Origin: an uncultured Candidatus Saccharibacteria bacterium
Lineage (GTDB): Bacteria; Patescibacteriota; Minisyncoccia; UBA6257; UBA9933
DNA length: 64,000 bases
Assembly: GCA_964453135.1 (NCBI GenBank)
Contig: CAYVOL010000003.1
Location: 33,976-97,975, forward strand
Reading direction: 5' to 3'
Shown: piece after piece, positions 1-64,000 of the stretch
How positions within the stretch are numbered: the first letter of the stretch is position 1
Layout of the letters: each line of letters starts with the position of its first letter
Made by a program: the position numbers and the translations under genes
The notes under the pieces: generated by a model
Seen by the model: the letters and a program-made list of their open reading frames with translations, nothing else
Databases searched by the model: none
What the model was told of the DNA's origin: nothing

Positions 1-180
1 CCCAAAATTATTATCCCCGTTTTTTACAAAGTGCCGGGTTTGAAACGGCCGGCGGAAGATTTAAAAATTTTTGCCGACGAGTTCAATCACGGAGAAGCGG
101 AGCAGTTGGAAAAACTCACTGTCAAAAAAAGAGATTTAGCTTCCGCGAAAACTATGCAGTTAAAGACATTTAAGTTTTAA
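1..180 (+). CDS. 3' end of an upstream gene (partial, unknown function)
   Basis: Frame 1 is open from the window edge to a TAA at 178-180. The translation ...IIPVFYKVPGLKRPAEDLKIFADEFNHGEAEQLEKL... has no recognisable motif. Confidence 0.3.
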   Translation, partial: PKIIIPVFYKVPGLKRPAEDLKIFADEFNHGEAEQLEKLTVKKRDLASAKTMQLKTFKF

Positions 181-267
181 TTTTTCACACGATTGTCATT
201 ATTGAGCATAGCGAGGAATTTATGTTGTTCAGGATGACGAAGGGAGGATCAGAAAAGTTTTTAAATA

Positions 268-609
268 ATGGAATTTTTCAAAGAACAATTAAAGAGAATT
301 CAAAATTCCGATGATGGAGAAAAGAAAAAATGGTTAATTATTCTCAGCGGGATTTCCATGGCAATAATAATAACGGCTTGGATTTTTTATATGAATATCT
401 TTGTGTTTCAGGCTAATAATCCTAACGAAGAAAGCGGAACTAAACTGGAATCGGTTAATGTTGAATTTTGGCCCGTGTTTAAAGCCGGAATGAAAACGAT
501 CGCTCGTGATGTCAGCGGAAAAATAGGCTTCGGTGTTTCGGAAATTTTGTTCAGATTTTCCAAAATTATCGGCGGACAGAAATCTATTGAGATAAAAAAC
601 AGCGAATAG
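268..609 (+). CDS. small hypothetical membrane protein
   Basis: 113-aa ORF with one hydrophobic TM segment (WLIILSGISMAIIITAWIFYM). No family motif recognised. Confidence 0.4.
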   Translation: MEFFKEQLKRIQNSDDGEKKKWLIILSGISMAIIITAWIFYMNIFVFQANNPNEESGTKLESVNVEFWPVFKAGMKTIARDVSGKIGFGVSEILFRFSKIIGGQKSIEIKNSE

Positions 610-628
610 TTTGTAAGGTTAATCCACG

Positions 629-3091
629 ATGAATAGCAAAGAAAAAATTAAAAATGAGGGATTGCCCGAGCGCAAGGCGGGAGTAGAAAGGCGGGAAATA
701 TCCGATGAGCTGAAAGAATCTTATTTGGAATACGCGATGTCGGTTATTGTTTCGCGCGCCTTGCCGGACGTGCGTGACGGATTAAAGCCGGTGCAGCGGA
801 GGATTTTATGGGCAATGTGGGAAACCGGACTAAAAGCCGGAACAAAATTCAGGAAATCAGCCGCGGTGGTGGGCGAGACTTTGAAATCGTACCATCCGCA
901 CGGCGATATCGCGGTTTACGACGCTTTAGCGAGAATGACGCAGGATTTTTCCCTGCGCTATCCTTTGATTGACGGGCAGGGCAACTGGGGATCTATTGAC
1001 GGAGACAATCAGGCGGCGATGCGGTACACGGAATGCAGAATGTCTAAGATTTCCGAGGAGCTGATGTATGACATTGAAAAAGAAACTGTTGACTGGCAGC
1101 CTAATTACGACGCTACTACCGATGAGCCGAGAGTTTTGCCCGCTAAGCTACCTAACCTTTTAATCAACGGCGCTTCGGGCATTGCCGTCGGCATGGCCAC
1201 CAATATCCCGCCTCACAATTTAAGCGAGGTGATTGAGGCAACAACGCATTTAATAGAGCATCCCAAATCTTCCACCGAAGATTTGCTGAATTTCATCAAA
1301 GGCCCTGATTTCCCGACCGGCGGAATTATCTACGATAAAAAAGCGATTTTGGAAGCGTACGCCACCGGGCGGGGCAGCGTTACCACCCGGGCGGTTTCGG
1401 AAATTCAGGAAAGAAAAAACGGGCAATACAACATTGTTATCACCGAAATTCCTTATCAAGTGAATAAAGCGGAAATGATTGCCAAAATGGCCCAGCTGGC
1501 GCAGGAGAAAAAAATAGAAGGCATCCGCGACTTGCGCGACGAAAGCGACCGCGAAGGATTGCGCATCGTTGTTGAGTTGAAAAGCGACGCTTCAGCTCAA
1601 AAAATACTTAACCAGCTTTACAAGCATACCGACTTACAGAAGAATTTTAACTTTAATATGATCGCGTTGACTTCCGGAGGTATTCAGCCCCAGCTTTTGT
1701 CGCTGAAAGAAATTCTGGAATTTCACGTTGAGCATCGCAAAGAAGTGGTGCGGCGCCGGGCGGAGTTTGAACTGAAAAAAGCGAAAGAAAGGGCGCATAT
1801 TTTGGAAGGATTAGCCAAGGCGCTTTCTGTTATTGACCAGATAATCGCCACTATTAAAAAATCGCGCGACCGCGAAGAGGCCCGTTTGAATTTGATGAAG
1901 AATTTTTCGCTTACCGAAATTCAAGCCAACGCCATTTTAGATATGAAGCTGGCGACTTTGGCGGCTTTGGAAAGGGAGAAAATAGAAGAAGAACTGGCGG
2001 AGAAAAAACAGCTTATTAAAGAATTGGAAATTTTGCTGAAGAGTCCGGAAAAAATTTTGAAAGTCGTCAAAGACGAACTTTTGGAATTGAAAAATAAATT
2101 TGGCGATGAAAGAAAAACGAAAGTGGTGGCCGGAGGGATCAAGGAATTTAAAGAAGAGGATTTAGTGCCGGAAGAAGAAACCATCATCACTATGTCGCAA
2201 AGGGGTTATATTAAAAGAGTGCCGCCGTCTATTTTTAAGGCGCAGAAAAGAGGGGGAAAGGGGCTGATTGGTTCGGATATCAACGAAGAAGACGCCTTGC
2301 TTCATTTTATTTCCGCCAATACCCATGACAACATTTTATTTTTTACCGACCAGGGGAAAGTTTTCCAGACCAAGGTTTACGAAATTCCGGCTGCTAGCCG
2401 CACCTCCAAGGGGAAAATAATCCAGAATTTTTTGGATATTCCTCCGGAAGAAAAAATCAGCGCCGTTATTTCTTATGGCAATACTTCTTCCCGAGACGGC
2501 GCTTATTTGGTAATGGCCACCAGAAACGGCACTATCAAGAAAACTTCCTTGGAAGATTTTGCCAATATCCGGCGTACCGGCATTATCGCCATTAACCTCC
2601 AGAAAGGGGATGCTTTGAAAGGGGCGAAGTTATCGGGCGGCGCGGATGAAATTTTAATCACCACAGCCAGAGGGCAATCAGTGCGTTTTAAGGAAAATCA
2701 ATTAAAATCTTTAGGGCGAAGCGCCGCCGGAGTACGCGCCATTAAACTAAAATCCGGAGATTCAGTGGCGGGATTTGATATAATAAATAAGATGAAAAAT
2801 TTATTGATAATCACGGAAAACGGGTTTGCCAAGCAAACTCCATTGAAAGAATACCGTTTGCAAAGAAGAGGAGGATCGGGGATAAAAACTGCTAAAATTA
2901 CGGCCAAGACCGGGCTGATTGCCGCGGCGCGCGCCATCTCAGACGAGGAAGAGATATTGGCTATTTCTGTCAAAGGACAAATCATCCGCACAACCCTTTC
3001 TTCCGTGCGCACTGCGGGCAGAGCCACCAGCGGAGTGAAAATAATGAAACTGAATTCAGGAGACAAAATCGCCGGAATAGCCGTGTTGTAG
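629..3091 (+). CDS. gyrA: DNA gyrase subunit A
   Basis: 820 aa. The N-terminal breakage-reunion domain has the conserved [18 protein letters not shown] and HPHGD motifs and the active-site Tyr context AAMRYTE. The C-terminus carries repeated beta-pinwheel blades. Confidence 0.95.
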
Positions 3092-3151
3092 ATTGATCCG
3101 GAATTTTGAAACGTGGAACTTGAAATTTGAAATTTCAATATTGAAATCTTT

Positions 3152-4435
3152 ATGAATTTCACTAAATCGCAAAGCGTTATTATTTTAATCGGCGTTGCCG
3201 TTGTTTTGTTTTTCATTTTGGGGCTTTTGGGAATTATTCCTGTTTTTAAGACACCGCAGGACCGCAAGCCGGTTCAAGAAATCAGTCTTTCCATTTGGGG
3301 AATTGACGATAAATCTTTTTTTGAAGGAGTTTTGGATAAATTTAACCAATCTAACAGAAATATATCCATAAGCTACCGGTCTTTTGACGAGGCTTCTTAC
3401 GAGAACGCTCTCTTAAACGCCTTAGCGACCGGACAAGGGCCGGATATTTTTATGTTTCACCGCAGTTGGCTAAAAAAACACGGCGACAAAGTAGCCATAC
3501 CGTCAGCCACTCAGATTTCTTTGCCTGTTTTTCGCCAGCTTTTCCCCGATATTGCGGAAAGAGATTTTGTTTCCGACGGGAAAATTTATGCCCTGCCTTT
3601 GTATTTAGACACGGTGGCGATGTTTTACAACAAGGATATTTTTAATAATAAGGCCATCGCGGTTTTGCCGAAAACCTGGGACGATTTCCGTCTTTTAATT
3701 CCCTATTTGACCGAATACGACGTTAACCATCAGATTGTTAAATCCGCCGCCGCTGTCGGCGGGTCGGGAAAATCAATCAGCAAAGTCAGCGACCTTTTAA
3801 GTGCCCTGATGATTCAAAGCGGTTCGTCCATAGCGGATAGTTCGCGGATAAATAATTTTGACGCTCCGGCTGTTAAGGCGTTTGATTTTTATCTTCAATT
3901 CGCCAACGCCGGAAATGCTTACTACACTTGGAATGACGGGCTGGGCAATTCTCTGGATTCTTTTTCTGCCGCGAAAACCGCCGTAATTTTCAACTACGCC
4001 CGTTCTTTGGCGGATATTAAACGGAAAAATCCTTTTCTTAATTTTGCCGTTGCTCACTTGCCGCAATTTAATCCTTCCCAGCCGAAAAATTACGCCGACT
4101 ATTGGGGGTTGGCGGTGTCTAAACAAAGTCTTCATCCCGAGGAAGCGTGGAATTTTGCCATTGACCTTACTACCAACGCCAATACTAACTCAATGTATTT
4201 ACAGTCCAGCGGTTTGCCGCCGGCTTTAAGGACTTTGATCAATCAATACCAAAACGATGCTAATTTGAGTGTTTTCAGCCGGCAAGCGCTAAGCGCTTAC
4301 GCCATTTCCTATTCCGATAAAAATAAATTTGATTCCGTTATCTCCGATATGATAGAAGCTGTGCTGACCGGCAAGGCGAGCCAATCAGACGCCCTGGATC
4401 AAGCCCGGTTGAAATTAGCCGCCGGGGTTCAGTAA
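3152..4435 (+). CDS. membrane-anchored extracellular solute-binding protein family-1-like protein
   Basis: N-terminal TM anchor followed by a roughly 390-aa periplasmic-binding-protein-like region (PDIFMFHRSWL..., LYLDTVAMFYNKDIF). No cognate ABC permease or ATPase lies nearby. Confidence 0.5.
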   Translation: MNFTKSQSVIILIGVAVVLFFILGLLGIIPVFKTPQDRKPVQEISLSIWGIDDKSFFEGVLDKFNQSNRNISISYRSFDEASYENALLNALATGQGPDIFMFHRSWLKKHGDKVAIPSATQISLPVFRQLFPDIAERDFVSDGKIYALPLYLDTVAMFYNKDIFNNKAIAVLPKTWDDFRLLIPYLTEYDVNHQIVKSAAAVGGSGKSISKVSDLLSALMIQSGSSIADSSRINNFDAPAVKAFDFYLQFANAGNAYYTWNDGLGNSLDSFSAAKTAVIFNYARSLADIKRKNPFLNFAVAHLPQFNPSQPKNYADYWGLAVSKQSLHPEEAWNFAIDLTTNANTNSMYLQSSGLPPALRTLINQYQNDANLSVFSRQALSAYAISYSDKNKFDSVISDMIEAVLTGKASQSDALDQARLKLAAGVQ

Positions 4436-4485
4436 TACCCGTAAATTATAAATTAGTTTCACGGTTCAAGTTTTAAGTTTTTCGC

Positions 4486-6195
4486 ATGCTTCATCTTCCT
4501 GTCCACAAACTAAAAGAAACTTTAATCGCCGATCAGCTTATTACGGCGGAAAATTTTGAAGAAATTTCCCAAGAGGGCGAGCGGCTTAACCAGAGAATTG
4601 AAGACATTTTAATTTCCCGCGGAATTGTTTCCCCTGATTATCTTTATAAATTTTTAGCCCGTTATTTAAACGTGGAGCTTATAGATTTGGACGAAGCCAA
4701 AATAGACCGGCAGGTTTTGCGTCTTTTGTCGCCGGATTTGGCTAATCAAAAGAGGGTCATTCTTTTCAAAAAGGAAGCGGATGGAATTTTGGACGCGGCA
4801 ATGGAAGATCCCAGTGATTTGAAGACCATTGAATTTCTGGAAAGATTTTTGAAAGCGAAAGTGAAGCCGTTTTTAGTGCGGCCTGTTGATATGGAAAAGG
4901 GGTTTGCCATTTACAGCCGCCAGCAAACAGAGGATTTTAAAAAAACGATTCAGGAAAATGTTCAGCACAGTTTGCAGATAAGGGAGCAGAATATAGAAAA
5001 AGCGGCCAATGCCGTTCCGGTGGTGGCTTTGGTGGAAAATTTTCTCGCTTACGCCGCAACATCGCGCGCTTCCGATGTTCATATTGAGACTTTGGAAAAC
5101 GAAATTGTCGTCCGCTTCAGGATTGACGGAATTCTTCGCGAAATAATCCGCATTCCCAAGGAAGCTCATCTTCCTATTTTGGCCCGGTTGAAACTTTTAT
5201 CCAACTTGAAAATTGACGAACACTATAAACCGCAGGACGGACGTTTCAATATTAAAGTCGGAGAGGAGAAGGTGGATATCCGCGTTTCCATTATGCCCAC
5301 AATTTTTGGAGAGAAGATTGAAATGCGTCTTTTGCCTGCCACGCAAAAGCCGCTGTCTTTTGAGGAATTGGGAATGATGGAAGACACGATTAAATTATTT
5401 AAGGAAAATTTGGAAAAAACTTTCGGCATCGTTTTAGTTTGCGGGCCGACAGGAGCGGGAAAAACCACCACTCTTTACGCGGTGTTGAATATTCTTAACA
5501 AGCCCGAAGTCAATATTGTGACCATTGAAGACCCCATTGAATATTACATAAAATACGTTAATCAAACGCAGGTTAATACGACAGCCGGGATTACTTTTGC
5601 CAATGCTTTGCGCGCTTTTCTGCGGCAGGATCCTAATATTATTATGGTCGGCGAGGTGCGCGATGAAGAGACGGCGGAAATTTCCGTTCATGCCGCTTTG
5701 ACCGGACATTTGGTGTTGTCGTCTCTTCACACTAACACCGCCGCCGCGGCTGTGCCCCGTTTGATAGACATGAAAGTTCCTCCTTTTCTGGTATCGGCGG
5801 TTCTTAACGCTGTTTTGGCGCAACGTCTCGCGAGAAAAATCTGTCCCAGCTGTATAGAATCTTTCTCTTTGAGCGAAGAACAAATTAGCATCATCACAAA
5901 TCAGCTGAAAGAAATAGAGGGGCACGCCGATTTTGAATTGCCGAAGATATCTTTTCACGGCAAGGGGTGTTCGGCCTGCAACTTCAGCGGATATCAGGGG
6001 CGCGTTGGCATCTTTGAACTTCTTAATATTGACAACGAAATCAGGGACCTCATCAATTCCCCGCAATTCGCTTTGGATAAGATGGAGCAATTGGCAAAAA
6101 AGAAGGGAATGATTACAATGTTTGAAGATGGCTTACGCAAGGTGGGCTTGGGAATGACAACCGTTGAAGAGGTGTTAAGGGTTATCAGGGAATAG
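4486..6195 (+). CDS. pilB: type IV pilus assembly ATPase (PilB/GspE family)
   Basis: Walker A is VLVCGPTGAGKTT. Asp and His boxes are present, and a tetracysteine CPSC...CSAC zinc motif typical of GspE/PilB. There is an N-terminal GSPII_E_N-like domain. Confidence 0.9.
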   Translation: MLHLPVHKLKETLIADQLITAENFEEISQEGERLNQRIEDILISRGIVSPDYLYKFLARYLNVELIDLDEAKIDRQVLRLLSPDLANQKRVILFKKEADGILDAAMEDPSDLKTIEFLERFLKAKVKPFLVRPVDMEKGFAIYSRQQTEDFKKTIQENVQHSLQIREQNIEKAANAVPVVALVENFLAYAATSRASDVHIETLENEIVVRFRIDGILREIIRIPKEAHLPILARLKLLSNLKIDEHYKPQDGRFNIKVGEEKVDIRVSIMPTIFGEKIEMRLLPATQKPLSFEELGMMEDTIKLFKENLEKTFGIVLVCGPTGAGKTTTLYAVLNILNKPEVNIVTIEDPIEYYIKYVNQTQVNTTAGITFANALRAFLRQDPNIIMVGEVRDEETAEISVHAALTGHLVLSSLHTNTAAAAVPRLIDMKVPPFLVSAVLNAVLAQRLARKICPSCIESFSLSEEQISIITNQLKEIEGHADFELPKISFHGKGCSACNFSGYQGRVGIFELLNIDNEIRDLINSPQFALDKMEQLAKKKGMITMFEDGLRKVGLGMTTVEEVLRVIRE

Positions 6196-6206
6196 TTTGA
6201 AATTTT

Positions 6207-7424
6207 ATGAGGTTTCACTATGTTGCCGCTCAAAACGACGGCAAGACAATTGAAGGAGAAACGACAGCCAGCGATGCGGCGGAAGTTTTGAGTTATCTGG
6301 TTTCCCGCGGGTTAAAACCCATTTCTTTAAAAAAGGAGAAATCTTTTGAAGTCAAAAACGATTGGCGCTATCTTTTTCGTTCCGCCATCACGATTGAAGA
6401 CAAGATTTTTCTCACCAAATATCTTGCATTGATGTTGAAAACCGGCAGCGACCTTTTCCGCGCCATTGATATTTTAATCGCCGATTTTGACAAGCCGTCA
6501 ATGCGTTCTTTTCTTTACGAGATTCGCGAGAATCTGGAGCGCGGCCAGGCTTTTTACCGGATTTTTGCCCGTTATCCGCGGTACTTTTCCACTGTCTTCG
6601 TTAATTTGGTAAAAGCGGGAGAGACTACTGGAACTTTGGATAAAACTTTTGAAGATTTAAGCAAAAGTCTTCAAAAAGAAGATAGCCTTCGCCGTGAAAT
6701 CAGTTCTTCTTTAATCTACCCGATAATTTTAGTGATGCTTTCTTTGGGAATTGTTTTTATTCTGGTCAGTTTTGTTTTGCCGAAAATTTCTGATTTGTTC
6801 AGCAGCGGCAATTTTAACCCTCCTCCTTTTTCCCGCATAGTGTTTGGCGTGGGCCGCTTTTTTAACGATTATCTTCTGGTATTTTTAACTTTTTTCTTTG
6901 TCTCGGGAGCGGGATTGTTTTTGGCTTGGCGCCAGTCGGCGGTGTTCAGGCAGATCGCCCACACTTTATTTTTTCGCGTTCCTTTGGTTGGTCCGGTTTT
7001 AAGAAGAATATCCCTGCAAAGATTCTGCTCCACGCTCGGGGCTTTATTGGCTTCGGGAATCCCTTTGGTTGATTGTTTGAATATAACGGCGCAAGTGGTG
7101 GGCGACGAAGAAATGAAGCAGGCGCTTTTAAGGATTTCCCAGGAAGGAGTCTTGAAAGGGGTGGTTTTGGGTGACGCTTTTAAAAGAGAGGCGGTTTTCC
7201 CCCGGGTGCTTGTCAATTTAATCGCCATTTCGGAGAAAGGAGGAAGTTTGTCCGCGATACTTATCACTTTATCCGATTTTTACGAAGGAGAAATAAAAAC
7301 TTCCCTTAAGACGATGCTTACTTTTTTGGAGCCGGCGCTTTTGGTTTTTATCGGCGCTATTGTCGCTTTGATCGCCGCGTCCATTTTGGTCCCCATTTAC
7401 CAGTTGTTCGGAAGTTTTAAGTGA
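6207..7424 (+). CDS. pilC: type IV pilus inner-membrane platform protein (PilC/GspF family)
   Basis: 405 aa with duplicated T2SSF-type domains and three TM segments. It sits immediately downstream of pilB. Confidence 0.9.
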   Translation: MRFHYVAAQNDGKTIEGETTASDAAEVLSYLVSRGLKPISLKKEKSFEVKNDWRYLFRSAITIEDKIFLTKYLALMLKTGSDLFRAIDILIADFDKPSMRSFLYEIRENLERGQAFYRIFARYPRYFSTVFVNLVKAGETTGTLDKTFEDLSKSLQKEDSLRREISSSLIYPIILVMLSLGIVFILVSFVLPKISDLFSSGNFNPPPFSRIVFGVGRFFNDYLLVFLTFFFVSGAGLFLAWRQSAVFRQIAHTLFFRVPLVGPVLRRISLQRFCSTLGALLASGIPLVDCLNITAQVVGDEEMKQALLRISQEGVLKGVVLGDAFKREAVFPRVLVNLIAISEKGGSLSAILITLSDFYEGEIKTSLKTMLTFLEPALLVFIGAIVALIAASILVPIYQLFGSFK

Positions 7425-7513
7425 AATCGTGTTAAGCGTCAAGTATTAAGTGTCAGGCGCGAATGTTTATGTTTCAAGAATTAAAACATCTTTGTGATAA
7501 ACGGATTTATTCC

Positions 7514-7972
7514 ATGCATAAAATTTTGCGCATGGGGTTCACTTTGGTGGAAATTCTTATTGTTTTGGGAGTGATCGCTGTTCTGGCTTCGTTTACCGGT
7601 TTGAATCTGGTGGGCATTTATCACCAGCGGAATTTAAACAATTATTCTTTGAAAATTGTTTATATTTTGCGGGCGGCGCGTGACAAGTCTATTAATCAGG
7701 AAAACGCCAGCGGGTGGGGCGTCCATTTTGATAATTCTTCCAGCAGCTTTGCTTTATTCCAGGGGAGCAGTTATAATTCAGGAATAGTTTATCAATATAT
7801 TAGGTTGAGTTCCGATGTTCAATTTGTCGCTCCGGCTTCCGGTCAAGATATTGTCTTCGCCAAAATTACCGGTTTGCCTAGCTCCACTTCTTCCGTTATA
7901 ATTTCTTTAGTTAATGATGCTAATACTTCCAGTACCATCACTATTAATTCCAACGGAGAAACAAGCAATTAA
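7514..7972 (+). CDS. type IV pilin/pseudopilin (prepilin-type N-terminal cleavage/methylation domain)
   Basis: Class III signal MHKILRMG|FTLVEILIVLGVIAVLA with Glu at +5. The ORF track opens at 7463 and 7514 is the first ATG giving a short leader. Confidence 0.7.
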   Translation: MHKILRMGFTLVEILIVLGVIAVLASFTGLNLVGIYHQRNLNNYSLKIVYILRAARDKSINQENASGWGVHFDNSSSSFALFQGSSYNSGIVYQYIRLSSDVQFVAPASGQDIVFAKITGLPSSTSSVIISLVNDANTSSTITINSNGETSN

Positions 7973-8049
7973 TCTAGTTCATAAAAGTTCGTAAAGTTTT
8001 TAAGATTAATAAAGTCAAAATTAATCAAGGTCGCTAATAATAAAGACAT

Positions 8050-8586
8050 ATGAAAATATTTAACAGCGGGTCGCGGGGTTTTACTCTCATAGAGCTTTTG
8101 GTGGTTATTTCTATTATCGGCATTTTGGCCGGCATATTTTTGAACAAAATAGGAGATTTCCGAAAGCAAGCGGAGGATGCCAGAAGGTTGGCTGACTTGC
8201 GGCATGTCCAGACATTACTGGAGCTTTTTTACAACAAGTGTAATCTTTATCCCGCTAACGGAGTTGACCCGGCGACCTGTACTTCGGCACCGCAGAATGC
8301 AACCCCTGGAGAACTTACATGGGATAATCTTAGAACAAATCTCGTTAACGCGGGAATAGGCATTGTGTCTAAAGATAATATACCGAAAGATCCCGATGCT
8401 AATAGGAGTTATCAATATATAAGCGATGGCTCCAATTATGTTTTGCGGGCTGATTTGAAAAAAGACAACCAGGTTCTGAAAGATAGCGCCAAAAACAATG
8501 GTATAAAAGATGCTTTTAAAAGCCTTATAAATTGTGATACAGCCGACAGTGCCAATGAGCATTACTCTTATTGTATAGAGTTTTGA
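8050..8586 (+). CDS. type IV pilin (candidate major pilin, PilA-like)
   Basis: Leader is MKIFNSGSRG|FTLIELLVVISIIGILAGIF. Two C-terminal Cys pairs (CNLYPANGVDPATC; CDTADSANEHYSYC) suggest disulfide-bonded loops. Confidence 0.75.
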   Translation: MKIFNSGSRGFTLIELLVVISIIGILAGIFLNKIGDFRKQAEDARRLADLRHVQTLLELFYNKCNLYPANGVDPATCTSAPQNATPGELTWDNLRTNLVNAGIGIVSKDNIPKDPDANRSYQYISDGSNYVLRADLKKDNQVLKDSAKNNGIKDAFKSLINCDTADSANEHYSYCIEF

Positions 8587-8587
8587 T

Positions 8588-9490
8588 ATGGCAGTTTATT
8601 TTTTTCTTTTTATTTCTGGTTTGGCGGCCGGCAGTTTTTTGAACGTTATTTCGCTGCGATACTGCGAGTTAAATTCGGAAAATAATCCAGAAGCCAGAAG
8701 CTATAACCTAAAAGCTATTATTGGCGGCCGGTCGCGATGCCCTCATTGTCAAAAAACTTTAAAGTGGTATGAACTCATACCGCTTTTTAGTTTTGTCGTT
8801 CAAAAAAGACGTTGTCGGAATTGCGGAGAAAAATTATCCTGGCAGTATCCGATTGTGGAGATTTTAGCCGGATTAATTTTTGTTTTTGTCCCGTTTTCTT
8901 TGAATCATCTTTTGGGTTTTTCGGGGAGTTCGGATGTATTCGTAGTCTTGTATTCTATTGTTTGGATTTTTATTTTTTTGCTTTTTCTTCTTCTTTCCGC
9001 CATTGATTTTCGGCTTTATATTATTCCCGATTCCGTAAATTTATCATTGGCAATCTTGGGCGCGTCTTTGATTGTTTTAAATTCTAAACCTTATATCCCG
9101 AATTCTAATTACTCACTTTCTTTCCTTGGCTATTACTCTTCGCTTTTTCCGCAAATCAATAATGTTTGGCTTAATCATTTGTCCGCCGCTTTTCTGGCAA
9201 TGTTTTTCTTTGGCGCCGTAATTTTAATAACCAAGGGGAGGGGAATGGGCTGGGGAGATTTTAAATTAGGGGGCGCCTTAGGAATTATTTTCGGCTGGCC
9301 GGATATTTTAGCGGTTTTGGCTTTGGCTTTTATTGTCGGCGCTCTGGCAGGAGTTTTCTTATTGACAAAAGGAAAGAAAAAAATGAAAGACGCGGTTCCT
9401 TTCGGTCCGTTTTTAGTAATAGGGGCGGCTTTGGTTTTCTTTTTCGGCTATAATATTTTGCAGATTTATTTTAGGATTTTTTTGCTATAA
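8588..9490 (+). CDS. pilD: prepilin peptidase (A24 family, PilD)
   Basis: N-terminal zinc-binding CPHC...CRNC tetracysteine followed by a polytopic membrane domain with the conserved GxGDFKLG-like region (GMGWGDFKLGGALG). Confidence 0.85.
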   Translation: MAVYFFLFISGLAAGSFLNVISLRYCELNSENNPEARSYNLKAIIGGRSRCPHCQKTLKWYELIPLFSFVVQKRRCRNCGEKLSWQYPIVEILAGLIFVFVPFSLNHLLGFSGSSDVFVVLYSIVWIFIFLLFLLLSAIDFRLYIIPDSVNLSLAILGASLIVLNSKPYIPNSNYSLSFLGYYSSLFPQINNVWLNHLSAAFLAMFFFGAVILITKGRGMGWGDFKLGGALGIIFGWPDILAVLALAFIVGALAGVFLLTKGKKKMKDAVPFGPFLVIGAALVFFFGYNILQIYFRIFLL

Positions 9491-9498
9491 TATTAAGA

Positions 9499-10083
9499 AT
9501 GATTTTCGGGCAACCTGATACAAGATACAAGCCGCGAAGGGCGCGGGGCTTTACCCTGATAGAGATGCTGGTTACTTTTTCCGTGATTGCCATTTTGTCC
9601 GGCGTGGTTATTCTTTACAACAACGCGGGGCGAGAACAATTAGAATTGTTTCAGGCGCAAAATCAGGTAGCAAGTGTTTTGAATCAAGCCAAGTCGTTTA
9701 CCCTGCAGTTTTATAATGGGGATTCCCGGCGGGACTGCGGCTATGGAGTCCATTTTGACGCCTCGGGAAATTCCTATTTTATTTTCAAAAGCAAAAAAAC
9801 TATTTCAACGGAAAATTGTATGGATTTGAGCCGGCCGGACGCTTACGACCAGACAAGAGACGATGATTTAAGCAAAAAATACAAATTTTCCCTGCCGTCC
9901 TCTTTGCAGTTTGACTCTGCGGGATTTATTTCCGATGTCGTTTTTATTTATCCCAGAGTTAATACCGTTATTATCCGGGGAGGAGTAGAAATAGACGAGG
10001 GGAAGATTACATTAATCAGCAAAGACGGGGCGTATAATAAAGTTGTGGGAATTAATAAAATTGGGCAAGTGTCGGCGCAGTAA
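9499..10083 (+). CDS. pseudopilin / minor pilin (prepilin-type)
   Basis: Leader is ...RRARG|FTLIEMLVTFSVIAILSGV. Confidence 0.7.
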   Translation: MIFGQPDTRYKPRRARGFTLIEMLVTFSVIAILSGVVILYNNAGREQLELFQAQNQVASVLNQAKSFTLQFYNGDSRRDCGYGVHFDASGNSYFIFKSKKTISTENCMDLSRPDAYDQTRDDDLSKKYKFSLPSSLQFDSAGFISDVVFIYPRVNTVIIRGGVEIDEGKITLISKDGAYNKVVGINKIGQVSAQ

Positions 10084-10132
10084 ACCGGCGCAATGTGAGA
10101 CGTTAAACATAAAACATAAAAAACATTGTAAA

Positions 10133-10639
10133 ATGCTACGCGCTACATATTATAAGTTTACGAGCAATAGGGGACAGCTAATTGTGGAAGCGGTGATTGC
10201 TATTTTTTTCATTACCACCGCGGTTTTGATATTTGTGGGGCTTTTGGCGCGTTCCTCTGGGGTTAATACGGTGATTGCCGACCAATACACCGCCACTTAT
10301 CTGGCGAGCGAAGGCATTGAAGTGGTGAAAAATATTATTGACGAAAATGTTAAACAGGGGAGAGCGTGGAATGACGGGATAAACAACGGGGATTACGCCG
10401 CGCAATATAACAGCGCGAAATTAGACAACACTTATAATTACAATAATTTTATAGATTTTGACGGCAACGCTCATTTTTTCCAATACGACAACGGAACCCC
10501 TACGCCTTACCGGCGGAAAATCACCATCGTAAACATCTCGGCGGATCATATAGATGTTATTTCCGCTGTTAATTGGAATTCGCACGGCCTAAGCCAGAGA
10601 GTGAATTTGGAGGACCATTTTTATAATTGGAGGCAATAA
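10133..10639 (+). CDS. pilin-like protein (atypical Gln at +1 of the prepilin site)
   Basis: The sequence ...TSNRG|QLIVEAVIAIFFITTAVLIFVGLL has Glu at +5 and a hydrophobic helix. The ORF opens at 10043 but overlaps the previous gene, so the internal ATG at 10133 was chosen. Confidence 0.5.
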   Translation: MLRATYYKFTSNRGQLIVEAVIAIFFITTAVLIFVGLLARSSGVNTVIADQYTATYLASEGIEVVKNIIDENVKQGRAWNDGINNGDYAAQYNSAKLDNTYNYNNFIDFDGNAHFFQYDNGTPTPYRRKITIVNISADHIDVISAVNWNSHGLSQRVNLEDHFYNWRQ

Positions 10640-10689
10640 ATAAGCTTTAAGCTTTTAGCTCCTAGCTTTCAGTATCTAATTTAACTTCG

Positions 10690-11250
10690 ATGAAAAAAAA
10701 TCTACAACCCAAAGCTCAAAGCTCAAAGCTCAAAGCTAGTCCGAGAGGTTTTTCCATAGTGGAACTTATAATGGCCACGGCTTTGTTTGTTATTATTCTT
10801 TCTATTATAGTCAGCATTTATTTGCGTTCTTTAGAGACGCAAAAAGCCACCCTCCATCTGATAGGAGCCAATGACAATCTGGTTTTAGCAGTGGAAGAAA
10901 TAGCGCGCGACATAAGGAACGGCACGGATTTTAACGAAGGCGACCCGAATTGTTCCAATAACGGCTTTGGCTCGGGATTGGAGTTTACTATTTATACGGG
11001 AGAAAAATTCTGTTATCGTTTTAACGGCTCCGACGCAATTGAAAAAGGAGTTTTTAATACATCAACCGGCAACTTCGATTTTCTAAAAATTACTTCCGAC
11101 GATATTCAAATCAGCGATTTCAAGATACAGAAGATTTCAGGGTTTTCCGTGCCGCGGGTCGTTGTTTTTTTCGCCGTGTCGTCCAAGAACGGCGTTTTGC
11201 GGGGAGTAAAGACTTACATTCAAACCACAGTCAGCGCGAGAAACATCTAA
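10690..11250 (+). CDS. pseudopilin / minor pilin (prepilin-type)
   Basis: Leader is MKKNLQPKAQSSKLKASPRG|FSIVELIMATALFVIILSII. The leader is encoded in part by a 7-nt tandem array (caaagct x4). Confidence 0.7.
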   Translation: MKKNLQPKAQSSKLKASPRGFSIVELIMATALFVIILSIIVSIYLRSLETQKATLHLIGANDNLVLAVEEIARDIRNGTDFNEGDPNCSNNGFGSGLEFTIYTGEKFCYRFNGSDAIEKGVFNTSTGNFDFLKITSDDIQISDFKIQKISGFSVPRVVVFFAVSSKNGVLRGVKTYIQTTVSARNI

Positions 11251-11332
11251 TCTTTTAACTTGTAGCATGAAACGTGAAACGCAAAAAAATCTCTTACAAG
11301 GTTACACGCGTTATTTACATGCCATGTGCTAT

Positions 11333-11776
11333 ATGACTAATTATTTACTGCAAAACCTAATAAAACGTTATACGTTATATGTTATACGTTATACGGACAA
11401 GAGGGGGCAGTTGATGATTTTAACGGTTTTGCTTTTGGGCGGGGTTATTATCGGCGTTACTTCCGTGGTAAGTTCATTGATTGTGTATAAAGTCCGTCAG
11501 GCAACCGACGTGGCTGATTCGGCCAAGGCCATTTTCTCCGCGGACGCTGGCCGGGAATTTGAGCTTTATCGCGCCAAAACGGGGTTAGGCGTGCCTTGCC
11601 CTTCTTTCTCCAACGGAGCGAGTTTTCATACCGAGGTAACATACGATGATTCTTCCGGCTTGCTCACTCTTTTTTCCAAAGGAAGCGGAATTAACAACAA
11701 CCGCATTTGGCACGAATTTTTCGCCTCTTCCACTATCGCCACTTCCAGCTATCCCATTAATAAAGATTGCCAATAA
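11333..11776 (+). CDS. hypothetical membrane protein, possibly a GspK/PilX-like minor pilin lacking Glu5
   Basis: The sequence ...DKRG|QLMILTVLLLGGVIIGVTSVV has a Gly before a hydrophobic helix but no Glu5. The start is ambiguous: the ORF opens at 11267, with ATGs at 11324, 11333 and 11414. A 7-nt x4 array (acgttat) lies in the putative leader region. Confidence 0.35.
   Translation: MTNYLLQNLIKRYTLYVIRYTDKRGQLMILTVLLLGGVIIGVTSVVSSLIVYKVRQATDVADSAKAIFSADAGREFELYRAKTGLGVPCPSFSNGASFHTEVTYDDSSGLLTLFSKGSGINNNRIWHEFFASSTIATSSYPINKDCQ
11365..11396 (+). repeat. heptanucleotide tandem repeat (acgttat x4) in the 5' region of a pilin-like ORF
   Basis: Direct reading of acgttat acgttat atgttat acgttat. 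Confidence 0.8.
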
Positions 11777-11824
11777 AAGTTATCCCCATCCCTTCGTTGA
11801 CAGGAGTTGAGTGAATGATAAAAT
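11776..11824 (+). promoter_or_regulatory. sigma70-like promoter with upstream AAAGTTATCCCCAT motif (left cassette)
   Basis: The elements are aaagttatccccat (11776-11789), TTGACA (11797-11802), a 16-nt spacer and TAAAAT (11819-11824), about 108 nt upstream of the ATG at 11932. Confidence 0.5.
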
Positions 11825-11931
11825 TAGTAATAATCACAAAACATGAAACGTAAATCTTGAAACTGGAGACAAACAATTGAGACAAGCTCCGAGTTTCAGG
11901 GTTCAAGTTTTATGTTTTAAGATTTTCTCCT

Positions 11932-13023
11932 ATGTTCAAATCTCCTCTTTTCTATATTAATTTAGTTCTTTTAGTAATGATTGTCAGTTTGGCATTGAGC
12001 GTTAATGTCAGCAATTCCCATCTTCCCAATTTTCTCAAAAAAGCCATTGCCCAGGTGCAGTCAATAACCGGCAGCGGCACCACCAACTATCTGGCTGTTT
12101 TCGGACAAACTTCCCCTTCCTATACCATCGGCAATTCCATTATTTATGACAATGGAACTAATGTGGGCATTGGGACGACTAATCCGCTTGTGGGATTGGA
12201 TATTGCCGGAGGACGAGGCATTCAACTATCAGACGGATCGGGCCATTATGTTTCTGCTGGTTTGAGCACTGTTACTCCCGGTTGGGCAGGTTTACATGTT
12301 GGCACCATTGCCGGACCTAATGTAGGCGGAACAGGAGGATTTTTTGCTTATGATTACAATACCAATACAGCAGTGATAGCAAGTACTTATGCTACCCGTA
12401 TTGCTTCTCGCCAAGGATTCATACAGTTCAATGCTTCTGATAACCCGTCCCAGGATCTTGGTCGGATGTGGATTATGGGAAACGGCAACGTCGGTATCAA
12501 TACCACCAGCCCTTCCCAGAGATTAGAAGTTGTTGGCAATGGCAAATTCGGAAGATTCTATGTTGTTGATACTCAATATGGCGGCGGTCCTTATGCTCCC
12601 GGCATCGGGACAGATGGAACCAACACCGGCGTTGCCGCAAATGGTGGAGGATTTTACGTCCTCAGTGGTCCTTCTGGCGCTTATGGCAATACTTATGGAA
12701 ATGATTATTGGATTAACTCTGTCGGCAAATGGGCGAGTCAGATGGGGGGAGGATTTGGCTCTTGGAGCGGCCCGTATAGTACGAACACCGCATATACTGC
12801 GGCGACTGACGGATTTGTTGTCGGATATACTTACGCAGGGGGCGATGTTTATTGCGGAGGTTATATTGACACTCCGTTGGGGGTTCGTCGTCAAGATGGC
12901 AGATCAAATCATGATGGCGCACAAGGGACCTATATGGTTCCGGTGCGAAAGGGAGATACCTGGCAGGTAACAGACACCGGTGGTTGCGGATGGACTATTT
13001 ATTGGTTGCCTGCTGGCAGTTGA
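11932..13023 (+). CDS. glycine-rich secreted protein with tail-fibre-like NVGIGTTNP / GINTTSPSQ-LEV repeats (cassette copy A)
   Basis: Signal-peptide-like N-terminus (MFKSPLFYINLVLLVMIVSLALS). Gly/Asn/Thr-rich repeats are of the kind seen in phage tail-fibre and beta-helix adhesin proteins. The first ~85 aa are nearly identical to the minus-strand paralog at 20128-21141. Confidence 0.6.
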   Translation: MFKSPLFYINLVLLVMIVSLALSVNVSNSHLPNFLKKAIAQVQSITGSGTTNYLAVFGQTSPSYTIGNSIIYDNGTNVGIGTTNPLVGLDIAGGRGIQLSDGSGHYVSAGLSTVTPGWAGLHVGTIAGPNVGGTGGFFAYDYNTNTAVIASTYATRIASRQGFIQFNASDNPSQDLGRMWIMGNGNVGINTTSPSQRLEVVGNGKFGRFYVVDTQYGGGPYAPGIGTDGTNTGVAANGGGFYVLSGPSGAYGNTYGNDYWINSVGKWASQMGGGFGSWSGPYSTNTAYTAATDGFVVGYTYAGGDVYCGGYIDTPLGVRRQDGRSNHDGAQGTYMVPVRKGDTWQVTDTGGCGWTIYWLPAGS

Positions 13024-13030
13024 TATAAAT

Positions 13031-13588
13031 ATGAATCATCGTTCTTATTATTATTTTAATCCAGTGGTAAAAATTGTTGTGGCGCTTTTGGTAATTATTT
13101 TGTCTTTTGGCTGGGGCAGTTATTTGGGCAAGCAAAACGAAGCGCGAAAAAATAAAGACAGCGTAGATGGCGCGGTAAGAGAAGCGATGGCGGAGATATT
13201 CGGCAAAGTGTCCGCCAATAATTTGCAAGGGAGAATAGTTTCTGTTTCGGCGGATAAAAAATCAATCGTCGTGGAAATCCCGAGCGTTTTCGGTTTTCCT
13301 CTGCCTAAAAGTTATCAAGACAAGATATTGACGCTTCCCGCTTCAGTGGAAATCATCATGGCCGAGCAGAAAACAGCGCAAGAGTTTGAAAAAGAACTAT
13401 CTTCTTCTAAAAAGAAATCGGGGAGTTTCGGTTTTGTTCCGCCGTCGCCGGTTGTCAATAAGGCGATTTCCGTTGACGAATTGAAAGCCGGAGATCAGAT
13501 AAGTTTTATTGTGGCGGATGCTGGAAAAAATATCCTGGATAATTTCTACGACGTAAATAAAATCGTCGTATCCTCGGCCCGTATTTAA
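13031..13588 (+). CDS. membrane-anchored partner protein of the glycine-rich cassette (copy A)
   Basis: One N-terminal TM helix then a soluble domain. It is about 40% identical over its full length to the 19553-20122 (-) product. The start was moved to the ATG at 13031, just after the upstream stop. Confidence 0.5.
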   Translation: MNHRSYYYFNPVVKIVVALLVIILSFGWGSYLGKQNEARKNKDSVDGAVREAMAEIFGKVSANNLQGRIVSVSADKKSIVVEIPSVFGFPLPKSYQDKILTLPASVEIIMAEQKTAQEFEKELSSSKKKSGSFGFVPPSPVVNKAISVDELKAGDQISFIVADAGKNILDNFYDVNKIVVSSARI

Positions 13589-13591
13589 ACA

Positions 13592-15388
13592 ATGAAAGTG
13601 AAAAATATGTTGTGCCATAAAAAGATATTATTATTGAAAAAACCGCTTTTCTGGAGCGGGCTGTTTTTTGCCGTAATGGCGGTGATGTTTGTTTCGAGCA
13701 TAGATTGGAAAAATACCGCCCAATCCCAGGTAGCCAACTCTGTTTTTGGAAGCGGAACGCCGCACTTTCTGGCCAAGTGGGTGGTGGCAACTAATACCCC
13801 GACTTTAAGAATAGATCCTGCTTCGGCTATAACTCTTGTCGGTTCCACCACGCAATTCCGCGCGTACTACGACCCGGACGGTCCGGGCGGTCCTTCGGCT
13901 GAACAAGACGTCACGGCATCTTCTGTCTGGTCATCGGATAATACTTCTGTTGCCACGGTCAACGGCTCCGGTTTGGCGACAAGCGTCTCTATGGGAACAG
14001 CCCAAATCAGCGCAACGTATTCCGGCTTAAGCGCCTCGGCTTCTTTGACGGTTACCGGGCCTGCCTTCAGGATTGCTCCTGCGTCAGCTACCACTCTTGT
14101 CGGTTCCACTACGCAATTTCGCGCTTACTACGATTCCGACGGATTATTATCCGGCCCCGAAATAGAAGTGACCGCTTCGTCCAACTGGTCTTCTAGCAGC
14201 TCTTCCGTTGCTGCAATAGACAGTTCCGGTTTAGCCACCAGCATTGCCATTGGCACGACCCAAATTGGCGCTTCTTATACTAATCCTTCCGGTGTGACAT
14301 TTACTTCCACCGCTGTTTTGAGAGTCGTTGCTTTTGAGGTCAGGCCACTCTCGGCATCGATTATCACTGGTGCCACTACGTCTTTTAATTCCTGGTTCTA
14401 TAACGGAGCCAGCTGGAGCAATGTTATTTCTAGTTGGTCATCGGCCAGCACCACTATTGCCACAATCAGTCCATCTTCGGGAAGAAGGACCGTTGCTACC
14501 GGTAAAAATAACGGCACAACCCAGATTAAAGCCAGATATAGCAGCGCGATAGGGTCTCTTAACGCAGCTGCTGATTTGACAGTTGGAGTCGCCGGTCCTG
14601 TTAATGGCGTTTGCGGTCCGGCTAACGGCGGAACTTACGCCACTACTCCGCCGGCGGGCGACTTATGTTCCAACGGCTCTGCTTCGTCGGTCTCCGGCAG
14701 CGGCACTCCCACTTGGACCTGGACTTGCAATGGCTCGGGCGGCGGGACCAACGCTTCTTGCTCGGCCACCAACAGCGGCATACCGGCAAATACGCCTCCC
14801 AGCGCATCAAGTTTGTCTATAAGCGTCGCTGCCGGCACGAGCGATAATTTAACCGCGGATTGCAAAATCAGAGATAGCGCTGTTTTCAACTGGAGCTTCT
14901 CCGACCCTGACTCCGGAGATTCTCAAAGCGCTTTTCAAATAAAAGTTTATTCTGACGGCGCGTTAACTAATTTAGCGCTGGATACAAACAAAATTACTTC
15001 TTCTGTTTCCTCTTATTCTACCTCAACTTTATCCGCGGGAACTTATTATTGGAAGATGATGGTGTGGGATAACCATAATGCCTCGTCTTCCTGGGTTATA
15101 GCCCCGTCTTCTTTCACTATCACAGAACAACAAGCGATTAACTTCACCTGGTCCCCCACAACTCCTATATTCAACAGCACGGTTACTTTTACTGCCAACA
15201 GCACTATTCCCATTGCTTCCTACTACTGGCAATTTATCAGCGGCAATCCGTCTGCAGTTTACGGCAATCCGGCAACCACTACTTTTTCCAGTATTGGTTC
15301 AAAGGCGATTACCTTGATTCCTACAACCTCAGGGGGGAAAACCTGTTCTATAAGCCGTAATGTTGTTGTGGGCGGAGGCGGAGAGTAA
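13592..15388 (+). CDS. large secreted surface protein with three Big_2-type Ig-like repeats, a Cys-rich module and a C-terminal PKD/Fn3-like domain
   Basis: N-terminal TM/signal. Three about 95-aa repeats (ITLVGSTTQFRAYYD...SASLTV), the first two nearly identical at DNA level. Then a CGPANGG...C...C...C segment and an NFTWSPTTPIFNSTVTFTANS PKD-like motif. Confidence 0.7.
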   Translation: MKVKNMLCHKKILLLKKPLFWSGLFFAVMAVMFVSSIDWKNTAQSQVANSVFGSGTPHFLAKWVVATNTPTLRIDPASAITLVGSTTQFRAYYDPDGPGGPSAEQDVTASSVWSSDNTSVATVNGSGLATSVSMGTAQISATYSGLSASASLTVTGPAFRIAPASATTLVGSTTQFRAYYDSDGLLSGPEIEVTASSNWSSSSSSVAAIDSSGLATSIAIGTTQIGASYTNPSGVTFTSTAVLRVVAFEVRPLSASIITGATTSFNSWFYNGASWSNVISSWSSASTTIATISPSSGRRTVATGKNNGTTQIKARYSSAIGSLNAAADLTVGVAGPVNGVCGPANGGTYATTPPAGDLCSNGSASSVSGSGTPTWTWTCNGSGGGTNASCSATNSGIPANTPPSASSLSISVAAGTSDNLTADCKIRDSAVFNWSFSDPDSGDSQSAFQIKVYSDGALTNLALDTNKITSSVSSYSTSTLSAGTYYWKMMVWDNHNASSSWVIAPSSFTITEQQAINFTWSPTTPIFNSTVTFTANSTIPIASYYWQFISGNPSAVYGNPATTTFSSIGSKAITLIPTTSGGKTCSISRNVVVGGGGE

Positions 15389-15419
15389 TAAGTCCGGTGT
15401 AATTTGTGATGAAAATAAT

Positions 15420-15453
15420 AAACTCCCCCGCTAAAGCGGGGGAGTTTATTTGG
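15420..15453 (+). terminator. rho-independent terminator
   Basis: Perfect 12-bp GC-rich stem aaactcccccgc / gcgggggagttt with a taaa loop, followed by atttggt, 30 nt after the stop of the Big_2 gene. Confidence 0.8.
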
Positions 15454-15487
15454 TGAGGAAAATGGGATAAAATTAGTTTTAAGCCAA

Positions 15488-18079
15488 TTGTTTTTGTTAT
15501 TTAATATATTCAAGTGTTATTCAATGATTTACAACCATCAGAAAATTGAAAAGAAGTGGCAAGCGTTTTGGGAGAAGAGCGGAATTTATAGAATTAAGAA
15601 AAACAGAAATAAAAAGAAATTTTATGTTCTGGATATGTTTCCTTATCCGTCCGGCGATGGGCTCCATGTGGGGCATCCCCGCGGCTACATTGCCACTGAT
15701 GTGGCGGCGCGTTTTAAAACAATGAAGGGGTATGAGGTTTTACATCCTATGGGCTGGGACGCTTTCGGGCTTCCGGCCGAAAATTTCGCCTTAAAAAACA
15801 AAATTCATCCGCGATTGGCTGTTGCTAAAAATATCAAAAGGTTTAAAAATCAGCTTAAAATGTTCGGTTTTACTTATGACTGGAGCCGCGAGATAAACAC
15901 CACGGATGAAAAATATTATAAATGGACGCAATGGATTTTTCTTCAAATGTTTCACGCCGGTTTGGCTTACGAATCTTTTGAGCCGATTAATTGGTGTCCT
16001 TCGTGCAAGACCGGTTTGGCCAATGAAGACTTGGAAGACGGACGCTGTGAGCGTTGCGGCAGTATTGTGGAAAAAAAGCCGTTAAGGCAATGGGTTTTGA
16101 AAATGACCGCTTACGCCGAACGCCTGCTTAAAGATTTGAAATTTCTTGATTGGCCACTTTCTATTGTTGAGCAGCAGAAAAACTGGATAGGAAAATCGGA
16201 GGGAGCGCTCGTAGAATTCAAGATTCAAGATTCAAGATTCAAGATTGATGTATTTACCACGCGGGTTGATACGATTTTCGGATGCACTTATGTGGTGGTG
16301 GCGCCGGAACACGAGGTTATTAAGAATTTAACATTTAGAATTAAGAATTTCGGGGAAGTAGAGAGATATATTGGGGAAGCGAAGAAAAAATCTGATTTGC
16401 AGAGAACTGATTTGGCCAAAGAAAAAACCGGAGTTGAATTGAAGGGCGTGGAAGCGATTAATCCGTTTAACGGCGAAGCGGTGCCTGTTTTTGTCGCGGA
16501 TTACGTTTTGGCGGATTATGGAACCGGCGCGGTAATGGCAGTACCGGCGCATGACAAACGTGATTACGATTTTGCTCTAAAATACGGTTTATCAATTAAA
16601 CGGGTAATTGTTTCAAATAATACACAAGTTCAGAATGATAATTCCAAATCACAAAATTTAAAACAAGCTTTTGAAGATGACGGGATTTTGGTTGATTCGG
16701 GAGATTTCACCGGTTTGATTTCGGCTAGGGCGCGGCAAGAAATGGCAAAGTGGCTGAAAAAAAATAAATTGGGGGAAGAAAAGACAAATTATAAAATGCG
16801 CGATTGGGTTTTCAGCCGCCAAAGATATTGGGGAGAGCCTATTCCGCTAATTTTTTGTCCAGCGTGCAAAGAATCAATCCAAGATCCAAGATCCAAGATC
16901 CAAGATTCAAGATTCAGTCAGGGCGAATTGTTAAACCCCGGCTGGATAGGGGTGGAAGAAAAAAATTTACCCGTAAAACTGCCGGAGGTGAAATCTTATG
17001 AGCCATCCGGCACGGGCGAATCTCCTTTGGTAAATATTAAAAAATGGGTGAATGTGAAATGTCCTAAATGTGGCGGAAAAGCCAAACGGGAAACCAATAC
17101 TATGCCGCAGTGGGCCGGTTCCTGCTGGTATTATTTGCGTTTCATTGATCCGAGAAATAATAAGGCATTGGTTGATAAAAAAAAGGAAAAAGAATGGATG
17201 CCGGTTGATTTATACGTGGGCGGGGTGGAACACGCCACCCGCCATTTGCTCTATGCCCGTTTTTGGCACAAATTTTTATACGATATCGGAGCGGTTTCCG
17301 CCAAAGAACCTTTCAAAAAGCTCGTCAATCAAGGGTTGATTTTGGCGGCTGACGGCCGCAAGATGTCCAAACGATGGGGAAATGTGATAAATCCGGACGA
17401 TATGATTGAGCAATTCGGCGCGGACTCTTTGCGTTTGTACGAAATGTTTTTAGGTCCTTTTGCGCAGCATATTGCCTGGAATATGGACGGGATAAGGGGA
17501 ATGAAAAGATTTTTGGACAGAATTTATAAAACAATATCAAAACCTAAAAGTCAAAGCCCGAAACTCAAAGTTAAAAATCAAAAATTAGAGAGATTACTGC
17601 ATCAAACTATTAAAAAAGTGACGGAAGATATCGAAGGTTTTAGGTTTAACACGGCGATTTCTTCTTTAATGATTTTATTTAACGAAATGGAACGAGAAAA
17701 CAGCGGATTAGAAATAAAACATTGCGAGTTATTTCTAAAATTACTGGCGCCGTTTGCTCCGCATATCGCAGAGGAAATATGGCAAAATTTGCGACGCAAT
17801 AATAGCGGTAAAAACGCGCGCCGCACCGTTTTCCAAAGCATTCATTCAGAGTTATGGCCCGGATATAACAAGAAATTGATTGAAGAAGAATTATTTGAAC
17901 TGGTGGTGCAAATTAATGGTAAAGTAAAAGACAAAGTTAAAGCCCATGCCGGTATTTCCCAAAAAGAAGCGGAGGAAATGGTTTTTGCTTTGCCTAAAAT
18001 CAGAGAGCTGTTAAAAGGAAAATCCGCGCGGAAAATTATTTTTGTTCCCGGAAGGTTGATCAATCTCGTTATCGCGTAA
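15488..18079 (+). CDS. leuS: leucyl-tRNA synthetase
   Basis: HIGH motif (HVGHPRGY) and KMSKS motif (KMSKRWGN), with a CP1 editing region. 863 aa. It contains two in-frame 7-nt tandem arrays. Confidence 0.95.
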   Translation: MFLLFNIFKCYSMIYNHQKIEKKWQAFWEKSGIYRIKKNRNKKKFYVLDMFPYPSGDGLHVGHPRGYIATDVAARFKTMKGYEVLHPMGWDAFGLPAENFALKNKIHPRLAVAKNIKRFKNQLKMFGFTYDWSREINTTDEKYYKWTQWIFLQMFHAGLAYESFEPINWCPSCKTGLANEDLEDGRCERCGSIVEKKPLRQWVLKMTAYAERLLKDLKFLDWPLSIVEQQKNWIGKSEGALVEFKIQDSRFKIDVFTTRVDTIFGCTYVVVAPEHEVIKNLTFRIKNFGEVERYIGEAKKKSDLQRTDLAKEKTGVELKGVEAINPFNGEAVPVFVADYVLADYGTGAVMAVPAHDKRDYDFALKYGLSIKRVIVSNNTQVQNDNSKSQNLKQAFEDDGILVDSGDFTGLISARARQEMAKWLKKNKLGEEKTNYKMRDWVFSRQRYWGEPIPLIFCPACKESIQDPRSKIQDSRFSQGELLNPGWIGVEEKNLPVKLPEVKSYEPSGTGESPLVNIKKWVNVKCPKCGGKAKRETNTMPQWAGSCWYYLRFIDPRNNKALVDKKKEKEWMPVDLYVGGVEHATRHLLYARFWHKFLYDIGAVSAKEPFKKLVNQGLILAADGRKMSKRWGNVINPDDMIEQFGADSLRLYEMFLGPFAQHIAWNMDGIRGMKRFLDRIYKTISKPKSQSPKLKVKNQKLERLLHQTIKKVTEDIEGFRFNTAISSLMILFNEMERENSGLEIKHCELFLKLLAPFAPHIAEEIWQNLRRNNSGKNARRTVFQSIHSELWPGYNKKLIEEELFELVVQINGKVKDKVKAHAGISQKEAEEMVFALPKIRELLKGKSARKIIFVPGRLINLVIA
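16217..16246 (+). repeat. heptanucleotide tandem array (caagatt x4) inside leuS
   Basis: The sequence gaa ttcaagattcaagattcaagattcaagatt gat encodes FKIQDSRFKID. Confidence 0.85.
16879..16915 (+). repeat. heptanucleotide tandem array (ccaagat x4 + tcaagat) inside leuS
   Basis: The sequence ccaagatccaagatccaagatccaagattcaagattcag encodes IQDPRSKIQDSRF. Confidence 0.85.
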
Positions 18080-18084
18080 TTCGC

Positions 18085-19536
18085 ATGAAATTCTACGACA
18101 CTATTTCAAAAAAGAATAAGTTGTTCAAACCAGGAAATTCGCCACGGGTTTCTTTGTACAGTTGCGGGCCTACGGTTTATAACTTTGTTCATCTGGGAAA
18201 TTTGCGCGCCTATGTTTTTGTTGACTTGCTTAAACGTTATCTGCGGTATCGCGGTTATTCGGTTAAGCATGTGATGAACATCACTGATGTGGACGATAAA
18301 ACTATTGCTGGCAGCAGGGAAGACAAAAAAAATTTAAAAGAATTTACCGATTTTTATCTCAAGGCATTTTTGAATGATTTGAAGGATTTAAATATCCAAA
18401 TGCCCGATGTTTTGCCCCGGGCCACCGACTACGTTGATGATATGGCGAAAATAATTAAGCGGTTAATCAAAAAAGATTTTGCTTACAAAACAAAAGACGG
18501 CTCGGTTTATTTTCGCATTGCCAAGTTTAAAAACTACGGCCGGTTGGCTGATTTGAAGAGCCGCATGAGGAAACAGACAGGGGAACATTCTAATTTAGTT
18601 GATAATTATAACAAGGAAGACGCTTTTGATTTTGCCTTGTGGAAGGCTTGGCGTCCGCAAGACGGAAAAGTTTTTTGGGAAACGGAATTGGGCAAGGGCC
18701 GTCCGGGCTGGCACATTGAATGTTCTGCTATGGCGATGAAATTATTGGGGAGCACGATTGATATTCATTGTGGAGGCGTGGATTTGATTTTTCCGCATCA
18801 CACCAACGAAATAGCCCAGTCGGAAGCGGCCACGGGTAAAAAATTCGTCCGCTATTTCCTGCACAACGAGCATTTATTGGTAGAAGGAGAAAAAATGTCC
18901 AAGTCGCTGGGAAATTTTTATACTTTGGCGGATATATTAAAAAAGGGATACCACCCTTTATTTTTGCGTTTGATTTTGCTGAAAACCCATTATCGGCAAA
19001 CTCTAAATTTCAGTTTTAAGGAATTTGAGGAGGCGGAAAATATATTGGCAAAAATTGACGATTTTATGTCGGAATTGGATTTTATTATTAAGAATCACGG
19101 GAGAGGGGCAATGGCGCAGACAAAGCAACGACTGACAAACATTGAGAAATTAATCGGAGATTGCCGCAGGAAATTTAAACAATCTTTGGATAGCGACTTG
19201 AATGTCAGTGAGGCCTTGGCCGTTTTTTTTGAATTTATTAACGCCGCCAATAAGGCTCTTTCGTTTTTGGATAGCCGAGAAGCGATAGAGATAAAAAGAT
19301 TTATTTTTGAGATTGACTCCGTGTTGGGGTTGATAGAAAAATTTTACGCAGAGAATAAAGAGAAATTAAAAGAGAGATTAAAAAATCCGGAATTAAAAAA
19401 ACTGCTTAAAGAAAGGGAATTGGCCAGAAAAAATAGAGATTATCCGCTGGCAGATGGCTTAAGAAGAAAAATTTTAGATTACGGAGTGATAGTGCGCGAT
19501 AAAACTGACGGATACTTACTGAAAATTAAAATTTAA
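18085..19536 (+). CDS. cysS: cysteinyl-tRNA synthetase
   Basis: The CGPTVYNFVHLGNLRAY and KMSKSLGN motifs are present, with a Zn-binding Cys/His context (HIECSAM...HCGG...H). 483 aa. Confidence 0.95.
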   Translation: MKFYDTISKKNKLFKPGNSPRVSLYSCGPTVYNFVHLGNLRAYVFVDLLKRYLRYRGYSVKHVMNITDVDDKTIAGSREDKKNLKEFTDFYLKAFLNDLKDLNIQMPDVLPRATDYVDDMAKIIKRLIKKDFAYKTKDGSVYFRIAKFKNYGRLADLKSRMRKQTGEHSNLVDNYNKEDAFDFALWKAWRPQDGKVFWETELGKGRPGWHIECSAMAMKLLGSTIDIHCGGVDLIFPHHTNEIAQSEAATGKKFVRYFLHNEHLLVEGEKMSKSLGNFYTLADILKKGYHPLFLRLILLKTHYRQTLNFSFKEFEEAENILAKIDDFMSELDFIIKNHGRGAMAQTKQRLTNIEKLIGDCRRKFKQSLDSDLNVSEALAVFFEFINAANKALSFLDSREAIEIKRFIFEIDSVLGLIEKFYAENKEKLKERLKNPELKKLLKERELARKNRDYPLADGLRRKILDYGVIVRDKTDGYLLKIKI

Positions 19537-19552
19537 ATACCCGTCACCCCGA

Positions 19553-20122
19553 TTATCTTTGCACGGATATTTGAGTAGGAGTAATCTCTGAAAGCAGAAT
19601 AGCTGATTTGCCTGCAGGATTATTAAAGGTAAAAGTTATATTATCTCCTGTTTTTAAGTCATTGATTGTTATTCCTTTTTCCGAAAAAGGAAGGGGCGGA
19701 GAAACGGACATCATGCCTCTGGTTTTTCTTGCTTTAGCCTGATATTCCGCAAGCTCTTTATTGAAAGCTTCGGCGGTTTTGTTTTCTTTTAGGGTTATTG
19801 CAACGCCGTCTTTAATCAATAAATTTTTGTTTTGATAAATTTTAGGGATATTGACGCCCATTATGGAAGGAACAATTACATTTATAGATTTTTCAGCAAT
19901 ATTGATTTTGGTTACCCGGCCGATAAGAGAAGAAGCCGCCATATTGCCGAAAATTTCCTCAATAAGTTGATTTTGCTGTTGTTGCGCTAAAAGTAATTCC
20001 TGATTTTGCCCGTATATTTTTCCGGCAAGATAGCCGAAATGATAAAGAAGATAACCCCCGCCAATTATCAAAATGGCAATAATTAACAAAAGGCCTGTTT
20101 TTATTAATTGAGTTTGATTCAT
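19553..20122 (-). CDS. membrane-anchored partner protein of the glycine-rich cassette (copy B)
   Basis: Paralog of 13031-13588 with the same N-terminal TM and conserved blocks (e.g. VSVSADKKSIVVEIPSV / TKINIAEKSINVIVPSI). Confidence 0.5.
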   Translation of the reverse strand: MNQTQLIKTGLLLIIAILIIGGGYLLYHFGYLAGKIYGQNQELLLAQQQQNQLIEEIFGNMAASSLIGRVTKINIAEKSINVIVPSIMGVNIPKIYQNKNLLIKDGVAITLKENKTAEAFNKELAEYQAKARKTRGMMSVSPPLPFSEKGITINDLKTGDNITFTFNNPAGKSAILLSEITPTQISVQR

Positions 20123-20127
20123 AGAAT

Positions 20128-21141
20128 TTATTGCAACGGCATCCAGTACGCCCATACATAGCAAGGTCCCCGATCTATTCCTAACGCTATGGTATAAGAT
20201 TCTCCATTTTTTATTGGGGCAGTCACGGACTCCGATTCAACACCGTTTCCGTTAATATTATTTTGAGTTATTTTCGCCCCGCTTGCCCATATTTCTAATC
20301 CACAATGAGGCCGAGTACCGCCACTAGAGGTATCGAGACTAGCGGTAACGAATCCATCGGCACTCGCGGTAGAACTATATACTGTCGGACGCGTTCCGTC
20401 GCCATTATATACTTGGGATGCCAATAGCGTTCGCGTTTGAAAACTCTTTGACATCTGGCTTGCCCATTTACCGACAGAATTTATCCAATAATCTTGAGCA
20501 TATACATTATTATAGGCAGAATTATTACCATTCATTACATAAAGACCACCATTGCTTAATGTGCCAATTACATTGCCATCAGTTCCAATTCCAGGAGAAT
20601 AGGTTCCGTATTGACTATCTCCCACGTAAAGTCTACCGAATTTTCCAATACCGGCAACTTCCAATTTTTGGGAAGGGCTGGTTGTATTGATTCCGACATT
20701 GCCAGTGTTGCCGGAAATAAACAGTCGTTCCGTATTGTTGGTGCCAGGGTTATTAGTTAAATCAGCTGAACGTAAATAAAAATTTCCGGAGTTTGGAAAA
20801 TATACCGCTCCACTTCCCTCTCCTCCCATGATGCCAATAGAATTTACCCGTATTGGACCAGCAACATCAAGTTTTGCATACTGGTTTGGATTAGTCGTAC
20901 CTATGCCCACATTGGTTCCGTTATCGTAAATTATGGAATTGCCGATGGTATAGGAAGGGGAAGTTTGTCCGAAAACAGCCAGATAGTTGGGAGTGCCGCT
21001 ACCGGTTATTGACTGCACCTGGGCAATGGCTTTTTTGAGGAAATTGGGAAGATGGGAATTGCTGACATTAACGCTCAATGCCAAGCTGACAATCATTACT
21101 AAAAGAACTAAATTAATATAAAAAAGAGGAGATTTAAACAT
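20128..21141 (-). CDS. glycine-rich secreted tail-fibre-like protein (cassette copy B)
   Basis: N-terminus MFKSPLFYINLVLLVMIVSLALSVNVSNSHLPNFLKKAIAQVQSITGSGT... is about 96% identical at DNA level to copy A, diverging after roughly 330 nt. Start set at the ATG corresponding to copy A (the ORF opens at 21162). Confidence 0.6.
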   Translation of the reverse strand: MFKSPLFYINLVLLVMIVSLALSVNVSNSHLPNFLKKAIAQVQSITGSGTPNYLAVFGQTSPSYTIGNSIIYDNGTNVGIGTTNPNQYAKLDVAGPIRVNSIGIMGGEGSGAVYFPNSGNFYLRSADLTNNPGTNNTERLFISGNTGNVGINTTSPSQKLEVAGIGKFGRLYVGDSQYGTYSPGIGTDGNVIGTLSNGGLYVMNGNNSAYNNVYAQDYWINSVGKWASQMSKSFQTRTLLASQVYNGDGTRPTVYSSTASADGFVTASLDTSSGGTRPHCGLEIWASGAKITQNNINGNGVESESVTAPIKNGESYTIALGIDRGPCYVWAYWMPLQ

Positions 21142-21251
21142 AGGAGAAAATCTTAAAAACATAAAACTTGAACCTTGGAACTTGGAACTCGTCTCAATTA
21201 TTTATCCCCAGTTTCAAGATTTATATTTTATGTTCTGTGATTATTACTCTA

Positions 21252-21301
21252 ATTTTATCATTCACTCAACTCCTGTCAACGAAGGGATGGGGATAACTTT
21301 T
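21252..21301 (-). promoter_or_regulatory. sigma70-like promoter with AAAGTTATCCCCAT motif (right cassette)
   Basis: Reverse complement reads aaagttatccccatcccttcgTTGACAggagttgagtgaatgaTAAAAT, near-identical to 11776-11824. Confidence 0.5.
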
Positions 21302-21307
21302 TGAGTG

Positions 21308-22297
21308 TTAAATATGTTTTTCTCCCAATACCACAGAAATATCTATTTTTTTGTTTTGCCGCAGGATTTTTAATTTTATTTTATCGCCGGCGGATAATTT
21401 TTCCAAAATATCGCCTATGGTTTTCCGGACAGTGACGCTTTCTTCGTTTACAGACAAAATGATATCTTTCTCGCGCAGGCCGGACTTTTTCGCCGGACTT
21501 CCAGCAATAACGCTTTCGGCAAAAGGTTTTTCTGATTTTATCAAGGCGCCGCAATTTACCGGAAGACGCATTTCTTTTTTGACATTATCGTCAATAATGA
21601 GATAACGCACTCCTAAAAAAGGACGTTGGATTTTCCCGAATTTTTTCAGGTCGGCCAAATCTCTTTTGACGATATTGATAGGCAAAGCGAAGCCGATATT
21701 TTCCGCATCGGACATCATTGCCATATTTATTCCTACTACTTCGCCTTCAAGATTAATTAAAGGGCCGCCGGAATTGCCGGGATTGATCGCCGCGTCTGTC
21801 TGAATAAGCCCGTGGATTTCTTCTTCGGGAGATAAGTCGTCAATTTGGGCGCTAATGGAACGGGAAAGGCCGGAAATGATTCCGGTGGAAACGGTATTGC
21901 GGAAAATGCCCAAAGCATTGCCGACAGCAATAACATTTTCTCCCAGTTCCAGACGGGAAGAGTTGCCCAGTTTAAGGAAGGGGAGGCGGTGATGATCTTT
22001 TATTCTTAAAATAGCCACGTCGCTGATGGGGTCGCGCGCCATAATTTTTGCAGGATAACTTTTATTGTCGTTGGTAATGACGGTGTAGCGGTTATTGGGA
22101 GAAGAAACAATGTGGCGGTTGCTCACCACTATCCCCGACGGGTCAACTAAAAAACCTGATCCGCTGTCAATGCTGGCAGGCGGTTTGCTGGAAGAAGATT
22201 TTGCTTTGGCAAGGCGAGATGGTGATTGAGCGACAGCGATGGTTACCACCGCGGGCAGAATTTTTTTGATTATCTTGGGAAGAGACTGATTTATCAT
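21308..22297 (-). CDS. htrA: HtrA/DegP-family serine protease (trypsin-like domain + PDZ)
   Basis: Catalytic Ser motif GNSGGPLIN, with His (VVSNRHIV) and Asp (DVAILRI) contexts. C-terminal PDZ-like region. N-terminal TM anchor. Confidence 0.9.
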   Translation of the reverse strand: MINQSLPKIIKKILPAVVTIAVAQSPSRLAKAKSSSSKPPASIDSGSGFLVDPSGIVVSNRHIVSSPNNRYTVITNDNKSYPAKIMARDPISDVAILRIKDHHRLPFLKLGNSSRLELGENVIAVGNALGIFRNTVSTGIISGLSRSISAQIDDLSPEEEIHGLIQTDAAINPGNSGGPLINLEGEVVGINMAMMSDAENIGFALPINIVKRDLADLKKFGKIQRPFLGVRYLIIDDNVKKEMRLPVNCGALIKSEKPFAESVIAGSPAKKSGLREKDIILSVNEESVTVRKTIGDILEKLSAGDKIKLKILRQNKKIDISVVLGEKHI

Positions 22298-22364
22298 TGA
22301 TTAATTATAGCAACATATCTTAAACTTACAAAGGCAGATGAAATAGTTTATAGAGTTAATGTAA

Positions 22365-22576
22365 GAAATCCGAGCGTTGTTTACATTTCGGAATATTGAC
22401 CACTGGCGTTCCCGACCTTACTGTCATTCTGAGTCCGCCAGCTGGCGGACGAAGAATCTTACGGAGATCCTTCGCCCCGCCACAGCAGGGCTCAGGATGA
22501 CAAAAACGGTCAGGATGACCAAAATGTTCAGGATGACAATAAAAAACTACGACGAAAAGCGTAAATAACGCTATGA
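22365..22576 (+). repeat. dispersed ~200-nt structured element, copy 1 (candidate ncRNA / MITE-like)
   Basis: Shares gaaatccgagcgttgtttacatt...tgtcattctgagtccgccagctggcgg...gatccttcg...cccgcc...ggctcaggatgacaa...gtaaataacgct with 26668-26878 and 56461-56655. Confidence 0.6.
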
Positions 22577-22673
22577 TTTTACATACAAAGTTTGTAAAGT
22601 TGTAAGGTCTATATAGTTTGCAAGGTGTATAAGATTTATAAATATCAATTTAATGCAATGATATCAATGAAAG

Positions 22674-23552
22674 ATGAAATTTTATTCTAAAAATAAAAAA
22701 ACAAGCGCTGAAAAATTTTTCTTTTTGAGAAAAGACAGACTTGTTTTTCTTTTGGCGGTTATTATAGCCGGCGCGGCGATTTATGCCGCGGTTTATTCTC
22801 CGCTGTTTAGGATTAAAGATATTCAAGCGGCGGTGGCGTCCGATTCTTCGGCGGTCAATAAAGAAGAGTTGACAGCGGAATTAAAACAATTTTTTGACAG
22901 CCGCACGTTTTTTGATTCTATTTTGGGAAGCCGCAATATCCTGGTTTGGGATAATGACTTATCTAAATTTTTAAATCAACATCCCCAATGGCAATTTTTG
23001 AAAATAGACAAGGATTATTTTAAGCGGCAAATAGTTATTACCGGAGAAGAAAGAAAAAAATTCGGACTTTGGTGCCAGTCGGCGAAAGCGAGCGCCGGGA
23101 CAACGGCGGCAAAAACAGCTACGGATACAACAGAAATGACGGGAGAAAAAAATAACCTCGCGCTGTCAAAGTGCCAGTGGTTTGATGAAAAAGGGATTAT
23201 TTTTTTGGAAGCGCCGTCTGTGGAAAGCGAAATTTTTAACCGAGTAGACGATTATTCGGGGAGAGAGCTGGAAATGGGAAATTTTGTTTTGCCGGAGGAG
23301 ATGATCGGCAATTTAGTCGCGGTATTCAACATTCTGGAGACTGCCGGAGTCAATGCGAGAACGGCTATTTTGAAAGATTTGGCTTTGGAAGAAATAAGCG
23401 TGGAGCCAAAGAGCGGACCGCGGCTTATTTTTAGTTTGAACCGCGAACCATCTTTCGTCGCGCCTGCCATAGATTCTTTGAAAAAATCAGGGCAATGGGA
23501 TAAATTGCAGTATGTCAATTTTACCGTGGAAAACAGGGCGTACTATAAATAA
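22674..23552 (+). CDS. FtsQ/DivIB-like cell-division protein (tentative)
   Basis: N-terminal TM, then a POTRA-like segment (FRIKDIQAAVAS...NILVWDNDLSKF...FLKIDKDYFKRQIVITGEERKKFGLW). The assignment is by pattern only. Confidence 0.4.
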   Translation: MKFYSKNKKTSAEKFFFLRKDRLVFLLAVIIAGAAIYAAVYSPLFRIKDIQAAVASDSSAVNKEELTAELKQFFDSRTFFDSILGSRNILVWDNDLSKFLNQHPQWQFLKIDKDYFKRQIVITGEERKKFGLWCQSAKASAGTTAAKTATDTTEMTGEKNNLALSKCQWFDEKGIIFLEAPSVESEIFNRVDDYSGRELEMGNFVLPEEMIGNLVAVFNILETAGVNARTAILKDLALEEISVEPKSGPRLIFSLNREPSFVAPAIDSLKKSGQWDKLQYVNFTVENRAYYK

Positions 23553-23554
23553 GA

Positions 23555-23640
23555 AACTTGAATCTTGAAACTTGAAAATTGAATCGCGCAACTTGAATCT
23601 TGGAACTTAGATCTTGAATCCTGATACTTGGCACTTAATA
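23555..23640 (+). repeat. 7-nt-period tandem array (NNCTTGA units) between convergent genes
   Basis: Units read aacttga atcttga aacttga aaattga ... aacttga atcttgg aacttag atcttga atcctga tacttgg. Confidence 0.8.
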
Positions 23641-25323
23641 AAGTTCTTCTTTTATCTTTTTTAATATTTCTACATCGTGTTCGCGCAGGCGGTCAAAAAT
23701 TTTCATTTCCGGGTCAATGGCGATTGATTTTCCCAAATAATATCCGGCGGTAAAATGGGGGAGAATAACGTAATCGGCGCCGGCTTTATAAAGACGGGGG
23801 ATTTCCCATTCGTTTCGGGCCCTCACCACGATTTTGATGCCGCTTCCTTGCTGTCGATAATTTTTTATTTTTTCCAGCAGGTGAAGATTGTCTCTGAAAT
23901 TGGGGGCGGTGGAAATCACCAGCTTGGCTTTTTCCAGCCCGGATTTTTCTATGATTTCTTCGTCGGAGATATCGCCGAAAAGATAGTCGTGATGATTGTT
24001 TTTAAGCTGATGGATGACATCAGGATCAAAATCGACAATCAGCACATCTTCTTTTTCTAGACTAAAAGCAATGCTTTGCCCTAAGCGATGGGCGCCGATT
24101 AAAACAATGGGTTTTTCAAAATAGCGAAGAGGATAGGAGTTTTCTTTTGTTTTTCGGCGTTCAAAAATAACTAAAGATCGGGAAAGCAGAGAATAAATTT
24201 TATCGTCGTAAAGCGAAAAATAAGTGAAAAGGATAAACGACAATACTCCGGTGGCGGTGATGAGCGAAGCGGTTGCCGCGCTGATATGCCCGATTTTAAG
24301 TCCCAAAGCCGCCAGCACAAAACTAAACTCGGAAATTTGAGCTAATGTAAGGCCGGACATAAACGTGGTGTGTTTGCGGTAGCCCATAATACCCATAATG
24401 ACGAAAATAATCAGCGGTTTTCCGATGAGCGTGAAAAGAGAAAAGATAAGAACGGGAACAATCAGCGCTTGAAGCTGGGAGAAGACAAGCGATGAGCCCA
24501 GAGTTATGAAAAAAATAAGAATGAAAAAATCGCGCAATGATTTGACCTGGCCGGATATCTGATATCTCTCCGAGGAATTGGCGAGTGACAAGCCGGCTAA
24601 AAATCCTCCGATTTCCAAAGAAAGCCCGATTTTTTGGGCGCTGGCCACAATAAGAAAAGCCCAGGCAAGACTGACTAAAAATAAAAGTTCCTGCGATTTG
24701 GCGATTTTGTTAAACAGTCGAGGGATGATTTTTGCTCCGATAAAAACAGTCAGAAGAGAAAGAACAATTCCTTTAAGCGTCATCAACGTTATTGTTGTCG
24801 GCGTGATGTGATTGCGAGCGGCAAAACCAGCCAAGAAAACGAGAATTAAAATCGCGGCAAAGTCCTGCAGGAGAAGAATGCCGGTGTCAATTTTCCCGTA
24901 TAAGCTGTTTAAGTCTTTTTTTTCCGATAGCAGTTTAACTACTATAACGGTGCTGGAAAAAGTCAGAGCAGCGGCGATATATAAAGAAGCGAGCGGGTCA
25001 ATATGGAGCAAAACAGCGGTTAAATAGCCTAAAGCCGCGGTGAAAACTATTTGGAACACCCCTATTGTTAAGGCCGAGCGTCCCACTATTTTCAGGGAAG
25101 TGTAATCTATTTCCATCCCGACAAGAAAAAGCAGAAACATCAGTCCTAAATCGGAAAAAGTTTTCAAGGTCTCTTGATTGTTTAAATTGAGCAGTCCGAA
25201 ATGGCCGATAATGACGCCGGTGATAATAAGCGCCAGCAGGAGTGGCTGTTTTAGAAAATGAAAGATAACGCTTAAAACAGCGGCGATTAAGATAATAATT
25301 ACTAAATCAGCAATGCCGGTCAT
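23635..25323 (-). CDS. CPA2-family monovalent cation:proton antiporter with C-terminal TrkA-N/RCK domain (KefB/KefC-like)
   Basis: About 12 TM Na+/H+-exchanger-like core, then a Rossmann-like RCK domain (PIVLIGAHRLGQSIAFSL...). Confidence 0.8.
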   Translation of the reverse strand: MTGIADLVIIILIAAVLSVIFHFLKQPLLLALIITGVIIGHFGLLNLNNQETLKTFSDLGLMFLLFLVGMEIDYTSLKIVGRSALTIGVFQIVFTAALGYLTAVLLHIDPLASLYIAAALTFSSTVIVVKLLSEKKDLNSLYGKIDTGILLLQDFAAILILVFLAGFAARNHITPTTITLMTLKGIVLSLLTVFIGAKIIPRLFNKIAKSQELLFLVSLAWAFLIVASAQKIGLSLEIGGFLAGLSLANSSERYQISGQVKSLRDFFILIFFITLGSSLVFSQLQALIVPVLIFSLFTLIGKPLIIFVIMGIMGYRKHTTFMSGLTLAQISEFSFVLAALGLKIGHISAATASLITATGVLSFILFTYFSLYDDKIYSLLSRSLVIFERRKTKENSYPLRYFEKPIVLIGAHRLGQSIAFSLEKEDVLIVDFDPDVIHQLKNNHHDYLFGDISDEEIIEKSGLEKAKLVISTAPNFRDNLHLLEKIKNYRQQGSGIKIVVRARNEWEIPRLYKAGADYVILPHFTAGYYLGKSIAIDPEMKIFDRLREHDVEILKKIKEELY

Positions 25324-25410
25324 TGATTAAAGTATAGCAGGAATTCGCAGCGCCTTAAAGATTAAAAAGGCAAAGGATTAAATGGATTGTTTAATCAGAT
25401 AATACAAGAG

Positions 25411-26049
25411 TTATAGCGAGACGCTGAAATTGTATTTTTTGTCGCGCCAATAACGGGGCACCCTATCAATTCCTACTCTTTTTTTGGCGGTTATTTGCGA
25501 GGGTTTTATTTTTATTCCCCAGTCTTCCAGCCAAAGTCCGGTTTTTCTGTCCGCCGGCAGGCCGTTTAGACTCTTGTCTATTTTCAATAATTTTGTCAGC
25601 CGCGCCGGACCGTTAACCGCCGAATAAGGAGCGTTCGGGGATTTATTAATGACAACGCCGCTTCTGATTAAAATCGCCGCCGGATAATTTTTAGGACCAA
25701 CAACGACATTAAGCATCCAGTGCATCCCGTAGGTGAAATAAACATAAAAAATTCCGGCCGAGCCGAACATGATTTTATTTCTCTCCGTTTTTCCGATAGA
25801 GGCGTGAGAGGCTTTATCTTGAAAGCCGTCATAGATTTCCACTTCTGTAATGATAAGCGCTGTTTCGCGGCGCGCGGAGGTGTTTTGTTTGGAAACAGCC
25901 GCGGCTGGAAAGCGGCGCATCAAAATTTTGCCCAGCATATTTTTAGCGGTTTTAACAGCGGGGCGATTAAAAAAATCGGAAGAAATTTTTTTCCCTTGAC
26001 AATCTTTTTGTAAGAGAAAATATTTTTTTGGTTGCGAACTTTTCTTCAT
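25411..26049 (-). CDS. DNA-3-methyladenine (methylpurine) glycosylase, Mpg/AAG family
   Basis: The blocks FFNRPAVKTAKNMLGKILMRR, ...IITEVEIYDG and ...HASIGKTERNKIMFGSAGIFYVYFTYGMHWMLNVV resemble the MPG family. Confidence 0.65.
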   Translation of the reverse strand: MKKSSQPKKYFLLQKDCQGKKISSDFFNRPAVKTAKNMLGKILMRRFPAAAVSKQNTSARRETALIITEVEIYDGFQDKASHASIGKTERNKIMFGSAGIFYVYFTYGMHWMLNVVVGPKNYPAAILIRSGVVINKSPNAPYSAVNGPARLTKLLKIDKSLNGLPADRKTGLWLEDWGIKIKPSQITAKKRVGIDRVPRYWRDKKYNFSVSL

Positions 26050-26067
26050 TGAGTTAATATTCTATCA

Positions 26068-26601
26068 ATGGATTATCAAAATCATCAAGCCGCGGCAGAG
26101 GCGATGCTTTTTGTCTACGGGGAGCCGCTGGAGATTAAAAGGATGGCCGGTCTTTTGAGCATCAGCGAAGAAGAAGCAAAAGCCGCTGTTGCGAACCTGG
26201 GGAAAAGCTTGGAAGATTCTCAGAGGGGATTAACCCTGCTTTTTAATAACAACCGTGTTCAACTGGCGACCAAAAAGGAATTTCATTCTTTGGCGGAAGC
26301 ATTGATTAAAAGCGAATTTGAAGAAAATTTGACTCCGGCGGCTTTGGAAACTTTATCAGTTGTTGTTTACCTTGGTCCGGTTTCCCGACCCAAAATTGAT
26401 TACATCAGGGGAGTGAATTCATCTTATACTGTCCGCAATCTGATGTTAAGGGGGCTGATTGAGCGCGTTTCGGACGGCAAAAGCGGAAACGCTTTTTTGT
26501 ATCAGGCAAGTTTTGATTTGCTGAAACATTTGGGAATTTCCCGGATTTCCGAATTGCCGGATTACGGGAAATATAAAGAGTTGGCGGAAAAAACTTCCTG
26601 A
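26068..26601 (+). CDS. scpB: segregation and condensation protein B
   Basis: Two winged-helix repeats with the conserved AEAMLFVYGEPL and PKIDYIRGVNSSYTVRNLMLRGLIERV blocks. Confidence 0.8.
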   Translation: MDYQNHQAAAEAMLFVYGEPLEIKRMAGLLSISEEEAKAAVANLGKSLEDSQRGLTLLFNNNRVQLATKKEFHSLAEALIKSEFEENLTPAALETLSVVVYLGPVSRPKIDYIRGVNSSYTVRNLMLRGLIERVSDGKSGNAFLYQASFDLLKHLGISRISELPDYGKYKELAEKTS

Positions 26602-26667
26602 TGTTCGTTGTAGCGCGGCATAGGGATGAGAGGCAAGGATATTGCCGGGGTATGACTTGGTTTGCAA

Positions 26668-26878
26668 GAAATCCGAGCGTTGTTTACATTTTGGAATGTT
26701 GACTATTGGGGTGTGCCCGACGGCCCCACTCCTGCCATTCTGATCCGCCAGCCGGCGGAGAAGAATCTTAAGAGATCCTTCGTCCGCCCCGCCATGGCGG
26801 GGCGGGACTCAGGATGACAATAAAAACGTTTAGGATGACAATTAAAAAACAGCGATGAAAAGTGTAAATAATGCTATG
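26668..26878 (+). repeat. dispersed ~200-nt structured element, copy 2
   Basis: See copy 1. It has the same termini and internal palindromes (ccgccagccggcgg; ccccgccatggcgggg). Confidence 0.6.
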
Positions 26879-26921
26879 AAATCTTACACATAGTTTATTA
26901 CTAATCGTTACATTGTATTAA

Positions 26922-27875
26922 TTGAACAAAGCGATGCGCAGAAAATTTTTGTTTTTATTTATTATTATTGTGATAGCGGCGGCATTATTCAGCTGGGGGA
27001 CGAGAAAAGATTCTAAAATAGCGGAAAGCAAGGCAGAGACGCAGGCGGCTGATAGCAAATTAGACATTAATGTCCCTTTAAGCGATGGTTCGGAAATCAT
27101 CTCGCGCAATTTCTTGGCTACTTCTTCGGAAGAAGTTTCTAATTTTCACTGCGCTGGCGATTTTTTGGGCGGCTTTTTGACAGCGCGCGCTGTTTTGGTT
27201 CGTTATCTTAACGGAGAGGGAAGTTTTTTGGAATTGAACAAAGGTATTCGCTGGCCCACGGCTTCTTTGGCTAAATTGATGACCTCGCTTGTGGCTTTGG
27301 AAAATATCAAGGGCGATAAAGAAATTAAAATTACCAACGGAATAATTTTAGAAAATACTCCGTTGAAATTCGGGGAAGGAGAAATTTACACGATGGCTGA
27401 TTTAATGAAAGCGATGCTGGCAGTTTCCAGCAATAGCGCGGGGGAAGCCATTGCCGACGATTTCGGCAAGGCTCAATTTATTGAACTGATGAACAGGAAA
27501 GCGGCAAGTTTGGGAATGAATGAAACAAGTTTTTACGACGCCAGCGGCATTTCGGCTTCCGACCAATCAACCACCGATGACTTATTCAAGTTATTGAGTT
27601 ATATTTATAATGCTCGGCCGGAAATTCTTCAGTATGCGCGCGCGCAGAAAAGTGTTATTACGGAATTAAACAGCCGGCGGAAAATTGTTTTGAATAATGC
27701 CAATCAATTCGTTGGAGAGCCGGATTATTTGGGAGGAAAAACTGGAACGACCGACGCCGCGGGACAGAATCTCATCTCATTGTTTTCTTTTCATAAACAG
27801 CCGCTGGCGGTTATCATTTTAGGAAGCCAAAACAGGTTTGAAGAAGCAAGACAATTGTTGAATTGCGTTGAATGA
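26922..27875 (+). CDS. serine-type D-Ala-D-Ala carboxypeptidase (peptidase S11 / PBP5-like, low-MW PBP)
   Basis: The three active-site motifs are SxxK (ASLAKLM), SxN (SSNSA) and KTG (GGKTGTT). N-terminal TM anchor. Confidence 0.75.
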   Translation: MNKAMRRKFLFLFIIIVIAAALFSWGTRKDSKIAESKAETQAADSKLDINVPLSDGSEIISRNFLATSSEEVSNFHCAGDFLGGFLTARAVLVRYLNGEGSFLELNKGIRWPTASLAKLMTSLVALENIKGDKEIKITNGIILENTPLKFGEGEIYTMADLMKAMLAVSSNSAGEAIADDFGKAQFIELMNRKAASLGMNETSFYDASGISASDQSTTDDLFKLLSYIYNARPEILQYARAQKSVITELNSRRKIVLNNANQFVGEPDYLGGKTGTTDAAGQNLISLFSFHKQPLAVIILGSQNRFEEARQLLNCVE

Positions 27876-27982
27876 TAACAGATTCGCAGTTCGTAAAGTT
27901 TATGAAGTTTTTAAGGTTATAACGGGAGATAATTATATCCTCAATTAACTTTATGAATTTTATAAACTTTTAACTATGTTCT

Positions 27983-29059
27983 ATGCACACCCAAGTTTTT
28001 TTATTGGTTAAATTCATCGGGTTTTTTATTTTCTCTTTTTTGATTGCCGCTGTTTTGGCGCCGATTTTGATTCATTATCTTTATAAGTACAAGGCCTGGA
28101 AGAAACAATCGCGTTCGCGGACAATCGGAGGTTATGAAACCCCTATTTTTCAAAAATTTCACGCCGAGAAAGAAGTGAAGACTCCACGGATGGGCGGCAT
28201 TCTTATTTGGGTAACCGTCCTGATTGTTTCTGTTATTGCTTTTTTAGCGTCCTATTTTTTCCCGAATTCTTTTATGGGGAAAATAAATTTTCTAAGCCGT
28301 AAAGAAACCTGGCTGCCTTTGTTCAGTTTGGTGGCGTCTTCTTTATTAGGATTGGCTGACGATTTAATGACAATAGGCAACAATGGCCGGTATATCGGCG
28401 GGGGAATAAGAGCGAGGTGGCGCATAGGGCTTGTTTTGGCGATAGCTTTGGCGGGCGCCTGGTGGTTTCATTTTAAGCTGGGCTGGAATTCCATTTACAT
28501 TCCTTTTTATGGGAATGTGATGATTGACGGCTGGTATTTGTTGCTTTTTATAATTGTTGTCTTGGCTACTTTTTCCACCGGCGTGGTGGACGGATTGGAC
28601 GGCTTATCAGCCGGGGTTTTGGCGCCAATTTTTGCTTCTTTCGGGATCATCGCTTATTCGCGGGCAGAGTATGATTTGGCGACTTTTATCGCGATTATTA
28701 TCGGAGCGCTCACCACTTATTTATGGTTCAACGTTCCGCCGGCGCGCTTTTATATGGGAGAAACCGGCATAATGGGCTTGACTGTTGTCTTGGCGGTGAT
28801 TGCCGCGCTGACTAATTCCATTTTCTTTTTGCCCATTATTGGAATGGTTTTGGTTATTGAGGCGATGTCGGTAATTATTCAGCTTATTTCCAAACAATTG
28901 CGCGGAGGAAAAAAAGTTTTTTTGGCCGCGCCCATCCACCATCATTTTGAGGCCAAGGGCTGGAGTGAGGCGCAGATTACCATGAGATTTTGGATTCTCT
29001 CGGCCGTGTTTTCCGGTTTGGGGTTGATTTTATATTTCGCGAGCAGATTTTTGTACTAA
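27983..29059 (+). CDS. mraY: phospho-N-acetylmuramoyl-pentapeptide transferase
   Basis: The MraY signature blocks MGGILIW, GLADD, DGLDGL, NVPPARFYMGETG and APIHHHFE are present in a 10-TM protein. Confidence 0.9.
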   Translation: MHTQVFLLVKFIGFFIFSFLIAAVLAPILIHYLYKYKAWKKQSRSRTIGGYETPIFQKFHAEKEVKTPRMGGILIWVTVLIVSVIAFLASYFFPNSFMGKINFLSRKETWLPLFSLVASSLLGLADDLMTIGNNGRYIGGGIRARWRIGLVLAIALAGAWWFHFKLGWNSIYIPFYGNVMIDGWYLLLFIIVVLATFSTGVVDGLDGLSAGVLAPIFASFGIIAYSRAEYDLATFIAIIIGALTTYLWFNVPPARFYMGETGIMGLTVVLAVIAALTNSIFFLPIIGMVLVIEAMSVIIQLISKQLRGGKKVFLAAPIHHHFEAKGWSEAQITMRFWILSAVFSGLGLILYFASRFLY

Positions 29060-29096
29060 ATAAATTTAAAACTTATTTGTATTTTGAGATGGTTAG

Positions 29097-29921
29097 ATGA
29101 TTCAAATGTTTCACTCATTTTTTAAAAGAATAATTCAATTTTTGCTGAAATGGATGGCGAAGGTTTATCTTTGGGAAACGCGGCCTCATGTGATAGTAAT
29201 AAGCGGAACAACTGGTAGATTTTGGATAAAAGAAAAAATCGTGGAAGCTCTCGGGGAGACCAGTCATTTTGTCAGGGCCAACAAGAAAAATTTTAACGCG
29301 GAACTCGGGCTCCCGCTCTCTATTTTGGATTTGCCTTCGGGCAACGGATCTTTTTGGGGCTGGATTAGCGTTTTGCGGCAGGGGGTTTCAGTGATTACTC
29401 ACACTATCAGACGTTCGCGCACGCGCAAGTCTTTTTATCTGGTTTTGGAGATGGCAATTGATCGGCCGGAAAATATGAATTATTTGCTGAAAATCGTTAG
29501 GCCTAACGCCGTTATTTTAACCAACATCACCATGATTTATCAGGAAAATTTTGAGGACTTAGACGAAATTTCCGGAGAATACCGCCAATTGGTGAAATCT
29601 CTGCCTTGGGATGGAATTTTGATTCTTAATAATGACGACGAACGGATAAAAAACTTAAGCCAATTTTTTGACGGAAAAACTATTTTTTACGGATTGAAAG
29701 ACGGAGCTCATTTTCGGGCCATGGATATTATAAGAGAGATAGACGGACAGCGATTTAAGATTGAGGTCAACGGCAAGGAAAAAGAGATTTTTCCGCTTAA
29801 AATTAATCGTTTTGGTCGGCATCATGTTTACGCGGAGCTGGCGAAAAAAATTATTTTAGATAATTTTAAGGCGCCGCAGAGAGATTTTTTCGGAAAAATT
29901 TTAGACGTGGAAAGTCACTAA
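29097..29921 (+). CDS. Mur-ligase-family protein (MurF-like), short and with a degenerate P-loop
   Basis: VIVISGTTGRFWIKEKIVEAL aligns with the Mur ligase GTNGKTT P-loop but reads GTTGRF. ...NFNAELGLPLSIL and ...PNAVILTNI match Mur ligase central-domain blocks. It is only 274 aa and the C-terminal domain is absent. It sits next to mraY, as murF does in dcw clusters. Confidence 0.45.
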   Translation: MIQMFHSFFKRIIQFLLKWMAKVYLWETRPHVIVISGTTGRFWIKEKIVEALGETSHFVRANKKNFNAELGLPLSILDLPSGNGSFWGWISVLRQGVSVITHTIRRSRTRKSFYLVLEMAIDRPENMNYLLKIVRPNAVILTNITMIYQENFEDLDEISGEYRQLVKSLPWDGILILNNDDERIKNLSQFFDGKTIFYGLKDGAHFRAMDIIREIDGQRFKIEVNGKEKEIFPLKINRFGRHHVYAELAKKIILDNFKAPQRDFFGKILDVESH

Positions 29922-29945
29922 AAGTTTTGTTATCACCCATCCCTT

Positions 29946-31745
29946 TCACGCCACCTCCTGTTTGTAGCACTCATCGCAGTAGATGATCTCGGGTCGGTCA
30001 GGGGAATAGGAGGTTTGGAAGGTATTGGGACAGGGATTGGTTCCGTGGAAGTGCTTTGATGTATTCTGGTATTGGTTCTGGTTTTTCAGTTGAGAGGTCT
30101 GGCCTTGGCATTCGCATTGTCTTTCCCAGAGTTTCAAAGGGTTTCTTTGTTTGATTCTCTGGTAATGGCGGCAGTTGGGGCAAAGTCTGGGGAGGGGAAG
30201 ATTCATCTTCCGGTAGAAATCAAGCTCGGGTTTGATGATTTTGAAGGCTTTGGTGCATTGTTCGTTGCAATGGGAGGCGCTATGGGAACATTCTATGACT
30301 TGGCCTACTATGGAGTCTTCTACATCCTTTATATGGTCGGGGAGAGATTCTGAGGGGAGGTCTATTTTGAGGTCTCTATTGGCTTCTTCTTTCCACCTAT
30401 ATCCCTGGCTTTCTGCTTGTTCTTGGGTTAGAGGGAAGTATTCCTGAGCAATGGTTTCGTTGTAGGAGAAGGGAGACAATTCCGGAGGGAAGAATTCTCC
30501 GTACTTGTATATTCTTCCTTGTTTATCTATATAGGGAAGAGTATTCATATGATCTATTATTCTGGGGACTAGTTTTTCATATTCTTCCTTGGTGTATTGC
30601 TTGTTGAGGATACAATACTGCTTGTTGCGGAGGCCTACGCAGCCGAAGAGGTGGGAGGAATTTTGACACCACATTGAATATTGTGTGTCATAAATATCGG
30701 GCACAAGCGGCTTGCTTCCCCACATATTCCAGCAAAAATGCGTGTTATACCCAAGACCTTCTACGAGTTCATACAAAAGATCTCCTCCAGCTATCGCCGT
30801 ATCGAAGCAGTCACGACTTTTATAGAAAAAAATAAGCTGGCAATAAGAACAATCTTCCAAATTTTGGCAGACAAATGAATGTTTGGTGTTTTTACAATGC
30901 TTAAGATAATCGCCGGAAACATTGTTGTTGTTTCTTCCGTGATAGAATTTTTTAGGAAATTGCAGTTGAAATTTTTGCAAGTCATTGTTGAATTTCAAAG
31001 TGCCGTTATAAGAGCCAAGGTCAAACGTTTTCAATTTTTGGAAATATTCTTCCCGGGAGTAGGGATGGTTGAAAATGTGGTATTCTTTGTTTTTTAAGCT
31101 AACGCAACCGAAACAATCGTGGCAATTAATCAGATTTTTGGAAAAGAAAACATTACGACACTCACTGCATTCCGAAGAAAAGAAAACATTGTGGCATTTT
31201 TTGCAGTCGTAGAGCCAATAGCATAATTCTGAACTTTGAACCTCGTCAATATCAAGGGAATCTTTTGTTTCGCTTATGGTTTCTCCATAAGCGATGTTTT
31301 CCGAATTGCCTATATTGAAAGCAAGGTAACAATTTTTGATATTAACCGCTTGATTGCAATAATCGCTGTTGATGTCATTTAAGGCGCCGCGGTGCGGCCA
31401 GGGCATTTTTAACATAGACTCTTTTATTTGTTCAAAAAATGACCTGTTGAAATCATAATCTTTCCCGTATTCCATTGCGTCCCATTTGTCCGACCAAAAA
31501 TAGTCTTCGTGGTAAACTTTGACTGGAGAGTCAGGGGAATACATGGCGATAACTTCTTTGTCTTCTCCTTCAATTTTCCGTTTGTATAAAGTCCGGGTGT
31601 TGCGGAAATTCATTCTTCTAGCCGCCCGGCATTCCGGACAGAACGTCGGCGCCGGAACTTTGATTTTGTTGTAAAACTCAAAATCCTCCGGTTTTATGAT
31701 AAAGTTTTGTTTGCAATTTTGGCAAGATTTTTTTTCGGGATTCAT
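29946..31745 (-). CDS. cysteine-rich protein of unknown function with duplicated terminal zinc-ribbon-like motifs
   Basis: 599 aa with about 40 Cys and many Trp/Tyr/His. N-terminal FIIKPEDFEFYNKIKVPAPTFCPECRAARRMNFRNTRTLYKR and C-terminal FKIIKPELDFYRKMNLPLPRLCPNCRHYQRIKQRNPLKLWERQCEC are clear internal homologs. The central region has repeated CxxC...VFFS units. It is the only minus-strand gene in a + strand block. Confidence 0.5.
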   Translation of the reverse strand: MNPEKKSCQNCKQNFIIKPEDFEFYNKIKVPAPTFCPECRAARRMNFRNTRTLYKRKIEGEDKEVIAMYSPDSPVKVYHEDYFWSDKWDAMEYGKDYDFNRSFFEQIKESMLKMPWPHRGALNDINSDYCNQAVNIKNCYLAFNIGNSENIAYGETISETKDSLDIDEVQSSELCYWLYDCKKCHNVFFSSECSECRNVFFSKNLINCHDCFGCVSLKNKEYHIFNHPYSREEYFQKLKTFDLGSYNGTLKFNNDLQKFQLQFPKKFYHGRNNNNVSGDYLKHCKNTKHSFVCQNLEDCSYCQLIFFYKSRDCFDTAIAGGDLLYELVEGLGYNTHFCWNMWGSKPLVPDIYDTQYSMWCQNSSHLFGCVGLRNKQYCILNKQYTKEEYEKLVPRIIDHMNTLPYIDKQGRIYKYGEFFPPELSPFSYNETIAQEYFPLTQEQAESQGYRWKEEANRDLKIDLPSESLPDHIKDVEDSIVGQVIECSHSASHCNEQCTKAFKIIKPELDFYRKMNLPLPRLCPNCRHYQRIKQRNPLKLWERQCECQGQTSQLKNQNQYQNTSKHFHGTNPCPNTFQTSYSPDRPEIIYCDECYKQEVA

Positions 31746-31785
31746 AAAAATAAATTAGTTTATTGCGCGATATTTTATTATAACG

Positions 31786-31834
31786 ATTTTATCAGAAATT
31801 CCCCCCCCCGCAACAATAAAATGGGGATAACTTT
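31786..31834 (-). promoter_or_regulatory. promoter of the Cys-rich gene, with AAAGTTATCCCCAT upstream motif and a C9/G9 homopolymer in the spacer
   Basis: The minus strand reads aaagttatccccattttattgTTGCGGggggggggaatttctgaTAAAATcg. The motif is at 31821-31834, the -35 at 31809-31814, the G9 tract at 31801-31809 and the -10 at 31786-31791. Confidence 0.45.
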
Positions 31835-31929
31835 TTATAAAACATCAAGTAAACTAACTCATTTATAATTTCTTTATTTTTATTTTAATAGGGAATAGTT
31901 AATTTATAAGGCATTATTGGCGATGCTTT

Positions 31930-33462
31930 ATGAATAATTTTTCCAAAGTTTATTCCGCTGAGCTGGAAGGAATTGAAGCCAAGCTGATTGAAGTGGAGAC
32001 CGACATTAACGTCGGGCTTCACGCTTTTAACATTGTCGGGTTGGCGGACAAGGCGCTTAATGAGGCGAAAGAAAGGGTAAACGCCGCTTTGAAAAATTCC
32101 AACATCAAGCCGCCTAACAGGGAGAATCGTAGGATTACGGTGAACTTGGCGCCGGCGGATATCAAAAAAGCCGGTTCGCAATATGATTTGGCGATTGCCT
32201 TGGGCTATCTTTTGGCCACCAGGCAGATTAAAAGTTTTGACGCGAAAGATAAAATTTTTATCGGTGAACTTTCTTTAGAGGGGAATCTTCGTCCGATAAA
32301 CGGAGTTTTAGCTATTGCCCGCTTAGCGAAAAAATTAAATTTTCAGCATCTTTTTGTCCCCAAGGAAAACGCGCGGGAAGCGGCGATCGTGCGCGGCATC
32401 TCGGTTATTCCCGTATCTAACTTGAACGAACTCATCAATCATCTAGAAGGAAAAGAAGAGGTTATTTCTCAGAAAGAGACGCAATTAGATTTTAACTGGC
32501 CGTCTGAAGGTTTGGACATTTCGGAAATCAAGGGCCAGGAAAATGCGAAAAGGGCTTTGATTATCGCGGCGGCCGGCGGACACAATATTTTAATGCGCGG
32601 ATCTCCTGGCGGCGGAAAAACTATGCTGGCGCAGTCCTTGACTTCCATTTTGCCTCCTTTGTCTTTGGAAGAATCTTTGGAGGTGATTCAAATTTACAGC
32701 AGTATTAATTTTTTAGCCGGTCAGTCTTTCATTTCCCGGCGGCCTTTTCGCGCGCCGCATCACACTGCTTCCGCGGTTTCTATTGTGGGCGGAGGCGTAA
32801 ATCCGCGGCCGGGAGAAGTCAGTTTGGCGCACAGAGGAGTTTTGTTTCTGGATGAGATTCCTGAGTTCCGCCGCGATATTTTGGAATCGTTAAGGCAGCC
32901 ATTGGAGAGCGGAGAGGTTTGTATTTCCCGCGCCAGGGGTGTTTTGAATTTTCCCGCGCGTTTTTCTTTGGTGGCGGCGATGAACCCGTGCCCTTGCGGG
33001 TATTACGGCGACGCGGAAAAAGTCTGCCAGTGCAGCGCCGCGGAAATTTTCCGCTATCAAAAGAAAATCTCCGGTCCTTTAATGGACAGAATTGATATTC
33101 AGATTAACGTGCCGCGGGTGAAGACGGAGGATTTGATCCAGAAAAAAGAAGAAAATATTACCGGAAAGATACGCGAGAAAATAATGAAAACGAGAGAGAG
33201 GCAAAGAAAAAGATTCGCCGGGTTAGAAAAGTCAATTTATTTGAATTCCGAAATGTCTTCGCGTTTAGTTGACGAAGTCGTTCAATTGGATTCTGATAGC
33301 CAGAAATTTTTGAAAAATATATTGGACAAGACTTTTTTGTCCGCCCGCGGGTATTACCGGCTTTTGAAAACCAGCCGCACTATCGCCGATTTGGAAGAAT
33401 CGGCGAGTGTTTTGATTTCTCATCTGACAGAGGCGTTTCAGTATAGGATAAGGGAGGGGTAA
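31930..33462 (+). CDS. comM: YifB/ComM-family Mg-chelatase-like AAA+ ATPase
   Basis: N-terminal Lon-like ChlI domain, Walker A GSPGGGKTMLA, Walker B VLFLDEIPEF, and a C-terminal Mg_chelatase_C block. 510 aa. Confidence 0.85.
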   Translation: MNNFSKVYSAELEGIEAKLIEVETDINVGLHAFNIVGLADKALNEAKERVNAALKNSNIKPPNRENRRITVNLAPADIKKAGSQYDLAIALGYLLATRQIKSFDAKDKIFIGELSLEGNLRPINGVLAIARLAKKLNFQHLFVPKENAREAAIVRGISVIPVSNLNELINHLEGKEEVISQKETQLDFNWPSEGLDISEIKGQENAKRALIIAAAGGHNILMRGSPGGGKTMLAQSLTSILPPLSLEESLEVIQIYSSINFLAGQSFISRRPFRAPHHTASAVSIVGGGVNPRPGEVSLAHRGVLFLDEIPEFRRDILESLRQPLESGEVCISRARGVLNFPARFSLVAAMNPCPCGYYGDAEKVCQCSAAEIFRYQKKISGPLMDRIDIQINVPRVKTEDLIQKKEENITGKIREKIMKTRERQRKRFAGLEKSIYLNSEMSSRLVDEVVQLDSDSQKFLKNILDKTFLSARGYYRLLKTSRTIADLEESASVLISHLTEAFQYRIREG

Positions 33463-33533
33463 ACAATTTTGAGGTTTGAAATTTGAATTGATTTATTTTT
33501 GACTTCCTCGCTGTTTTTCAACACAATACCTGA

Positions 33534-35387
33534 ATGACAGGTTTTGATTTGAACGAAAACCAAAAAGAAGCCGCAGAACATCAAGGCGGTCCGCTTTTGA
33601 TTGTGGCAGGCGCGGGTTCTGGAAAAACGCGAACTTTGGTCAGCCGGCTTATCTATTTGCTTCAAAACGGAGTAAACCCGGGAAATATTATTGCCATTAC
33701 TTTCACTAATAAGGCGGCTGACGAAATGCGGGAGCGGGTTGATGATTATTTAGCCAGTCAATCCGCTGTTTCTATTGTTGCCTTCGGCAAGAAAAATAAT
33801 TCAGACAACCAGCCGTTTATCGGCACTTTCCATTCTTTTGGCGCGCGCATTTTACGGAAGGAAAGCCGTTTTCTCGGCCGCTCGGCGAATTTTACCATTT
33901 TTGACGCGGACGATTCGCAATCACTTTTGAAGAAAACAATCAAGAAATTTAATTTTTCCGAAAAGGAAAAAATTACTTTGCCGGCTGTCTCCCGGGCCGT
34001 TTCCCGTTTCAAAAACGAATTGCTTTCATTGGAAGAGGTTGATAACGAAAAAATCAGAATAGTTTTGGAGGAATACGAGGAAGAATTAAAAAGAAACAAC
34101 GCGTTTGATTTTGACGATCTTATTGAAAAACCGGTGAGACTTTTTCACGGCAACAGCGTTGTTTTGGAAAAATACCAGAGTTTATTCCAATATATTTTAG
34201 TGGACGAATATCAGGATATTAACACGGCGCAGTATTATTTCATAAAATTTTTGGCAGAGAAGCACCGCAATATCAGCGTGGTGGGCGACGATGCGCAGAG
34301 TATTTTTAAGTTTCGCGGTTCGGACTTCCGCAATTTTTTGAATTTTGAAAAAGACTGGCAGGATGCTAAAGTTGTTTTTTTGGAAGAAAATTATCGTTCT
34401 GCTTTTAATATTATCAAAGCCGCTTCGGCTGTTATCGCCCACAATAAATATCAGAAGCCGAAAAATTTATGGACGAAAAATAGCCCGGGTGAATTGATAA
34501 AAATCAGAGAGCATCAGGACGCGGAAGAAGAAGCAAACTGGACAGCCGCGCACATCCAAAATTCCAAAACTATTTTTCGCCAGTGGAATGAGCAGGGCGC
34601 TGTCGCTTCTCATTTCAAAACAGCTATTCTTTATAGGACGAATGCGCAGTCGCGCGCCATAGAGCAGGCCTTGATAGAGGAAGGAATACCTTATGCTATT
34701 TTCGGCGGCATCAGATTTTATGAAAGAAAGGAAATTAAAGACGCGGTGGCGGCCTTGCGTTACGGAGTAAACCCGCAAGATACTCTTTCGCGGGAGCGGC
34801 TGAAAAAAAATTTCCCTAAAGGGATTATCGGCGATTTGATAAAAGACATTCCGTCAAAAGCGCAAGAGTTGTCGCCCGTGGAATTCATCGGATATTTTTT
34901 AAAATCAACAAATTATTTTGAATCATTAAAGAAACATTATCTTAATTATGAAGAGCGGACGGAAAACATCGCGGCTTTGATAGAATTTGCCTCTCAATTT
35001 CAAAAACTAGAAGAGCTGACGGAAAAAATAACTTTATTGCAGTCAACAGACAACATCAGCAAGAAAAATATCTCTCAATACAAAGGAGATTCAGTGAGTC
35101 TGATGACCGTTCATTTGTCCAAAGGGCTGGAATTTGACCGGGTGTTTGTTTTGGGTTTAAACGACGGGCTTTTGCCGCATCAGATGTCTTACGCGAGTAA
35201 TGAGGAAATAGAAGAAGAGCGGCGGTTGATGTATGTGGCGATGACCCGGGCGAAAAGAGAATTATTTCTGAATTTTTACGATTTGCCTTCGCGGTTTTTA
35301 TATGAAATTCCGCCGGAGCTGGTTGAGTTTTCCGGCCAGAAAAAATTAAAAGATTTAAACGACGAGGAAAGGTGGATCGAGTATTGA
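33534..35387 (+). CDS. UvrD/PcrA/Rep-family ATP-dependent DNA helicase
   Basis: Motif I AGAGSGKTRTL, motif II VDEYQDIN, motifs IV-VI (RTNAQSRAIEQAL...; VHLSKGLEFD; YVAMTRAK). Confidence 0.85.
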   Translation: MTGFDLNENQKEAAEHQGGPLLIVAGAGSGKTRTLVSRLIYLLQNGVNPGNIIAITFTNKAADEMRERVDDYLASQSAVSIVAFGKKNNSDNQPFIGTFHSFGARILRKESRFLGRSANFTIFDADDSQSLLKKTIKKFNFSEKEKITLPAVSRAVSRFKNELLSLEEVDNEKIRIVLEEYEEELKRNNAFDFDDLIEKPVRLFHGNSVVLEKYQSLFQYILVDEYQDINTAQYYFIKFLAEKHRNISVVGDDAQSIFKFRGSDFRNFLNFEKDWQDAKVVFLEENYRSAFNIIKAASAVIAHNKYQKPKNLWTKNSPGELIKIREHQDAEEEANWTAAHIQNSKTIFRQWNEQGAVASHFKTAILYRTNAQSRAIEQALIEEGIPYAIFGGIRFYERKEIKDAVAALRYGVNPQDTLSRERLKKNFPKGIIGDLIKDIPSKAQELSPVEFIGYFLKSTNYFESLKKHYLNYEERTENIAALIEFASQFQKLEELTEKITLLQSTDNISKKNISQYKGDSVSLMTVHLSKGLEFDRVFVLGLNDGLLPHQMSYASNEEIEEERRLMYVAMTRAKRELFLNFYDLPSRFLYEIPPELVEFSGQKKLKDLNDEERWIEY

Positions 35388-35422
35388 AATGACGTTGTTT
35401 TACTATTTATTTCTACGGATTT

Positions 35423-36223
35423 ATGGGCCAAAAATTAGGACAGCATTTTTTGATAAATAAAGAGAAACTGCAAAAAATTGTTGGCGCTTTGGAATTAGAG
35501 CAGGGGGATTTGGTTTTTGAAATCGGTCCCGGGCATGGGGAGTTGACAGAAGCCATCAAGTATCAAGTGTCAGGTGTCAATATTATTGCGATTGAAAAAG
35601 ACCGGGAATTGGCAGCGGCTCTAAAAGGAAAATATAAAGATGATTTACGGGTAGAAATTGTTGAAGGAGACGCATTGAAAATTTTGTCGGAATTACTCCA
35701 AAGGCATAATCTAAAAGATAAAAGCTATAAAATTGTTGGCAACATTCCTTACTATATTACCGGACATTTATTGCGGATTTTGGGCGAGTTAAAGAACAAG
35801 CCAGCGAGAATTGTTTTGACCATTCAAAAAGAAGTGGCGGAAAGAATATGCGCGGCGCCTCCGAGAATGAATTTATTGGCGGCCAGCGTTCAGTTTTGGG
35901 CTGAGGCGGAAATAATAGATTACATTAGCCGTAAAGATTTTTTACCGGCGCCCGAAGTTGACAGCGCTATTATTGTTTTGCGCCCGCGGCGCGCGGCTTT
36001 CACGCAAATTGGCGACGAACATTATTATCGGTTCATAAAAATTTTATTCCAGCATCCGAGAAAAACTTTATTGAATAATCTCAAATCTCAAATCTCAAAT
36101 CTCAAAAATAAGGAAGAAATTATTAAGGAATTAAAAAAAATTGGAATAAATCCGCAGGATCGGCCGCAGGATTTAGGTCTGGATAATATTATTGAGCTGG
36201 CAAAGAGTTTTGGTTATAATTAG
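35423..36223 (+). CDS. rsmA: 16S rRNA (adenine1518/1519-N6)-dimethyltransferase
   Basis: The GQHFL start, the SAM-binding EIGPGHGELT and the NIPY motif are present. It contains an in-frame aatctca x4 heptamer array (36083-36110). Confidence 0.9.
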   Translation: MGQKLGQHFLINKEKLQKIVGALELEQGDLVFEIGPGHGELTEAIKYQVSGVNIIAIEKDRELAAALKGKYKDDLRVEIVEGDALKILSELLQRHNLKDKSYKIVGNIPYYITGHLLRILGELKNKPARIVLTIQKEVAERICAAPPRMNLLAASVQFWAEAEIIDYISRKDFLPAPEVDSAIIVLRPRRAAFTQIGDEHYYRFIKILFQHPRKTLLNNLKSQISNLKNKEEIIKELKKIGINPQDRPQDLGLDNIIELAKSFGYN

Positions 36224-36227
36224 TCAA

Positions 36228-37373
36228 ATGTTTCAAACAGGGATTGTAGGATTGTTATTAATAGCGGTTTTGACGATAGGCGGATTTTATTTTGTTCATA
36301 ACAACGGCGCGGTTCAAATTTTGCCTTCCTCCAATGATAATAAAGCGAATTATTCTTCAACGACTTCTTTCCATGAGAAGACGGAAAGTTTGAGCCTTGA
36401 CGCGCCGGCGCAGTGGATAAAACGGGAAATTAAAAACCAAACTCAATTTTCCGATTCAGCGGGGGGCGCCATAAGCGAGAATAATAATCAGGGAAATAAT
36501 CAAAAAAGAAAAGAAAACAAAAATGTTTTCCAACCGACTTCTTCTAACCAGACATTTTTCTCATCTTCTGACTCAACTTCCGGCGTTTCATCTCAGGATG
36601 ATAGAACGAGTATTACCGGAGAATACTATAAGAAATTTCTGGAAAGCACTTTTTTTATTGGTTTTGACGCGAATCAGCTTGCAGGCATGAAAAAGGAGGA
36701 AAACGGCCGGGCGCTTACATTAGAGGAATTGATTGATTTGGCGAGAAACGGAACTCCGCTCGGCGGATTGAAATCGTCTTTCCTTGCCTGGAGCGATTTG
36801 GATAAAAGAGTTTTGGCGCAGATGGAAGGTTTATCCGTTGATTCGCGAGCCGCTGAAATCCATCAGGAACTTTTAGAATGGTTTAAGTATCATCAGGCGA
36901 CTGCCGAGAAGTTAAGCGGGGATATTGATTTGCCGCAGATAAATAAAATTTATTTTGATTTTCAGGAGAAAGCCGCTGTTCACAATTCACAATTTAAAAA
37001 ATATCTGGATAATCCGATAATCTCCGATTCGCTGATGGAAAAAATTTTCGGGCTGTTTTTGCCACCGCGGGCCGAAGCGTTTACTTGCGGAGCAATGGTG
37101 CCGCCGCCCTTTTATCATTTTGGAGGAAGGGTAATTCTAATGAAACCTTGTAATTGGGGAATAGTGGAAACCATATCTCCTCCCTGTGGCGGAGAATTGC
37201 TTTTTACTTATCCGGTTTTAGCCGGCAATCCTTTTCTGTGGAAAAAACCCACTATTGGTTCCGCGGTTTTGGGAAGGTCTGTTATCGCTCCGGGGATTTG
37301 TCCGGTAGGCATAATACCAATGTTTCCTTATGAGGCCATAGTTTTGTATTTCGGCACATCCTTAACCCCGTGA
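36228..37373 (+). CDS. hypothetical membrane-anchored protein with Cys-containing C-terminal domain
   Basis: N-terminal TM (IVGLLLIAVLTIGGFYFV), a Ser/Asn-rich linker and four Cys in the last ~100 aa. The start was moved from 36192 to the first ATG after the rsmA stop. Confidence 0.4.
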   Translation: MFQTGIVGLLLIAVLTIGGFYFVHNNGAVQILPSSNDNKANYSSTTSFHEKTESLSLDAPAQWIKREIKNQTQFSDSAGGAISENNNQGNNQKRKENKNVFQPTSSNQTFFSSSDSTSGVSSQDDRTSITGEYYKKFLESTFFIGFDANQLAGMKKEENGRALTLEELIDLARNGTPLGGLKSSFLAWSDLDKRVLAQMEGLSVDSRAAEIHQELLEWFKYHQATAEKLSGDIDLPQINKIYFDFQEKAAVHNSQFKKYLDNPIISDSLMEKIFGLFLPPRAEAFTCGAMVPPPFYHFGGRVILMKPCNWGIVETISPPCGGELLFTYPVLAGNPFLWKKPTIGSAVLGRSVIAPGICPVGIIPMFPYEAIVLYFGTSLTP

Positions 37374-37428
37374 TTTTTGTTATCCACATTGTTTTTAGCC
37401 TGCGAAAACAGGTATAATAGGTAGTGAA

Positions 37429-38259
37429 ATGCCTAAAAATTTGAGGGTCGGGTTGGCGGTTTTTGTGTTGATTGCCGGAATAACGGCCACTTATTTTATT
37501 ATTCAAAATTCTTCGGATTCTTCTCTAACAGAAAATCATAACGGAGAAGAAAATAAAACGGAAAATCAAGCAGTGGAGCTTATCCCTGATAATCCCTTGG
37601 ATTCTTCGAACGCAAGCTCAAGCCGGTTTTCCGTTTCAAACGGCAAAACAGCAAAAGCGAATTACAATTTGACCAACTCAATCGCCGAGTCGGTTTTCAA
37701 CAATCTTAATTCATCTGATGTTGTCAGCAAGATTAATAATAAAATTTCTCCCTCAGGCGGTTCATTGCCGAACGTAAATATCAATGATGTTTTGTCCAAA
37801 GCGCAGGCGGATTTGCGGCTTGTTTCAACAGACGACATTAAAGATAATCAACTAAAAATCTCCTCGGATAATTCCGCAAGCGCCAAACGAAAATATTTAA
37901 GCGATATTACCGCAACTCTTACAAATGATCTGAGTAATTTCAATAAAAATTATTTGCAGATAATCGTGGATACTTACCAAAAACTTGATTCTTCTTCAGC
38001 TGAAAAAGCGGCGGATATTTACGGGAAATTGGCGCGAGATTTTATGAATACTAACGTTCCTTCGGATTGGCAGGATGTTCATAAGGCAACCATTGTTTAT
38101 TATAAAAACTCGGAGGTTGTTTATCGGGCAATGGCCGATTATCAGAACGACCCGATAAAAGGTTACGCGGCTCTAGAAATTATTGAACAAGTGGCGGATG
38201 AAGGTTTGGCGGTCCAGCAGCAGCTGGCGGGAAAAGTAAAATTATTAAGCAAACAATAA
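37429..38259 (+). CDS. hypothetical membrane-anchored/secreted protein
   Basis: N-terminal TM (LAVFVLIAGITATYFII), with the remainder hydrophilic. No motif recognised. Confidence 0.4.
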   Translation: MPKNLRVGLAVFVLIAGITATYFIIQNSSDSSLTENHNGEENKTENQAVELIPDNPLDSSNASSSRFSVSNGKTAKANYNLTNSIAESVFNNLNSSDVVSKINNKISPSGGSLPNVNINDVLSKAQADLRLVSTDDIKDNQLKISSDNSASAKRKYLSDITATLTNDLSNFNKNYLQIIVDTYQKLDSSSAEKAADIYGKLARDFMNTNVPSDWQDVHKATIVYYKNSEVVYRAMADYQNDPIKGYAALEIIEQVADEGLAVQQQLAGKVKLLSKQ

Positions 38260-38262
38260 TTT

Positions 38263-39804
38263 ATGTTGGGAAAAAGGCAAAACATAATTTCAGCGTCGTC
38301 AATGATTTTTTTGGCGATTTTTTTGGTTAGCGAAGTAGCGGGCAATATTGTTTTTGTTGAGCAGGCGCAAGCGCAGACGTCAACGGGAAGCATAGCGGGG
38401 AAAGCTATTGCCGCGGGAACGGCTTGTTTTTTAAGCACGAAAGTAGAAGATTTGGCAGTCGGGCTTATTACTAAACTCCCTCTATTCGGAGAAGATGCTT
38501 CAGAAATGCCTAGTCATCCTTACGCTGTTCCGAGTGTTAGTGTTAATTTGCCAAGCGAAATTGGCAAAGTCCAAACCTCCAATGCTTTGATGAAATCCAA
38601 AGACTGCATCCGCGATGTTTTGGCGAAAATTCTTTTAGATTGGATAACCAACGAAACCGTTAACTGGATTTCCGGTGGAGGAAAGCCGGGGTTTGTCACC
38701 AACTGGAAAAATTTCTCCAACGACGCTTTTAACGCCGGCATAGGGGAGCTTATTTTTGACGACGCGAATTTCCGATCTCTTTGTTCCCCGTTTTCTTATC
38801 AGGTGCGGCTTAGTCTTTTGCCGGTTCAGCATTTCTTCGGCGACCAGATAAGATGCACGCTTGATCAGGTAACGAACAATATCCAGAATTTTTACGATGA
38901 CTTCCGAAACGGAGGATGGGTCACGTATGTTCAGATGGCGCGGCCGGAAAACGATTATTTCGGAGTGATGATGATGATTCAAGACGAGGCTTTGCGCCGC
39001 GCGTGGGCGGAGCAAAGAGCCAAAGAAAACGAAGCTTTGGCCGGAAAAGGATTTTTGTCGGTGAAGCAGTGCGAAGAGTGGGATCCTAACGACAAAACCA
39101 AATGTATTAAAGAATCAATTGTTACTCCCGGAGACGCGGTGGGGCAGACTGTTGGCGCCGCCATTACCTCGGACGTCCAATGGTCCGCCAATATCAAATC
39201 CTGGGTAGCGGCTTTGGTTAACGCGGCTCTTAACCGTCTTTTGAAAGAGGGTTTGGCGCAGATTAAAGGCGGAAGCAGTTCCAGCGGATTTTATTTCACC
39301 AACAGCTCGCCAAGAAATTACTATTACGGGTCAGGCGGAAATTATAATCCGATGGTCGGTTATCAGTATCAAGCCAAAACGGATTTGACTGACGGAATGC
39401 AGAAAGTTTTTGATGACTTGACGGTGATCAAGGGCGACAAGCAGTCAACGTTGTCTTATGCCAGCTCTACTTTACAAACTCTGACAGCTCTTCAGGCGGG
39501 GAATTGCCAGCCGCCGGTTTCCGCCGCCGATATTTCCGACGCGCAGAAGAAAGTTCAGACTTTAACCAACGACTTGGCGAGCATTGAAAATTTGAGAATA
39601 AAAATCAACCAGTTTATTCAGTACATAGAGAGTCTTACGGACAGTCAATTTACTCAGCAGTTTTCCAGTTTGCAGAGTCAGTTCAATGATTTAAGTTCTC
39701 AGGCTTCCACTTTCGGAGATACTTATCAATCAGAGGCGGCTTTGTCCCAAGCCGAAGCGGATAACGCCGCGGCAAAGACACGAGCGCAAACGTGCGGAAT
39801 ATAA
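38263..39804 (+). CDS. hypothetical secreted protein (513 aa)
   Basis: N-terminal signal/TM (MIFLAIFLVSEVAGNIVFV) followed by a large extracytoplasmic domain. It lies immediately upstream of the VirB6-like gene. Confidence 0.4.
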   Translation: MLGKRQNIISASSMIFLAIFLVSEVAGNIVFVEQAQAQTSTGSIAGKAIAAGTACFLSTKVEDLAVGLITKLPLFGEDASEMPSHPYAVPSVSVNLPSEIGKVQTSNALMKSKDCIRDVLAKILLDWITNETVNWISGGGKPGFVTNWKNFSNDAFNAGIGELIFDDANFRSLCSPFSYQVRLSLLPVQHFFGDQIRCTLDQVTNNIQNFYDDFRNGGWVTYVQMARPENDYFGVMMMIQDEALRRAWAEQRAKENEALAGKGFLSVKQCEEWDPNDKTKCIKESIVTPGDAVGQTVGAAITSDVQWSANIKSWVAALVNAALNRLLKEGLAQIKGGSSSSGFYFTNSSPRNYYYGSGGNYNPMVGYQYQAKTDLTDGMQKVFDDLTVIKGDKQSTLSYASSTLQTLTALQAGNCQPPVSAADISDAQKKVQTLTNDLASIENLRIKINQFIQYIESLTDSQFTQQFSSLQSQFNDLSSQASTFGDTYQSEAALSQAEADNAAAKTRAQTCGI

Positions 39805-39809
39805 TAAAA

Positions 39810-42197
39810 ATGTTTTCATCGCATAAAAAATTTATTTTGTCGCTTATTTTGATGGGGGCGGTTTTTGGAGTTGTTTTTGGCAGCGCGGGAGTTGGTTTGA
39901 CGTTGGCGGCGCCGGGCGACGGCAACGGCGGTTTGGGGGCCGGGATGTATAGCGGGTCTGGCGCCGCCGCTGGCACATGGAGCGGCAATCCTACGCCAAA
40001 CATCCAAAATCCAAGCGCAACAAATGAGCAGCTTAATCCTAATGGCACGACGAATGCCGAGAAAGCAACTACATTTGCGGTGGAGGCTTCGTTTTTTAAG
40101 TGGATATTACAAATAATATTAGGAGTTGTGGCGTCTTTTGTTCAGTGGGCGATGGATTTAAGTCAGAATTTAGACAAAATTACGGCTATCCAAGACGCTT
40201 GGAGAGTGTTTTTGAATTTGGCTGACCTAGGTTTTATTGTGGCTCTGATTGTTATTGCTTTCGCTACCATAATTCACTACGAAAACTACGCTATGAAGAA
40301 TACTCTATGGAAATTGATTGTGGCGGCGCTTTTAGTAAATTTCAGTTTTACCATCGGGATGTCTTTCATCCAGCTTTCTAACGCTGTTAGCGGATTTTTG
40401 ATTAGTAATATCACTAAAGATAAGGGAGGATTGGCGAATAGTTTAGGAACAATGATGTCTGTAAACAGGTTGTCCGAAAATGCCATTAGCAAAGATCCTG
40501 GTATCATTGCGTCTATTTGGAATGCGGGGAAAATGATCGCTGATGTACTTACAAATCCCCACAGGGTTCTCCTTAACGCCATTTTTATGATCATTTTTGT
40601 CATTCTTATGCTTTTAACCTTTTTTACTTTATTTGTTATGTTGTTGGTGCGATTTGTACATTTGGCTATATTGTTGATTTGGTCTCCCATTGCCTGGTTT
40701 TGTTGGATTTTCCCTTATACTGATAGCCATTGGAAAAAATGGTGGCGTGATATGTTGAAATGGAATATTTTTTTGCCCGCTGTATTATTGTGGATTTATG
40801 TGGCGCAATTGGTAGCAAATAATGTTAATGATTTGTCTATAAGTAAATCAGGGTTTGGAAGTTCTCAGGCAGATACAATGGCAAGCGTGGCGACCGAGGC
40901 TGTTTTGGGAGCGGATTTCTTTAGTTATGCCGCAAAAATAGTGTTGATTTGCGGGTTTATCGTAATGGGTATGATAGCGGCTTATGAGACGGGCATCGCG
41001 GGAGGAAAAATTGCCTATAACCGAGCTGAGGCGATGAAGAATTGGAGCGTTAATAAATCTAAAGGCAAGGCGAAAGAATGGGGATGGAGAGCCGGACGAG
41101 GCGCCGTAGGTGGAGAATGGGTTAAGAAAAAGGCGGGTGAGTTATCTCAAGCGGAAGGAAGGGGCATTAAAAAGCCTTGGGCTTTTGTTCAAAAGCAGTT
41201 AGCCAAGGGATTAAACAGAATGGGAGCGGCCACGGAAGCAGGCGTGAAGAAAGCTACTGACGATAAAGAATATCGCAAATATGTCAGCAGTTTGGATAAA
41301 ACTCGGCAGCAGATTGAATTGCAAAGCATGAGCGGAAGGAAACTGGCTATTGCCGTGGAAGAGTTAAGTAAGTCCGGCAAATTGGATTACGACGGTAAAT
41401 TTACCGTTAAACTTCGGGAAGATCCTGAATTGTTAAAGCGAATGGAGGGTGATTTCAATAGGTTTAAATTAGATGACAAGATGCTTTTGCAAGCCGCGGG
41501 GTTTAGAAATTCCAGTTTGATGGAATTGGAACAAGATCCTGAATATCAAAGAGCCAGGAATTATCGCGCAGCCCAGCAATTAGAGCAAGAAGCGGTAGAA
41601 GCTGAATCGCGGGGAGATTTGGGAGAAGCCAGAGCTAAAACGGCCAAGCGCAATATGATTATGGATGAATTAGATATGACGAAGTTTGATACAACGAAAG
41701 TAGATCAGATAATTGAAGAACATGACAACAAACTCTCTGATATTCAGAAGAAGTTTTCTAACGCGGATATCAGCAAGAATAAAGCAGTTCAAGATTTGTT
41801 TAAGGAAAAACCCGCGGTTGGCGCTGTGTTGGGAACCGATGTTATTATCGGAATGCGGCAGGCGTTTGTGGATGCGTTGAGCCAGGCGGATAAAATCGAC
41901 GTTTTGAATTCAATGCCTTCCAATATGAACAGTCACCAAGTTCGCCAGTTGAATGTTGCTATGGAAAATACCATCAAGAATCTTGAAGCTTTAGCGGAGC
42001 AAGCGAAGAAAGCGAAGGATGTAAGGAAAGAGGAGGAATATAGAGAAAGGATTAAACGAATGCAAAAAGCTAGAGATAGGTCATTGGGCAGGGCGCTTCT
42101 TGGCGCTGCAGAGACCAAAAAGAAAAAAGGAGGAGGAGAAGATGAGGATGAAGATGATGAGAAAGAGGAGAAGGGGAAAAAGGAAGAGAAAAAATAA
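39810..42197 (+). CDS. VirB6/TrbL-like polytopic membrane protein with long cytoplasmic coiled-coil and K/E-rich tail (TcpH/PrgH-like)
   Basis: About 6-8 TM segments between aa 100 and 420. A coiled-coil C-terminus ends in an EEKGKKEEKK tail. The size and architecture resemble VirB6-like channel components of Gram-positive T4SSs. The N-terminal ~50 aa are paralogous to the ORF at 48247. Confidence 0.5.
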   Translation: MFSSHKKFILSLILMGAVFGVVFGSAGVGLTLAAPGDGNGGLGAGMYSGSGAAAGTWSGNPTPNIQNPSATNEQLNPNGTTNAEKATTFAVEASFFKWILQIILGVVASFVQWAMDLSQNLDKITAIQDAWRVFLNLADLGFIVALIVIAFATIIHYENYAMKNTLWKLIVAALLVNFSFTIGMSFIQLSNAVSGFLISNITKDKGGLANSLGTMMSVNRLSENAISKDPGIIASIWNAGKMIADVLTNPHRVLLNAIFMIIFVILMLLTFFTLFVMLLVRFVHLAILLIWSPIAWFCWIFPYTDSHWKKWWRDMLKWNIFLPAVLLWIYVAQLVANNVNDLSISKSGFGSSQADTMASVATEAVLGADFFSYAAKIVLICGFIVMGMIAAYETGIAGGKIAYNRAEAMKNWSVNKSKGKAKEWGWRAGRGAVGGEWVKKKAGELSQAEGRGIKKPWAFVQKQLAKGLNRMGAATEAGVKKATDDKEYRKYVSSLDKTRQQIELQSMSGRKLAIAVEELSKSGKLDYDGKFTVKLREDPELLKRMEGDFNRFKLDDKMLLQAAGFRNSSLMELEQDPEYQRARNYRAAQQLEQEAVEAESRGDLGEARAKTAKRNMIMDELDMTKFDTTKVDQIIEEHDNKLSDIQKKFSNADISKNKAVQDLFKEKPAVGAVLGTDVIIGMRQAFVDALSQADKIDVLNSMPSNMNSHQVRQLNVAMENTIKNLEALAEQAKKAKDVRKEEEYRERIKRMQKARDRSLGRALLGAAETKKKKGGGEDEDEDDEKEEKGKKEEKK

Positions 42198-42202
42198 AAA
42201 AT

Positions 42203-43903
42203 ATGTTAACAATTTCCCAGCAACAAATTGATAATCGTTATGATTCTCTTCCCGCTGTTTTGAAGGAGGCGCTTTTTTCCACTGACAACGCGGATTCGTT
42301 GTGGAACATTGGCGATGGCAATCATCTTTCTGATGACAAAAAATCAGATTTAGCCGGAATTGTGGGCAACGTGATTTTGGGATTTATTCACCCTGATGAT
42401 TTAGCCAAAGAAATAGCCGCTGACTTGATGATTGATAATCGCTTAGCTCAGCAGTTGTCGGAAGAGGTTAATAAAAAAATAATTTCGCCGGTTCGCTCGG
42501 AAGTTGAAAAAATTTATCGGTCGCCCTCAGCCGGCGCCGCGTCTGATTTATCATTAAAAATTCCGCTAAGGGAAATGAAAGAGCAAGAAGAATCGCCCGT
42601 TGTTTCGGAGAGCCCGAAGGAAATATTGACAGGGGAGAAACCGAAAGTTTTGGATGTTTCCGCGCCGGCTGTTTTTTCTTTGTCTCCTGATTCTAATGAG
42701 AGAGCGCCGGAAGGAACGGGAGGGTTTCTAAAAACTAAACCAAAAACAGGAGAAGAGTTGAGATCTGAGCTGGGAGTAGTGTCGGACGCTAAACTAGAGG
42801 CAATAGAGAAAGTAGAAGAATTTGTCGCCAAAGAGCCAATCAGAGAATTTAAGCCGGAAAAAGCGGAGCCGGTAAAAATAGAAGAAGCGCCCACTATTAT
42901 TCACGAAGAAGCTGAAATAAAACAAACTGTAAATACCAAGCCGTATATCAGCGGAATTTTCGGATTTTTGAAACGCAAGCGTCCAACAATCACCGAACAG
43001 GTAAAAATAACAGCCACGATTAATCCGGAGGAAGAAAGTCCGCAAAATATATCCCAGAAATTGCCGGCAGAAAAAGAAGAAAAAGAAAAAACAATTCCCT
43101 CCGATAGTTCTTATGAAAGCGGCCAATTAAAGACAGAAGCAGGGAAGAATCAAGAGGAGGGACATCAGTTGTTTTCCATAGAAGATATTATTTCCGCTAG
43201 AAAGGAGACGAAAGAGAGGGAAGAACAAGAAAAGATTATTGAAGAGCAGGTATTGGAAAATCAACCAAGCGGCGCGGCGGCAGAGTTGTCTCAGGCGTCT
43301 CAATCTCCTAAAACACTGGAAACGCCGGTTGAAATTCCTTTTGAAATTCCTTCGGCAAATGAGTTTTTAGCATCGCCTTCGCCAGTTCCTCCCTCATCGC
43401 TTTCGTCGTCGGATATTTTGGCGGAAGAGAAATTAGCCATTCAAGAAGAGTCTCAAAAAGAAGAACAGCCAGCGGCGCCAAAAGAACAATTCTTGTCCAA
43501 TGTTTCGGAAGAAAAATTGACAGCTCAAGATGATAAACCGAAAATCCGCGTAGTGCATTACAGCGATTTGAGGACATTGCTGGAAGAATCAGGAGAACAA
43601 GGAAAGCAGGAAAAAATGAACAATGTTTTTCCGGAAGAAAATGAAATAGAAAATAAGAAAGAGATAATTGAGCAAGAAAATAAAGCGGAGAAAATTTTAG
43701 CAGTTAATTTTCCACCGGAAGATAGAAAGGAAAATAAAGAAGATTTAAAGAGCCAGCAAGCGGCGCGGGAAACTTCGCCAGTTAATGCTTCTTCGGCTCC
43801 CGCAGGATCGGCTGAAAAAGATATCCCTGATGTCAATAATATAAAACTGGAAGATTTGCCGGTGGGAGACAATGTTATTGACTTGCGGAAGCTGGAGCAA
43901 TAA
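42203..43903 (+). CDS. acidic low-complexity (E/K/S/P-rich, likely disordered) protein with a structured N-terminal ~110 aa
   Basis: 566 aa of mostly low-complexity charged sequence. No enzymatic motif. Confidence 0.45.
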   Translation: MLTISQQQIDNRYDSLPAVLKEALFSTDNADSLWNIGDGNHLSDDKKSDLAGIVGNVILGFIHPDDLAKEIAADLMIDNRLAQQLSEEVNKKIISPVRSEVEKIYRSPSAGAASDLSLKIPLREMKEQEESPVVSESPKEILTGEKPKVLDVSAPAVFSLSPDSNERAPEGTGGFLKTKPKTGEELRSELGVVSDAKLEAIEKVEEFVAKEPIREFKPEKAEPVKIEEAPTIIHEEAEIKQTVNTKPYISGIFGFLKRKRPTITEQVKITATINPEEESPQNISQKLPAEKEEKEKTIPSDSSYESGQLKTEAGKNQEEGHQLFSIEDIISARKETKEREEQEKIIEEQVLENQPSGAAAELSQASQSPKTLETPVEIPFEIPSANEFLASPSPVPPSSLSSSDILAEEKLAIQEESQKEEQPAAPKEQFLSNVSEEKLTAQDDKPKIRVVHYSDLRTLLEESGEQGKQEKMNNVFPEENEIENKKEIIEQENKAEKILAVNFPPEDRKENKEDLKSQQAARETSPVNASSAPAGSAEKDIPDVNNIKLEDLPVGDNVIDLRKLEQ

Positions 43904-44032
43904 ATAAAACTTGAATCTTAAAACTCAAATCTTGAATTTTAAAATCACAACGAGAACTCTAAACTTGGAAATTCAGTCACAGATATTTTTTAATAGAGAT
44001 TTTGGGTTTTCTTTCTCTAGTTTTGTTATTTT

Positions 44033-44548
44033 ATGCAGTTTCAAACTCCTCAATTTATTGAAATAGAAGATAAGATTTGGGGACCTTTTTCTTTAAGGGA
44101 GCTTTTGTATTTAATCGCCGGAGGGGCGGTTAGTTTATTTGCTTTTTATTTATTTAAATTCTGGCTGGCGGCCGTTACCACCGCGCTGGCGGCTTCTTTA
44201 AGTTTGTCTTTCGCTCTAATCAGGTATAACGGTCAGCCTTTTCATAGGCTCGTCTTTTCCGTTTTTTATTATTTTTGGCATCCGCGTTTTTATTTGTGGC
44301 AAAGGCAGATACAGGAGAAAACCATTGATATTCCGGAATTTTCCGTTTTGAACAAGCGTAAGACCTTGAAAGAACTGGCCAGCGAAATGCCGTCCGTAAA
44401 GCAGTTGTGGATGCAGATGATGACGGCTAAGAATCCCATTCCGGCGCGGGAAAAAGCCGTCAACATTGATCGCATCACCGACAGATTTTCTTTATTTAGG
44501 AAATTAAGTGGAGAGAGAGAGGTGGCGAGAAGAATTGATTATCGTTGA
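44033..44548 (+). CDS. PrgI/VirB3-like small membrane protein
   Basis: The N-terminus QFIEIEDKIWGPFSLRELLYLIAGGAVSLFAFYLF fits the PrgI-family pattern (..I.G.fs.Rq...l..g.. + 2 TM). It sits directly upstream of VirB4, as in Gram-positive T4SS loci. Confidence 0.5.
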   Translation: MQFQTPQFIEIEDKIWGPFSLRELLYLIAGGAVSLFAFYLFKFWLAAVTTALAASLSLSFALIRYNGQPFHRLVFSVFYYFWHPRFYLWQRQIQEKTIDIPEFSVLNKRKTLKELASEMPSVKQLWMQMMTAKNPIPAREKAVNIDRITDRFSLFRKLSGEREVARRIDYR

Positions 44549-44607
44549 TTGGTGGCAAGAATCCGTTGGATTGGTTATTATAGTTTGATAGGGTAAATAA
44601 TTTTATT

Positions 44608-45267
44608 ATGCCTAAAGAATCACAGCCTACGCAACAATTTGTAGACATAGAAGAAATCCGAAACGGAATAGTCGTTTTGAAAAACGGAAGTTTGCGCCGC
44701 GTTCTGCTTGTTTCGGGAATTAATTTTGAGTTAAAATCGGAAGAAGAAAAAAACGCCGTTCTGGGCGCTTACCAGAATTTTCTAAATTCTTTGGATTTTT
44801 CTTTGCAAATCGTCGTCCATTCCCGGAAGTTTAATATAGAAAAGTATATTAAAAATGTGGAAAGTCGCTTGGAACAGGAGGGGCACGAGTTGATAAGAGA
44901 ACAGACCACGGAGTATTTGAATTTCATCAAATCGTTCGTTCAGGACAACGCTATAATGTCCAAGAATTTTTTTGTGATAGTGCCTTACGAATCCATCTCT
45001 TTGAAAGAAGCCGCCGGATTTTTGGGAAACATCCCGTTTTTAGGCAATAAGAAGAATGCCAAAAAAGAAGCGGCGAAAGCGAGAGAAACTATCGCGGAAA
45101 AAACAATCCAGCTGGACCAGCGGACAGAGGCTGTTATCAACGGATTGGTGAGCGTCGGGTTGAGAGCCATTATCCTGGACGATGAAGAACTTATTGAATT
45201 GTTTTATAATTTATACAATCCTCAGTCTACGGAGAAAAAAGAATTGAAAATCGCCAAACAGCAATAA
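44608..45267 (+). CDS. VirB4/TrbE/CagE N-terminal domain, encoded as a separate ORF
   Basis: ...IVVLKNGSLRRVLLVSGINFELKSEEEKNAVLGAYQNFLNSL... matches the CagE_TrbE_VirB N-terminal domain pattern. It ends with a TAA immediately followed by the ATG of the ATPase ORF (taaATG). Confidence 0.55.
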   Translation: MPKESQPTQQFVDIEEIRNGIVVLKNGSLRRVLLVSGINFELKSEEEKNAVLGAYQNFLNSLDFSLQIVVHSRKFNIEKYIKNVESRLEQEGHELIREQTTEYLNFIKSFVQDNAIMSKNFFVIVPYESISLKEAAGFLGNIPFLGNKKNAKKEAAKARETIAEKTIQLDQRTEAVINGLVSVGLRAIILDDEELIELFYNLYNPQSTEKKELKIAKQQ

Positions 45268-47013
45268 ATGGAACAAGTTAAAATACCGCAAGCCTATACT
45301 CCCGGAGAGCGCGATGTAGAAAATATTATCGCGCCGGCCGCTATAGAAATTAATCCCAACTACCTACGCTTGGGGGATATTTTTTCCAAAACTCTTTTTC
45401 TTTTCACTTATCCGCGCTATCTGGCAAGCGGCTGGTTTGATTCTTTGGTGAATATGCCTGAGCTTCTTGATTTGGCAATTTTTGTCCATCCTATTGATAC
45501 GGCGGAAGCTTTGAAAAAACTGCGCAGAAAAGTTACGGAAATTGAGGCGCAGTTGGCGGAACGGGCGGATAAGGGAATGGTGCGCGACCCGCAATTGGAA
45601 ACAGCCTACACTGACGTGGAAAATTTAAGAGACCAGCTTCAGCAGGCGCAGGAAAGATTGTTTGATGTTAGCGTGTATATCACCATTTACGCCAATTCGC
45701 TGGAAGAACTTAACGCCGCGGAAGAAAAATTGGTGAATCTGCTGGACAGCCAGCTGATTTACGCCAAGCCCACGATGTTCCAGCATATTGACGGATTTAT
45801 TTCCACTTTGCCTTTGGCGCAGGACAAACTTTTTATCCATACTCCTTTTAACACCCAGCCGCTTTCTTCTTTTTTCCCTTTTGTTTCGGCAGACCTTACT
45901 TCTGAGGAAGGAATTTTATACGGCGTCAACGAGCATGATAATTCGCTGGTGATTTTTGACCGTTTTTCTCTGGAAAATTACAATCAGGTTATTTTTGCTA
46001 AAGCCGGCGCGGGAAAATCATTTACCGCGAAGGTGGAAATTTTAAGGTCTCTGATGTCGGACATAGACGTTTTGGTTATTGATCCGGAAAACGAATATCA
46101 GCGCTTGGCGGATTCCATGGGAGGAAGCGTAGTGAAAATTTCTCTTACTTCCAAGACATCCATTAACCCTTTGGATATCCCTATTGTTCCTAAAGGGGAA
46201 GACCCGGCCGATGTTTTTAAGTCGCATATTTTGAATTTAGTGGGCCTTTTGAAATTGATGCTGGGGGAGATTACTCCCGAAGAGGACGCTATTTTGGACC
46301 GCGCTATTGCCGAAACTTATTTTTCCCGGGGCATTACCGCTGACGTGAAAGATTTTTCCAAGCTGGAGCCGCCGCTTTTGGAAGATTTAGAGACGGTTTT
46401 AAATAATATTGAAGGAGGAAAGAGCATGGCGTCCCGTCTTTATAAATACACCAAAGGAACTTACGCCGGTTTTGCCAACCGTCCTACCAATGTAGAGGTG
46501 AATAACAGAATGGTTGTTTTTGAAATCCGCGATTTGGAAGAAGAACTGCGTCCGATGGCGATGTATATCGTGCTTAATTTCGTGTGGAATTTAATCCGTT
46601 CGCAGCTGAAAAAACGGATTATGATTATTGACGAGGCTTGGTGGATGATGAAATATCCGGACAGCGCCGCTTTTCTTTTTAGCTTGGCGAAAAGATGCCG
46701 CAAGTATTATCTGGGGCTGACCACCATCACCCAGAACGTGGAGGATTTTCTCAATTCTCCTTACGGCCACCCGATTATCACCAACTCCTCTTTGCAGTTG
46801 TTGTTGAAACAGGCGCCGGCCGCGGCGGACATTATCACGCGCACTTTCAGCTTGAGCGAAACGGAAAAAAACTTTTTGCTTCAGGCGGAAGTAGGTGAAG
46901 GAATATTCTTGGTGGGGTTAAAGCACGTGGTTTTGAAAATTTTAGCTTCTTATTTTGAAGAGCGCATCATTACCACCAATCCGGAAGAATTATTGGAGAT
47001 GGGGGAGGGATAA
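45268..47013 (+). CDS. virB4: VirB4-family T4SS ATPase (C-terminal ATPase portion)
   Basis: Walker A AKAGAGKSFTAK and the VirB4-type Walker B IIDEAWWMM, with a C-terminal motif block (TQNVEDF). Confidence 0.75.
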   Translation: MEQVKIPQAYTPGERDVENIIAPAAIEINPNYLRLGDIFSKTLFLFTYPRYLASGWFDSLVNMPELLDLAIFVHPIDTAEALKKLRRKVTEIEAQLAERADKGMVRDPQLETAYTDVENLRDQLQQAQERLFDVSVYITIYANSLEELNAAEEKLVNLLDSQLIYAKPTMFQHIDGFISTLPLAQDKLFIHTPFNTQPLSSFFPFVSADLTSEEGILYGVNEHDNSLVIFDRFSLENYNQVIFAKAGAGKSFTAKVEILRSLMSDIDVLVIDPENEYQRLADSMGGSVVKISLTSKTSINPLDIPIVPKGEDPADVFKSHILNLVGLLKLMLGEITPEEDAILDRAIAETYFSRGITADVKDFSKLEPPLLEDLETVLNNIEGGKSMASRLYKYTKGTYAGFANRPTNVEVNNRMVVFEIRDLEEELRPMAMYIVLNFVWNLIRSQLKKRIMIIDEAWWMMKYPDSAAFLFSLAKRCRKYYLGLTTITQNVEDFLNSPYGHPIITNSSLQLLLKQAPAAADIITRTFSLSETEKNFLLQAEVGEGIFLVGLKHVVLKILASYFEERIITTNPEELLEMGEG

Positions 47014-47017
47014 TTAA

Positions 47018-47425
47018 ATGGAACAATACGAGCAAGACGAAATAGAATATCAGGAAGGAGAAGAAGATGAGGAAAAGGAAGGAATAAGGATTCATTTAGC
47101 CGAGGGTATTTTTATCACTTTGTTGTTGATTACTACTGAAGGCATTGGCGCAATATTGAGTTGGGCGACATTTGCCGGCGCGATTATTTCCGAAGTTATT
47201 AACGGAGCAGTGGGAATAGCCGTGGAAATATATTTATTTTTTAGAGGCGCGCGAGGCGCGAGGCAATTGGCTGTTTTCGGATTGGGTATTTTTATTGACG
47301 AGATGGATGGAGGATTTTTTCCCACGGAAACAATTTTATGGCTTATTACCTGGTATTTGATAAATCATCCTAAAACAATGGAAAAAATGGGACCGGCAGC
47401 TCAAATAGCTGAATTGGGGAAATAG
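47018..47425 (+). CDS. small protein with acidic N-terminus and two TM helices (T4SS-associated, unknown role)
   Basis: An MEQYEQDEIEYQEGEEDEEKEG tail, then two hydrophobic helices. A VirB2-like role is speculative. Confidence 0.35.
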   Translation: MEQYEQDEIEYQEGEEDEEKEGIRIHLAEGIFITLLLITTEGIGAILSWATFAGAIISEVINGAVGIAVEIYLFFRGARGARQLAVFGLGIFIDEMDGGFFPTETILWLITWYLINHPKTMEKMGPAAQIAELGK

Positions 47426-47526
47426 AAAAATTTTGATACAATATAGAAAAGAAGTTCAAAATGAAAAATCTAAAAGGCAAAATTTTAATCAAAAATTAAA
47501 AAGTGATTGATGGGGAATAATTTTTA

Positions 47527-48237
47527 ATGAAACTTTATATATTGAAAATCTTTTTTTTGGCATTAATTATTGTATCAGGGGCGTTTCAATCAGCGCGGGC
47601 GCAGTCAGGCCAATCACTTCAACCCGCGCCGGAATTTTTGGCAAGCTGGCAGGCAAATTCTTTCGTTCCCTCCTGGTACGAAGGGAAAATCTTTCCGGTT
47701 TACGGCAGCCGCATTGACGTGAATTTTGAATTGATTGACAATGGGAAAATCGCCGATTTGTCCAAAGAAAAAGTGCGCTGGTATGTCAATGATGATTTGA
47801 TATTGAACGAGAAAAATGGCTTGGGAATAAAAAACTTTTCTTTTGTCAACAACTATTTTTACGGCGGAGAATTGGAAGTAAAAATTTCCATTCCCGAATA
47901 CAAATCGGGATCGCTGATTAAAGTTGTTCATATTCCGGTAAAAACTCCGGAGGTGGCCGTTGAGGCGCCTTATTTCGGGCAAATTCTTAAGCAGGGAAAG
48001 AATCTGGTTTTTGCCTGGCCATTTTTCTTCAGCGCCACAGACTTGAATAATCTGTCGCTGGAGTGGCGCGCGGACGATAAAACTTTGGCGAAAGCAACCG
48101 CTCTTAACCCGAGTTTTTATGTTAATGTTGACGCGGGAGCAGAGTCGGGGAAGAAAATAAATTTGCTGGCGCGTTTCAGTAATTTGAAAAATAATATGGA
48201 GTTTGCCGGCAAGGCGATAATATTAGAGACGCCGTAA
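47527..48237 (+). CDS. secreted protein with cleavable signal peptide
   Basis: MKLYILKIFFLALIIVSGAFQSARA|QSG is a classic signal peptide. Confidence 0.4.
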   Translation: MKLYILKIFFLALIIVSGAFQSARAQSGQSLQPAPEFLASWQANSFVPSWYEGKIFPVYGSRIDVNFELIDNGKIADLSKEKVRWYVNDDLILNEKNGLGIKNFSFVNNYFYGGELEVKISIPEYKSGSLIKVVHIPVKTPEVAVEAPYFGQILKQGKNLVFAWPFFFSATDLNNLSLEWRADDKTLAKATALNPSFYVNVDAGAESGKKINLLARFSNLKNNMEFAGKAIILETP

Positions 48238-48246
48238 ACTATAGAA

Positions 48247-49203
48247 ATGTTTTCATCGCATAAAAAATTTATTTTGATGTTCATCCTACTGGGGGTGGGT
48301 TTTGGGAGCGTATTTGTTGGTTTAGTTATGGCGGCGCAAGGTGATGGAAACGGCGGCTTGGGACCCGGTATGTATAGTGGATCTAACGCCGCTAACGGCA
48401 CTGCTCAAAATGGAGTGAATGTGGGAGGGTTGCCTAGCACAATCGCTAATTCTCAAAGTCCCGGAGAGTTGGTTAAAAATATTTATCAATATGCCTTGGG
48501 CATTGTCGGTTTGGCGGCATTGGGAGCGATTATTTACGGAGGAATCTTATGGATTTTTTCCGCCGGTATTCCCGGCAATCAAGCGAAAGCTCAGGAATGG
48601 ATTAAGGGAGCCTTGTGGGGACTTTTGCTTTTACTGGGCGCGGCTGTTTTATTCAATACTATTAATCCCTATATCGTGGATACCGGAGCGATTGATGCCA
48701 GCTTGAAGCAGAATCTTAATCAAGGTCAGTTGCCTCCGGCGTCTCAAGCGCCGCCAACTTCATCAACACCGACTGACAGTACCTGGCCTCCTGTTTCCGA
48801 TGCGGAAGCAAGAGCTATGATAGGAGGGGACGCTAATATTAATAATCCCGACTGTCAAAAGGTAGGGGATCAGAATTGCACAAGTTTGCGCGGGATGCCG
48901 AACCCAACATTGAATTGCATAAAACAAATCGCGTCTGCTACTCAAAAAGTTACCGGCGGAACAGAATGGTGGTTACATGGAGACGGAGTAAGCCCCGATA
49001 GTACGCATCATGGGCCGGGAAAGGCAACGGCAGATTTTCGATATTCTAGAACATTGCCAAGTCAAATAGACGGATATAAACAAAAGGGCTGGGTTACTTT
49101 TTATCAATGTGAAAATAGAAGACAAAAAATTAGTTGTGACGGAAGCCAAGGAACGCCCGATCATGTTCATGTAGAATTTGCTCCAGGCACTTCTTGCCAA
49201 TAA
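48247..49203 (+). CDS. membrane protein sharing the N-terminal module of the VirB6-like protein, with a Cys/His-containing C-terminal domain (possible cell-wall hydrolase)
   Basis: The N-terminus MFSSHKKFILMFILLGVGFGSVFVGLVMAAQGDGNGGLGPGMYSGS matches 39810. The C-terminus has WWLHGDG...HHG...HVHVEF, reminiscent of the M23 peptidase HxH terminal motif. The hydrolase call is speculative. Confidence 0.4.
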   Translation: MFSSHKKFILMFILLGVGFGSVFVGLVMAAQGDGNGGLGPGMYSGSNAANGTAQNGVNVGGLPSTIANSQSPGELVKNIYQYALGIVGLAALGAIIYGGILWIFSAGIPGNQAKAQEWIKGALWGLLLLLGAAVLFNTINPYIVDTGAIDASLKQNLNQGQLPPASQAPPTSSTPTDSTWPPVSDAEARAMIGGDANINNPDCQKVGDQNCTSLRGMPNPTLNCIKQIASATQKVTGGTEWWLHGDGVSPDSTHHGPGKATADFRYSRTLPSQIDGYKQKGWVTFYQCENRRQKISCDGSQGTPDHVHVEFAPGTSCQ

Positions 49204-49210
49204 TTTTCTT

Positions 49211-50404
49211 ATGAAAAAAATCATTATCATAATTTCCATTGTCGCTATTTTAGCCGTAGGCGCCGGAGTTTATTTGGCTTGGCAGAAATACAGCAAGTCA
49301 AATGAACAGGTTTCGGTTCCCGCCACTCCTTCTACCGCTAACCCTTCTGTTAATTATCATTTTTCTTCTTCCACTGCGTCGCGGATGAGACAAATAAGCA
49401 AAGAACCGGCGTGGTTTTATTGGTTAAGCAAGGGAGCGGTTTCTATTTCCGGTTCCTCGTCTGCTTCTGTTGGGTTGACGCCGAGCGCGCCTTCCTCGCT
49501 TTTTTATATTGCCGCCAGCGACCATAAAATCAGAGAAATTGCCGCTAGCGGAGAAACGATGATAAGCGATTCTTTGTCGGCGGACGATTATCAAAGCGCC
49601 GTGGTCTCTTTTGACGGGAATTTGCTGGCTTTGAAAGTTGGCAATCATTTAAGTAATGGGTTAACCGGGCAATGGATAATTTTTGATGCCAAGAAAAAAG
49701 TTCAGCTGGCGTTTTTAAGCAATGTCAGCGCATTCGCTTGGTCGCCTTCTGACAATAAAGCGATTTATTTTCAGCCCAACAATAAAGGCGGTTCTGATTT
49801 GATTATCAATGATTTTACCGCGGTCAAGCAAAAGCCGCAGAAAATTATTTCTCTTAACCAGGGAGATTTTTCTTTGCAGTGGATTGCCGGCAACAATGTT
49901 CTATTGTTGTCGCCCCCCTCTTTTGATTGGGAGTCGGAGATATGGAATTTGGACATTAAAAATAAAACTTTGAAAAAAGTTGCTGCGGGGAAAAGTTTGA
50001 CGATTAACTGGGCGAAAAATGTTCAGGAAGGATTGAAGCTGGCCCAGCTCGGCAGCGATAATTATGAACTGAGCCTTGTCAATTTTTCCGGAGAAAAACA
50101 GGCGGATTTCAAATTCAAAACTTTTCCCGATAAATGTTTTATCGCCACGGCTTCCCAGCTTTACTGCGCTATTTCTAAAAATCAGGAAGTGTTTTCCTTG
50201 ACAGATATTTTTGACAGATATTTGAAGAGGGAGATTTATTTTAAGGACGGAATTTACAAGGTTGACTTGGCGGAAAATAAATTTATTCCGCTTTACGAAG
50301 GGGAAAATCCGGCCATAGACGCGGCGAATCTTACTTTTGACGGCCGCAATAAGCTGTATTTTATCAATCGGTATGATAAGCAGCTTTATGAGTTAGAGAT
50401 TTAG
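49211..50404 (+). CDS. hypothetical membrane-anchored extracytoplasmic protein
   Basis: N-terminal TM (MKKIIIIISIVAILAVGAGVYLAW) followed by a large hydrophilic domain. Confidence 0.4.
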   Translation: MKKIIIIISIVAILAVGAGVYLAWQKYSKSNEQVSVPATPSTANPSVNYHFSSSTASRMRQISKEPAWFYWLSKGAVSISGSSSASVGLTPSAPSSLFYIAASDHKIREIAASGETMISDSLSADDYQSAVVSFDGNLLALKVGNHLSNGLTGQWIIFDAKKKVQLAFLSNVSAFAWSPSDNKAIYFQPNNKGGSDLIINDFTAVKQKPQKIISLNQGDFSLQWIAGNNVLLLSPPSFDWESEIWNLDIKNKTLKKVAAGKSLTINWAKNVQEGLKLAQLGSDNYELSLVNFSGEKQADFKFKTFPDKCFIATASQLYCAISKNQEVFSLTDIFDRYLKREIYFKDGIYKVDLAENKFIPLYEGENPAIDAANLTFDGRNKLYFINRYDKQLYELEI

Positions 50405-50456
50405 TCGTGTTTTTAGCGGAATTTGGATAGTTAATCCGCTCCTTCTTCTTTTCTTA

Positions 50457-51806
50457 TTGATTTTGATGAACGACGCTATAAAAAAGATGGTTTTTTATTT
50501 GAAGCTGCCGGAGATGCGGCTTTTTTGGTATATTGTCCTTTTGACTTTATTCTTTTTGTTTTTTGAATTTGAAGGGGCGTATCTTCAGCTTAATTTTTTC
50601 TGGATGGCTTTGATAAACATCGTATTTTTTACCGCGGTGGGCGTTATCGTTTTTATTACCAGTTTGCGATTAGCGGCTTTTAATCAAGAGGTTAAAATTG
50701 AACGCAACGAATTAAAAAGCGTGATTGCCAATTTGGGAAACGGCGTGGTGGCTTACGACCATAATTTCAAAGTTTTAATTTTTAATTCGGCGGCAGAACG
50801 GATTTTTAATTTGCGCTCCGGAGAAATGGAGGGAAATTATTTTGCGCCGGACAAAGTCAGGGACCCGCGTTTTTCCTTTTTTTGCCGCGTTTTGTTTCCT
50901 TCTTTGGCGCCGCAAGTGGTAAGAATTACCGAAGAAGGAAAATATCCGCAAATTATTGATATGTCTTTTGAGAATCCGCGCTTGGAGTTGAGGGTGGCTA
51001 CCGATCGGGTGATTGATTCCGATGGAAGGGTATTGGGATTTATGAAGATTATCCAGGACCGGACGCGGGAAGCGGAGCTTCTTCGTTCCAAAAGCGAGTT
51101 TATTGAGGTGGCGGCTCACCAATTAAGAACTCCCCTTACGTCCGTCAACTGGATTTTTGAATCGCTAGTCAAGGAAAAATTGAGCGAGGAACAAAAGAAT
51201 ATGGTGGATATGGGCGCTATCGCGGCCGGCAGTTTATTAAAGATCGTTAACGACCTTTTAGATATCGCCCAGATAGAAGAAGGGAAATTCGGATATAAAT
51301 TTGAAAGCGTTGACTTTGTCCGTTTCATGGAAGAGGTGCTGATTGAAATGAATGTTCTGGCAAAATCTTTGGGGGTGAAACTTTATTTTAAGCGTCCGGC
51401 CGAGGCCTTGCCTCCTTTGACGATTGACGCTAAAAAAATATCCGTTGTTTTGTCTAATTTGATTGCCAATTCTATTAAATATAACGTGGAAAACGGAGAA
51501 GCGGTGGTGGGGGTAAGGAAATTGGAAGATAAGCCTTATGTTGAGGTAAGCGTGAAAGATACCGGCATCGGCATTGCCGAAGAAGACGCTGGAAAGGTTT
51601 TTACTAAATTCTTCCGTTCTGATAACGCCCAGAAAGCCGTGCCCGACGGAACGGGCCTGGGGCTTTACATTGTTAAAAACATTATCAGGCGGCACGGAGG
51701 GGAAATTCGGTTTGATTCGCAGTTAAACCGCGGCACGACTTTTTATTTTACCCTTCCTCTTGACCCCAGTTTGATACCGCAAAAAGAATTCGCCTACGAG
51801 GACTAA
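50457..51806 (+). CDS. sensor histidine kinase (2 TM + PAS + HisKA + HATPase_c)
   Basis: H-box EVAAHQLRTPLTSV, N-box NLIANSIKYN, G1 VKDTGIGI and G2 GTGLGLYIVKNII. No response regulator is adjacent. Confidence 0.85.
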   Translation: MILMNDAIKKMVFYLKLPEMRLFWYIVLLTLFFLFFEFEGAYLQLNFFWMALINIVFFTAVGVIVFITSLRLAAFNQEVKIERNELKSVIANLGNGVVAYDHNFKVLIFNSAAERIFNLRSGEMEGNYFAPDKVRDPRFSFFCRVLFPSLAPQVVRITEEGKYPQIIDMSFENPRLELRVATDRVIDSDGRVLGFMKIIQDRTREAELLRSKSEFIEVAAHQLRTPLTSVNWIFESLVKEKLSEEQKNMVDMGAIAAGSLLKIVNDLLDIAQIEEGKFGYKFESVDFVRFMEEVLIEMNVLAKSLGVKLYFKRPAEALPPLTIDAKKISVVLSNLIANSIKYNVENGEAVVGVRKLEDKPYVEVSVKDTGIGIAEEDAGKVFTKFFRSDNAQKAVPDGTGLGLYIVKNIIRRHGGEIRFDSQLNRGTTFYFTLPLDPSLIPQKEFAYED

Positions 51807-51856
51807 TCTCCGCTCTTGTTCTTGACTCTTGACACTTGACGCTCGACACTTATTCT

Positions 51857-52726
51857 ATGCCCGAGTTGCCGGAAGTTCAAACAATTATTGATGATTTGAA
51901 TAAGAAAATTAAAGGCGAAATTATCGCTGATTTTTGGAGCGACTGGAAAAAATCCCTTAAAGCGATTTCTCCGGAGCAATTTAGGCGCGCTGTAAAGAAT
52001 AAAAAAATTTTAAGAGCGCGCCGCAAGGGAAAAAATATTTTTATTGACTTGAGCGGCGGGAAAACTATTTATCTTCACCTTAAAATGACCGGCCATCTTT
52101 TAGTTAAGCCGGCCGGTAAAATTTCGGATTTGGAAAAAAAATATTTTGCCGAAAAAGTTAATCAGTATATTCACCATATTTTTTATTTTAGAAGCGGGAA
52201 AATCATGACCTTTTCCGATTTAAGAAAATTCGGGAAAATTATTTTAGTGCCTACTTCACAGGCGGAGGATTTGCCGGAAATAAAAAATTTGGGGGAAGAC
52301 GTTTTATCTCCAAGTTTTACATTGGAGAAGTTTAAAAATCTTTTGGCGAAAAAAAGAAAACTTTCTCTGGTTGTTTTTTTAGCGGACCAGCAAATTTTAA
52401 GCGGCATCGGCAACATATACCGCAGCGAAATTTTATTTGAAGCCGGCGTTTTGCCATGGAGGAAAGCCGGCGAACTGGAAGAAGAAGAAATTGGAGATGT
52501 TTATCGTGCCATTGGAAAAATTTTGAAAAAAGCGATAAGATTGCGGGGCACCTCCGACAGCGATTATCGGGACACCTCCGGCACTCCCGGAAAATTCCAA
52601 AATGTTTTGAGGGTTTACCGCAGAGAAGGCGAGAAATGTTTGGTATGTAAGAAGGAAATTAGGAGGGTAAAAATCGGAGCGAGAAGCGTCTTTTATTGCC
52701 CGCGATGCCAGAATCGTGAATCCTGA
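51857..52726 (+). CDS. mutM: formamidopyrimidine-DNA glycosylase
   Basis: It starts MPELPEV, giving the catalytic Pro2 after Met removal. It has the H2TH region and a C-terminal zinc finger CLVCKKEI...CPRCQ. The start was moved from 51836 to the Fpg-type ATG. Confidence 0.85.
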   Translation: MPELPEVQTIIDDLNKKIKGEIIADFWSDWKKSLKAISPEQFRRAVKNKKILRARRKGKNIFIDLSGGKTIYLHLKMTGHLLVKPAGKISDLEKKYFAEKVNQYIHHIFYFRSGKIMTFSDLRKFGKIILVPTSQAEDLPEIKNLGEDVLSPSFTLEKFKNLLAKKRKLSLVVFLADQQILSGIGNIYRSEILFEAGVLPWRKAGELEEEEIGDVYRAIGKILKKAIRLRGTSDSDYRDTSGTPGKFQNVLRVYRREGEKCLVCKKEIRRVKIGARSVFYCPRCQNRES

Positions 52727-52772
52727 ATCGTAAATCTTGAATCGTGAATCGTGAATTCTAACCATTCAATCA

Positions 52773-54656
52773 ATGTCTAAGCGCGATCTTTTTTTAGAGG
52801 AATCAATTTTGGACAATTTCTCTTCTTTGGAAGAAGTAGAAATGCCTTTGCCTTCCAAATCTTTCAGGATAGTGGCAGGCGTTGTTTTTTTAACCGCTTT
52901 AATAGTGGGAGCGAGAATTTTTTTTCTTAATGTTAAAAACGGAGATTTTTACCAGAGACGCGCTTGGGCGAATATGAGCGATGGCAGTATTGTTCCTGCG
53001 CAGCGAGGAATTTTTTTTGACCGCTTTGACAAGCCGTTGGCGAAAAACATCCCGTCTTTTCAGGCCATTTTGAAAATTTCCGATTTTCTTAAAAATGATG
53101 CTTCCCGACAGGAAGAAGCGCTGAAAAATCTGGAAACTGTTTTAAATTTAAGCGACGGGCAGATACAAGAATGGCTGGACAATATAAATTTGGAAAAACA
53201 AAGTTCTTTGGTTTTGGCCCGCGATTTGACCATTGAACAAATGGCGGCTATTAAAAATCTCCAGTATCCTTTTGTTGAAGTGCAAAATGATTTTCTTCGC
53301 CAATATGAGGGAGAAGGCGCTCTCAGCCATATTTTGGGGTATACGGGATTGGTATCTTCCGATGATTTGGCGGAAAACTCGGATTTTAGCTTGAATGATT
53401 CCATCGGCAAAAACGGGTTGGAGTTTTTTTACGATAAAGAGCTGCGCGGAAAAAACGGAGAAAAATTTGAATACAAAAATGCCAAAAATGAAACTTTGGG
53501 GCAGGATTTTTCTTTGCAGGCGAAAAACGGCAATGATTTGCATTTGACCATAGACAAAGATTTGCAGGAATTCTTTTACGGGAAAATGTCCGAACAGCTG
53601 AAGTTCTTGGGACGCACTTCGGGCGCGGGCATCGTGATAAATCCTCAAAGCGGAGAAGTTCTGGCTTTGGTTAGTTTTCCTTCTTTTGACGCCAATCATC
53701 TGACCAAAGATATATTATCGGACAGCAATCAGCCTTTGTTTAACCGGGCGATAAGCGGACTATACAATCCTGCTTCTACCATCAAGCCGTTGGTCGGCAC
53801 TGCCGCTTTGACGGAAAATGTTATTGATACTAAAAAATCGGTTTTTTCCGCCGGCTACATTGACATCCCCAATCCGTATCATCCCGACCAGCCTTCCCGT
53901 TTCGTGGATTGGAAACCCAACGGCTGGATCAATATTTATTCCGCGTTGGCAAAATCAAGCAACATTTATTTTTATTCCGTGGGCGGCGGATACGGCGACA
54001 TTAAAGGATTGGGCATTGAGAAATTAAGGGGATATTGGGAAAAATTCGGCCTTAATGAAAAAACAGGCGTGGATTTGCCCAATGAAAAAAGCGGCTTTCT
54101 GCCTTCTCCCGAGATCAAACAAAAAAATACCGGCGAACCGTGGCGTTTAGGGGATACCTACAACGTAAGTATCGGACAAGGAGATTTGATGATTACTCCT
54201 ATGGAGCTGATAAGCTATATTTCTTCCGTATCCACTAAGGGAATTTTTTACAAACCTTTTATCGTAAAAAAAATAGTTGACGAACAGGGAAACGTCATCA
54301 AGGAAAATAATCCTCAAGTTATTCGCGATATCTCTTATCTGAAGAGCGCTATGGGCGAAGTGGAGAAAGGAATGATTGACGTGAGCGAAAAAGATTACGG
54401 TACTGCTTATTTTTTGCATGATTTGCCGTTTATCGTGGCGAGTAAAACTGGAAGCGCCCAGATTCAAGATAACACTAAAATCAACGCTTTTTATGCGGGC
54501 TACGGGCCGCTGGATCCGCAATACGGCAATCGGCAAATCGCTGTTTTGGTTTTGGTGGAAAACGCGAAAGGAGGAAGTTTGAATGCCGTGCCGGTGGCGA
54601 AAGCAGTTTTTCAGTGGTATTATGACAATAGATTAACAGCCAAGGTTGGACATTAG
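52773..54656 (+). CDS. mrdA: penicillin-binding protein 2 (class B transpeptidase, elongation-type)
   Basis: N-terminal TM and dimerisation domain. The transpeptidase motifs are STIK (ASTIKPL), SSN (KSSNIYF) and KTGS (SKTGSAQ). It lies upstream of mreB/mreC. Confidence 0.85.
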   Translation: MSKRDLFLEESILDNFSSLEEVEMPLPSKSFRIVAGVVFLTALIVGARIFFLNVKNGDFYQRRAWANMSDGSIVPAQRGIFFDRFDKPLAKNIPSFQAILKISDFLKNDASRQEEALKNLETVLNLSDGQIQEWLDNINLEKQSSLVLARDLTIEQMAAIKNLQYPFVEVQNDFLRQYEGEGALSHILGYTGLVSSDDLAENSDFSLNDSIGKNGLEFFYDKELRGKNGEKFEYKNAKNETLGQDFSLQAKNGNDLHLTIDKDLQEFFYGKMSEQLKFLGRTSGAGIVINPQSGEVLALVSFPSFDANHLTKDILSDSNQPLFNRAISGLYNPASTIKPLVGTAALTENVIDTKKSVFSAGYIDIPNPYHPDQPSRFVDWKPNGWINIYSALAKSSNIYFYSVGGGYGDIKGLGIEKLRGYWEKFGLNEKTGVDLPNEKSGFLPSPEIKQKNTGEPWRLGDTYNVSIGQGDLMITPMELISYISSVSTKGIFYKPFIVKKIVDEQGNVIKENNPQVIRDISYLKSAMGEVEKGMIDVSEKDYGTAYFLHDLPFIVASKTGSAQIQDNTKINAFYAGYGPLDPQYGNRQIAVLVLVENAKGGSLNAVPVAKAVFQWYYDNRLTAKVGH

Positions 54657-54714
54657 CAGGCATATTTGTTATTAATAAATGTAATAAAAAGTTGGATTTT
54701 GATTTTTATTAACT

Positions 54715-55752
54715 ATGCTCAATTATTTTCGCAAAGATATCGGGGTTGATTTGGGAACCGCCAATTCTCTTTTGTATGTCAAAGAGCGGGGCATTGTTAT
54801 TAACGAGCCGTCCATCGCGGCGGTGAATAATAAAACCGGGCAAATCGCGGCTATAGGCGAAGACGCCAAAAAAATGCTGGGCCGCACGCCGTCCCATATT
54901 TCGGTAATCAGGCCATTGGTTAACGGAGTTATTTCCGATTTTGAAATGACGCAGGAAATGCTCCGCCATTTTTTCAATAAAGCAAGCCAGCGCCACATTC
55001 TCAAATACTACCGCGCTGTTATCGGCGTTCCTCCTAATTTGACCGAGGTGGAAAGAAAATCAGTGGAAGATGCCGTAATTAACGCCGGCGCTTCGCGGGC
55101 TTATTTGGTGGAAGAGCCCATTGCCGCGGCTTTGGGCGCCCGTCTTCCTATTAACGAAGCGGTAGCGACGATGATTGTGGACATCGGCGGAGGCACAACT
55201 GATATTGCCGTTATTTCCATGAACGGAACAGTTTTCAGCAAGAGCTTGAAGATCGCCGGCGATAAGTTTAATGACGACATCATCCGTTTTGTCAGGGATG
55301 AATTTAAGTTGTTAATAGGAGAGCCCACGGCGGAAGAATTAAAAAAAACCATCGGCTCCGCTATTGCCTTGGAGGAAAAACTGGATTTAGCCGCCAGAGG
55401 AAGAGATATGTCTACGGGTTTGCCCAGGGAAATAGTGGTGAGGGGCGCTCAAGTGCGGGCGGCTTTGAGCCGTTCTTTGAAATTAATTTTAGAATCCATC
55501 AGAGAGGTGGTGGAAAAAACTCCTCCGGAGTTGGTGGGCGACATTTATCGGCAGGGGATTTATGTCTGCGGCGGAGGAAGTTTATTAAAAGGAGTGGGAA
55601 CTTTGATTGAAAGAGAAATTTCTGTGCCGGTTATTTTAATTGAAGATCCTTTGACTGCGGTGGCGCGCGGCACGGGAATTATCGCCGAAGATATAGATAA
55701 GCATTCCCAATTATTCACCATTCCCTTAAAGCCGATGGATATTAACGAGTAA
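54715..55752 (+). CDS. mreB: rod-shape-determining actin homolog MreB
   Basis: Actin-fold phosphate-1 motif GVDLGTANS, phosphate-2 motif VDIGGGTTD and an adenosine motif. Confidence 0.9.
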   Translation: MLNYFRKDIGVDLGTANSLLYVKERGIVINEPSIAAVNNKTGQIAAIGEDAKKMLGRTPSHISVIRPLVNGVISDFEMTQEMLRHFFNKASQRHILKYYRAVIGVPPNLTEVERKSVEDAVINAGASRAYLVEEPIAAALGARLPINEAVATMIVDIGGGTTDIAVISMNGTVFSKSLKIAGDKFNDDIIRFVRDEFKLLIGEPTAEELKKTIGSAIALEEKLDLAARGRDMSTGLPREIVVRGAQVRAALSRSLKLILESIREVVEKTPPELVGDIYRQGIYVCGGGSLLKGVGTLIEREISVPVILIEDPLTAVARGTGIIAEDIDKHSQLFTIPLKPMDINE

Positions 55753-55779
55753 AGGCGCGCGGCGCATTCGTTATTTATA

Positions 55780-56460
55780 ATGATAAAAAAAGTTATTTTA
55801 ATTTTTCTGACGATTTTTCTTTTATTTTTAACGTTTGCTTCGGATATTTTCACGGGAAAAAGTTTTTTGTCGCTAGGGAAGGATTTTTTATCTCACTATT
55901 TCAGCGGACTTTATCAGGAGAATAAATTATTAAAACAGGAGAATTTTGATTTGAGAGCGCAAATTCAGGAGTGCCAAATAGCGTCTTTTAAGCAGTTGGA
56001 CGAAGATTATCAAGTTAATGTTTTGAGAGGAGATATTTTTTCGACCTATCCTTCCAACTTGCGGAGCAGTATCATTATTAATAAAGGCAGCCGCGACGGA
56101 GTAAAAGAAAAAATGGCGGCGGTCAAGGGAAAAAATATTTTAATCGGGCAAGTGAATAAAGTTTACGACAGCATCGCGGAAATTAAAACTATTTTTGATC
56201 CCCAGTGGCAGTTGCCGGTTAAGATAGGAGAAGATAAAATAAACGGGTTGTTTCAAGGCGGCAATGACCCGAAAGTAATTCTGGTAGAAAAGCCGGTTAA
56301 AGCCGGCGATCCGATTTTTACCGCGTCGCAGGACCTTCCTTTGAACTTAAAAATCGGCGAAGTGAAAGAATTTCAGGAAAAAAACGGAAAATCTTTAGGC
56401 GAGGCGTCCGTTAATGTTCCTTATAGCATCAATGATATTGATTTTGTTAACTTGTATTAA
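55780..56460 (+). CDS. mreC: rod-shape-determining protein MreC
   Basis: N-terminal TM, a coiled coil (ENKLLKQENFDLRAQIQE) and a beta-rich C-terminus ending ...GDPIFTASQDLPLNLKIGEVKE, typical of MreC. It sits immediately after mreB. Confidence 0.65.
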   Translation: MIKKVILIFLTIFLLFLTFASDIFTGKSFLSLGKDFLSHYFSGLYQENKLLKQENFDLRAQIQECQIASFKQLDEDYQVNVLRGDIFSTYPSNLRSSIIINKGSRDGVKEKMAAVKGKNILIGQVNKVYDSIAEIKTIFDPQWQLPVKIGEDKINGLFQGGNDPKVILVEKPVKAGDPIFTASQDLPLNLKIGEVKEFQEKNGKSLGEASVNVPYSINDIDFVNLY

Positions 56461-56655
56461 TGCCGCAGACATAGCGAAGCGAAGAATCCATCCTGTCATT
56501 CTGAATCCGCCAGCTGGCGGAGAAGAATCTCGTATTTATGCGATTGCGAATATGAGAGATCCTTCGTCCCCCGCCATGGCGGGGGACGAAGGATGACAAT
56601 TAAAACAGGATGACCATAAAAAACAACTATAAAAAGTGTAAATAATGCCTGGATT
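56461..56655 (+). repeat. dispersed ~200-nt structured element, copy 3
   Basis: It shares tgtcattctgaatccgccagctggcgg...gatccttcgtcccccgccatggcggggg...aggatgacaa...gtgtaaataatgc with copies 1 and 2. Confidence 0.6.
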
Positions 56656-56702
56656 TCTTATAGATTATAAATTAAAGATTTTTTATTCTTTTTCAATAAT
56701 AA

Positions 56703-57188
56703 ATGGGCGAAGATATTAAAAAACATAAACAACGCAATAAAATAGCAGGGTTTACTTTGGTGGAAATTTTGCTGACTTTGGCGATTATCGGCGTTTTAAC
56801 CGCGGCGGTTTTGATAATGATTAATCCTGCCCAGCAGCTGGGCGTCGCGCGCAATAATCAGCGTTCCACAAATATCAATGTTATTATCAACGCCATTGGC
56901 CAGAATATGGGAGACAATAAGGGAAGCTTCGGCTGCGTTATCGGAGATATTCCCACTTCTTCCGTAAAAATGGCAAGCGGCGCGGGAAATTACGATATTG
57001 CCCAGTGTTTGGTTGGGCCGAATTATTTGCCCAACCTTCCTTTTGACCCGACGGCGCCGGGCGCTCATTATTCTTCCAGCGCTGATTACGACACCGGTTA
57101 TTATGTTTCCAAAAATGCTTCCACCAGCCGCGTAACTATTACCGCCCCTTACGCTGAGGCGGGACAGACAATTTCCATCACGCGATAG
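56703..57188 (+). CDS. type IV pilin (prepilin-type), distal to the main pilus operon
   Basis: Leader is MGEDIKKHKQRNKIAG|FTLVEILLTLAIIGVLTAAVLIM. Confidence 0.7.
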   Translation: MGEDIKKHKQRNKIAGFTLVEILLTLAIIGVLTAAVLIMINPAQQLGVARNNQRSTNINVIINAIGQNMGDNKGSFGCVIGDIPTSSVKMASGAGNYDIAQCLVGPNYLPNLPFDPTAPGAHYSSSADYDTGYYVSKNASTSRVTITAPYAEAGQTISITR

Positions 57189-57218
57189 AGCCAAGAGCCA
57201 AAGCCGTTTAAAAATTTT

Positions 57219-57779
57219 TTAACAGCGCGGTTCGGGAAAAATTTCCGCAAGAATTTTCTCAAACGCAGTTTGGATTTTGCGTTCGTCGCTTGCCGTTATT
57301 GTTTTCAGCACGTACTCCTCCGCCTTTATCTTCCGCGCCGCGCCGTTATTTCTCTTATACTTGGCTATTCCTATCCTCAGTCTCCATAAATTTTTTGTGT
57401 TCAAAATTTTTATTATTGATTCCGCTCCTTTGTGTCCCGCCGACCCGCGCCCGAAAGAAAATTTATATTCTCCTATTTCAATATCCGCGTCGTCGTGGGC
57501 GATTAAAATCTCCCCCGGTTTTATTCCGAAGTATTTTATCGCTTCTTTTACCGCGTTCCCTGATTCATTCATAAAAGTTTTTGGCTTGACGACGGTTATA
57601 TTATTGTTTTTCAGATATTCAAATTTTTTGGCGGTTTTCAATTGCCGTTTATCTTCTGCCAGTCTATTTTTTATCAAATAGTCAACGAATAAAAAACCGA
57701 TGTTATGATAAGAGCGTTCGTAAGGCGCTCCGGGATTGCCCAAACCGATAATTAGCGAATAACGCGATTTGACATTCAT
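57219..57779 (-). CDS. pth: peptidyl-tRNA hydrolase
   Basis: It starts ...LIIGLGNPGAPYERSYHNIGF, and the conserved His and Asp context is present. Confidence 0.9.
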   Translation of the reverse strand: MNVKSRYSLIIGLGNPGAPYERSYHNIGFLFVDYLIKNRLAEDKRQLKTAKKFEYLKNNNITVVKPKTFMNESGNAVKEAIKYFGIKPGEILIAHDDADIEIGEYKFSFGRGSAGHKGAESIIKILNTKNLWRLRIGIAKYKRNNGAARKIKAEEYVLKTITASDERKIQTAFEKILAEIFPEPRC

Positions 57780-57840
57780 CTTAATTATATTAGAATATCC
57801 TCATAAAAATTCAATTTTTACCTGTTGGAAGTTAGTCAAG

Positions 57841-58389
57841 ATGAAATCATTTTTTTTCGCGGCGCGGGAAATATTGGAAGTAGTGCTAATCGCTATTATA
57901 GTAGTGGCGGGCGTGCGCGCTTTTTTAGTGCAGCCATTTTTGGTAAGCGGCTCCAGCATGGAGCCGACATTCCAAAGCGGCGATTATATTTTAATCAATG
58001 AAATATCTTATCGTTTTCGCGCTCCGGAAAGGGGAGAGGTTGTTGTTTTCCGTTTCCCGGGAAACGAATCCGTTTTTTACATAAAAAGAATTATTGGTTT
58101 GCCCGGAGAACGAGTGGTGATTAAAAACGGAGAAGTAAAGATATTTAATAAAAATCATCCTGATGGTTTTGCGTTAGGCGAAAATTATCTGGGAGTTCCG
58201 ATGCGGAAAATTGACGAGAGAGACGTTCTCTTGAAAGACAGCGAATATTTTATGCTGGGAGACAATCGCAATGCCAGTTCTGATTCGCGGCAGTGGGGAC
58301 CGGCGAAAAAATCGGAAATCATCGGGGAGGTGTGGTTAAGATTATGGCCGCTTAATAAGGTGATGGCTTTTGATAAGCCGGCGTATTAA
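57841..58389 (+). CDS. lepB: signal peptidase I
   Basis: The S26 boxes are GSSMEPTF (catalytic Ser), YIKRIIGLPGE (Lys box) and GDNRNASSDSRQWG. The start was moved from 57769 to the ATG preceding the TM segment. Confidence 0.85.
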   Translation: MKSFFFAAREILEVVLIAIIVVAGVRAFLVQPFLVSGSSMEPTFQSGDYILINEISYRFRAPERGEVVVFRFPGNESVFYIKRIIGLPGERVVIKNGEVKIFNKNHPDGFALGENYLGVPMRKIDERDVLLKDSEYFMLGDNRNASSDSRQWGPAKKSEIIGEVWLRLWPLNKVMAFDKPAY

Positions 58390-58521
58390 ACCATAAATCT
58401 TGAATCGCGAAACTTAAATCCCGAACCCTATTTTAATCTTGTTTATTTTTCCGTTTATCCCCCCATGGGGCGCCTGCTTAAGATGAAATCTAAAAAAGAA
58501 AAAATTAAAAACGAGAAGAAG

Positions 58522-59778
58522 ATGCTTATTCAAAGCGTGAAGGGGATGCATGACATTCTTCCCGACGAGCAGTTGCTGTGGGAAAAAATAAGGCAGACTG
58601 CCCGAAATATAGCCAATGATTATAATTTTTCCCGTTTGGACACGCCTGCGGTGGAATCGGCCGATCTTTTTGAAAGAAGCGCCGGGCTTGACTCCGATAT
58701 CGTCGAAAAACAAATGTATTTTGTGAAATCCAAGGGAAACGAACGTTTGGTTCTGCGTCCTGAAGGCACTGCTCCGGCGGTGCGTTCTTATTTTGAACAC
58801 GGCCTGGCGCGCATGGGGCTTCCTTTGAAAATTTATTATTTCGCGCCGATGTTCCGTTATGAACAGCCGCAGGCCGGAAGATACCGCCAGCATCACCAGT
58901 TGGGCTTTGAAATTTTAGGCGGAGAAAACGACCCTATTTACGACGCCCAAATTATTTCCGTTATCATCCGTTTTTTGGAGGAGCTGAAAATAAAAAACGC
59001 CTCTGTCCACATCAACAGCATTGGCTGTTTAAAATGCCGCGCGGCTTACTCCAAAAAATTGGAGGCCTATTATAGAAAATATCTCAAAGAAATTTGCAAA
59101 GATTGCCAAAAGCGGCTGGGAAAGAATCCTTTGCGTCTTTTGGATTGTAAAAACGAAAGATGCCAGATTGTTAAAACTGAAGCGCCGATTATTCTTAATT
59201 TTATCTGCGAATCATGCAAAAGGCATTTTAAGAGCGTTTTAGAATATTTAGACGAATTGAAAATCGCTTATTCCATCAATTCGCATTTGGTGAGAGGATT
59301 GGACTATTACAACCGCACAGTGTTTGAAATTTTTACCGAGGGATTTTCTTTCGCCATTGCCAGCGGAGGACGTTTTGATTATCTGGCGGAAATGCTGAAA
59401 TTGAAAAAGTTAAACGCCATGGGCGGGTGTTTGGGAATTGAAAGAGTGGCGGAGGCGATTAAAAGCGCGGGAAAACTGAACTTAACGAAGACTCCGTCCA
59501 AGGTTTTTTTTATTCATATCGGCGACGAGGCGAAAAAGAAGGGGCTTGTTTTGGTTGACGCTTTGCGCCGGGCCGGCGTGAAAACAGGCGAATCATTCGG
59601 GAAGGAATCGCTCAAGGCGCAGTTAAAAATTGCCGACAAAGAAGGGTCTTTGCTGGCATTGATTTTGGGACAGAGAGAAGTCTTTGAAGAAAGCGTTATT
59701 ATAAGAGATATGACTAGCGGCGCCCAGGAAACCATTGCCTTATCCAAAGTCATAGAAGAAGTTAAAAAAAGATTATGA
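58522..59778 (+). CDS. hisS: histidyl-tRNA synthetase (with Cys-rich insertion)
   Basis: Class II motif 1, motif 2 (FRYEQPQAGRYRQHHQLGFE) and motif 3, with an anticodon-binding C-terminus. The insertion domain carries 4 Cys pairs (CLKC...CKDC...CKNERC...CESC). Start chosen at MLIQSVKGMHD. Confidence 0.9.
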   Translation: MLIQSVKGMHDILPDEQLLWEKIRQTARNIANDYNFSRLDTPAVESADLFERSAGLDSDIVEKQMYFVKSKGNERLVLRPEGTAPAVRSYFEHGLARMGLPLKIYYFAPMFRYEQPQAGRYRQHHQLGFEILGGENDPIYDAQIISVIIRFLEELKIKNASVHINSIGCLKCRAAYSKKLEAYYRKYLKEICKDCQKRLGKNPLRLLDCKNERCQIVKTEAPIILNFICESCKRHFKSVLEYLDELKIAYSINSHLVRGLDYYNRTVFEIFTEGFSFAIASGGRFDYLAEMLKLKKLNAMGGCLGIERVAEAIKSAGKLNLTKTPSKVFFIHIGDEAKKKGLVLVDALRRAGVKTGESFGKESLKAQLKIADKEGSLLALILGQREVFEESVIIRDMTSGAQETIALSKVIEEVKKRL

Positions 59779-59827
59779 CTCGTTGTATGAATCTTGAATC
59801 GCGAAACACTGCTTAATTTATCGTGCC

Positions 59828-60232
59828 ATGTGTTTATTTTGCGATATTGCTCAGAAAAAAATTCCAGCGGAAATTATTTATGAGGACGAAGAGGCTTTGT
59901 CTTTTTTAGATATTCATCCGCGCGCTCCGGGGCACGCGGTGATAATTTCCAAAACACACTCGGAAAATATTTTGGATTTGCCCGAAGAAAAAGTAGGCTC
60001 TCTTTTTAAGGCTGTAAAAAAAATAACGTCTTTAATCGACCAGGCTTTTAAGCCCGACGGCTTTACAATCGGCATTAACCATGGTAAGGTAAGCGGACAA
60101 GCGGTGGAACATTTGCATGTTCACATAATTCCCCGCTGGCTTAATGACGGCGGCGGATCGCTCCACGGCGTTGTTAATAATCCGCCATCAGAGTCGCTTA
60201 AAGAAATAAAAAGTAAAATAATACAATCATAG
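59828..60232 (+). CDS. HIT-family (histidine triad) nucleotide hydrolase
   Basis: Histidine triad HLHVHIIP, with an N-terminal CxxC (CLFC). Confidence 0.85.
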   Translation: MCLFCDIAQKKIPAEIIYEDEEALSFLDIHPRAPGHAVIISKTHSENILDLPEEKVGSLFKAVKKITSLIDQAFKPDGFTIGINHGKVSGQAVEHLHVHIIPRWLNDGGGSLHGVVNNPPSESLKEIKSKIIQS

Positions 60233-60310
60233 TTATAAATTACGGATACATCCGAATGCCCCGAATAAATTAGCGGTATTCGCATAAATTCGTTGGTTAG
60301 CATTATTATT

Positions 60311-60520
60311 ATGGAATTAAAACGTCGCGGCGGAGAATCGGCAAGCGCTTTTCTCTACCGCTTTTCCAAAAAAATTCAGCACAGCGGAGTTTTGCGCGAG
60401 GCGAAAAAGAGAAGGCATCTCGGCCGCGCCATTAACAAAAATAAAAGAAAGGCCTCGGCTATATACAGAGAAAATAAAAAAGCGGAAGTGGAGAGGATGA
60501 AAAAGCTGGGGAAAATGTAG
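60311..60520 (+). CDS. rpsU: 30S ribosomal protein S21
   Basis: Small basic protein with the S21-like blocks AFLYRFSKK..GVLREAKKRRH and KNKRKASA. Start assumed at MELKRR (the ORF opens at 60293). Confidence 0.55.
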   Translation: MELKRRGGESASAFLYRFSKKIQHSGVLREAKKRRHLGRAINKNKRKASAIYRENKKAEVERMKKLGKM

Positions 60521-60643
60521 ATTTGAGTTCATAAAGTTTGTAAAGTTCATAAAGTTAGTTAAGGATTTAAGTCCATATTCATAGAGTTAGCATGGTAATG
60601 TGGTTCTTGCAGTTATATTTATAAACATTATAAATTTCACTAT

Positions 60644-61111
60644 TTGATGCTTAAGGAACAACTTCAGATTGATTTGAGGGAATCTCTTAAAACGCAGGAC
60701 GCAAAAAAAATATCCGTTTTAAGAATGCTCTCGGCCGCTCTTCACAATAAGGTTATTGAAAAAAGGGGGAAAGGGTTGGAAGGAGAATTAAACGATGACG
60801 AAGCGCTGGAGATTTTAATGAAAGAAGCGAAAAAAAGAAAAGAAGCGGCGGAGATTTATTCCAAAGGGGGAAGAAGTGATTTGGCTGAAAAAGAAAATGA
60901 AGAATACGAAATTATCAAGCGATACTTGCCGGAACAGATATCCGAAGAAGAATTAAAGAGAATCGCTGGCGCTGTTTTGGAACGGCTCGGCGTTAAAGAT
61001 ATCAAAGAGATGGGCAAGGCAATCGGAGAAGTGATGAAAGAAGTGAAAGGAAAAGCCGAGCCGCGTTTGGTGAGTGAAATGGTGAAAAAAATACTTAGTA
61101 AAGTTAATTAG
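60644..61111 (+). CDS. yqeY: GatB/YqeY-domain protein
   Basis: The YqeY pattern ...LRESLKTQD..K..VLRMLSAAL...E... is present, with a C-terminal GatB-like helical tail. Confidence 0.8.
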   Translation: MMLKEQLQIDLRESLKTQDAKKISVLRMLSAALHNKVIEKRGKGLEGELNDDEALEILMKEAKKRKEAAEIYSKGGRSDLAEKENEEYEIIKRYLPEQISEEELKRIAGAVLERLGVKDIKEMGKAIGEVMKEVKGKAEPRLVSEMVKKILSKVN

Positions 61112-61151
61112 TTTTTTTTAAGTTGCGTGTTACAAGACACAAGATTTCTAA

Positions 61152-62159
61152 ATGTTTATTCGTAAAATCGGCATTGATTTGGGAACAGCCAATACTGTTG
61201 TTTTTCTTCCGGATAAAGGTTTTGTGATAAACGAGCCGACCATCGTGGCTTTGAGCGCGCCCGACAATTCCGTGATGGCGGTAGGAAAAGAAGCAAAGGA
61301 AATGATCGGACGCACCCCCAGCGACATTAAAGCTTATCAGCCGTTAAGAGACGGAGTGATTGCGGATTATTATATCACTAAGGCCATGCTGGGGTATTTT
61401 ATTAAAAAAACATTGGGCATGTTTAATTTTTTTAAGCCCGATGTGGTGATTTCCGTGCCAGCCGGCATTACGCAGACCGAGCGCCGGGCTGTTGTTAACG
61501 CCGCCAAAGAAGCTGGCGCTAAAGCCGCGCATATCGTGCGGGAGCCGATTTTAGCCGCTCTGGGAGCCGGCATTCCCATTAACGCCCATTCGGGCAATAT
61601 GATTATCAACATCGGCGGCGGGACTTGCGAAGCCGCGGTAATTTCTTTGGGAGGAATTGTTTCTTGGTCCAGTCTGCGGGTGGCGGGCAATAAATTTGAT
61701 CAAGCCATCGCCGATTATATAAAGAAAAAATATTCTTTGGCTATCGGCCAGCAAACCGCGGAAAATATTAAAATTAAAATCGGCGCCGCTTTGCCGTCCA
61801 AAGAGAAAAGAACCATGGAAGTGAGAGGACGCGATTTGATTTCCGGTTTGCCCAAAGATATCGCTATTAGCTCCAATGAAATAGCCGAAGCCCTTCACGC
61901 GCATTTGCTGGATATTGCCGCGGCTATCCAGAATGTTTTTAACGAAACGCCGCCGGAACTGGTGGCGGACGTTATGGAAAAAGGAATAATACTTTCCGGC
62001 GGAGGAGCGCAAATCGCCCACCTTCCGGAATTTTTCAAAAGAATGCTGGGCGTGAATGTCTATGTGGCGGAAGAGCCGCTGTTTTGCGTGGCGAAAGGGA
62101 CAGGTTTAATTCTTAATCACTTAAATCTTTACAAGAGGACTTTGTTGAATAAACGTTAA
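61152..62159 (+). CDS. second MreB-family actin homolog (Mbl/MreB paralog)
   Basis: The motifs GIDLGTANT and INIGGGTCE are present. It aligns over its full length with the MreB at 54715. Confidence 0.85.
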   Translation: MFIRKIGIDLGTANTVVFLPDKGFVINEPTIVALSAPDNSVMAVGKEAKEMIGRTPSDIKAYQPLRDGVIADYYITKAMLGYFIKKTLGMFNFFKPDVVISVPAGITQTERRAVVNAAKEAGAKAAHIVREPILAALGAGIPINAHSGNMIINIGGGTCEAAVISLGGIVSWSSLRVAGNKFDQAIADYIKKKYSLAIGQQTAENIKIKIGAALPSKEKRTMEVRGRDLISGLPKDIAISSNEIAEALHAHLLDIAAAIQNVFNETPPELVADVMEKGIILSGGGAQIAHLPEFFKRMLGVNVYVAEEPLFCVAKGTGLILNHLNLYKRTLLNKR

Positions 62160-62175
62160 CCGGCATTTTGGTTTA

Positions 62176-63168
62176 ATGAACCAATATCAAAGATCTTACA
62201 TTGAATTTCTCCGGAAATTTCTAAAACCGGCGAAGCCGCTAAAAGTAGTTTTTGATTGTTCCAACGGCTCGGCGGGAATCGTATTGAAGCATTTATTATT
62301 CAATAGCCGGCGGACAAAAAAACTGAAAGTTTTTTTGATAAACGAAAATCCCGACGGAAATTTTCCGGGACACGGCCCTAATCCGTGGGCTGATAACGCG
62401 ACTGACCAATTAAAAAAAGAGGTTTTGCGGCAAAAGGCGGATTTGGGAATTATTTTTGACGCGGATGCTGACCGCGTTTTTTTTGCGGATAATCGCGGCT
62501 GCTTGCTTGATCCGGACGAAGCGGCTTATATGCTCATATGGCATTTAAAGCCCAAGAGGGCGGTGGCAGATATCAGGACAGGATGGCTGATAAGCAAATT
62601 GGCAATTTCTGATTTTCCCTTATCAATATCAAAATCAAAAGCAGGGCATTATTTTATAAAAAAAATAATGCGGCAAAAGGACGCTGATTTGGGCGTGGAA
62701 AAATCCGGCCATTATTATTTTAGAATTCCAAATTTGCGCGGAGGGACGCTTTATTACGATGACGGAATCTTGGCGGCTTTGGAAATGATTAACGCGGTGT
62801 CGCGTCTGCCTTATTCGCTCGCGGATTTCAGCGATTTGCTTCCGAAATATTATAGAAGCGGGGAAATCAACATCAGAATTCAGAATTCAAAATTCAAAAG
62901 CCAAAATCACAATTCAAAATCAAAAATACTAAAAAAGGTAGAGGATAGATATAAAAATACGGCGGCAAAGATTTCTCATTTAGACGGGCTATCAATGGAA
63001 TTTGAAAGTAATCTTTACGGTCAAGGGCTTGGGAGTGCCGGCGGCAATAGCTGGTGGTTTAATTTGAGGTTTTCCAACACCGAACCGTTTGTCCGCCTTA
63101 ATATGGAAGCCGAGAATGATGAGACGCTTGAAAAGGAGAAGAAAAAATTGTTATTGTTAATGAAATAA
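62176..63168 (+). CDS. alpha-D-phosphohexomutase-family protein lacking the N-terminal catalytic-Ser domain
   Basis: Domain II-IV blocks are present (VVFDCSNGSAG; GIIFDADADRVFF; EKSGHYYF) but there is no TASHNP-type domain I. It contains an in-frame 7-nt-period array (62867-62925). Confidence 0.5.
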   Translation: MNQYQRSYIEFLRKFLKPAKPLKVVFDCSNGSAGIVLKHLLFNSRRTKKLKVFLINENPDGNFPGHGPNPWADNATDQLKKEVLRQKADLGIIFDADADRVFFADNRGCLLDPDEAAYMLIWHLKPKRAVADIRTGWLISKLAISDFPLSISKSKAGHYFIKKIMRQKDADLGVEKSGHYYFRIPNLRGGTLYYDDGILAALEMINAVSRLPYSLADFSDLLPKYYRSGEINIRIQNSKFKSQNHNSKSKILKKVEDRYKNTAAKISHLDGLSMEFESNLYGQGLGSAGGNSWWFNLRFSNTEPFVRLNMEAENDETLEKEKKKLLLLMK

Positions 63169-63173
63169 TGCTA

Positions 63174-63239
63174 ACCGGCGAATTTATGCGAACACCGTGA
63201 ATAAATAAAAGGTCAACCGGCGAATTTATGCGAACACCG
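63174..63239 (+). repeat. 25-nt perfect direct repeat x2 (aaccggcgaatttatgcgaacaccg), 41-nt period, upstream of the YkuK-like gene
   Basis: Copies at 63174-63198 and 63215-63239, read directly. Confidence 0.85.
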
Positions 63240-63249
63240 CGAATTTTTT

Positions 63250-63720
63250 ATGTTTAACGATTCTTTCGGCAACAAATTATCTTTGGAGAAAGTGGTGCGG
63301 GAACTGGTTAATTTTATGCGGCAGGATGAAAGCAGGAAATATAAGGTAATCATCGGCACCGACTCGCAGTATCTGGAAGACAAAACCGCTGATTTTGTTA
63401 ACGCGGTTGTTATTCATCGGATAGGCAACGGGGGCCGGTATTTTTGGAAAAGAAGCCGGTCGGGCAAATTTTACAACATCCGCGACCGGATAATTCAGGA
63501 GGCGCTGGATTCTATTGAAATAGCGCGGAAAGTTTTGGAAAATCTAAAAAAATACGACACTCCGGGTTTTGCTTTTGAAATTCACGTGGATGTCGGAGAA
63601 AACGGCGCGACCCGCAGTATTATCAATGAAGTAGTGGGAATGGTGCGCGCCAATAATTTTGAGGTGAGAATTAAGCCGTACAGCTACGCGGCAAGCAAAG
63701 TGGCGGATAGGCATGTTTGA
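63250..63720 (+). CDS. YkuK/DUF458-family RNase-H-like protein (tentative)
   Basis: The blocks IIGTDSQ, VVIHRIGNGGRYFW, IHVDVGENG and KPYSYAASKVADRH match my recollection of the YkuK family. Confidence 0.5.
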   Translation: MFNDSFGNKLSLEKVVRELVNFMRQDESRKYKVIIGTDSQYLEDKTADFVNAVVIHRIGNGGRYFWKRSRSGKFYNIRDRIIQEALDSIEIARKVLENLKKYDTPGFAFEIHVDVGENGATRSIINEVVGMVRANNFEVRIKPYSYAASKVADRHV

Positions 63721-63748
63721 TAGCATTAAAAATTAAAATTATTAGAAG

Positions 63749-64000
63749 ATGGCGCTTGACACCATAGTAATTGACATTGAAACGAAAAATACTTTTTTTG
63801 ACGTAGGAAAAGATAATCTGGACGCCCTGGAAGTTTCTATGATCGGCGTTTATTCCTACGCCAGCCAGAGTTTTTTTTCTTTTGACGAAAATCAGATAAA
63901 GGAAGCGGTTGAATGTATCAAAGGAGCCGGTTTGATTGTGGGATTCAGCATCAATCGTTTTGATATTCCGGTTTTAAGTCGGCATCTTAATTTTGATTTG
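63749..64000 (+). CDS. RNase-H-like 3'-5' exonuclease-domain protein (5' part, runs off the window)
   Basis: IVIDIETKNTFFDVGKD...VSMIGV...GFSINRFDIPVL resembles the Exo I motif (DxE) region of PolB-type/YprB-like exonuclease domains. Confidence 0.35.
   Translation, partial: MALDTIVIDIETKNTFFDVGKDNLDALEVSMIGVYSYASQSFFSFDENQIKEAVECIKGAGLIVGFSINRFDIPVLSRHLNFDL

Follow-up and report, generated by a model that had tools for sequence, protein, structure and literature searches.

Two inverted copies of a putative surface-fibre operon enclose leuS and cysS in the window, the 64,000-nt stretch of DNA analysed here, which comes from an uncultured, ultrasmall bacterium of the Parcubacteria type. They are probably ancient paralogues, the 5′ tract of which has been kept alike by homologous recombination accompanied by occasional crossovers. 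The first-pass annotation had likewise placed inverted paralogous cassettes around leuS and cysS, and the repeat was found at that location.

Organization of the two cassettes

The features of the locus are as follows.

11775–12185 (+): inverted-repeat arm A, containing the promoter, 5′ leader and first 85 fibA codons
11775–12140 (+): homogenised, presumably converted, tract of arm A (arm B counterpart, 20933–21301)
11797–11824 (+): predicted sigma-70-type promoter A (TTGACA, 16 nt, TAAAAT, with TG extension)
11832–11924 (+): predicted long hairpin in the fibA 5′ leader (−32.7 kcal/mol, z = −5.6)
11932–13023 (+): fibA, 363-aa glycine-rich putative fibre
11932–12192 (+): fibA segment, leader/anchor and stalk start
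12193–12483 (+): fibA segment, "long" middle module
12484–12702 (+): fibA segment, central GNVGI region
12703–13020 (+): fibA segment, distal head
13031–13588 (+): parA, 185-aa partner with an N-terminal TM helix and a predicted OB/CusF-like beta-barrel
13592–15388 (+): Big_2 / Ig_Rha78A_N surface protein, third gene of the conserved module
15417–15450: palindromic terminator-like hairpin preceding leuS
15524–18079 (+): leuS, by homology (the ORF opens at 15488)
18085–19536 (+): cysS, by homology (74% identical to the orthologue in the related genome L089)
19553–20122 (−): parB, 189-aa partner of cassette B
20128–21141 (−): fibB, 337 aa counted from the ATG that is homologous to the fibA start codon
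20131–20493 (−): fibB segment, head
20494–20703 (−): fibB segment, central region
20704–20880 (−): fibB segment, "short" middle module
20888–21301 (−): inverted-repeat arm B, containing the promoter, 5′ leader and first 85 fibB codons
~21149–21242 (−): predicted hairpin in the fibB 5′ leader (z = −3.1)
21279–21252 (−): predicted sigma-70-type promoter B, the twin of A

Arm A starts inside the stop codon of an upstream pilin-like ORF (11267–11776), and arm B starts 7 nt past the stop codon of htrA (21308–22297, −). The convergent parB and cysS genes have 16 nt between their stop codons, and an in-frame ATG upstream of fibB, at 21162, would extend its product to 344 aa.

Arm A (11775–12185, +) and arm B (21301–20888, −) are identical in 385 of 414 alignment columns (93.0%) and differ by 26 substitutions (22 transitions and 4 transversions) and two small indels. 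The single repeat was obtained by merging four contiguous arm pairs from the repeat search of the window, and blastn found only these two copies in the whole window. With 157 nt upstream and 254 nt of coding sequence, the arm is slightly shorter than the ~500 bp first proposed; its near-identity holds, although the earlier figure of ~96% exceeds that measured for the whole arm as well as that for the coding part alone (95%). The exact runs within the arms reach 58, 51, 44, 38 and 35 nt. At the protein level, residues 1–85 of fibA and fibB contain one difference (T51P), while the full-length fibres are 50% identical and the partners 40% identical over 117 aa, the latter as originally estimated. 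The longest exact match shared by the cassettes outside the arms is 14 nt.

The two promoters, each with 11 of 12 consensus matches, are the two best sites predicted in an 11.5-kb scan. The promoter-proximal first 64 nt of the arm contain no substitutions, which could reflect selection rather than a later conversion patch. In the leader hairpin, six one-sided changes between A and B preserve pairing and no pair is broken; with support from two sequences, it is to be regarded as a predicted rather than a proven structure.

Properties of the encoded proteins

All four cassette proteins (fibA, fibB, parA and parB) begin with an N-terminal hydrophobic helix, and the fibres contain 17.9% and 12.5% Gly. 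The N-terminal 85 residues of the fibre are conserved family-wide in other genomes at ~50–62% identity. FibA gave a weak match to a PHROG tail-fibre family (E = 7.5e-6). Residues ~45–215 contain a stalk motif common to viral contigs, aligning at 28–63% with IMG/VR proteins and also with proteins carrying PF13884. This motif, NVGIGTTxP...KL.V, is shared with phage tail fibres and "tail fiber domain-containing proteins"; some proteins with the motif carry the Peptidase_S74 intramolecular chaperone. Domain scans of the fibre revealed no Pfam or NCBIfam domain and no Peptidase_S74, and the comparison with GenBank phages returned no matches. Unlike phage tail fibres, the fibres described here have a cellular N-terminal TM leader, which is of the same type as that of the Big_2 protein, and their genes are chromosomal and adjoin type IV pilus genes, with phage genes absent nearby. 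Since the predicted fibre structure is of low confidence (pLDDT 52.5), a surface-fibre function of fibA and fibB is suggested by motif-level similarity.

Among 5.8 billion proteins the partner family numbers 27 members, and it contains no Pfam domain. The parA model (pLDDT 77.7) resembles CusF (TM-score 0.71 normalised to the target, E = 9e-4), and no similarity of the partner, with its OB-fold and TM anchor, to tail-fibre assembly proteins was detectable.

Homogenization of the 5′ ends

The 366-nt tract at the outer end of the arms contains 19 substitutions, of which 18 are transitions, corresponding to ~5% divergence overall and to about 12–16% at neutral sites. Synonymous divergence between fibA and fibB changes abruptly along the gene: dS is 0.14 in codons 1–69, whereas pS is 0.69 in codons 70–85 despite identical amino acids (Fisher p = 5e-4), and dS is saturated in the rest of the fibre gene (2.1; p = 1.6e-8) and in the partner genes (2.2). 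The leaders have diverged by about 16–20%, through transitions only, which fits neutral decay since the last conversion.

In codons 54–69 the paralogues differ at 0/48 and 1/48 nt within the two genomes (that of the window and L089), whereas 12–13/48 nt (25–27%) differ between the two genomes, whose leuS genes are separated by a dS of 1.44. The same 5′ homogenisation (250 nt at 91%; dS 0.31 vs 2.2) was found in tandem fibre paralogues on an unrelated contig, L001. These data support recombinational homogenisation of the 5′ ends, beyond what protein-level selection alone would produce. The gene conversion postulated in the first-pass annotation is thus borne out, being "recent" in a relative sense only, given the substitutions accumulated in the tract. 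The homogenised coding part, however, is only about 207 nt rather than ~330 nt long, and it encodes the constant N-terminal anchor; the variable modules lie outside the tract, contrary to the idea that conversion generates N-terminal or receptor-binding variation.

The cassettes in a related genome

Comparison of synteny with related genomes, advised at first pass, revealed both cassettes in the same layout in L089, an independent assembly from another sample with a LeuS 76% identical to that of the window. Among the related genomes the double cassette was seen in L089 only, where the flanks of the cassettes are unassembled. Both L089 contig ends fall at one and the same codon of the fibre gene and have 30 identical nt in common, as is the behaviour of de Bruijn assembly at an exact repeat.

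The fibre heads pair by position: that of fibA with L089-left (59%) and that of fibB with L089-right (46%), with 14 + 10 positional and no swapped sites. The partner tree groups parA with L089-left (100% bootstrap) and parB with L089-right (99%). As heads and partners are positionally orthologous, the divergent 3′ parts predate the species split, and a cassette duplication older than the separation from the L089 organism is the best explanation. The 5′ tracts, unlike these older 3′ parts, are young and lineage-specific, so that the separate comparison of 5′ and 3′ portions of the paralogues indicates concerted evolution within each genome for the former only.

The middle modules are arranged the other way round. 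That of fibA pairs with L089-right (54%) and that of fibB with L089-left (49%), the other pairings being unalignable; 8 swapped substitutions and 35 swapped indel columns were counted, and no positional ones. Since the middle modules have changed cassettes between the two genomes and the heads and partners have not, at least one reciprocal recombination between the inverted copies is supported by the sequence comparison.

Orientation of the intervening segment

The assembled orientation is the ancestral one: leuS and htrA converge in four relatives (L006, L007, L008 and L081), and in L009 the type IV pilus genes run in the same direction as leuS. The skew at third codon positions (GC3) is +0.16 for parA and −0.17 for parB; in L089 it is positive for leuS, cysS and the left partner gene and negative for the right one, which shows that in both genomes the inner genes have kept their present strands for a long time. 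Taken with the orientation seen in distant relatives, the skew implies that any inversion was rare and was either reverted or doubled; with the L089 flanks unassembled, one and two inversions are separable through the skew only. The central region, into which the inner crossover must be placed, is today only 80% identical over 98 nt with a longest exact match of 14 nt, and a crossover there would therefore now be very inefficient. Pfam scans of the ORFs between 629 and 60232 that encode at least 120 aa detected no recombinase gene. Inversion through the 5′ arms would have no phenotypic effect, as the promoter and leader are the same in both arms and the encoded N-terminus is almost so. Of the inversion first envisaged between the arms, a past reciprocal exchange is therefore retained, but the switching role is not, both arms having promoters and the scanned ORFs containing no recombinase gene.

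Alternative explanations

A programmed switch, in which the 9.5-kb segment flips often and reversibly to change the fibre made or its expression, either through RecA as in Campylobacter fetus sap or through a site-specific invertase as in Mu G and shufflons, seems unlikely. The topology does resemble that of the Mu G segment and the sap locus, with a variable fibre part and an accessory gene in inverted pairs, the exact runs in the arms suffice for homologous recombination, and one reciprocal exchange is on record. Nevertheless, a flip through the arms would alter a single T/P residue and leave promoter linkage unchanged, the scanned ORFs include no recombinase, and the converted tract has had time to diverge. 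Chimeric fibre variants are absent among 5.8 billion proteins, and both the strand skew and the orientation shared with distant relatives indicate a long stay in one state. Purifying selection on the promoter, structured leader RNA and N-terminal anchor, operating with no conversion at all, is still less probable. The family-wide conservation of the N-terminus, the unchanged promoter, the well-folding leader and the preservation of the protein in codons 70–85 at saturated synonymous sites are all in its favour. It fails to account for codons 1–69, where synonymous divergence is about 5-fold lower than in the equally conserved codons 70–85, and for codons that differ by 25–27% between genomes and by 0–2% within them, a pattern which means that conservation is within-genome and not of the sequence as such; L001 moreover repeats the pattern with a different sequence.

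Horizontal replacement of the 3′ part of one cassette (stalk, head and partner), combined with a recent duplication of the 5′ end, can likewise be given little weight. The fibre family is indeed modular, the fibA middle module sharing 54% identity with part of P0009, the N-terminus of which is different, and the distance between parA and parB (1.35) falls in the range of their distances to other family members (1.28–1.46). Yet both cassette types, with the same heads, partners and positions, already exist in L089, and the four partners group together, if weakly (54%). An assembly artefact, such as a collapsed or duplicated repeat or a chimeric join, is hardly credible, even though the contig is metagenome-assembled and Logan contigs fragment at the locus, those from the two source sequencing runs breaking within the 51-nt stretch of exact identity at the repeat's outer end. 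The arms have 26 differing positions and distinct flanks, a mis-join is implausible with exact matches of at most 14 nt outside them, and 12925–17373 is matched at 100% identity by an independent Logan contig. These breaks, together with the L089 layout in another sample, indicate that the repeat is not an assembly artefact.

Comparison with known systems and proposed history

The fibre gene family is uncharacterised, while its recombination behaviour is of a known kind, resembling that of tufA/tufB or C. fetus sap. Concerted evolution and inversion of tufA/tufB were reportedly described by Abdulkarim and Hughes in 1996 and by Hughes in 2000. As in that pair, inverted paralogues on one chromosome would be homogenised within the genome by homologous recombination, crossover resolution would invert the interval, and the inverted state would be selected against, keeping the ancestral order. 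According to two articles, tufA/tufB of Salmonella and E. coli are inverted paralogues evolving in concert and linked to chromosomal inversion (PMC6735719, PMC5485169), with up to 50% of recombination events yielding inversions (PMC6735719). Here, by contrast, homogenisation is confined to the first about 366 nt of otherwise highly divergent genes, with a sharp boundary that hardly shifts in codon position between the two genomes; the intervening segment spans 9.5 kb, against hundreds of kb in the tuf case, and the products are putative surface proteins rather than a core translation factor.

S-layer variation in C. fetus is said, after Dworkin and Blaser (1996–97), to proceed by RecA-dependent (nested) inversion among sapA homologues sharing a conserved 5′ region. 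Both loci combine a conserved 5′/N-terminal anchoring part with variable remainders in opposite cassettes that flank a multi-kb segment, and in both, homologous recombination in the conserved part and nested inversions may reshuffle cassettes. In sap, a single promoter on the invertible segment selects the expressed homologue, whereas here each repeat has its own promoter, there are only two copies, and housekeeping genes lie between them. Site-specific switches include the phage Mu G segment (Gin), the P1 C segment (Cin) and the R64 shufflon (Rci). The present cassettes share with these a fibre-like protein whose N-terminal part is constant and whose distal part comes in alternatives, a small accessory gene after each distal part, and the convergent inverted arrangement; they differ in lacking an invertase gene and short crossover sites, in having the constant part and promoter duplicated, one per cassette, in enclosing housekeeping genes, and in the OB-fold and TM anchor of the partner. 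Shufflons are put into context in a review (PMC11852207).

The two old operons would thus form a surface-fibre system confined to one Parcubacteria (CPR) lineage, each running from promoter through hairpin leader and fibre gene to the gene of a membrane-anchored OB-fold partner. Cassette A closes the type IV pilus cluster and runs on into the Big_2 gene, and cassette B lies in the opposite orientation between cysS and htrA, so that the promoters point inwards across Big_2-leuS-cysS. General homologous recombination, probably of the RecA type, would repeatedly copy the outer about 366 nt (promoter, leader, signal/anchor helix and first 69 codons) between the inverted copies. Occasional crossovers would invert the intervening segment, their trace being the middle stalk modules, which were reciprocally swapped in one lineage or the other. 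Because in both genomes the skew of the inner genes agrees with the way they are oriented now, a net outcome of two crossovers (a nested or double inversion) is the best reading, and such a two-step inversion may be assumed; selection would keep leuS and cysS co-directional with replication. Owing to the repeated copying of the tract, the constant 5′ part would evolve in concert in each genome, leaving stalk, head and partner free to diverge, and the two cassettes are likely to be co-expressed and may have a surface or host-attachment role.

Organization of the double cassette

ORF listing and repeat finding placed two operon-like cassettes on opposite strands, each comprising a gene for a glycine-rich fibre protein (fibA or fibB) and a gene for its membrane-anchored partner (parA or parB).

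Features of the double cassette (window positions)
11932-13023, + strand: fibA, fibre gene of cassette A (ORF listing)
13031-13588, + strand: parA, partner gene of cassette A, 3' of fibA
13592-15388, + strand: gene of a Big_2 / Ig_Rha78A_N protein, 3' of parA, between the cassettes
15524-18079, + strand: leuS, between the cassettes
18085-19536, + strand: cysS, between the cassettes
20122-19553, - strand: parB, partner gene of cassette B, 3' of fibB
21141 or 21162 down to 20128, - strand: fibB, fibre gene of cassette B

Four neighbouring pairs of inverted repeats were found to be a single repeat, the arms of which (11775-12185 on the + strand and 21301-20888 on the - strand) cover the promoter and leader as well as 85 codons at the 5' end of the fibre gene. 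The arms are identical in 385 of 414 columns (93.0%) and differ by 26 substitutions, including 22 transitions, and by two small indels. Exactly two copies are present on opposite strands, with 8.7 kb separating them, and no third copy was found in the window. The gene upstream of the left arm is a pilin-like ORF (11267-11776) and that upstream of the right arm is htrA; in each case the arm begins 0-7 nt from the gene's stop codon. Exact-match runs of 58, 51, 44, 38 and 35 nt occur within the arms; outside the 5' arm the longest exact match between the cassettes is 14 nt, and mis-assembly is therefore unlikely. Logan contigs break at the repeat.

The genes cysS and parB are convergent (19536-19553), with only 16 nt and no hairpin between their stop codons. 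A perfect palindrome with a 15-bp stem, AATAAACTCCCCCGC...GCGGGGGAGTTTATT, is located at 15417-15450 between the Big_2 gene and leuS and could serve as a bidirectional transcription terminator. The Big_2 gene itself harbours an internal direct repeat (13805-13881 and 14066-14142; 77 nt, 82% identical) that matches its tandem Big_2 domains.

Judging by its sequence, the window is part of a Patescibacteria (CPR) genome of the Parcubacteria type. The genes pilB and pilC, together with those for pilins, a prepilin peptidase and minor pilin-like proteins, lie upstream of cassette A. In L008, a contig of a more distant Patescibacteria relative, two tandem fibre-like genes (407-2705; 412 and 302 aa) with the NVGIGT motif and a different N-terminus are flanked by pilin-like genes and leuS, htrA lying downstream in convergent orientation; the pilus/fibre/leuS/htrA neighbourhood is hence older than the double cassette. 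Elsewhere in the window, a type IV secretion-like cluster (38263-50404) codes for a PrgI family protein (44033-44548), a VirB4/TraG-type ATPase (45268-47013) and a T4SS pilin (48247-49203), preceded by three large ORFs without Pfam matches (38263-43903). This cluster agrees with a monoderm-type T4SS, as reported for Patescibacteria (PMC12102498).

Proteins encoded by the cassettes

The fibres contain 17.9% (fibA) and 12.5% (fibB) glycine, carry a hydrophobic helix at the N-terminus and have no Pfam or NCBIfam domain match. Their stalk motif, NVGIGTTxP...KL.V, is frequent among proteins with a tail-fibre-like annotation, some of them with Peptidase_S74 and some encoded on IMG/VR viral contigs, and the comparison with PHROG 9942 (tail fibre) yielded a weak match (E = 7.5e-6, 65 profile positions). 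The motif-level similarity to phage tail fibres and Peptidase_S74 proteins is real, but there is no significant match to a curated tail-fibre domain. A phage origin of the fibre was considered and rejected, since searches of GenBank phages gave no match and the matches on viral contigs are confined to the stalk motif. An AlphaFold2 model of fibA built on a 17-sequence alignment was too poor for use (pLDDT 52.5).

A subset of the homologues from groundwater and other metagenomes share a conserved N-terminal module of about 85 residues (K-S-P-L-F-Y, a TM helix, S-[IV]-N ... A-V-Q-x-I-x-G-x-G-x-x-N-Y-L-A-x-F ... G-N-S-I-I-Y-D). A related leader (K-x-P-L-F-W, TM, S-I-D ... Q-x-Q-V ... G-x-G-x-x-x-F-L-A-K-W) is found in the Big_2 protein, and proteins with a leader of this Big_2 type are encoded by the conserved third gene of the module on other contigs (L088, 2598-3770; L171, 9885-11228; L170, 10568-11281; L172, 10503-12449). 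The leader type common to fibres and Big_2 proteins could represent an export or anchoring signal peculiar to this lineage.

The products of parA and parB, which the first-pass annotation put at about 40% identity, are indeed 40% identical over 117 aa. Their family comprises only 27 clusters among 5.8 billion proteins, is unannotated and includes one homologue from Candidatus Azambacteria. In the partner model (pLDDT 77.7), a TM helix and a long helix are accompanied by a small beta-barrel, the nearest folds of which would be, by weak matches, CusF and OB-folds. The gene order fibre, partner, Big_2-like protein recurs on other contigs (L084-L088, L170-L172), usually in one cassette only and in some cases close to pilus genes. 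In L088, a ParE-type toxin-antitoxin-like trio of small genes (1348-1990) is positioned between the fibre and partner genes.

Promoters, leaders and heptamer repeats

The two best predicted sigma-70 promoters of the region are identical strong sites, one in each arm (11797-11824 on the + strand and 21279-21252 on the - strand), consisting of TTGACA, a 16-nt spacer and TAAAAT with a TG extension. The leader of each arm, about 105 nt long, is predicted to fold as a long hairpin (z = -5.6 in A and -3.1 in B).

Predicted leader hairpins
11832-11924, + strand: fibre leader hairpin of arm A, long and imperfect, built of heptamer repeats in opposing orientation
~21149-21242, - strand: fibre leader hairpin of arm B, of the same construction

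Within the homogenised tract the leader carries 12 substitutions in 61-76 nt. All 12 are transitions, the pattern that neutral decay after the last event would produce; six are located in stems, where pairing is retained via G-U or A-U. The 64 promoter-proximal nt of the arm show zero substitutions, which points to either selection or a younger conversion patch. In arm B, a 1-nt insertion (21159-21162, versus 11912-11920 in arm A) brings an upstream ATG at 21162 into frame, and fibB could thereby be longer by seven residues (MFLRFSP). The counterpart ATG of arm A is immediately followed by TTT TAA, forming a two-codon uORF. Within the leader hairpin, this site belongs to the 3' side. Rfam families gave no match anywhere in the window.

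Tandem repeats of period 7, mostly (T/A)TCAAG(A/T)-like, occur in great number throughout the window: when up to 3 mismatches are allowed, the pattern TTCAAGWTTCAAGWTTCAAG has 26 matches versus 0.07 expected.

Example period-7 arrays (window positions)
3101-3147, 4458-4477, 10710-10737, 11365-11395, 16216-16246, 16877-16913, 21165-21189, 23553-23630, 36077-36106, 51821-51851, 52711-52756, 62873-62925

The arrays are found mostly in short leaders directly 5' of genes, both fibre leaders included. Two arrays lie within leuS and give rise to KIQDSRF-type insertions; an insertion of similar type, likewise repeat-encoded, is present at the first of these two sites in the LeuS of another relative (L009).

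Probable gene conversion at the 5' ends of the fibre genes

The divergence of fibA from fibB was estimated by the Nei-Gojobori method on a protein-guided codon alignment.

Divergence between the cassettes
Codons 1-69 of the fibre gene: dS 0.14, dN 0.006
Codons 70-85 (IIYDNGTNVGIGTTNP): protein identical, pS 0.69
Rest of the fibre gene: dS about 2.1
Partner genes: dS about 2.2

Where the two fibres have the same amino acid, the codon is identical at 62 of 68 positions in codons 1-69, at 8 of 16 in codons 70-85 and at 51 of 101 beyond (Fisher p = 5e-4 for codons 1-69 versus 70-85, and 1.6e-8 versus those beyond). The boundary at codon 69/70 falls within a protein-identical stretch, residues 1-85 being 99% identical between fibA and fibB and conserved across the family. 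Because of this discontinuity in synonymous sites and codons, the homogenised tract is taken to extend from 11775 to approximately 12140 (366 nt), and selection on the peptide accounts for the conservation of the final 45 nt of the repeat. The first-pass annotation had described the cassettes accurately; only the identity (about 96%) and the length of coding sequence (about 330 nt) that it gave were slightly generous. Its proposal of gene conversion between the inverted copies is supported by the rise in dS from 0.14 to about 2.1 beyond the tract and by the greater similarity of copies within a genome than between genomes (see below).

Conversion was also considered for the central GNVGI region of the window's fibres, where the proteins are 66% identical, more than the orthologous 52-56%; yet the synonymous sites there are saturated (pS 0.71), and this candidate was rejected.

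An unrelated groundwater contig (L001, JGI 3300025150) carries two tandem fibre paralogues followed by one partner gene. Their 5' ends (167-416 and 1208-1457) are 91% identical over 250 nt, with a dS of 0.31 versus 2.2 elsewhere. This is concerted evolution as in the window, but in direct orientation and in another organism, and homogenisation of the constant 5' module is therefore a property of the gene family, independent of the inverted arrangement.

Comparison with a related double cassette

A search with the partner protein led to a 67%-identical protein on a Logan contig of 9,009 nt (L089), on which a fibre gene, a partner gene, a Big_2 gene, leuS and cysS are followed by a partner and a fibre gene on the opposite strand, i.e. 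the inverted double cassette of the window. The comparison of synteny in relatives, which had been proposed at the outset, thus recovered the same layout in a second genome. LeuS and CysS of L089 are 76% and 74% identical to those of the window, respectively, with a leuS dS of 1.44. This is the sole related genome with a double cassette found, and the assembly does not extend into its flanks. Scans of GTDB genomes and JGI metagenomes anchored on LeuS (160 loci) revealed no further double cassettes, and fibre or partner genes beside leuS only in L008. The best LeuS identities in these scans were 58-69%, L089 having been found only via the partner protein; among GTDB species representatives the closest LeuS (58%) is from a Parcubacteria group bacterium.

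Both ends of the L089 contig stop at one fibre codon (~54), with the first 30 nt exactly shared, and since assembly at k = 31 behaves in this way at an exact repeat, the 5' ends of L089 are homogenised too. In codons 54-69, the two cassette copies differ at 0 of 48 nt in the window and at 1 of 48 in L089, versus 12-13 of 48 between the genomes; N-terminal sites with this within-genome pattern are also present in the comparison of all four fibres. Sequences that are alike within but unlike between genomes indicate concerted evolution and exclude simple conservation at the nucleotide level. In the partner tree, meanwhile, parA groups with the left partner of L089 (100%) and parB with the right one (99%), so the duplication is older than the split of the two lineages, and the conversions are younger and lineage-specific.

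Splitting the fibres of both genomes at conserved motifs and comparing them module by module revealed a mosaic. The distal heads are positional orthologues (59% identity between fibA and the left L089 fibre, 46% between fibB and the right one), with 14 substitution sites and 10 indel columns supporting the positional pairing and none the swapped one. The middle stalk modules (12193-12483 in fibA, 20704-20880 in fibB) are swapped: fibA pairs with the right L089 fibre (54%) and fibB with the left one (49%), the other pairings being essentially unalignable, and here 8 substitution sites and 35 indel columns are of the swapped type and none positional. Direct blastn agrees with this mosaic. As both types of middle module have been kept in both genomes, on opposite cassettes, non-reciprocal conversion cannot explain the swap, which needs crossover(s) between the inverted copies, i.e. 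inversion. The pattern is best explained by two crossovers, one placed within the 5' tract and the other within the conserved central region; such a nested or double inversion would restore the gene orientation.

Orientation of the inner segment

Convergence of leuS and htrA in four more distant relatives (L006, L007, L008 and L081), together with pilus genes co-directional with leuS in L009, indicates that the orientation in the window is ancestral. GC skew is positive over the whole window, leuS and cysS included. At third codon positions, read on the coding strand, + strand genes are G-rich and - strand genes C-rich (parA +0.16, parB -0.17). The GC3 skew signs of the L089 genes are the same, so the inner segment has long been in its present replication orientation in both lineages.

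The four fibre genes of the window and L089 have, unlike their neighbours, a strongly negative coding-strand GC3 skew (-0.20 to -0.29) whichever strand they occupy, which is probably caused by codon or amino-acid composition; the Big_2 gene of the window is negative too (-0.27). The skew of fibA was ruled out as a trace of past inversion, since it is common to all four fibre genes regardless of strand.

Neither the assembled orientation nor synteny nor strand skew gave any sign of present-day flipping, and Pfam scans of ORFs of at least 120 aa (629-60232) revealed no recombinase. The first-pass annotation had proposed a reversible inversion that would switch which surface-protein cassette lies on the leading strand. 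Both arms carry the promoter and the leader, and the fibre N-termini they encode differ by one residue; inversion through the arms changes no product or promoter linkage and therefore cannot act as an expression switch. Occasional recombination is still possible, given the exact runs of 35-58 nt in the arms. Nor does conversion in the arms generate receptor-binding variation, as had also been suggested, for it homogenises the constant part instead.

Relation to known systems

In the sap locus of C. fetus, inversion relative to a single promoter sets which homologue is expressed. The present locus shares with it the inverted cassettes and a conserved anchoring part at the 5' end, but sap is defined by its single promoter, whereas here a strong promoter match lies in both arms. 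The likeness to Mu Gin/G, P1 Cin/C and the Rci shufflon is restricted to topology. Such site-specific systems use an adjacent serine or tyrosine recombinase gene, none of which was present among the scanned ORFs, and they combine short crossover sites of ~20-35 bp with a single constant part, in contrast to the 411-nt repeat here, which includes the promoter and provides the constant part twice.

A mechanistic parallel is tufA/tufB, inverted paralogues that undergo concerted evolution and in which as many as half of the recombination events lead to an inversion of the interval, which carries a fitness cost (PMC6735719, PMC5485169). The locus shares with them two inverted paralogues on one replicon and within-genome homogenisation, here in a bounded tract of low divergence. 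As regards the inversion that accompanies recombination, the module swap relative to L089 needs crossover(s), and the assembled orientation is ancestral by skew and synteny, with no inverted state observed. The mechanism matches the tufA/tufB paradigm, presumably with dependence on RecA. The locus is therefore assigned to a known kind, albeit in an uncharacterised family of CPR surface proteins.

Significance for Patescibacteria

To our knowledge, all cultivated Patescibacteria are episymbionts on other microbes, and their host recognition and binding are largely obscure. Type IV pili are reported to be the only well-supported host-binding factor in this group (PMC11623550). For the fibres, we infer a function at the surface or in host attachment, and co-expression of both cassettes. 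A far-reaching reading, which we consider improbable, would combine these elements into a device for the combinatorial shuffling of host-attachment fibres in an episymbiotic CPR bacterium: nested RecA-type inversions at the stalk motifs would swap stalk and head modules of two co-expressed fibres, the trapped essential aminoacyl-tRNA synthetase genes would guard the pair from loss and force re-inversion, and the shared fibre/Big_2 leader with the OB-fold membrane partner would constitute a previously undescribed CPR anchoring or export signal tied to the type IV pilus cluster.

As a mechanism, homologous recombination between inverted paralogues is already well known; the gene family is uncharacterised. 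The locus is a clean natural example of a conversion tract with a sharp boundary conserved between genomes, and of inverted-repeat crossovers whose lasting trace can be a module swap, with the gene orientation restored by selection. What it adds to the biology of these bacteria is a small, lineage-restricted and unannotated module beside a pilus cluster, comprising genes for a fibre, its OB-fold membrane partner and a Big_2 protein; two divergent copies of the module have long been maintained. Homogenisation of the constant part, together with reshuffling of the distal modules, is the evolutionary behaviour expected for a host-contact structure.

Follow-up and report, generated by a model that had tools for sequence, protein, structure and literature searches.

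A 15-nt element resembling a DnaA box at a fixed distance upstream of promoters in an uncultured Saccharibacteria bacterium

Genes and element copies in the window

The window, a 64,000-nt stretch of DNA from an uncultured Candidatus Saccharibacteria bacterium, carries two related gene cassettes and a gene for a cysteine-rich (Cys-rich) protein. Cassette 1 (11932-13588, + strand) encodes a 363-aa protein (11932-13023) and a 202-aa partner (12980-13588). The larger product is membrane-anchored and contains NVGIGTT(S/N)P repeats, and cassette 1 homologues bear annotations of the tail-fiber/Peptidase_S74 type. Cassette 2 (19553-21162, - strand) encodes a 344-aa paralogue, 50% identical to the 363-aa protein overall and nearly identical over an N-terminal stretch of about 85 aa, together with a 203-aa partner that is 40% identical to its 202-aa counterpart. 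The structure model of the cassette protein was too poor for use (pLDDT 52). The Cys-rich protein (599 aa; 29946-31745, - strand), which is very widespread in Patescibacteria, has no signal peptide; its confident model places terminal zinc ribbons on either side of a beta-helix-like core and had no significant match in the PDB. It is a cytoplasmic-looking zinc-ribbon protein. NCBIfam yielded no matches for the products of the element-bearing genes. An earlier note on this sequence had grouped the three loci into a small surface-protein regulon; the shared promoter element stands, but the properties of the Cys-rich product do not suit the restriction to surface proteins.

A scan of the window with the 14-mer AAAGTTATCCCCAT returned three exact copies, as had been claimed, at 11776-11789 (+), 21287-21300 (-) and 31821-31834 (-); the start of the second had been placed one base off, at 21288, and the string atggggataacttt, given as the + strand at site 1, is instead the + strand at sites 2 and 3. 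The full common string is 15 nt, AAAAGTTATCCCCAT, and extends to 16 nt between sites 2 and 3. The first base of copy 1 (11775-11789, +; core TTATCCCCA at 11780-11788) is also the final stop-codon base of an upstream pilin-like ORF, and the copy forms the outer edge of an inverted duplication. Copy 2 (21287-21301, -) lies 7 nt past the stop codon of an HtrA-like gene, and copy 3 (31821-31835, -) lies in the spacer that separates the Cys-rich gene from a divergent comM-like gene (31930-33462), whose product has Mg_chelatase/ComM-type domains.

All three copies face the downstream gene, in agreement with the earlier note, and the geometry is tighter than the 4-7 nt and 16-17-nt spacer given there: in each case exactly 7 nt separate the element from the TTG of the -35 hexamer (TTGACA, TTGACA and TTGCGG), and a 16-nt spacer is then followed by TGATAAAAT, with the TAAAAT as previously described and TGA before it. 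The element thus occupies approximately -56 to -42, and its core -51 to -43, of sigma-70-type promoters with an extended -10. The cassette 1 promoter (11797-11824, +; TTGACA at 11797-11802, 16-nt spacer, TG at 11816-11817, TAAAAT at 11819-11824) matches the consensus at 11 of 12 positions with the TG present, and is the strongest intergenic sigma-70-like match in the window. The promoter block of cassette 2 (TTGACA-16-TAAAAT, 21252-21279, -) is 100% identical to it, whereas the adjoining 5'UTR is only 87% identical. At the Cys-rich gene (promoter 31786-31813, -), TTGCGG at 31813-31808 is followed by a 16-nt spacer, TGA and TAAAAT at 31791-31786. The spacer holds most of a G9 run (C9 on the + strand, 31801-31809), whose first two G are the final two bases of the -35 hexamer, and a locus in another genome, L189, repeats this TTGC-G9-...TGATAGAAT arrangement. 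On the other side of copy 3, direct reading of the sequence gives a TATAAT (31864-31869, +) that possibly serves the comM-like gene; it lies 28 nt from the copy, mirroring the 29 nt on the opposite side.

There is a fourth related site in the window, overlooked in the earlier note: a perfect DnaA box, TTATCCACA, at 37380-37388 (+; context tGTTATCCACAT). It is oriented like the three copies and abuts the -35 region of a promoter whose -10 (TATAAT, 37413-37418) serves a 276-aa gene at 37429. A second, inverted TTATCCCCA lies inside the cassette 2 5'UTR (21202-21210, +), and its cassette 1 counterpart is degenerate. The variant that had been proposed upstream of hisS (58449-58461) is spurious and not comparable, as it overlaps the start codon of hisS (CCCCCCATGGGG) and is not followed by a promoter; no convincing degenerate copy was present in the window when up to 4 mismatches were allowed. 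The GC skew is positive throughout, and the window therefore shows no replication origin.

Chance, duplication and recurrence in other genomes

Identity over 15 nt is by itself weak evidence, because Markov shuffles of the window are expected to contain approximately 20.6 exact 15-mer repeats. Moreover, sites 1 and 2 belong to the outermost 53 nt of the inverted duplication, which are 100% identical, and so count as one event. The element might then have no function at all: duplication would account for sites 1 and 2, a chance repeat of the kind expected some 20 times in the window for site 3, and the hexamers would be alike as they are in all promoters. We regard this as very unlikely. The weight of evidence lies in the identical offset, the intergenic location and the recurrence elsewhere. 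Taken over all promoter pairs, the same 15-mer would be expected at the same -35 offset in two independent promoters about 5e-7 times, and the 14-mer with at most 2 mismatches has 5 matches in the window where 0.89 are expected. Every window site of TATCC[AC]CA is non-coding (5 of 5, versus 0.24 expected; P = 5e-6).

Both of the large scans, of genomes and of metagenomes, demanded the exact 15-mer and a TTG, and the importance of individual positions therefore cannot be read from them. The genome scan used the query AAAAGTTATCCCCAT-N6-8-TTG against a species-representative collection that does not include the source genome. Its 68 matches are near random expectation, as absence of function would predict, but at least 7 fall in named Patescibacteria lineages (P ~4e-4 if the group makes up 2% of bases, a share that is estimated), and the gap was exactly 7 in all five promoter-like matches, with none at 6 or 8. 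In the metagenome scan, approximately 10 independent intergenic families have the N7-TTG...-10 layout with the -10 hexamer 29-31 nt past the element, taxonomy being known for part of the families. Genomes and metagenomes together supply about 10 independent intergenic copies of this layout, several of them from named Patescibacteria. A -10 at this distance was found in 8 of 27 intergenic versus 4 of 56 coding matches (P = 0.01). As a control, viral contigs gave N7-TTG in 1 of 121 matches, and none was promoter-like.

The cassette homologues provide a further comparison. TATCC[A/C]CA lies just upstream in 4 of 6 other contigs (P ~8e-9): L241 (GGTTATCCCCAA-N6-TTGCTA-N16-TAAAAT), L237 (GAGTTATCCACAG-N8-TTGCGC), L240 (AGTTATCCACAG) and L234 (GCTATCCACAT). 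The core is TTATCCCCA in L241, and TTATCCACA or CTATCCACA in the other three, so that canonical and variant boxes interchange. Across 93 kb of Patescibacteria loci picked independently of the motif, non-coding boxes numbered 5 against 0.81 expected, and coding boxes 4 against 5.1. This recurrence across genomes makes it unlikely that the element lacks function; it is a real, positioned and oriented promoter-upstream element.

The element is not general to promoters. Most of those examined are without it, including the ones beside ribosomal protein genes in L248 and L250. Upstream of the closest Cys-rich orthologue (57% identical, L001) there is no 15-mer, only TTATCCTCA, too near the ATG. Genes downstream of the element in other genomes are functionally heterogeneous. 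Canonical A-variant boxes at sites that were not motif-selected lie 0-13 nt from the -35, so that the evidence for a fixed geometry comes mainly from the C variant.

Exactly at the duplication ends, copies 1 and 2 stand in inverted orientation and flank 9.5 kb, and the L248 box precedes an integrase gene. These facts would suit a recombination or mobile-element site, such as a duplication end, an invertase target or an attachment site, yet the window has no recombinase gene, and copy 3, like the copies in other genomes, stands alone. The sequence from element to promoter is not conserved, and hence no mobile unit is evident. We consider a role of this kind extremely unlikely, along with the alternatives of an RNA element, an antisense terminator or an opposite-strand mini-ORF (ATGGGGATAACTTTT, MGITF). 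A consensus scan did call a weak hairpin of terminator type on the opposite strand, but both strands fold like shuffles (z -0.9 to +0.9), and Rfam and tRNA searches gave no matches. The mini-ORF is not conserved, since the ATG is missing from the canonical A-variant sites.

Resemblance to the DnaA box and candidate binders

The core TTATCCCCA differs from the DnaA box TTATCCACA only at position 7, where C replaces A, and so matches at 8 of 9 positions; its flanks (AAG...T) are similar to those around strong DnaA boxes. The E. coli consensus TTWTNCACA, said to go back to Schaper and Messer in 1995, reportedly holds position 7 invariant. Measured against TTATCCACA or TTWTNCACA, the three copies fail at that position, so that 3 of the 4 window sites have C in place of A, and the box at 37380-37388 matches perfectly. 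Other bacteria use this variant within true DnaA-box arrays. The identical 15-mer occurs inside DnaA-box clusters of Sporosarcina (L149) and Ruminococcus (L142), and in the dnaA-dnaN intergenic region of a Burkholderiales member (L147), beside TGTGGATGA, TGGGGATAA and TTACCCACA and a second, inverted TTATCCCCA. These arrays belong to three unrelated bacteria and not to Patescibacteria origins; no dnaA signature was found among the Patescibacteria loci examined, nor dnaA/oriC near gyrA in two Wolfebacteria contigs.

Could RNA polymerase itself read the element? It occupies the exact zone of UP elements of the rrnB P1 type (-60 to -40), keeps a fixed register to the -35, accompanies the strongest promoter matches of the window and has an A/T-rich 5' half, AAAAGTTAT. 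An UP-element-like sequence contacted by the alpha-CTD or an extended sigma region would set basal strength with no regulator. However, the A/T-richness is confined to the 5' nine bases, and what is conserved is the G+C-rich core CCCCA/CCACA, unlike UP elements, which are not G+C-rich. Other features at odds with an UP element are the variable distances of A-variant boxes, the absence from most promoters, tandem or inverted partner boxes that do not suit alpha-CTD subsites, and the DnaA-box character of the core. We find it very improbable that the element is one. The suggestion of the earlier note, an activator site or UP-element variant, is upheld as to a positioned promoter element and fails as to a classical A/T-rich UP element, the core being a DnaA box with one mismatch.

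The element is very probably a protein-binding site, and two kinds of protein deserve consideration. The first is a dedicated Patescibacteria transcription factor, with a monomeric or tandem HTH and an asymmetric site of approximately 11-15 bp, acting in a class I/II or MarA-type manner; the likeness to a DnaA box would then be coincidental or due to a reader resembling DnaA domain IV. The constant geometry (gap 7 in 3 of 3 window copies and 5 of 5 promoter-like genome matches, with the -10 29-31 nt on) is that of a positioned activator. Fixed offset and orientation fit dedicated activators rather than known DnaA-regulated promoters, the sites are single and without double boxes, the copies within the genome have exact flanks in common, the element is tied to one gene family across genomes, and position 7 of the box is altered. 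Marbox-type sites (MarA/SoxS/Rob; class I/II) are likewise non-palindromic, fixed in orientation and -35 spacing, and coupled to weak -35 hexamers such as TTGCGG, but the element does not resemble the marbox in sequence and no gene of the AraC family turned up, and the comparison is an analogy of mechanism only. Against a dedicated factor, no transcription-factor gene adjoins any site (the window encodes a lone histidine kinase), TTATCCACA and the C variant swap before homologous genes, and the identical 15-mer is part of bona fide DnaA-box arrays. The element also spans very deep Patescibacteria lineages, which a universal protein fits better. A dedicated factor is therefore possible but doubtful.

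The explanation that we favor, with a little short of even confidence, is that the 15-mer is an operator, close to the promoter, at which a monomeric site-specific protein, most likely DnaA, would bind. DnaA is also a transcription factor in Caulobacter and Bacillus. In E. coli, where this role is established, DnaA in vivo favours double boxes with 2-3 bp between them, and many single boxes remain unbound even though they are perfect (PMC11317965); the flanks of the element match the (a/g)agTTATCCACA(g/t) of the ChIP-bound sites in that species (PMC11317965). At every window site a second box 2-5 bp away is absent. Most promoter-type loci have no box cluster within 500 nt, the exceptions being L132, L200, L220, L222 and L248, which have tandem or inverted partner boxes. 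Like the DnaA-box operators of E. coli nrdAB, polA, purH and dnaA and of the Caulobacter and Bacillus regulons, the element is an asymmetric 9-bp TTATCC(A/C)CA flanked by G/AG and G/T, lies immediately upstream of promoters, has partner boxes at times and recurs as a variant in dnaA-dnaN and oriC-type arrays. It differs from them in its single boxes, in C7 at most window sites, in its fixed 7-nt offset and one orientation, in its candidate targets, which are surface-protein cassettes and a Cys-rich protein instead of genes for nucleotide metabolism or replication, and in belonging to uncultured Patescibacteria.

Under the DnaA explanation, a monomeric, asymmetric DNA-binding protein would sit on the element beside RNA polymerase (sigma region 4 or the alpha-CTD) and could modulate initiation, with DnaA, through domain IV, as the best candidate. 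Many element-bearing promoters have weak -35 hexamers (TTGCGG, TTGCGC), which suggests stimulation. The surface-protein cassettes of the pilus neighbourhood, the Cys-rich gene and perhaps the divergent comM-like gene as well would then have their expression tied to DnaA status.

Implications for regulation in Patescibacteria

Literature searches yielded no relevant work on DnaA boxes or promoter motifs of candidate-phyla-radiation bacteria, and none on the element string as a motif in Patescibacteria. Because these bacteria are mostly uncultured, cis-elements from comparative genomics are a main way in, and the element is among the first clues to gene regulation in the group. A conserved, positioned, DnaA-box-like element connects surface-protein cassettes across several lineages. 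It offers a search pattern for regulon definition in thousands of metagenome-assembled genomes, and a hypothesis testable in vitro, namely that host-contact proteins are under control coupled to the cell cycle or to DnaA. Should another protein prove to be the binder, the element would be a handle toward a new lineage-wide regulator.

A broader proposal, which we advance with considerable reserve, is that DnaA, or a reader of DnaA-box type, may be a widespread fixed-geometry promoter activator in Patescibacteria, with a single box 7-8 nt before the -35 driving pilus-associated, tail-fiber-like surface-protein genes. Attachment and surface display would, if this were so, be coupled to replication status, and the homopolymeric G/C tracts in some such promoters could add phase variation. 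The setting for this proposal is a group with very few transcription factors.

A common promoter element in the window

The exact 14-mer occurs three times in the window, and the string common to the three sites, read toward the gene, is 15 nt long (AAAAGTTATCCCCAT). Exact matches lie upstream of cassette 1 (copy 1, 11775-11789, +), cassette 2 (copy 2, 21301-21287, -) and the Cys-rich gene (copy 3, 31835-31821, -), the cassettes being paralogous two-gene units. At all three copies the 15-mer is followed after exactly 7 nt by a TTG-type hexamer (TTGACA, TTGACA and TTGCGG, respectively), then by a 16-nt spacer with TGA at its end, and then by TAAAAT. The earlier note's observation of one string upstream of a -35 and -10 at three sites was thus confirmed. 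The layout that it described also held, with a gap of 7 and a spacer of 16 throughout in place of its ranges of 4-7 and 16-17 nt; the coordinate of its second site was one nucleotide out, and the strands given for its literal string were swapped. A degenerate variant that it had placed upstream of hisS overlaps the hisS ATG inside the palindrome CCCCCCATGGGG, has no promoter downstream, and was rejected. No convincing further degenerate copies were found window-wide.

Because copies 1 and 2 are both outer ends of one inverted duplication (its outermost 53 nt; 11775 to ~12581 versus 20606 to 21301), we regard them as one event and counted them once, although the perfect retention of the promoter block is itself suggestive. 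Identity is 100% over this 53-nt block and 87% over the adjoining 93-nt 5'UTR; the coding sequence is 95% identical over its first 271 nt and then diverges. Such a gradient suggests gene conversion, or else selection acting on the promoter and the signal-anchor portion. The cassette 2 5'UTR also holds a second, inverted TTATCCCCA at 21202-21210 (+), whose cassette 1 equivalent at 11866-11880 is degenerate (TGGAGACAA versus TGGGGATAA).

Exact 15-mer identity on its own is poor evidence: such repeats number in the dozens in the window, with ~20.6 expected from first-order Markov shuffles. The same 15-mer at the same -35 offset at two unrelated promoters has an expectation of ~5e-7 over all promoter pairs.

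Resemblance to the DnaA box

Judged by its sequence, TTATCC(A/C)CA is a DnaA box, and identifying the motif with a variant of this box is new here. The three window copies are single 8/9 boxes that differ from the canonical TTATCCACA (A variant) only at position 7, where they carry C (C variant). In the non-coding part of the window we observed 5 matches to TATCC[AC]CA against 0.24 expected (P = 5e-6), and in coding sequence 0 against 3.9. A perfect DnaA box, tGTTATCCACAT, at 37380-37388 (+) directly adjoins the -35 region of a further promoter and points the same way as the three copies. This box was absent from the earlier list of sites; the -10 is at 37413-37418, and the gene behind it (37429-38259) encodes a protein of 276 aa that matches no family. 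Between 36178 and 37388 there are six sequences with at most one mismatch to TTATCCACA within 1.2 kb, against a window mean of 0.39 per kb; five of them are on the - strand, in or just upstream of a 393-aa ORF (36192-37373) and in differing reading frames, and they may represent a DnaA-box cluster, though a weak one, or else an artefact of the codons.

Outside the Patescibacteria, intergenic occurrences of the identical 15-mer include one inside a five-box cluster of Sporosarcina (L149), one inside an oriC-like array of Ruminococcus (L142), and one in a Burkholderiales dnaA-dnaN spacer (L147), where it is flanked by TGTGGATGA, inverted TGGGGATAA and TTACCCACA; bona fide DnaA-box arrays therefore do use the C variant. 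At some promoter-type loci there are partner boxes: AAAGTTATCCACAG, whose core lies 24 nt upstream (L200), an inverted pair (L222), a second copy 116 nt off (L220), TTACCCACA 5 nt upstream (L132) and a tandem pair (L248). Canonical A-variant boxes found without motif selection lie 0-13 nt from the -35. In E. coli, DnaA sites bound in ChIP-seq read (a/g)agTTATCCACA(g/t), with flanks equal to those of the present element (PMC11317965). In vivo, E. coli DnaA favours pairs of boxes spaced by 2-3 bp, and many perfect boxes that stand alone go unbound (PMC11317965), whereas the window sites are single boxes, none having a second box at that distance.

Recurrence in other genomes and ahead of cassette homologues

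We scanned 185,579 species genomes for AAAAGTTATCCCCAT-N6-8-TTG and obtained 68 loci, approximately the number predicted by chance, the majority of them inside long ORFs and without a -10. Such a total is what pure chance would give, but chance is contradicted by the cross-genome data. At least 7 of the 68 loci are in named Patescibacteria (Lloydbacteria, Parcubacteria, Magasanikiibacteriota, Kaiserbacteria, Nomurabacteria, Saccharibacteria and "Patescibacteria group"), a share with P ~4e-4 if the base share of the group is at most ~2%, as we estimate. This spread across Patescibacteria is new here. The five promoter-like matches (L132, L151, L154, L173 and L189) all have a gap of 7, none of 6 or 8, and each continues with TTGnnn, 16-17 nt, TAnnnT and a gene start ~50-150 nt on. 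A metagenome scan with N7 fixed added the independent intergenic families L191, L194/L200, L206, L214 and L220. Among all unique matches, a -10-like hexamer lies 29-31 nt past the element in 8 of 27 intergenic-like but 4 of 56 coding-like cases (P = 0.01). In viral contigs, taken as a negative control, the 14-mer occurs 121 times, with N7-TTG in one case and no promoter-like arrangement. Both large scans required the exact 15-mer and TTG, tolerated variation lying outside their scope.

Several of the metagenome loci (L194, L199-L201, L204, L216, L218 and L221) are small phage- or plasmid-like contigs of one family from an Antarctic lake; they keep a control region with a AAAGTTATCCACAG and AAAAGTTATCCCCAT tandem ahead of the promoter, and the gene behind it differs by contig, encoding a ribbon-helix-helix protein or a 99-aa protein.

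The element is also newly tied to the cassette gene family. Relatives of the cassette proteins are distant (at most 42% identical), and a gene-ward box stands just upstream in four of the six contig families read, with a probability of ~8e-9 for at least that many by chance. The arrangements are GGTTATCCCCAA-N6-TTGCTA-N16-TAAAAT in L241, GAGTTATCCACAG-N8-TTGCGC in L237, AGTTATCCACAG at the operon head in L240, and GCTATCCACAT in L234/L235; the box is absent upstream of the homologues in L238/L239 and L242. Across 93 kb of Patescibacteria loci chosen independently of the motif, we counted 5 boxes in non-coding sequence, where 0.81 would be expected (P = 0.0015), and 4 in coding sequence, where 5.1 would be. 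On the strength of the boxes before cassette homologues and the non-coding excess in these unselected loci, we take the functional core to be TTATCC(A/C)CA with preferred flanks 5' (A)AG and 3' G/T, and the exact 15-mer of the window to be one realisation of it.

The promoter of site 3 contains a 9-nt homopolymer at 31801-31809, C9 as read on the + strand and G9 as read along the promoter, whose first two G close the -35 hexamer and whose other seven open the -35/-10 spacer. L189 repeats this promoter (TTGC, G9, ...TGATAGAAT) ahead of an unrelated gene for a secreted protein with a peptidoglycan-binding domain, and in L240 (81-110) a C9 run directly follows the box. These tracts could be of the slipped-strand phase-variation type.

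Candidate binder and gene neighbourhood

We infer that the element serves as a promoter-proximal operator, which would be read by a monomeric, asymmetric DNA-binding protein sitting adjacent to RNA polymerase, with DnaA as the leading candidate. A dedicated factor other than DnaA is a serious alternative as reader of the element; no transcription-factor gene was found beside any site. A direct UP-element role is unlikely, since what is conserved is rich in C and promoters do not carry the element as a rule. In many such promoters an extended -10 goes together with a poor -35 (TTGCGG, TTGCGC, TTGCGT), which would suit activator dependence; the cassette promoters, by contrast, carry a perfect TTGACA, so that regulation may be of either sign. 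Readings as a recombination site, as an RNA structure (no Rfam match) and as an opposite-strand mini-ORF (the ATG is absent from A-variant sites) were examined and rejected.

The organism, by its GyrA homologues, is a Wolfebacteria-like Parcubacteria (Patescibacteria), the nearest recorded relative having 89% GyrA identity. The window begins with gyrA and a type IV pilus block (pilB, pilC, prepilin peptidase and several pilins), followed by cassette 1 (11932-13588, +), a Big_2 protein gene, leuS, cysS, the inverted cassette 2 (19553-21162, -), htrA and, further on, a type IV secretion block. GC skew is positive throughout, so no origin is placed in the window, and there are no Rfam or tRNA matches in it. 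Each cassette encodes a membrane-anchored protein of ~350 aa with tail-fiber-type NVGIGTT(S/N)P repeats and a partner of ~200 aa; between the two cassettes, identity is 50% for the larger protein and 40% for the partner. The cassettes form an inverted repeat (11775-12581, 20606-21301) enclosing the Big_2 gene, leuS and cysS, and if its arms recombined, these essential genes would be inverted with the cassette products unaltered.

The Cys-rich gene (29946-31745, -) encodes a protein of 599 aa that lacks a signal peptide. It belongs to a well-conserved family with thousands of members in Patescibacteria (~55% identity), assigned in neither Pfam nor NCBIfam. Its structure model, of good confidence (pTM 0.82), predicts zinc ribbons at the termini and a beta-helix-like core between them, with no significant match in the PDB. 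The gene is divergent from a comM-like gene, next to which is a uvrD-like helicase gene, and its orthologue in L001 adjoins recA; the neighbours are thus of DNA-metabolism type. The protein does not look like a surface protein. Elsewhere, the downstream genes mostly encode secreted or membrane proteins, together with a TrpR-like protein and small cytoplasmic proteins. The earlier reading of a binding site with a small surface-protein regulon is partly supported: the candidate operator is retained and the uniform surface targets are not.

Copy 3 stands almost exactly halfway between the -10 hexamers of two divergent promoters (region 31821-31869): 29 nt separate the box from the TAAAAT that serves the Cys-rich gene, and 28 nt separate it from a TATAAT oriented to the comM-like gene. 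Because it is nearly equidistant from both, one protein bound there could affect both promoters, and copy 3 may be a control point common to the two genes.

Two other kinds of repeat were observed. An intergenic element of ~170-240 nt, with no Rfam match, is present in three copies (22360-22600, 26663-26900 and 56505-56675). Its sequence includes two palindromes, TCCGCCAGCTGGCGGA and CCCCGCCATGGCGGGG, as well as GAAAAGTGTAAATAATGC and repeats of CAGGATGACAA. Each copy precedes a + strand gene, the three products being one unknown protein, one D-Ala-D-Ala carboxypeptidase and one pilin. Runs of 7-nt period (CTTGAAA, TCTTGAA or TTCAAGA types) occupy many short intergenic spacers right after stop codons, as well as the cassette 5'UTRs (3096-3144, 11250-11284, 11840-11924, 21155-21248, 23553-23624, 43899-43942, 52711-52766 and 58388-58424), and are also found within leuS (16216-16246 and 16884-16914).

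Follow-up and report, generated by a model that had tools for sequence, protein, structure and literature searches.

Heptamer repeats are already known in bacteria. They form the most abundant class of long simple sequence repeats (SSRs) in many prokaryotes, for which polymerase slippage has been proposed (Mrazek, Guo & Shah 2007, as cited in PMC4692102 and PMC4679880). The arrays described here, which lie in a 64,000-nt stretch of DNA from an uncultured CPR (Patescibacteria) bacterium, analysed as a whole (the window), resemble those long heptanucleotide SSRs in their over-represented unit length, proposed slippage origin and occurrence in scattered taxa; in the account of that survey given by the two citing papers, however, coding repeats have mainly multiple-of-three units, whereas ~79% of the heptamer arrays of CPR loci lie inside ORFs (according to a crude ORF model), with recurrent hot spots in housekeeping genes. 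A 2025 survey found only tri- and hexanucleotide repeats to be enriched in CDS.

Several better characterised families share individual features with the arrays of the window. The STRR heptamers of cyanobacteria, and the GGGAATC and GGGGA(C/T)T repeats of Xanthomonas and Nostoc, are likewise genome-wide families which vary in length and sequence between close relatives; they are G-rich, intergenic, built from few favoured units and possibly able to form G-quadruplexes, whereas the CPR units are A-rich, diverse, of apparently local origin and often coding (PMC4692102). The STRR pattern of a few genome-specific units placed mainly between genes is thus not what we find. The TAACTGA direct repeats of marine Beggiatoaceae, for which the limiting effect of stop codons on repeat orientation within genes was already noted, are also heptamers in 2–6 copies, but comprise a single favoured unit that mostly sits a short way 5′ of start codons and has been suggested to regulate translation; no single unit or position prevails in the window (PMC4679880). 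The poly-heptad tract of neuO, from the E. coli K1 phage CUS-3, is an in-frame 5′ heptamer array giving a full-length product only at multiples of three units, and its AAGACTC unit is one base from the AAGATTC unit of leuS in the window; it has 3–53 units, measurable switching and an accessory surface-modifying host gene, whereas in the window the arrays have 4–5 units, one of their hosts is an essential gene, and alleles out of frame were not seen (PMC13001214). Low-complexity regions made by slippage in prokaryotic proteins similarly arise from short-repeat proliferation to give variable segments, but mostly from 1–5 bp units or amino-acid runs rather than from 7-nt units that are read in three frames to yield peptides of 7-residue periodicity (PMC10120016). 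A full-text literature search found neither heptamer repeats of CPR genomes nor their behaviour at coding hot spots described.

Array coordinates in the window were assigned using Tandem Repeats Finder, exact-run scans and period-match scoring. A tolerant scan gave nine arrays at period 7, compared with none in shuffled sequences and none or one at each other period; exact arrays of at least three copies number four at period 7 and zero at periods 5, 6 and 8–15, whilst a looser threshold gave 15 at period 7 and 0–3 at other periods. The units are joined head to tail, as in heptanucleotide SSRs, and the excess is specific to the 7-nt unit length both in the window and in 418 kb of CPR loci. Six of the 15 arrays from the looser scan are within the 6.5% of the window that is non-coding (seven if a weak array at 10093–10125 is counted as intergenic), an approximately 6-fold enrichment, yet eight or nine of the 15 are coding. 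No coding array contains a stop on the sense strand; by computation, gaining or losing one or two units cuts every host ORF short, whereas ±3 units keep the frame, as a first-pass annotation of this DNA had stated. The in-frame peptides that it gave (FKIQDSRFKID, IQDPRSKIQDSRF and NLKSQISNLKN) match the translations, and Tandem Repeats Finder locates tandem heptamers within ~2–6 nt of its positions, except at 17541–17590. Two degenerate arrays lie beyond its list, at 16319–16349 (leuS) and 35551–35582 (rsmA). An assembly artefact is ruled out, since numerous independent assemblies show the phenomenon, and so do the protein sequences. By-eye inspection revealed no general pattern of hairpin or palindrome potential common to the units.

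The leucyl-tRNA synthetase gene, leuS (15524–18079, + strand; Pfam tRNA-synt_1, editing domain and Anticodon_1; 851-aa product in the NCBI contig), hosts three heptamer arrays, all on the same strand. The first (16216–16246) is a perfect array of 4.4 copies of TTCAAGA/ATTCAAG (100% matches in Tandem Repeats Finder; 23/23 period-7 matches) encoding FKIQDSRFKI. It corresponds to a 15-aa hairpin directly N-terminal of the TTRxDT editing motif, and aligns without gaps to T. thermophilus LeuS (1h3n alignment). Nearly all of 123 LeuS loci have this SEG...VFTTR hairpin at a length of 15 aa; its DNA has 15–21 of 21 period-7 matches in about a dozen of them and ≤12 of 21 in the rest, the heptameric cases being distributed over scattered CPR lineages together with a few loci labelled otherwise or unlabelled. 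In relatives the site is degenerate heptameric DNA of unchanged length. The degenerate array at 16319–16349 (ATTAAGA x4.4, IKNLTFRIKNF; Tandem Repeats Finder 75%; 18/24 period-7 matches) lies at a hot spot where homologs have IKNYELRIKNY or KNQESRIKNQE. The second main array (16877–16913), comprising (ATCCAAG)x4 then ATTCAAG (5.3 copies; Tandem Repeats Finder 96%; 29/30 period-7 matches), encodes SIQDPRSKIQDSRF with a unit nearly identical to that of the first, and lies in an insertion of 25 aa specific to the clade, within its variable half; the insertion follows the first CxxC of the Zn module. The segment at 17541–17590 (+ strand; site 3), which had also been annotated as a heptamer array, is an A-rich, Lys-rich linker that is not specifically period 7 (25/43 matches; period 6 gives 24). 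The Thermus linker is 9 aa longer (1h3n alignment); relatives have true heptamer arrays at this linker, with (GGTGTCA)x4 at the equivalent site of locus L081. In the closest LeuS pairs, divergence falls in those 25-column stretches of the alignment that hold heptamer hot spots and in one C-terminal stretch near column 975.

Two arrays lie in rsmA/ksgA, the 16S rRNA dimethyltransferase gene (35423–36223, + strand; Pfam RrnaAD, PDB KsgA matches). The degenerate one (35551–35582, + strand; ATCAAGT/GTCAGGT, IKYQVSGVN; Tandem Repeats Finder, 16/19 period-7 matches) falls in a hot spot spanning aa 42–62, at which homologs have ELRIKNKELRI or SNLKSQISNLK. The other (36077–36106, + strand) is a perfect (AATCTCA) x4.3 array (Tandem Repeats Finder 100% matches) that encodes NLKSQISNLKN, begins, in phase, with the N-L codons of the conserved RKTLLNNL motif, and is gapless in alignment with B. 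subtilis KsgA (6ifs). RsmA arrays with different units have this start at the conserved N-L codons in common (NNL-KSQISNLKN, NNL-EFRIKNLEFR, NNL-KPKTKNLKP), and the unit follows the local codons, with AAT-CTC giving AATCTCA and AAT-TTA giving AATTTAG. Different units at one site across lineages, together with the in-phase start in conserved codons, argue for an in-situ origin.

A further degenerate array, of ~8 units with indels (TTCAGAA/TTCAAAA; 62864–62925, + strand; Tandem Repeats Finder 62873–62925, TCAAAAT x7.9, 81%; 37/52 period-7 matches), is located in a phosphohexomutase-like ORF (62176–63168) and adds ~10 aa relative to solved PGM/PMM structures. This ORF is without domain I, since MreB ends 17 nt upstream; a split or frameshifted gene was rejected as an explanation, the upstream ORF being MreB and domain I simply absent. 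The host genes had been described as essential. We treat leuS as such, but the description fails for the truncated phosphohexomutase-like ORF and for rsmA/ksgA, which is dispensable in model bacteria. The leuS and rsmA arrays had also been read as tolerated insertions in surface loops; ortholog and structure alignments bear out a permissive, variable setting. Extra residues are present only at LeuS site 2 and in the phosphohexomutase-like ORF, whereas LeuS site 1 and the rsmA array are gapless and LeuS site 3 is a shorter linker. As judged from these alignments, most coding arrays replace variable segments without a change in length, and are not inserted foreign repeats.

The remaining arrays lie between genes or at gene edges. 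The longest of all, ~11–12 units of GAAWCTT at 23553–23630, separates convergent genes; three of its units, GAATCTT, match the leuS unit AAGATTC exactly when reverse-complemented. Tandem Repeats Finder and the looser scan, which both detected it, also gave GAAATTT/TTGAAAC x6.7 in intergenic DNA (3101–3147), GAAACTT/GGAACTT x~5 in a gene-edge/intergenic position (21156–21192), and GAATCGT x~7 across the fpg stop codon and the spacer before a PBP gene (52708–52762). An intergenic TCTTGAC/CTTGACA array (x~5; 51816–51851) directly precedes the true start of fpg (MPELPEV at 51857). Consensus scans of the intergenic arrays for promoters or terminators were unconvincing.

The 418 kb of CPR loci contain 57 arrays at period 7 and 0–5 at each other period from 4 to 12. 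The density is 8.9 arrays per 100 kb in CPR loci, 0.40 in non-CPR loci and 14 in the window. At the protein level, 120 CPR LeuS homologs have 32 period-7 peptide runs (0–8 at other periods) and 120 CPR RsmA homologs have 55 (0–10 at other periods), compared with none in 105 non-CPR LeuS sequences. The heptamer-derived peptides, which are rich in K, N, Q, S and I with a 7-residue periodicity, are found repeatedly at the same hot spots in CPR LeuS and RsmA. Most units are without a stop in any of the three sense-strand frames. TCAA is present in 20 of 45 sense-strand units from the CPR loci (2.9 expected), a bias which may reflect peptide constraints or the sequence specificity of some factor.

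We consider it likely, with a probability of roughly 70%, that the arrays are heptanucleotide microsatellites produced by a mutational habit of the CPR/Patescibacteria lineage, and not a mobile or imported element. A 7-nt seed already present in the local sequence, for example AAT-CTC-A of the RsmA RKTLLNNL motif or the Phe codon of the LeuS editing-domain hairpin, would be copied in tandem by slipped-strand or template-switch synthesis. Within genes, arrays survive only where the net length is frame-neutral, the tract has no in-frame stop, and the peptide falls in a permissive segment: a linker or hairpin, a signal-peptide leader, or the variable portion of an insertion specific to one lineage. 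Arrays mostly rewrite an existing segment at conserved length, at few hot spots, repeatedly, and with different units in different CPR lineages; their turnover may be driven by slippage with homogenisation or by short-tract recombination between alleles. A polymerase-footprint effect is a published idea for the 7-nt step. The arrays of leuS and rsmA are tolerated mutational by-products that lead to local protein hypervariability, and not evident regulators. For perfect 4.4-copy arrays in an essential gene, growth or homogenisation by single units would cross lethal frameshifts, so that a multi-unit burst or a length-neutral conversion has to be assumed.

Comparisons between strains show whole-array allele replacement at the rsmA hot spot. 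One related population, with rsmA 99.9% identical elsewhere, has different heptamer arrays at the site occupied in the window: between L176 and L174, only 1 of 749 positions is different outside the site, but 38 of 90 are inside it, one having (AATCTCA)x4 and the other (AATTTAG)x5, and L175 has a third allele, (GAATTAT)x5. A 7-aa difference in the gene adjoining rsmA, between L167 and L168–170, proved to be a start-call artefact with no indels. Strain pairs at 99.85–99.98% identity showed no indel at any array, only four arrays being free to differ under the look-up method; the pair L081/L082 was rejected as an array-length variant, its sole indel being 19 nt of non-repeat DNA. Protein clusters contained no ±7-aa variants. 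For the window organism, exact-protein look-ups for a second strain gave only Logan contigs 100% identical to the window, and a metagenome scan for its strains gave nothing nearer than 63–69%; P0121, a candidate second strain, is the same genome as the window with a different start call.

The rsmA alleles invite a different reading, namely that the arrays are selected hypervariable cassettes, in which useful variation is kept or exchanged by short-tract recombination, or which are constrained as DNA or RNA elements, with slippage being secondary. Three alleles coexist in a population otherwise 99–100% identical, and their differences reach ~35 nt past the repeat into adjoining non-repeat sequence; L175 looks recombinant, being the same as L168 up to column 575 and ~95% identical thereafter. 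The allele types recur in distant lineages that are ~52–64% identical elsewhere (cassette identity 53–80%), and the array-bearing lineages are not monophyletic, with at least four state changes on the tree. The 35-nt array of the window is identical in L171 and has one change in L168, lineages only ~52–58% identical elsewhere; between the window and L171, 12 of 12 synonymous sites in the array are identical, compared with 53% in the remaining gene. Since the ~35 nt of adjoining sequence also differ and the allele types recur in distant lineages, short-tract recombination or exchange explains the rsmA alleles at least as well as slippage in situ, and the identical 35-nt array needs either convergence from anchor codons or selection at the nucleotide level. 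We nonetheless regard selected cassettes as unlikely: the hosts are cytoplasmic housekeeping enzymes for which diversity has no obvious benefit, the hot spots are the structurally least constrained segments, identical arrays are explicable by convergence from conserved anchor codons, and the period-7 excess is equally strong in intergenic DNA, which favours a mutational cause.

The pilin-like genes raise the alternative of phase variation. A prepilin peptidase gene is located at 8588–9490, and the weak AAACATA array at 10093–10125 (Tandem Repeats Finder and the looser scan) lies between a pilin gene (9499–10083) and the next gene, whose start is called at 10133. A pilin-like ORF at 10690–11250 (MKKNLQPKAQSSKLKASPRG|FSIVE...) has (CAAAGCT) x4.0 in its leader (10710–10737, + strand; Tandem Repeats Finder 100% matches), and 30–50 nt upstream of this ORF is an intergenic TAAGCTT x2.9 array (10641–10660) with the same AAGCT core. 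The ORF at 11267–11776 has (ACGTTAT) x4.4 (11365–11395, + strand; Tandem Repeats Finder 91%) in its N-terminal region, or in its 5′ UTR if M50 is the start. The first-pass annotation had placed both arrays in pilin leaders. One public gene call starts both ORFs downstream of the arrays (163 aa rather than 186, and 120 aa rather than 169, a 169-aa call also being available for ORF 11267); the G|FSIVE prepilin signature nevertheless favours the longer version of ORF 10690. The start which the shorter call uses for ORF 11267 is an internal ATG with a Shine–Dalgarno-like motif, rejected as a general argument for moving the start since the genome seldom relies on such motifs (only 4 of 57 genes).

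The same annotation proposed a slipped-strand phase-variation switch at these two arrays. They would be contingency loci, turned on and off by one-unit slippage; a precedent is neuO, whose in-frame (AAGACTC)n is ON only if n is divisible by three. The leader array covers codons 7–16 of ORF 10690, and changes of ±1 or ±2 units leave ORFs of 11–27 aa (46–76 aa for ORF 11267), whilst ±3 units keep the ORF; a second array occupies the upstream spacer, and pilin-like genes, unlike leuS, fit the dispensable accessory or surface class expected of a contingency locus. ORF 10690, a surface-structure gene, thus has a frame-shifting tract in its 5′ coding region; so does ORF 11267 if its start codon precedes the array, which possibly lies upstream of the true start. 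We judge phase variation decidedly unlikely. The tracts have only four units, against 3–53 and commonly ~20 in neuO, of which even a 21-unit tract yields only ~7% of cells one unit off; arrays of the same kind occur in leuS, where OFF would be lethal; a Logan contig passes unbroken through all three pilin-region arrays and is identical to the window; the protein clusters contain no length variants other than start-call differences; and the leader peptide is just one more permissive segment.

Colonisation of the ORFs by existing intergenic heptamer repeats, as first suggested, or by a small mobile element carrying them is very improbable and largely refuted: the reverse-complement match between the leuS unit and 23553–23630, the near-identity of the two leuS units and a TCAA/TTGA core in many arrays point that way, but of the five coding sites that map well, three are no insertions, array starts fall in phase inside conserved codons of the host, on which the unit depends, orthologous sites in relatives carry other units, and no flanking duplications or element ends were seen at the arrays.

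Coding sequence, and that of essential genes above all, is expected to lose repeats whose unit is not a multiple of three. CPR ORFs run counter to this rule, since heptamers are common in them, recur at the same structural positions and replace elements of conserved length. Mutational bias, rather than selection, may therefore shape visible parts of CPR proteins as well as strain differences in otherwise identical genes. Heptamer sites distort marker-gene alignments and phylogenies, those for LeuS and RsmA included, create apparent ‘insertions’ and affect gene-start calling; they are also potential strain markers, and offer a handle on the unexplained 7-nt preference of bacterial slippage. We know of no study of the CPR replication machinery. 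It is possible, though doubtful, that CPR replication or repair includes an activity whose inherent step is 7 nt, and that this activity continually uses local seed codons to rewrite permissive segments, even in essential housekeeping proteins, with no net length change, the resulting cassettes perhaps being exchanged or selected. If true, whole heptamer ‘cassettes’ at fixed hot spots would set close strains apart, identical arrays would arise time and again in distant lineages, as with the 35 nt of rsmA, and CPR bacteria would have a distinct, lineage-wide mode of protein evolution.

Tandem Repeats Finder places the heptamer arrays of the window within about 2–6 nt of the positions given in the first-pass annotation, and the peptides quoted there are present in the translations of the host ORFs, among which Pfam identifies LeuS, RsmA/KsgA and a phosphohexomutase-like protein. 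The leuS gene carries ATTCAAG ×4.4 at 16216–16246 (site 1; 100% matches) and ATCCAAG ×5.3 at 16877–16913 (site 2; 96%); rsmA carries AATCTCA ×4.3 at 36077–36106 (100%), a pilin-like ORF CAAAGCT ×4.0 at 10710–10737 (100%), the ORF following it ACGTTAT ×4.4 at 11365–11395 (91%), and the phosphohexomutase-like ORF TCAAAAT ×7.9 at 62873–62925 (81%). Scanning of the window for exact runs of at least three copies returned four at period 7 and none at periods 5, 6 or 8–15, whilst a tolerant scan returned nine period-7 arrays, with none in shuffled sequence and 0–1 at every other period; at a looser threshold the counts were 15 and 0–3, respectively. Two degenerate arrays (leuS 16319–16349 and rsmA 35551–35582) had been overlooked, and a third proposed leuS array (17541–17590; site 3) proved to be only an A-rich linker, matching at 25 of 43 positions at period 7 and at 24 at period 6. 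The heptamer observation is real, and is both stronger and more general than was first supposed.

The arrays extend well beyond this genome. The closest named LeuS and RsmA relatives (55–69% identity) belong to Parcubacteria-group, Wolfebacteria, Moranbacteria and ‘Patescibacteria group’ MAGs. Period-7 arrays occur at a density of 14 per 100 kb in the window, about 8.9 in loci from the CPR (Patescibacteria) and 0.40 in non-CPR loci; the CPR loci, 418 kb in total, contain 57 arrays at period 7 and 0–5 at any of the other periods between 4 and 12, and about 79% of the period-7 arrays lie within ORFs according to a crude ORF model. The same preference is evident in the proteins: period-7 peptide runs number 32 among 120 CPR LeuS homologs (0–8 at other periods), zero among 105 non-CPR LeuS sequences (0–3), and 55 among 120 CPR RsmA homologs (0–10). 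These runs concentrate at a few hot spots, which are the positions of the window's arrays. LeuS genes of other CPR lineages also hold several arrays, with four in one Saccharibacteria LeuS. Other periods are found in relatives at these same hot spots, with an 8-nt array (ACAAACTT, about five copies) inside the LeuS gene of homolog P0001 (comparison locus L081, 12168–12212), and TMTMTMTM peptide repeats, probably derived from a 6-nt DNA repeat to judge from the protein sequences, at the RsmA NNL site of homologs P0123, P0153, P0163 and others. The window's own 851-residue LeuS belongs to a 90% cluster represented by a 51-residue Logan fragment, and the homolog search therefore gave no self-hit; such fragment-led clusters are a database quirk to remember where a best match seems oddly distant.

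Heptanucleotide repeats are over-represented in many prokaryotes, and slippage related to the polymerase footprint has been proposed to explain them (Mrazek 2007, as cited in PMC4692102 and PMC4679880). The cyanobacterial STRR heptamers, the Xanthomonas GGGAATC repeats (both PMC4692102) and the Beggiatoaceae TAACTGA repeats (PMC4679880) are mostly intergenic, with one or a few units per family, and repeats in coding sequence are, according to published surveys, mainly tri- and hexanucleotide. Full-text literature searches gave no description of heptamer repeats in CPR genomes. The leuS unit AAGATTC (16216–16246) differs by one base from AAGACTC, the unit of the phase-variable tract in the Escherichia coli K1 prophage gene neuO (PMC13001214), and the encoded heptads are alike (KIQDSRF in LeuS; RLKTQDS in NeuO, as translated here from AAGACTC); this likeness probably reflects convergence on stop-free, hydrophilic heptamers.

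The arrays had been described as in-frame insertions, which holds for two of them. In the Zn module of LeuS, the first CxxC is followed by a 25-residue clade-specific insertion; site 2 forms its variable half, its second half being conserved (F-x-x-GELLNPGW). The phosphohexomutase-like array adds about 10 residues. In contrast, LeuS site 1 (EFKIQDSRFKIDVFTTR) and Thermus thermophilus LeuS (LFPVEGKEVRIPVFTTR) give a gap-free alignment, as do the rsmA array (NNLKSQISNLKN) and Bacillus subtilis KsgA, and the site 3 linker is 9 residues shorter than its Thermus counterpart. Across 123 LeuS loci the SEG-to-VFTTR segment spanning site 1 is 15 residues long in nearly all bacteria; the corresponding DNA has a period-7 identity of 15–21 out of 21 in about a dozen loci, drawn from scattered CPR lineages and a few labelled otherwise or unlabelled, and of 12/21 or less elsewhere. 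In relatives, degenerate heptamers such as TTTAGAA-TTAAGAA-CTCGGAA-TTCAAGA code for this 15-residue hairpin. Most of the array sites are therefore not insertions. The description of the hosts as essential genes also needs qualification, as the phosphohexomutase-like gene (62176–63168) is truncated and not obviously essential: it encodes domains II–IV only, and domain I, with the catalytic serine, is missing, since the upstream ORF is MreB (61152–62159), which ends 17 nt before its start. It may be either a truncated remnant or one part of a split enzyme with its first domain encoded elsewhere; the exact protein is absent from the public protein collection.

The frame arithmetic put forward at the outset was borne out by simulation, in which changes of ±1–2 units truncate all of the host ORFs and ±3 units preserve the frame. 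Among RsmA homologs, NNL-RPQ linker lengths peak at 23 (27 proteins) and 30 residues (16 proteins), with parallel classes at 24/31/38 and 26/33/40; this hints at 7-residue (3-unit) steps, though it is only suggestive as the sequences are phylogenetically related. All coding arrays of the window are stop-free on the sense strand, and all six intergenic or gene-edge arrays (3101–3147, 10641–10660, 21156–21192, 23553–23630, 51816–51851 and 52708–52762) carry a stop trinucleotide on the + strand; that at 51816–51851 is confirmed as intergenic by the fpg start at 51857. Non-coding DNA makes up 6.5% of the window, yet holds 6 of the 15 arrays, or 7 if a weak array at 10093–10125, upstream of a called gene start at 10133, is included. 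The six intergenic or gene-edge arrays have TTGAA/TTGAC-type units, resembling −35 boxes, and the coding arrays have the opposite, complementary TCAA-type orientation; GC skew is positive throughout the window. Strand-asymmetric mutation of the leading strand, together with purging from genes, could produce this orientation bias, as could chance with so few arrays. Unrelated to the heptamers is a 17-nt motif, AGGATGACAAT-AAAAAC, occurring on the + strand as tandem pairs in three intergenic regions (22492–22546, 26811–26848 and 56590–56623; 5 matches, 0.16 expected by chance), which may be an operator or promoter-associated element.

A phase-variation switch had been considered plausible for the arrays in the pilin-like genes. 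The 10690–11250 ORF has the canonical signature of a prepilin, with G|F-S-I-V-E following a basic leader, and shares a type IV pilus cluster with a prepilin peptidase gene; its array encodes a portion of the cleaved-off leader, and so would occupy another permissive segment. The cluster (6207–11776) contains a PilC-like protein, the prepilin peptidase (8588–9490), at least three N_methyl pilins (7463, 8050 and 9499) and three further pilin-like ORFs; in the relative L081 a PilM-like gene adjoins leuS. In one public gene call the starts of both ORFs fall downstream of their arrays; for the second ORF (11267–11776), which is without Glu at +5, the array at 11365–11395 may be non-coding. Public gene calls assign different starts to several ORFs, among them rsmA (257 or 266 residues), the 10690 ORF (163 or 186) and the 11267 ORF (120 or 169). 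A Shine-Dalgarno-like 4-mer lies at −20 to −4 in only 4 of the 57 modelled genes, and the genome therefore seems largely Shine-Dalgarno-independent. The neuO tract ranges from 3 to 53 units, and even with 21 units a one-unit difference is seen in only about 7% of cells (PMC13001214). We consider a dedicated switch at the pilin-like genes unlikely, given their four units, the lack of array-length variants at these genes in any available assembly, and the equivalent arrays in leuS.

Colonisation of genes by intergenic repeats, the origin first proposed, fits poorly with the RsmA units, which follow local codons and point to a local seed rather than import. Within the conserved RKTLLNNL motif of RsmA, the N-L codons mark the in-phase start of the array, and from N-L other lineages extend different heptamer-derived peptides (NNL-EFRIKNLEFR, NNL-KPKTKNLKP); the unit tracks the local Leu codon, AAT-CTC giving (AATCTCA)n and AAT-TTA giving (AATTTAG)n; this indicates that the arrays would be in-situ copies of a local 7-nt seed. 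Units are indeed shared in part, the leuS AAGATTC being the reverse complement of units in the intergenic array at 23553–23630, and TCAA is present in 20 of 45 sense-strand units (2.9 expected). We infer that this sharing and the TCAA excess reflect either a constraint held in common, on composition or on the peptide, or a preference of slippage.

Simple copy-number polymorphism was not observed: strain pairs at 99.85–99.98% identity show no indel at any array, with only four of these arrays free to differ. Replacement of whole arrays was observed. A single species-level population carries three rsmA alleles at the window's array site, namely (AATCTCA)×4 in loci L168 and L176, (AATTTAG)×5 in L174 and (GAATTAT)×5 in L175, with the first ~450 nt of the gene 100% identical. 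About 35 nt of flanking non-repeat sequence differs too; L176 and L174 differ at 38 of 90 positions inside the cassette and at 1 of 749 outside. Among these near-identical strains of a related CPR species, L168 and L175 also have, and L176 and L174 lack, 30 nt of GC-rich, palindrome-like sequence (CGAACCCGCCGTCGCCAAGGCTATGGCGGGCAAGG; peptide RTRRRQGYGGQG) at rsmA alignment columns 454–487; this indel is another kind of in-frame variable element, unrelated to heptamers. Every rsmA allele type is found again in lineages about 52–64% identical elsewhere: the window and locus L171 have the entire 35-nt array in common, including 12/12 synonymous positions, with 53% identity over the remainder of the gene, and the identical KSQISNLKN array is shared by lineages that do not form a monophyletic group in a tree built without the linker (at least four state changes). 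The closest LeuS homolog pairs (79–88% identity) have their windows of low identity at the columns of the hot spots, with one further such window in the C-terminal part, near column 975. Turnover at the hot spots is thus fast and draws on a limited repertoire; it could be produced by slippage with homogenisation, by convergence from anchor codons or by short-tract recombination. Since other repeat periods are found there in relatives, the hot spots can be regarded as general slippage-tolerant sites.
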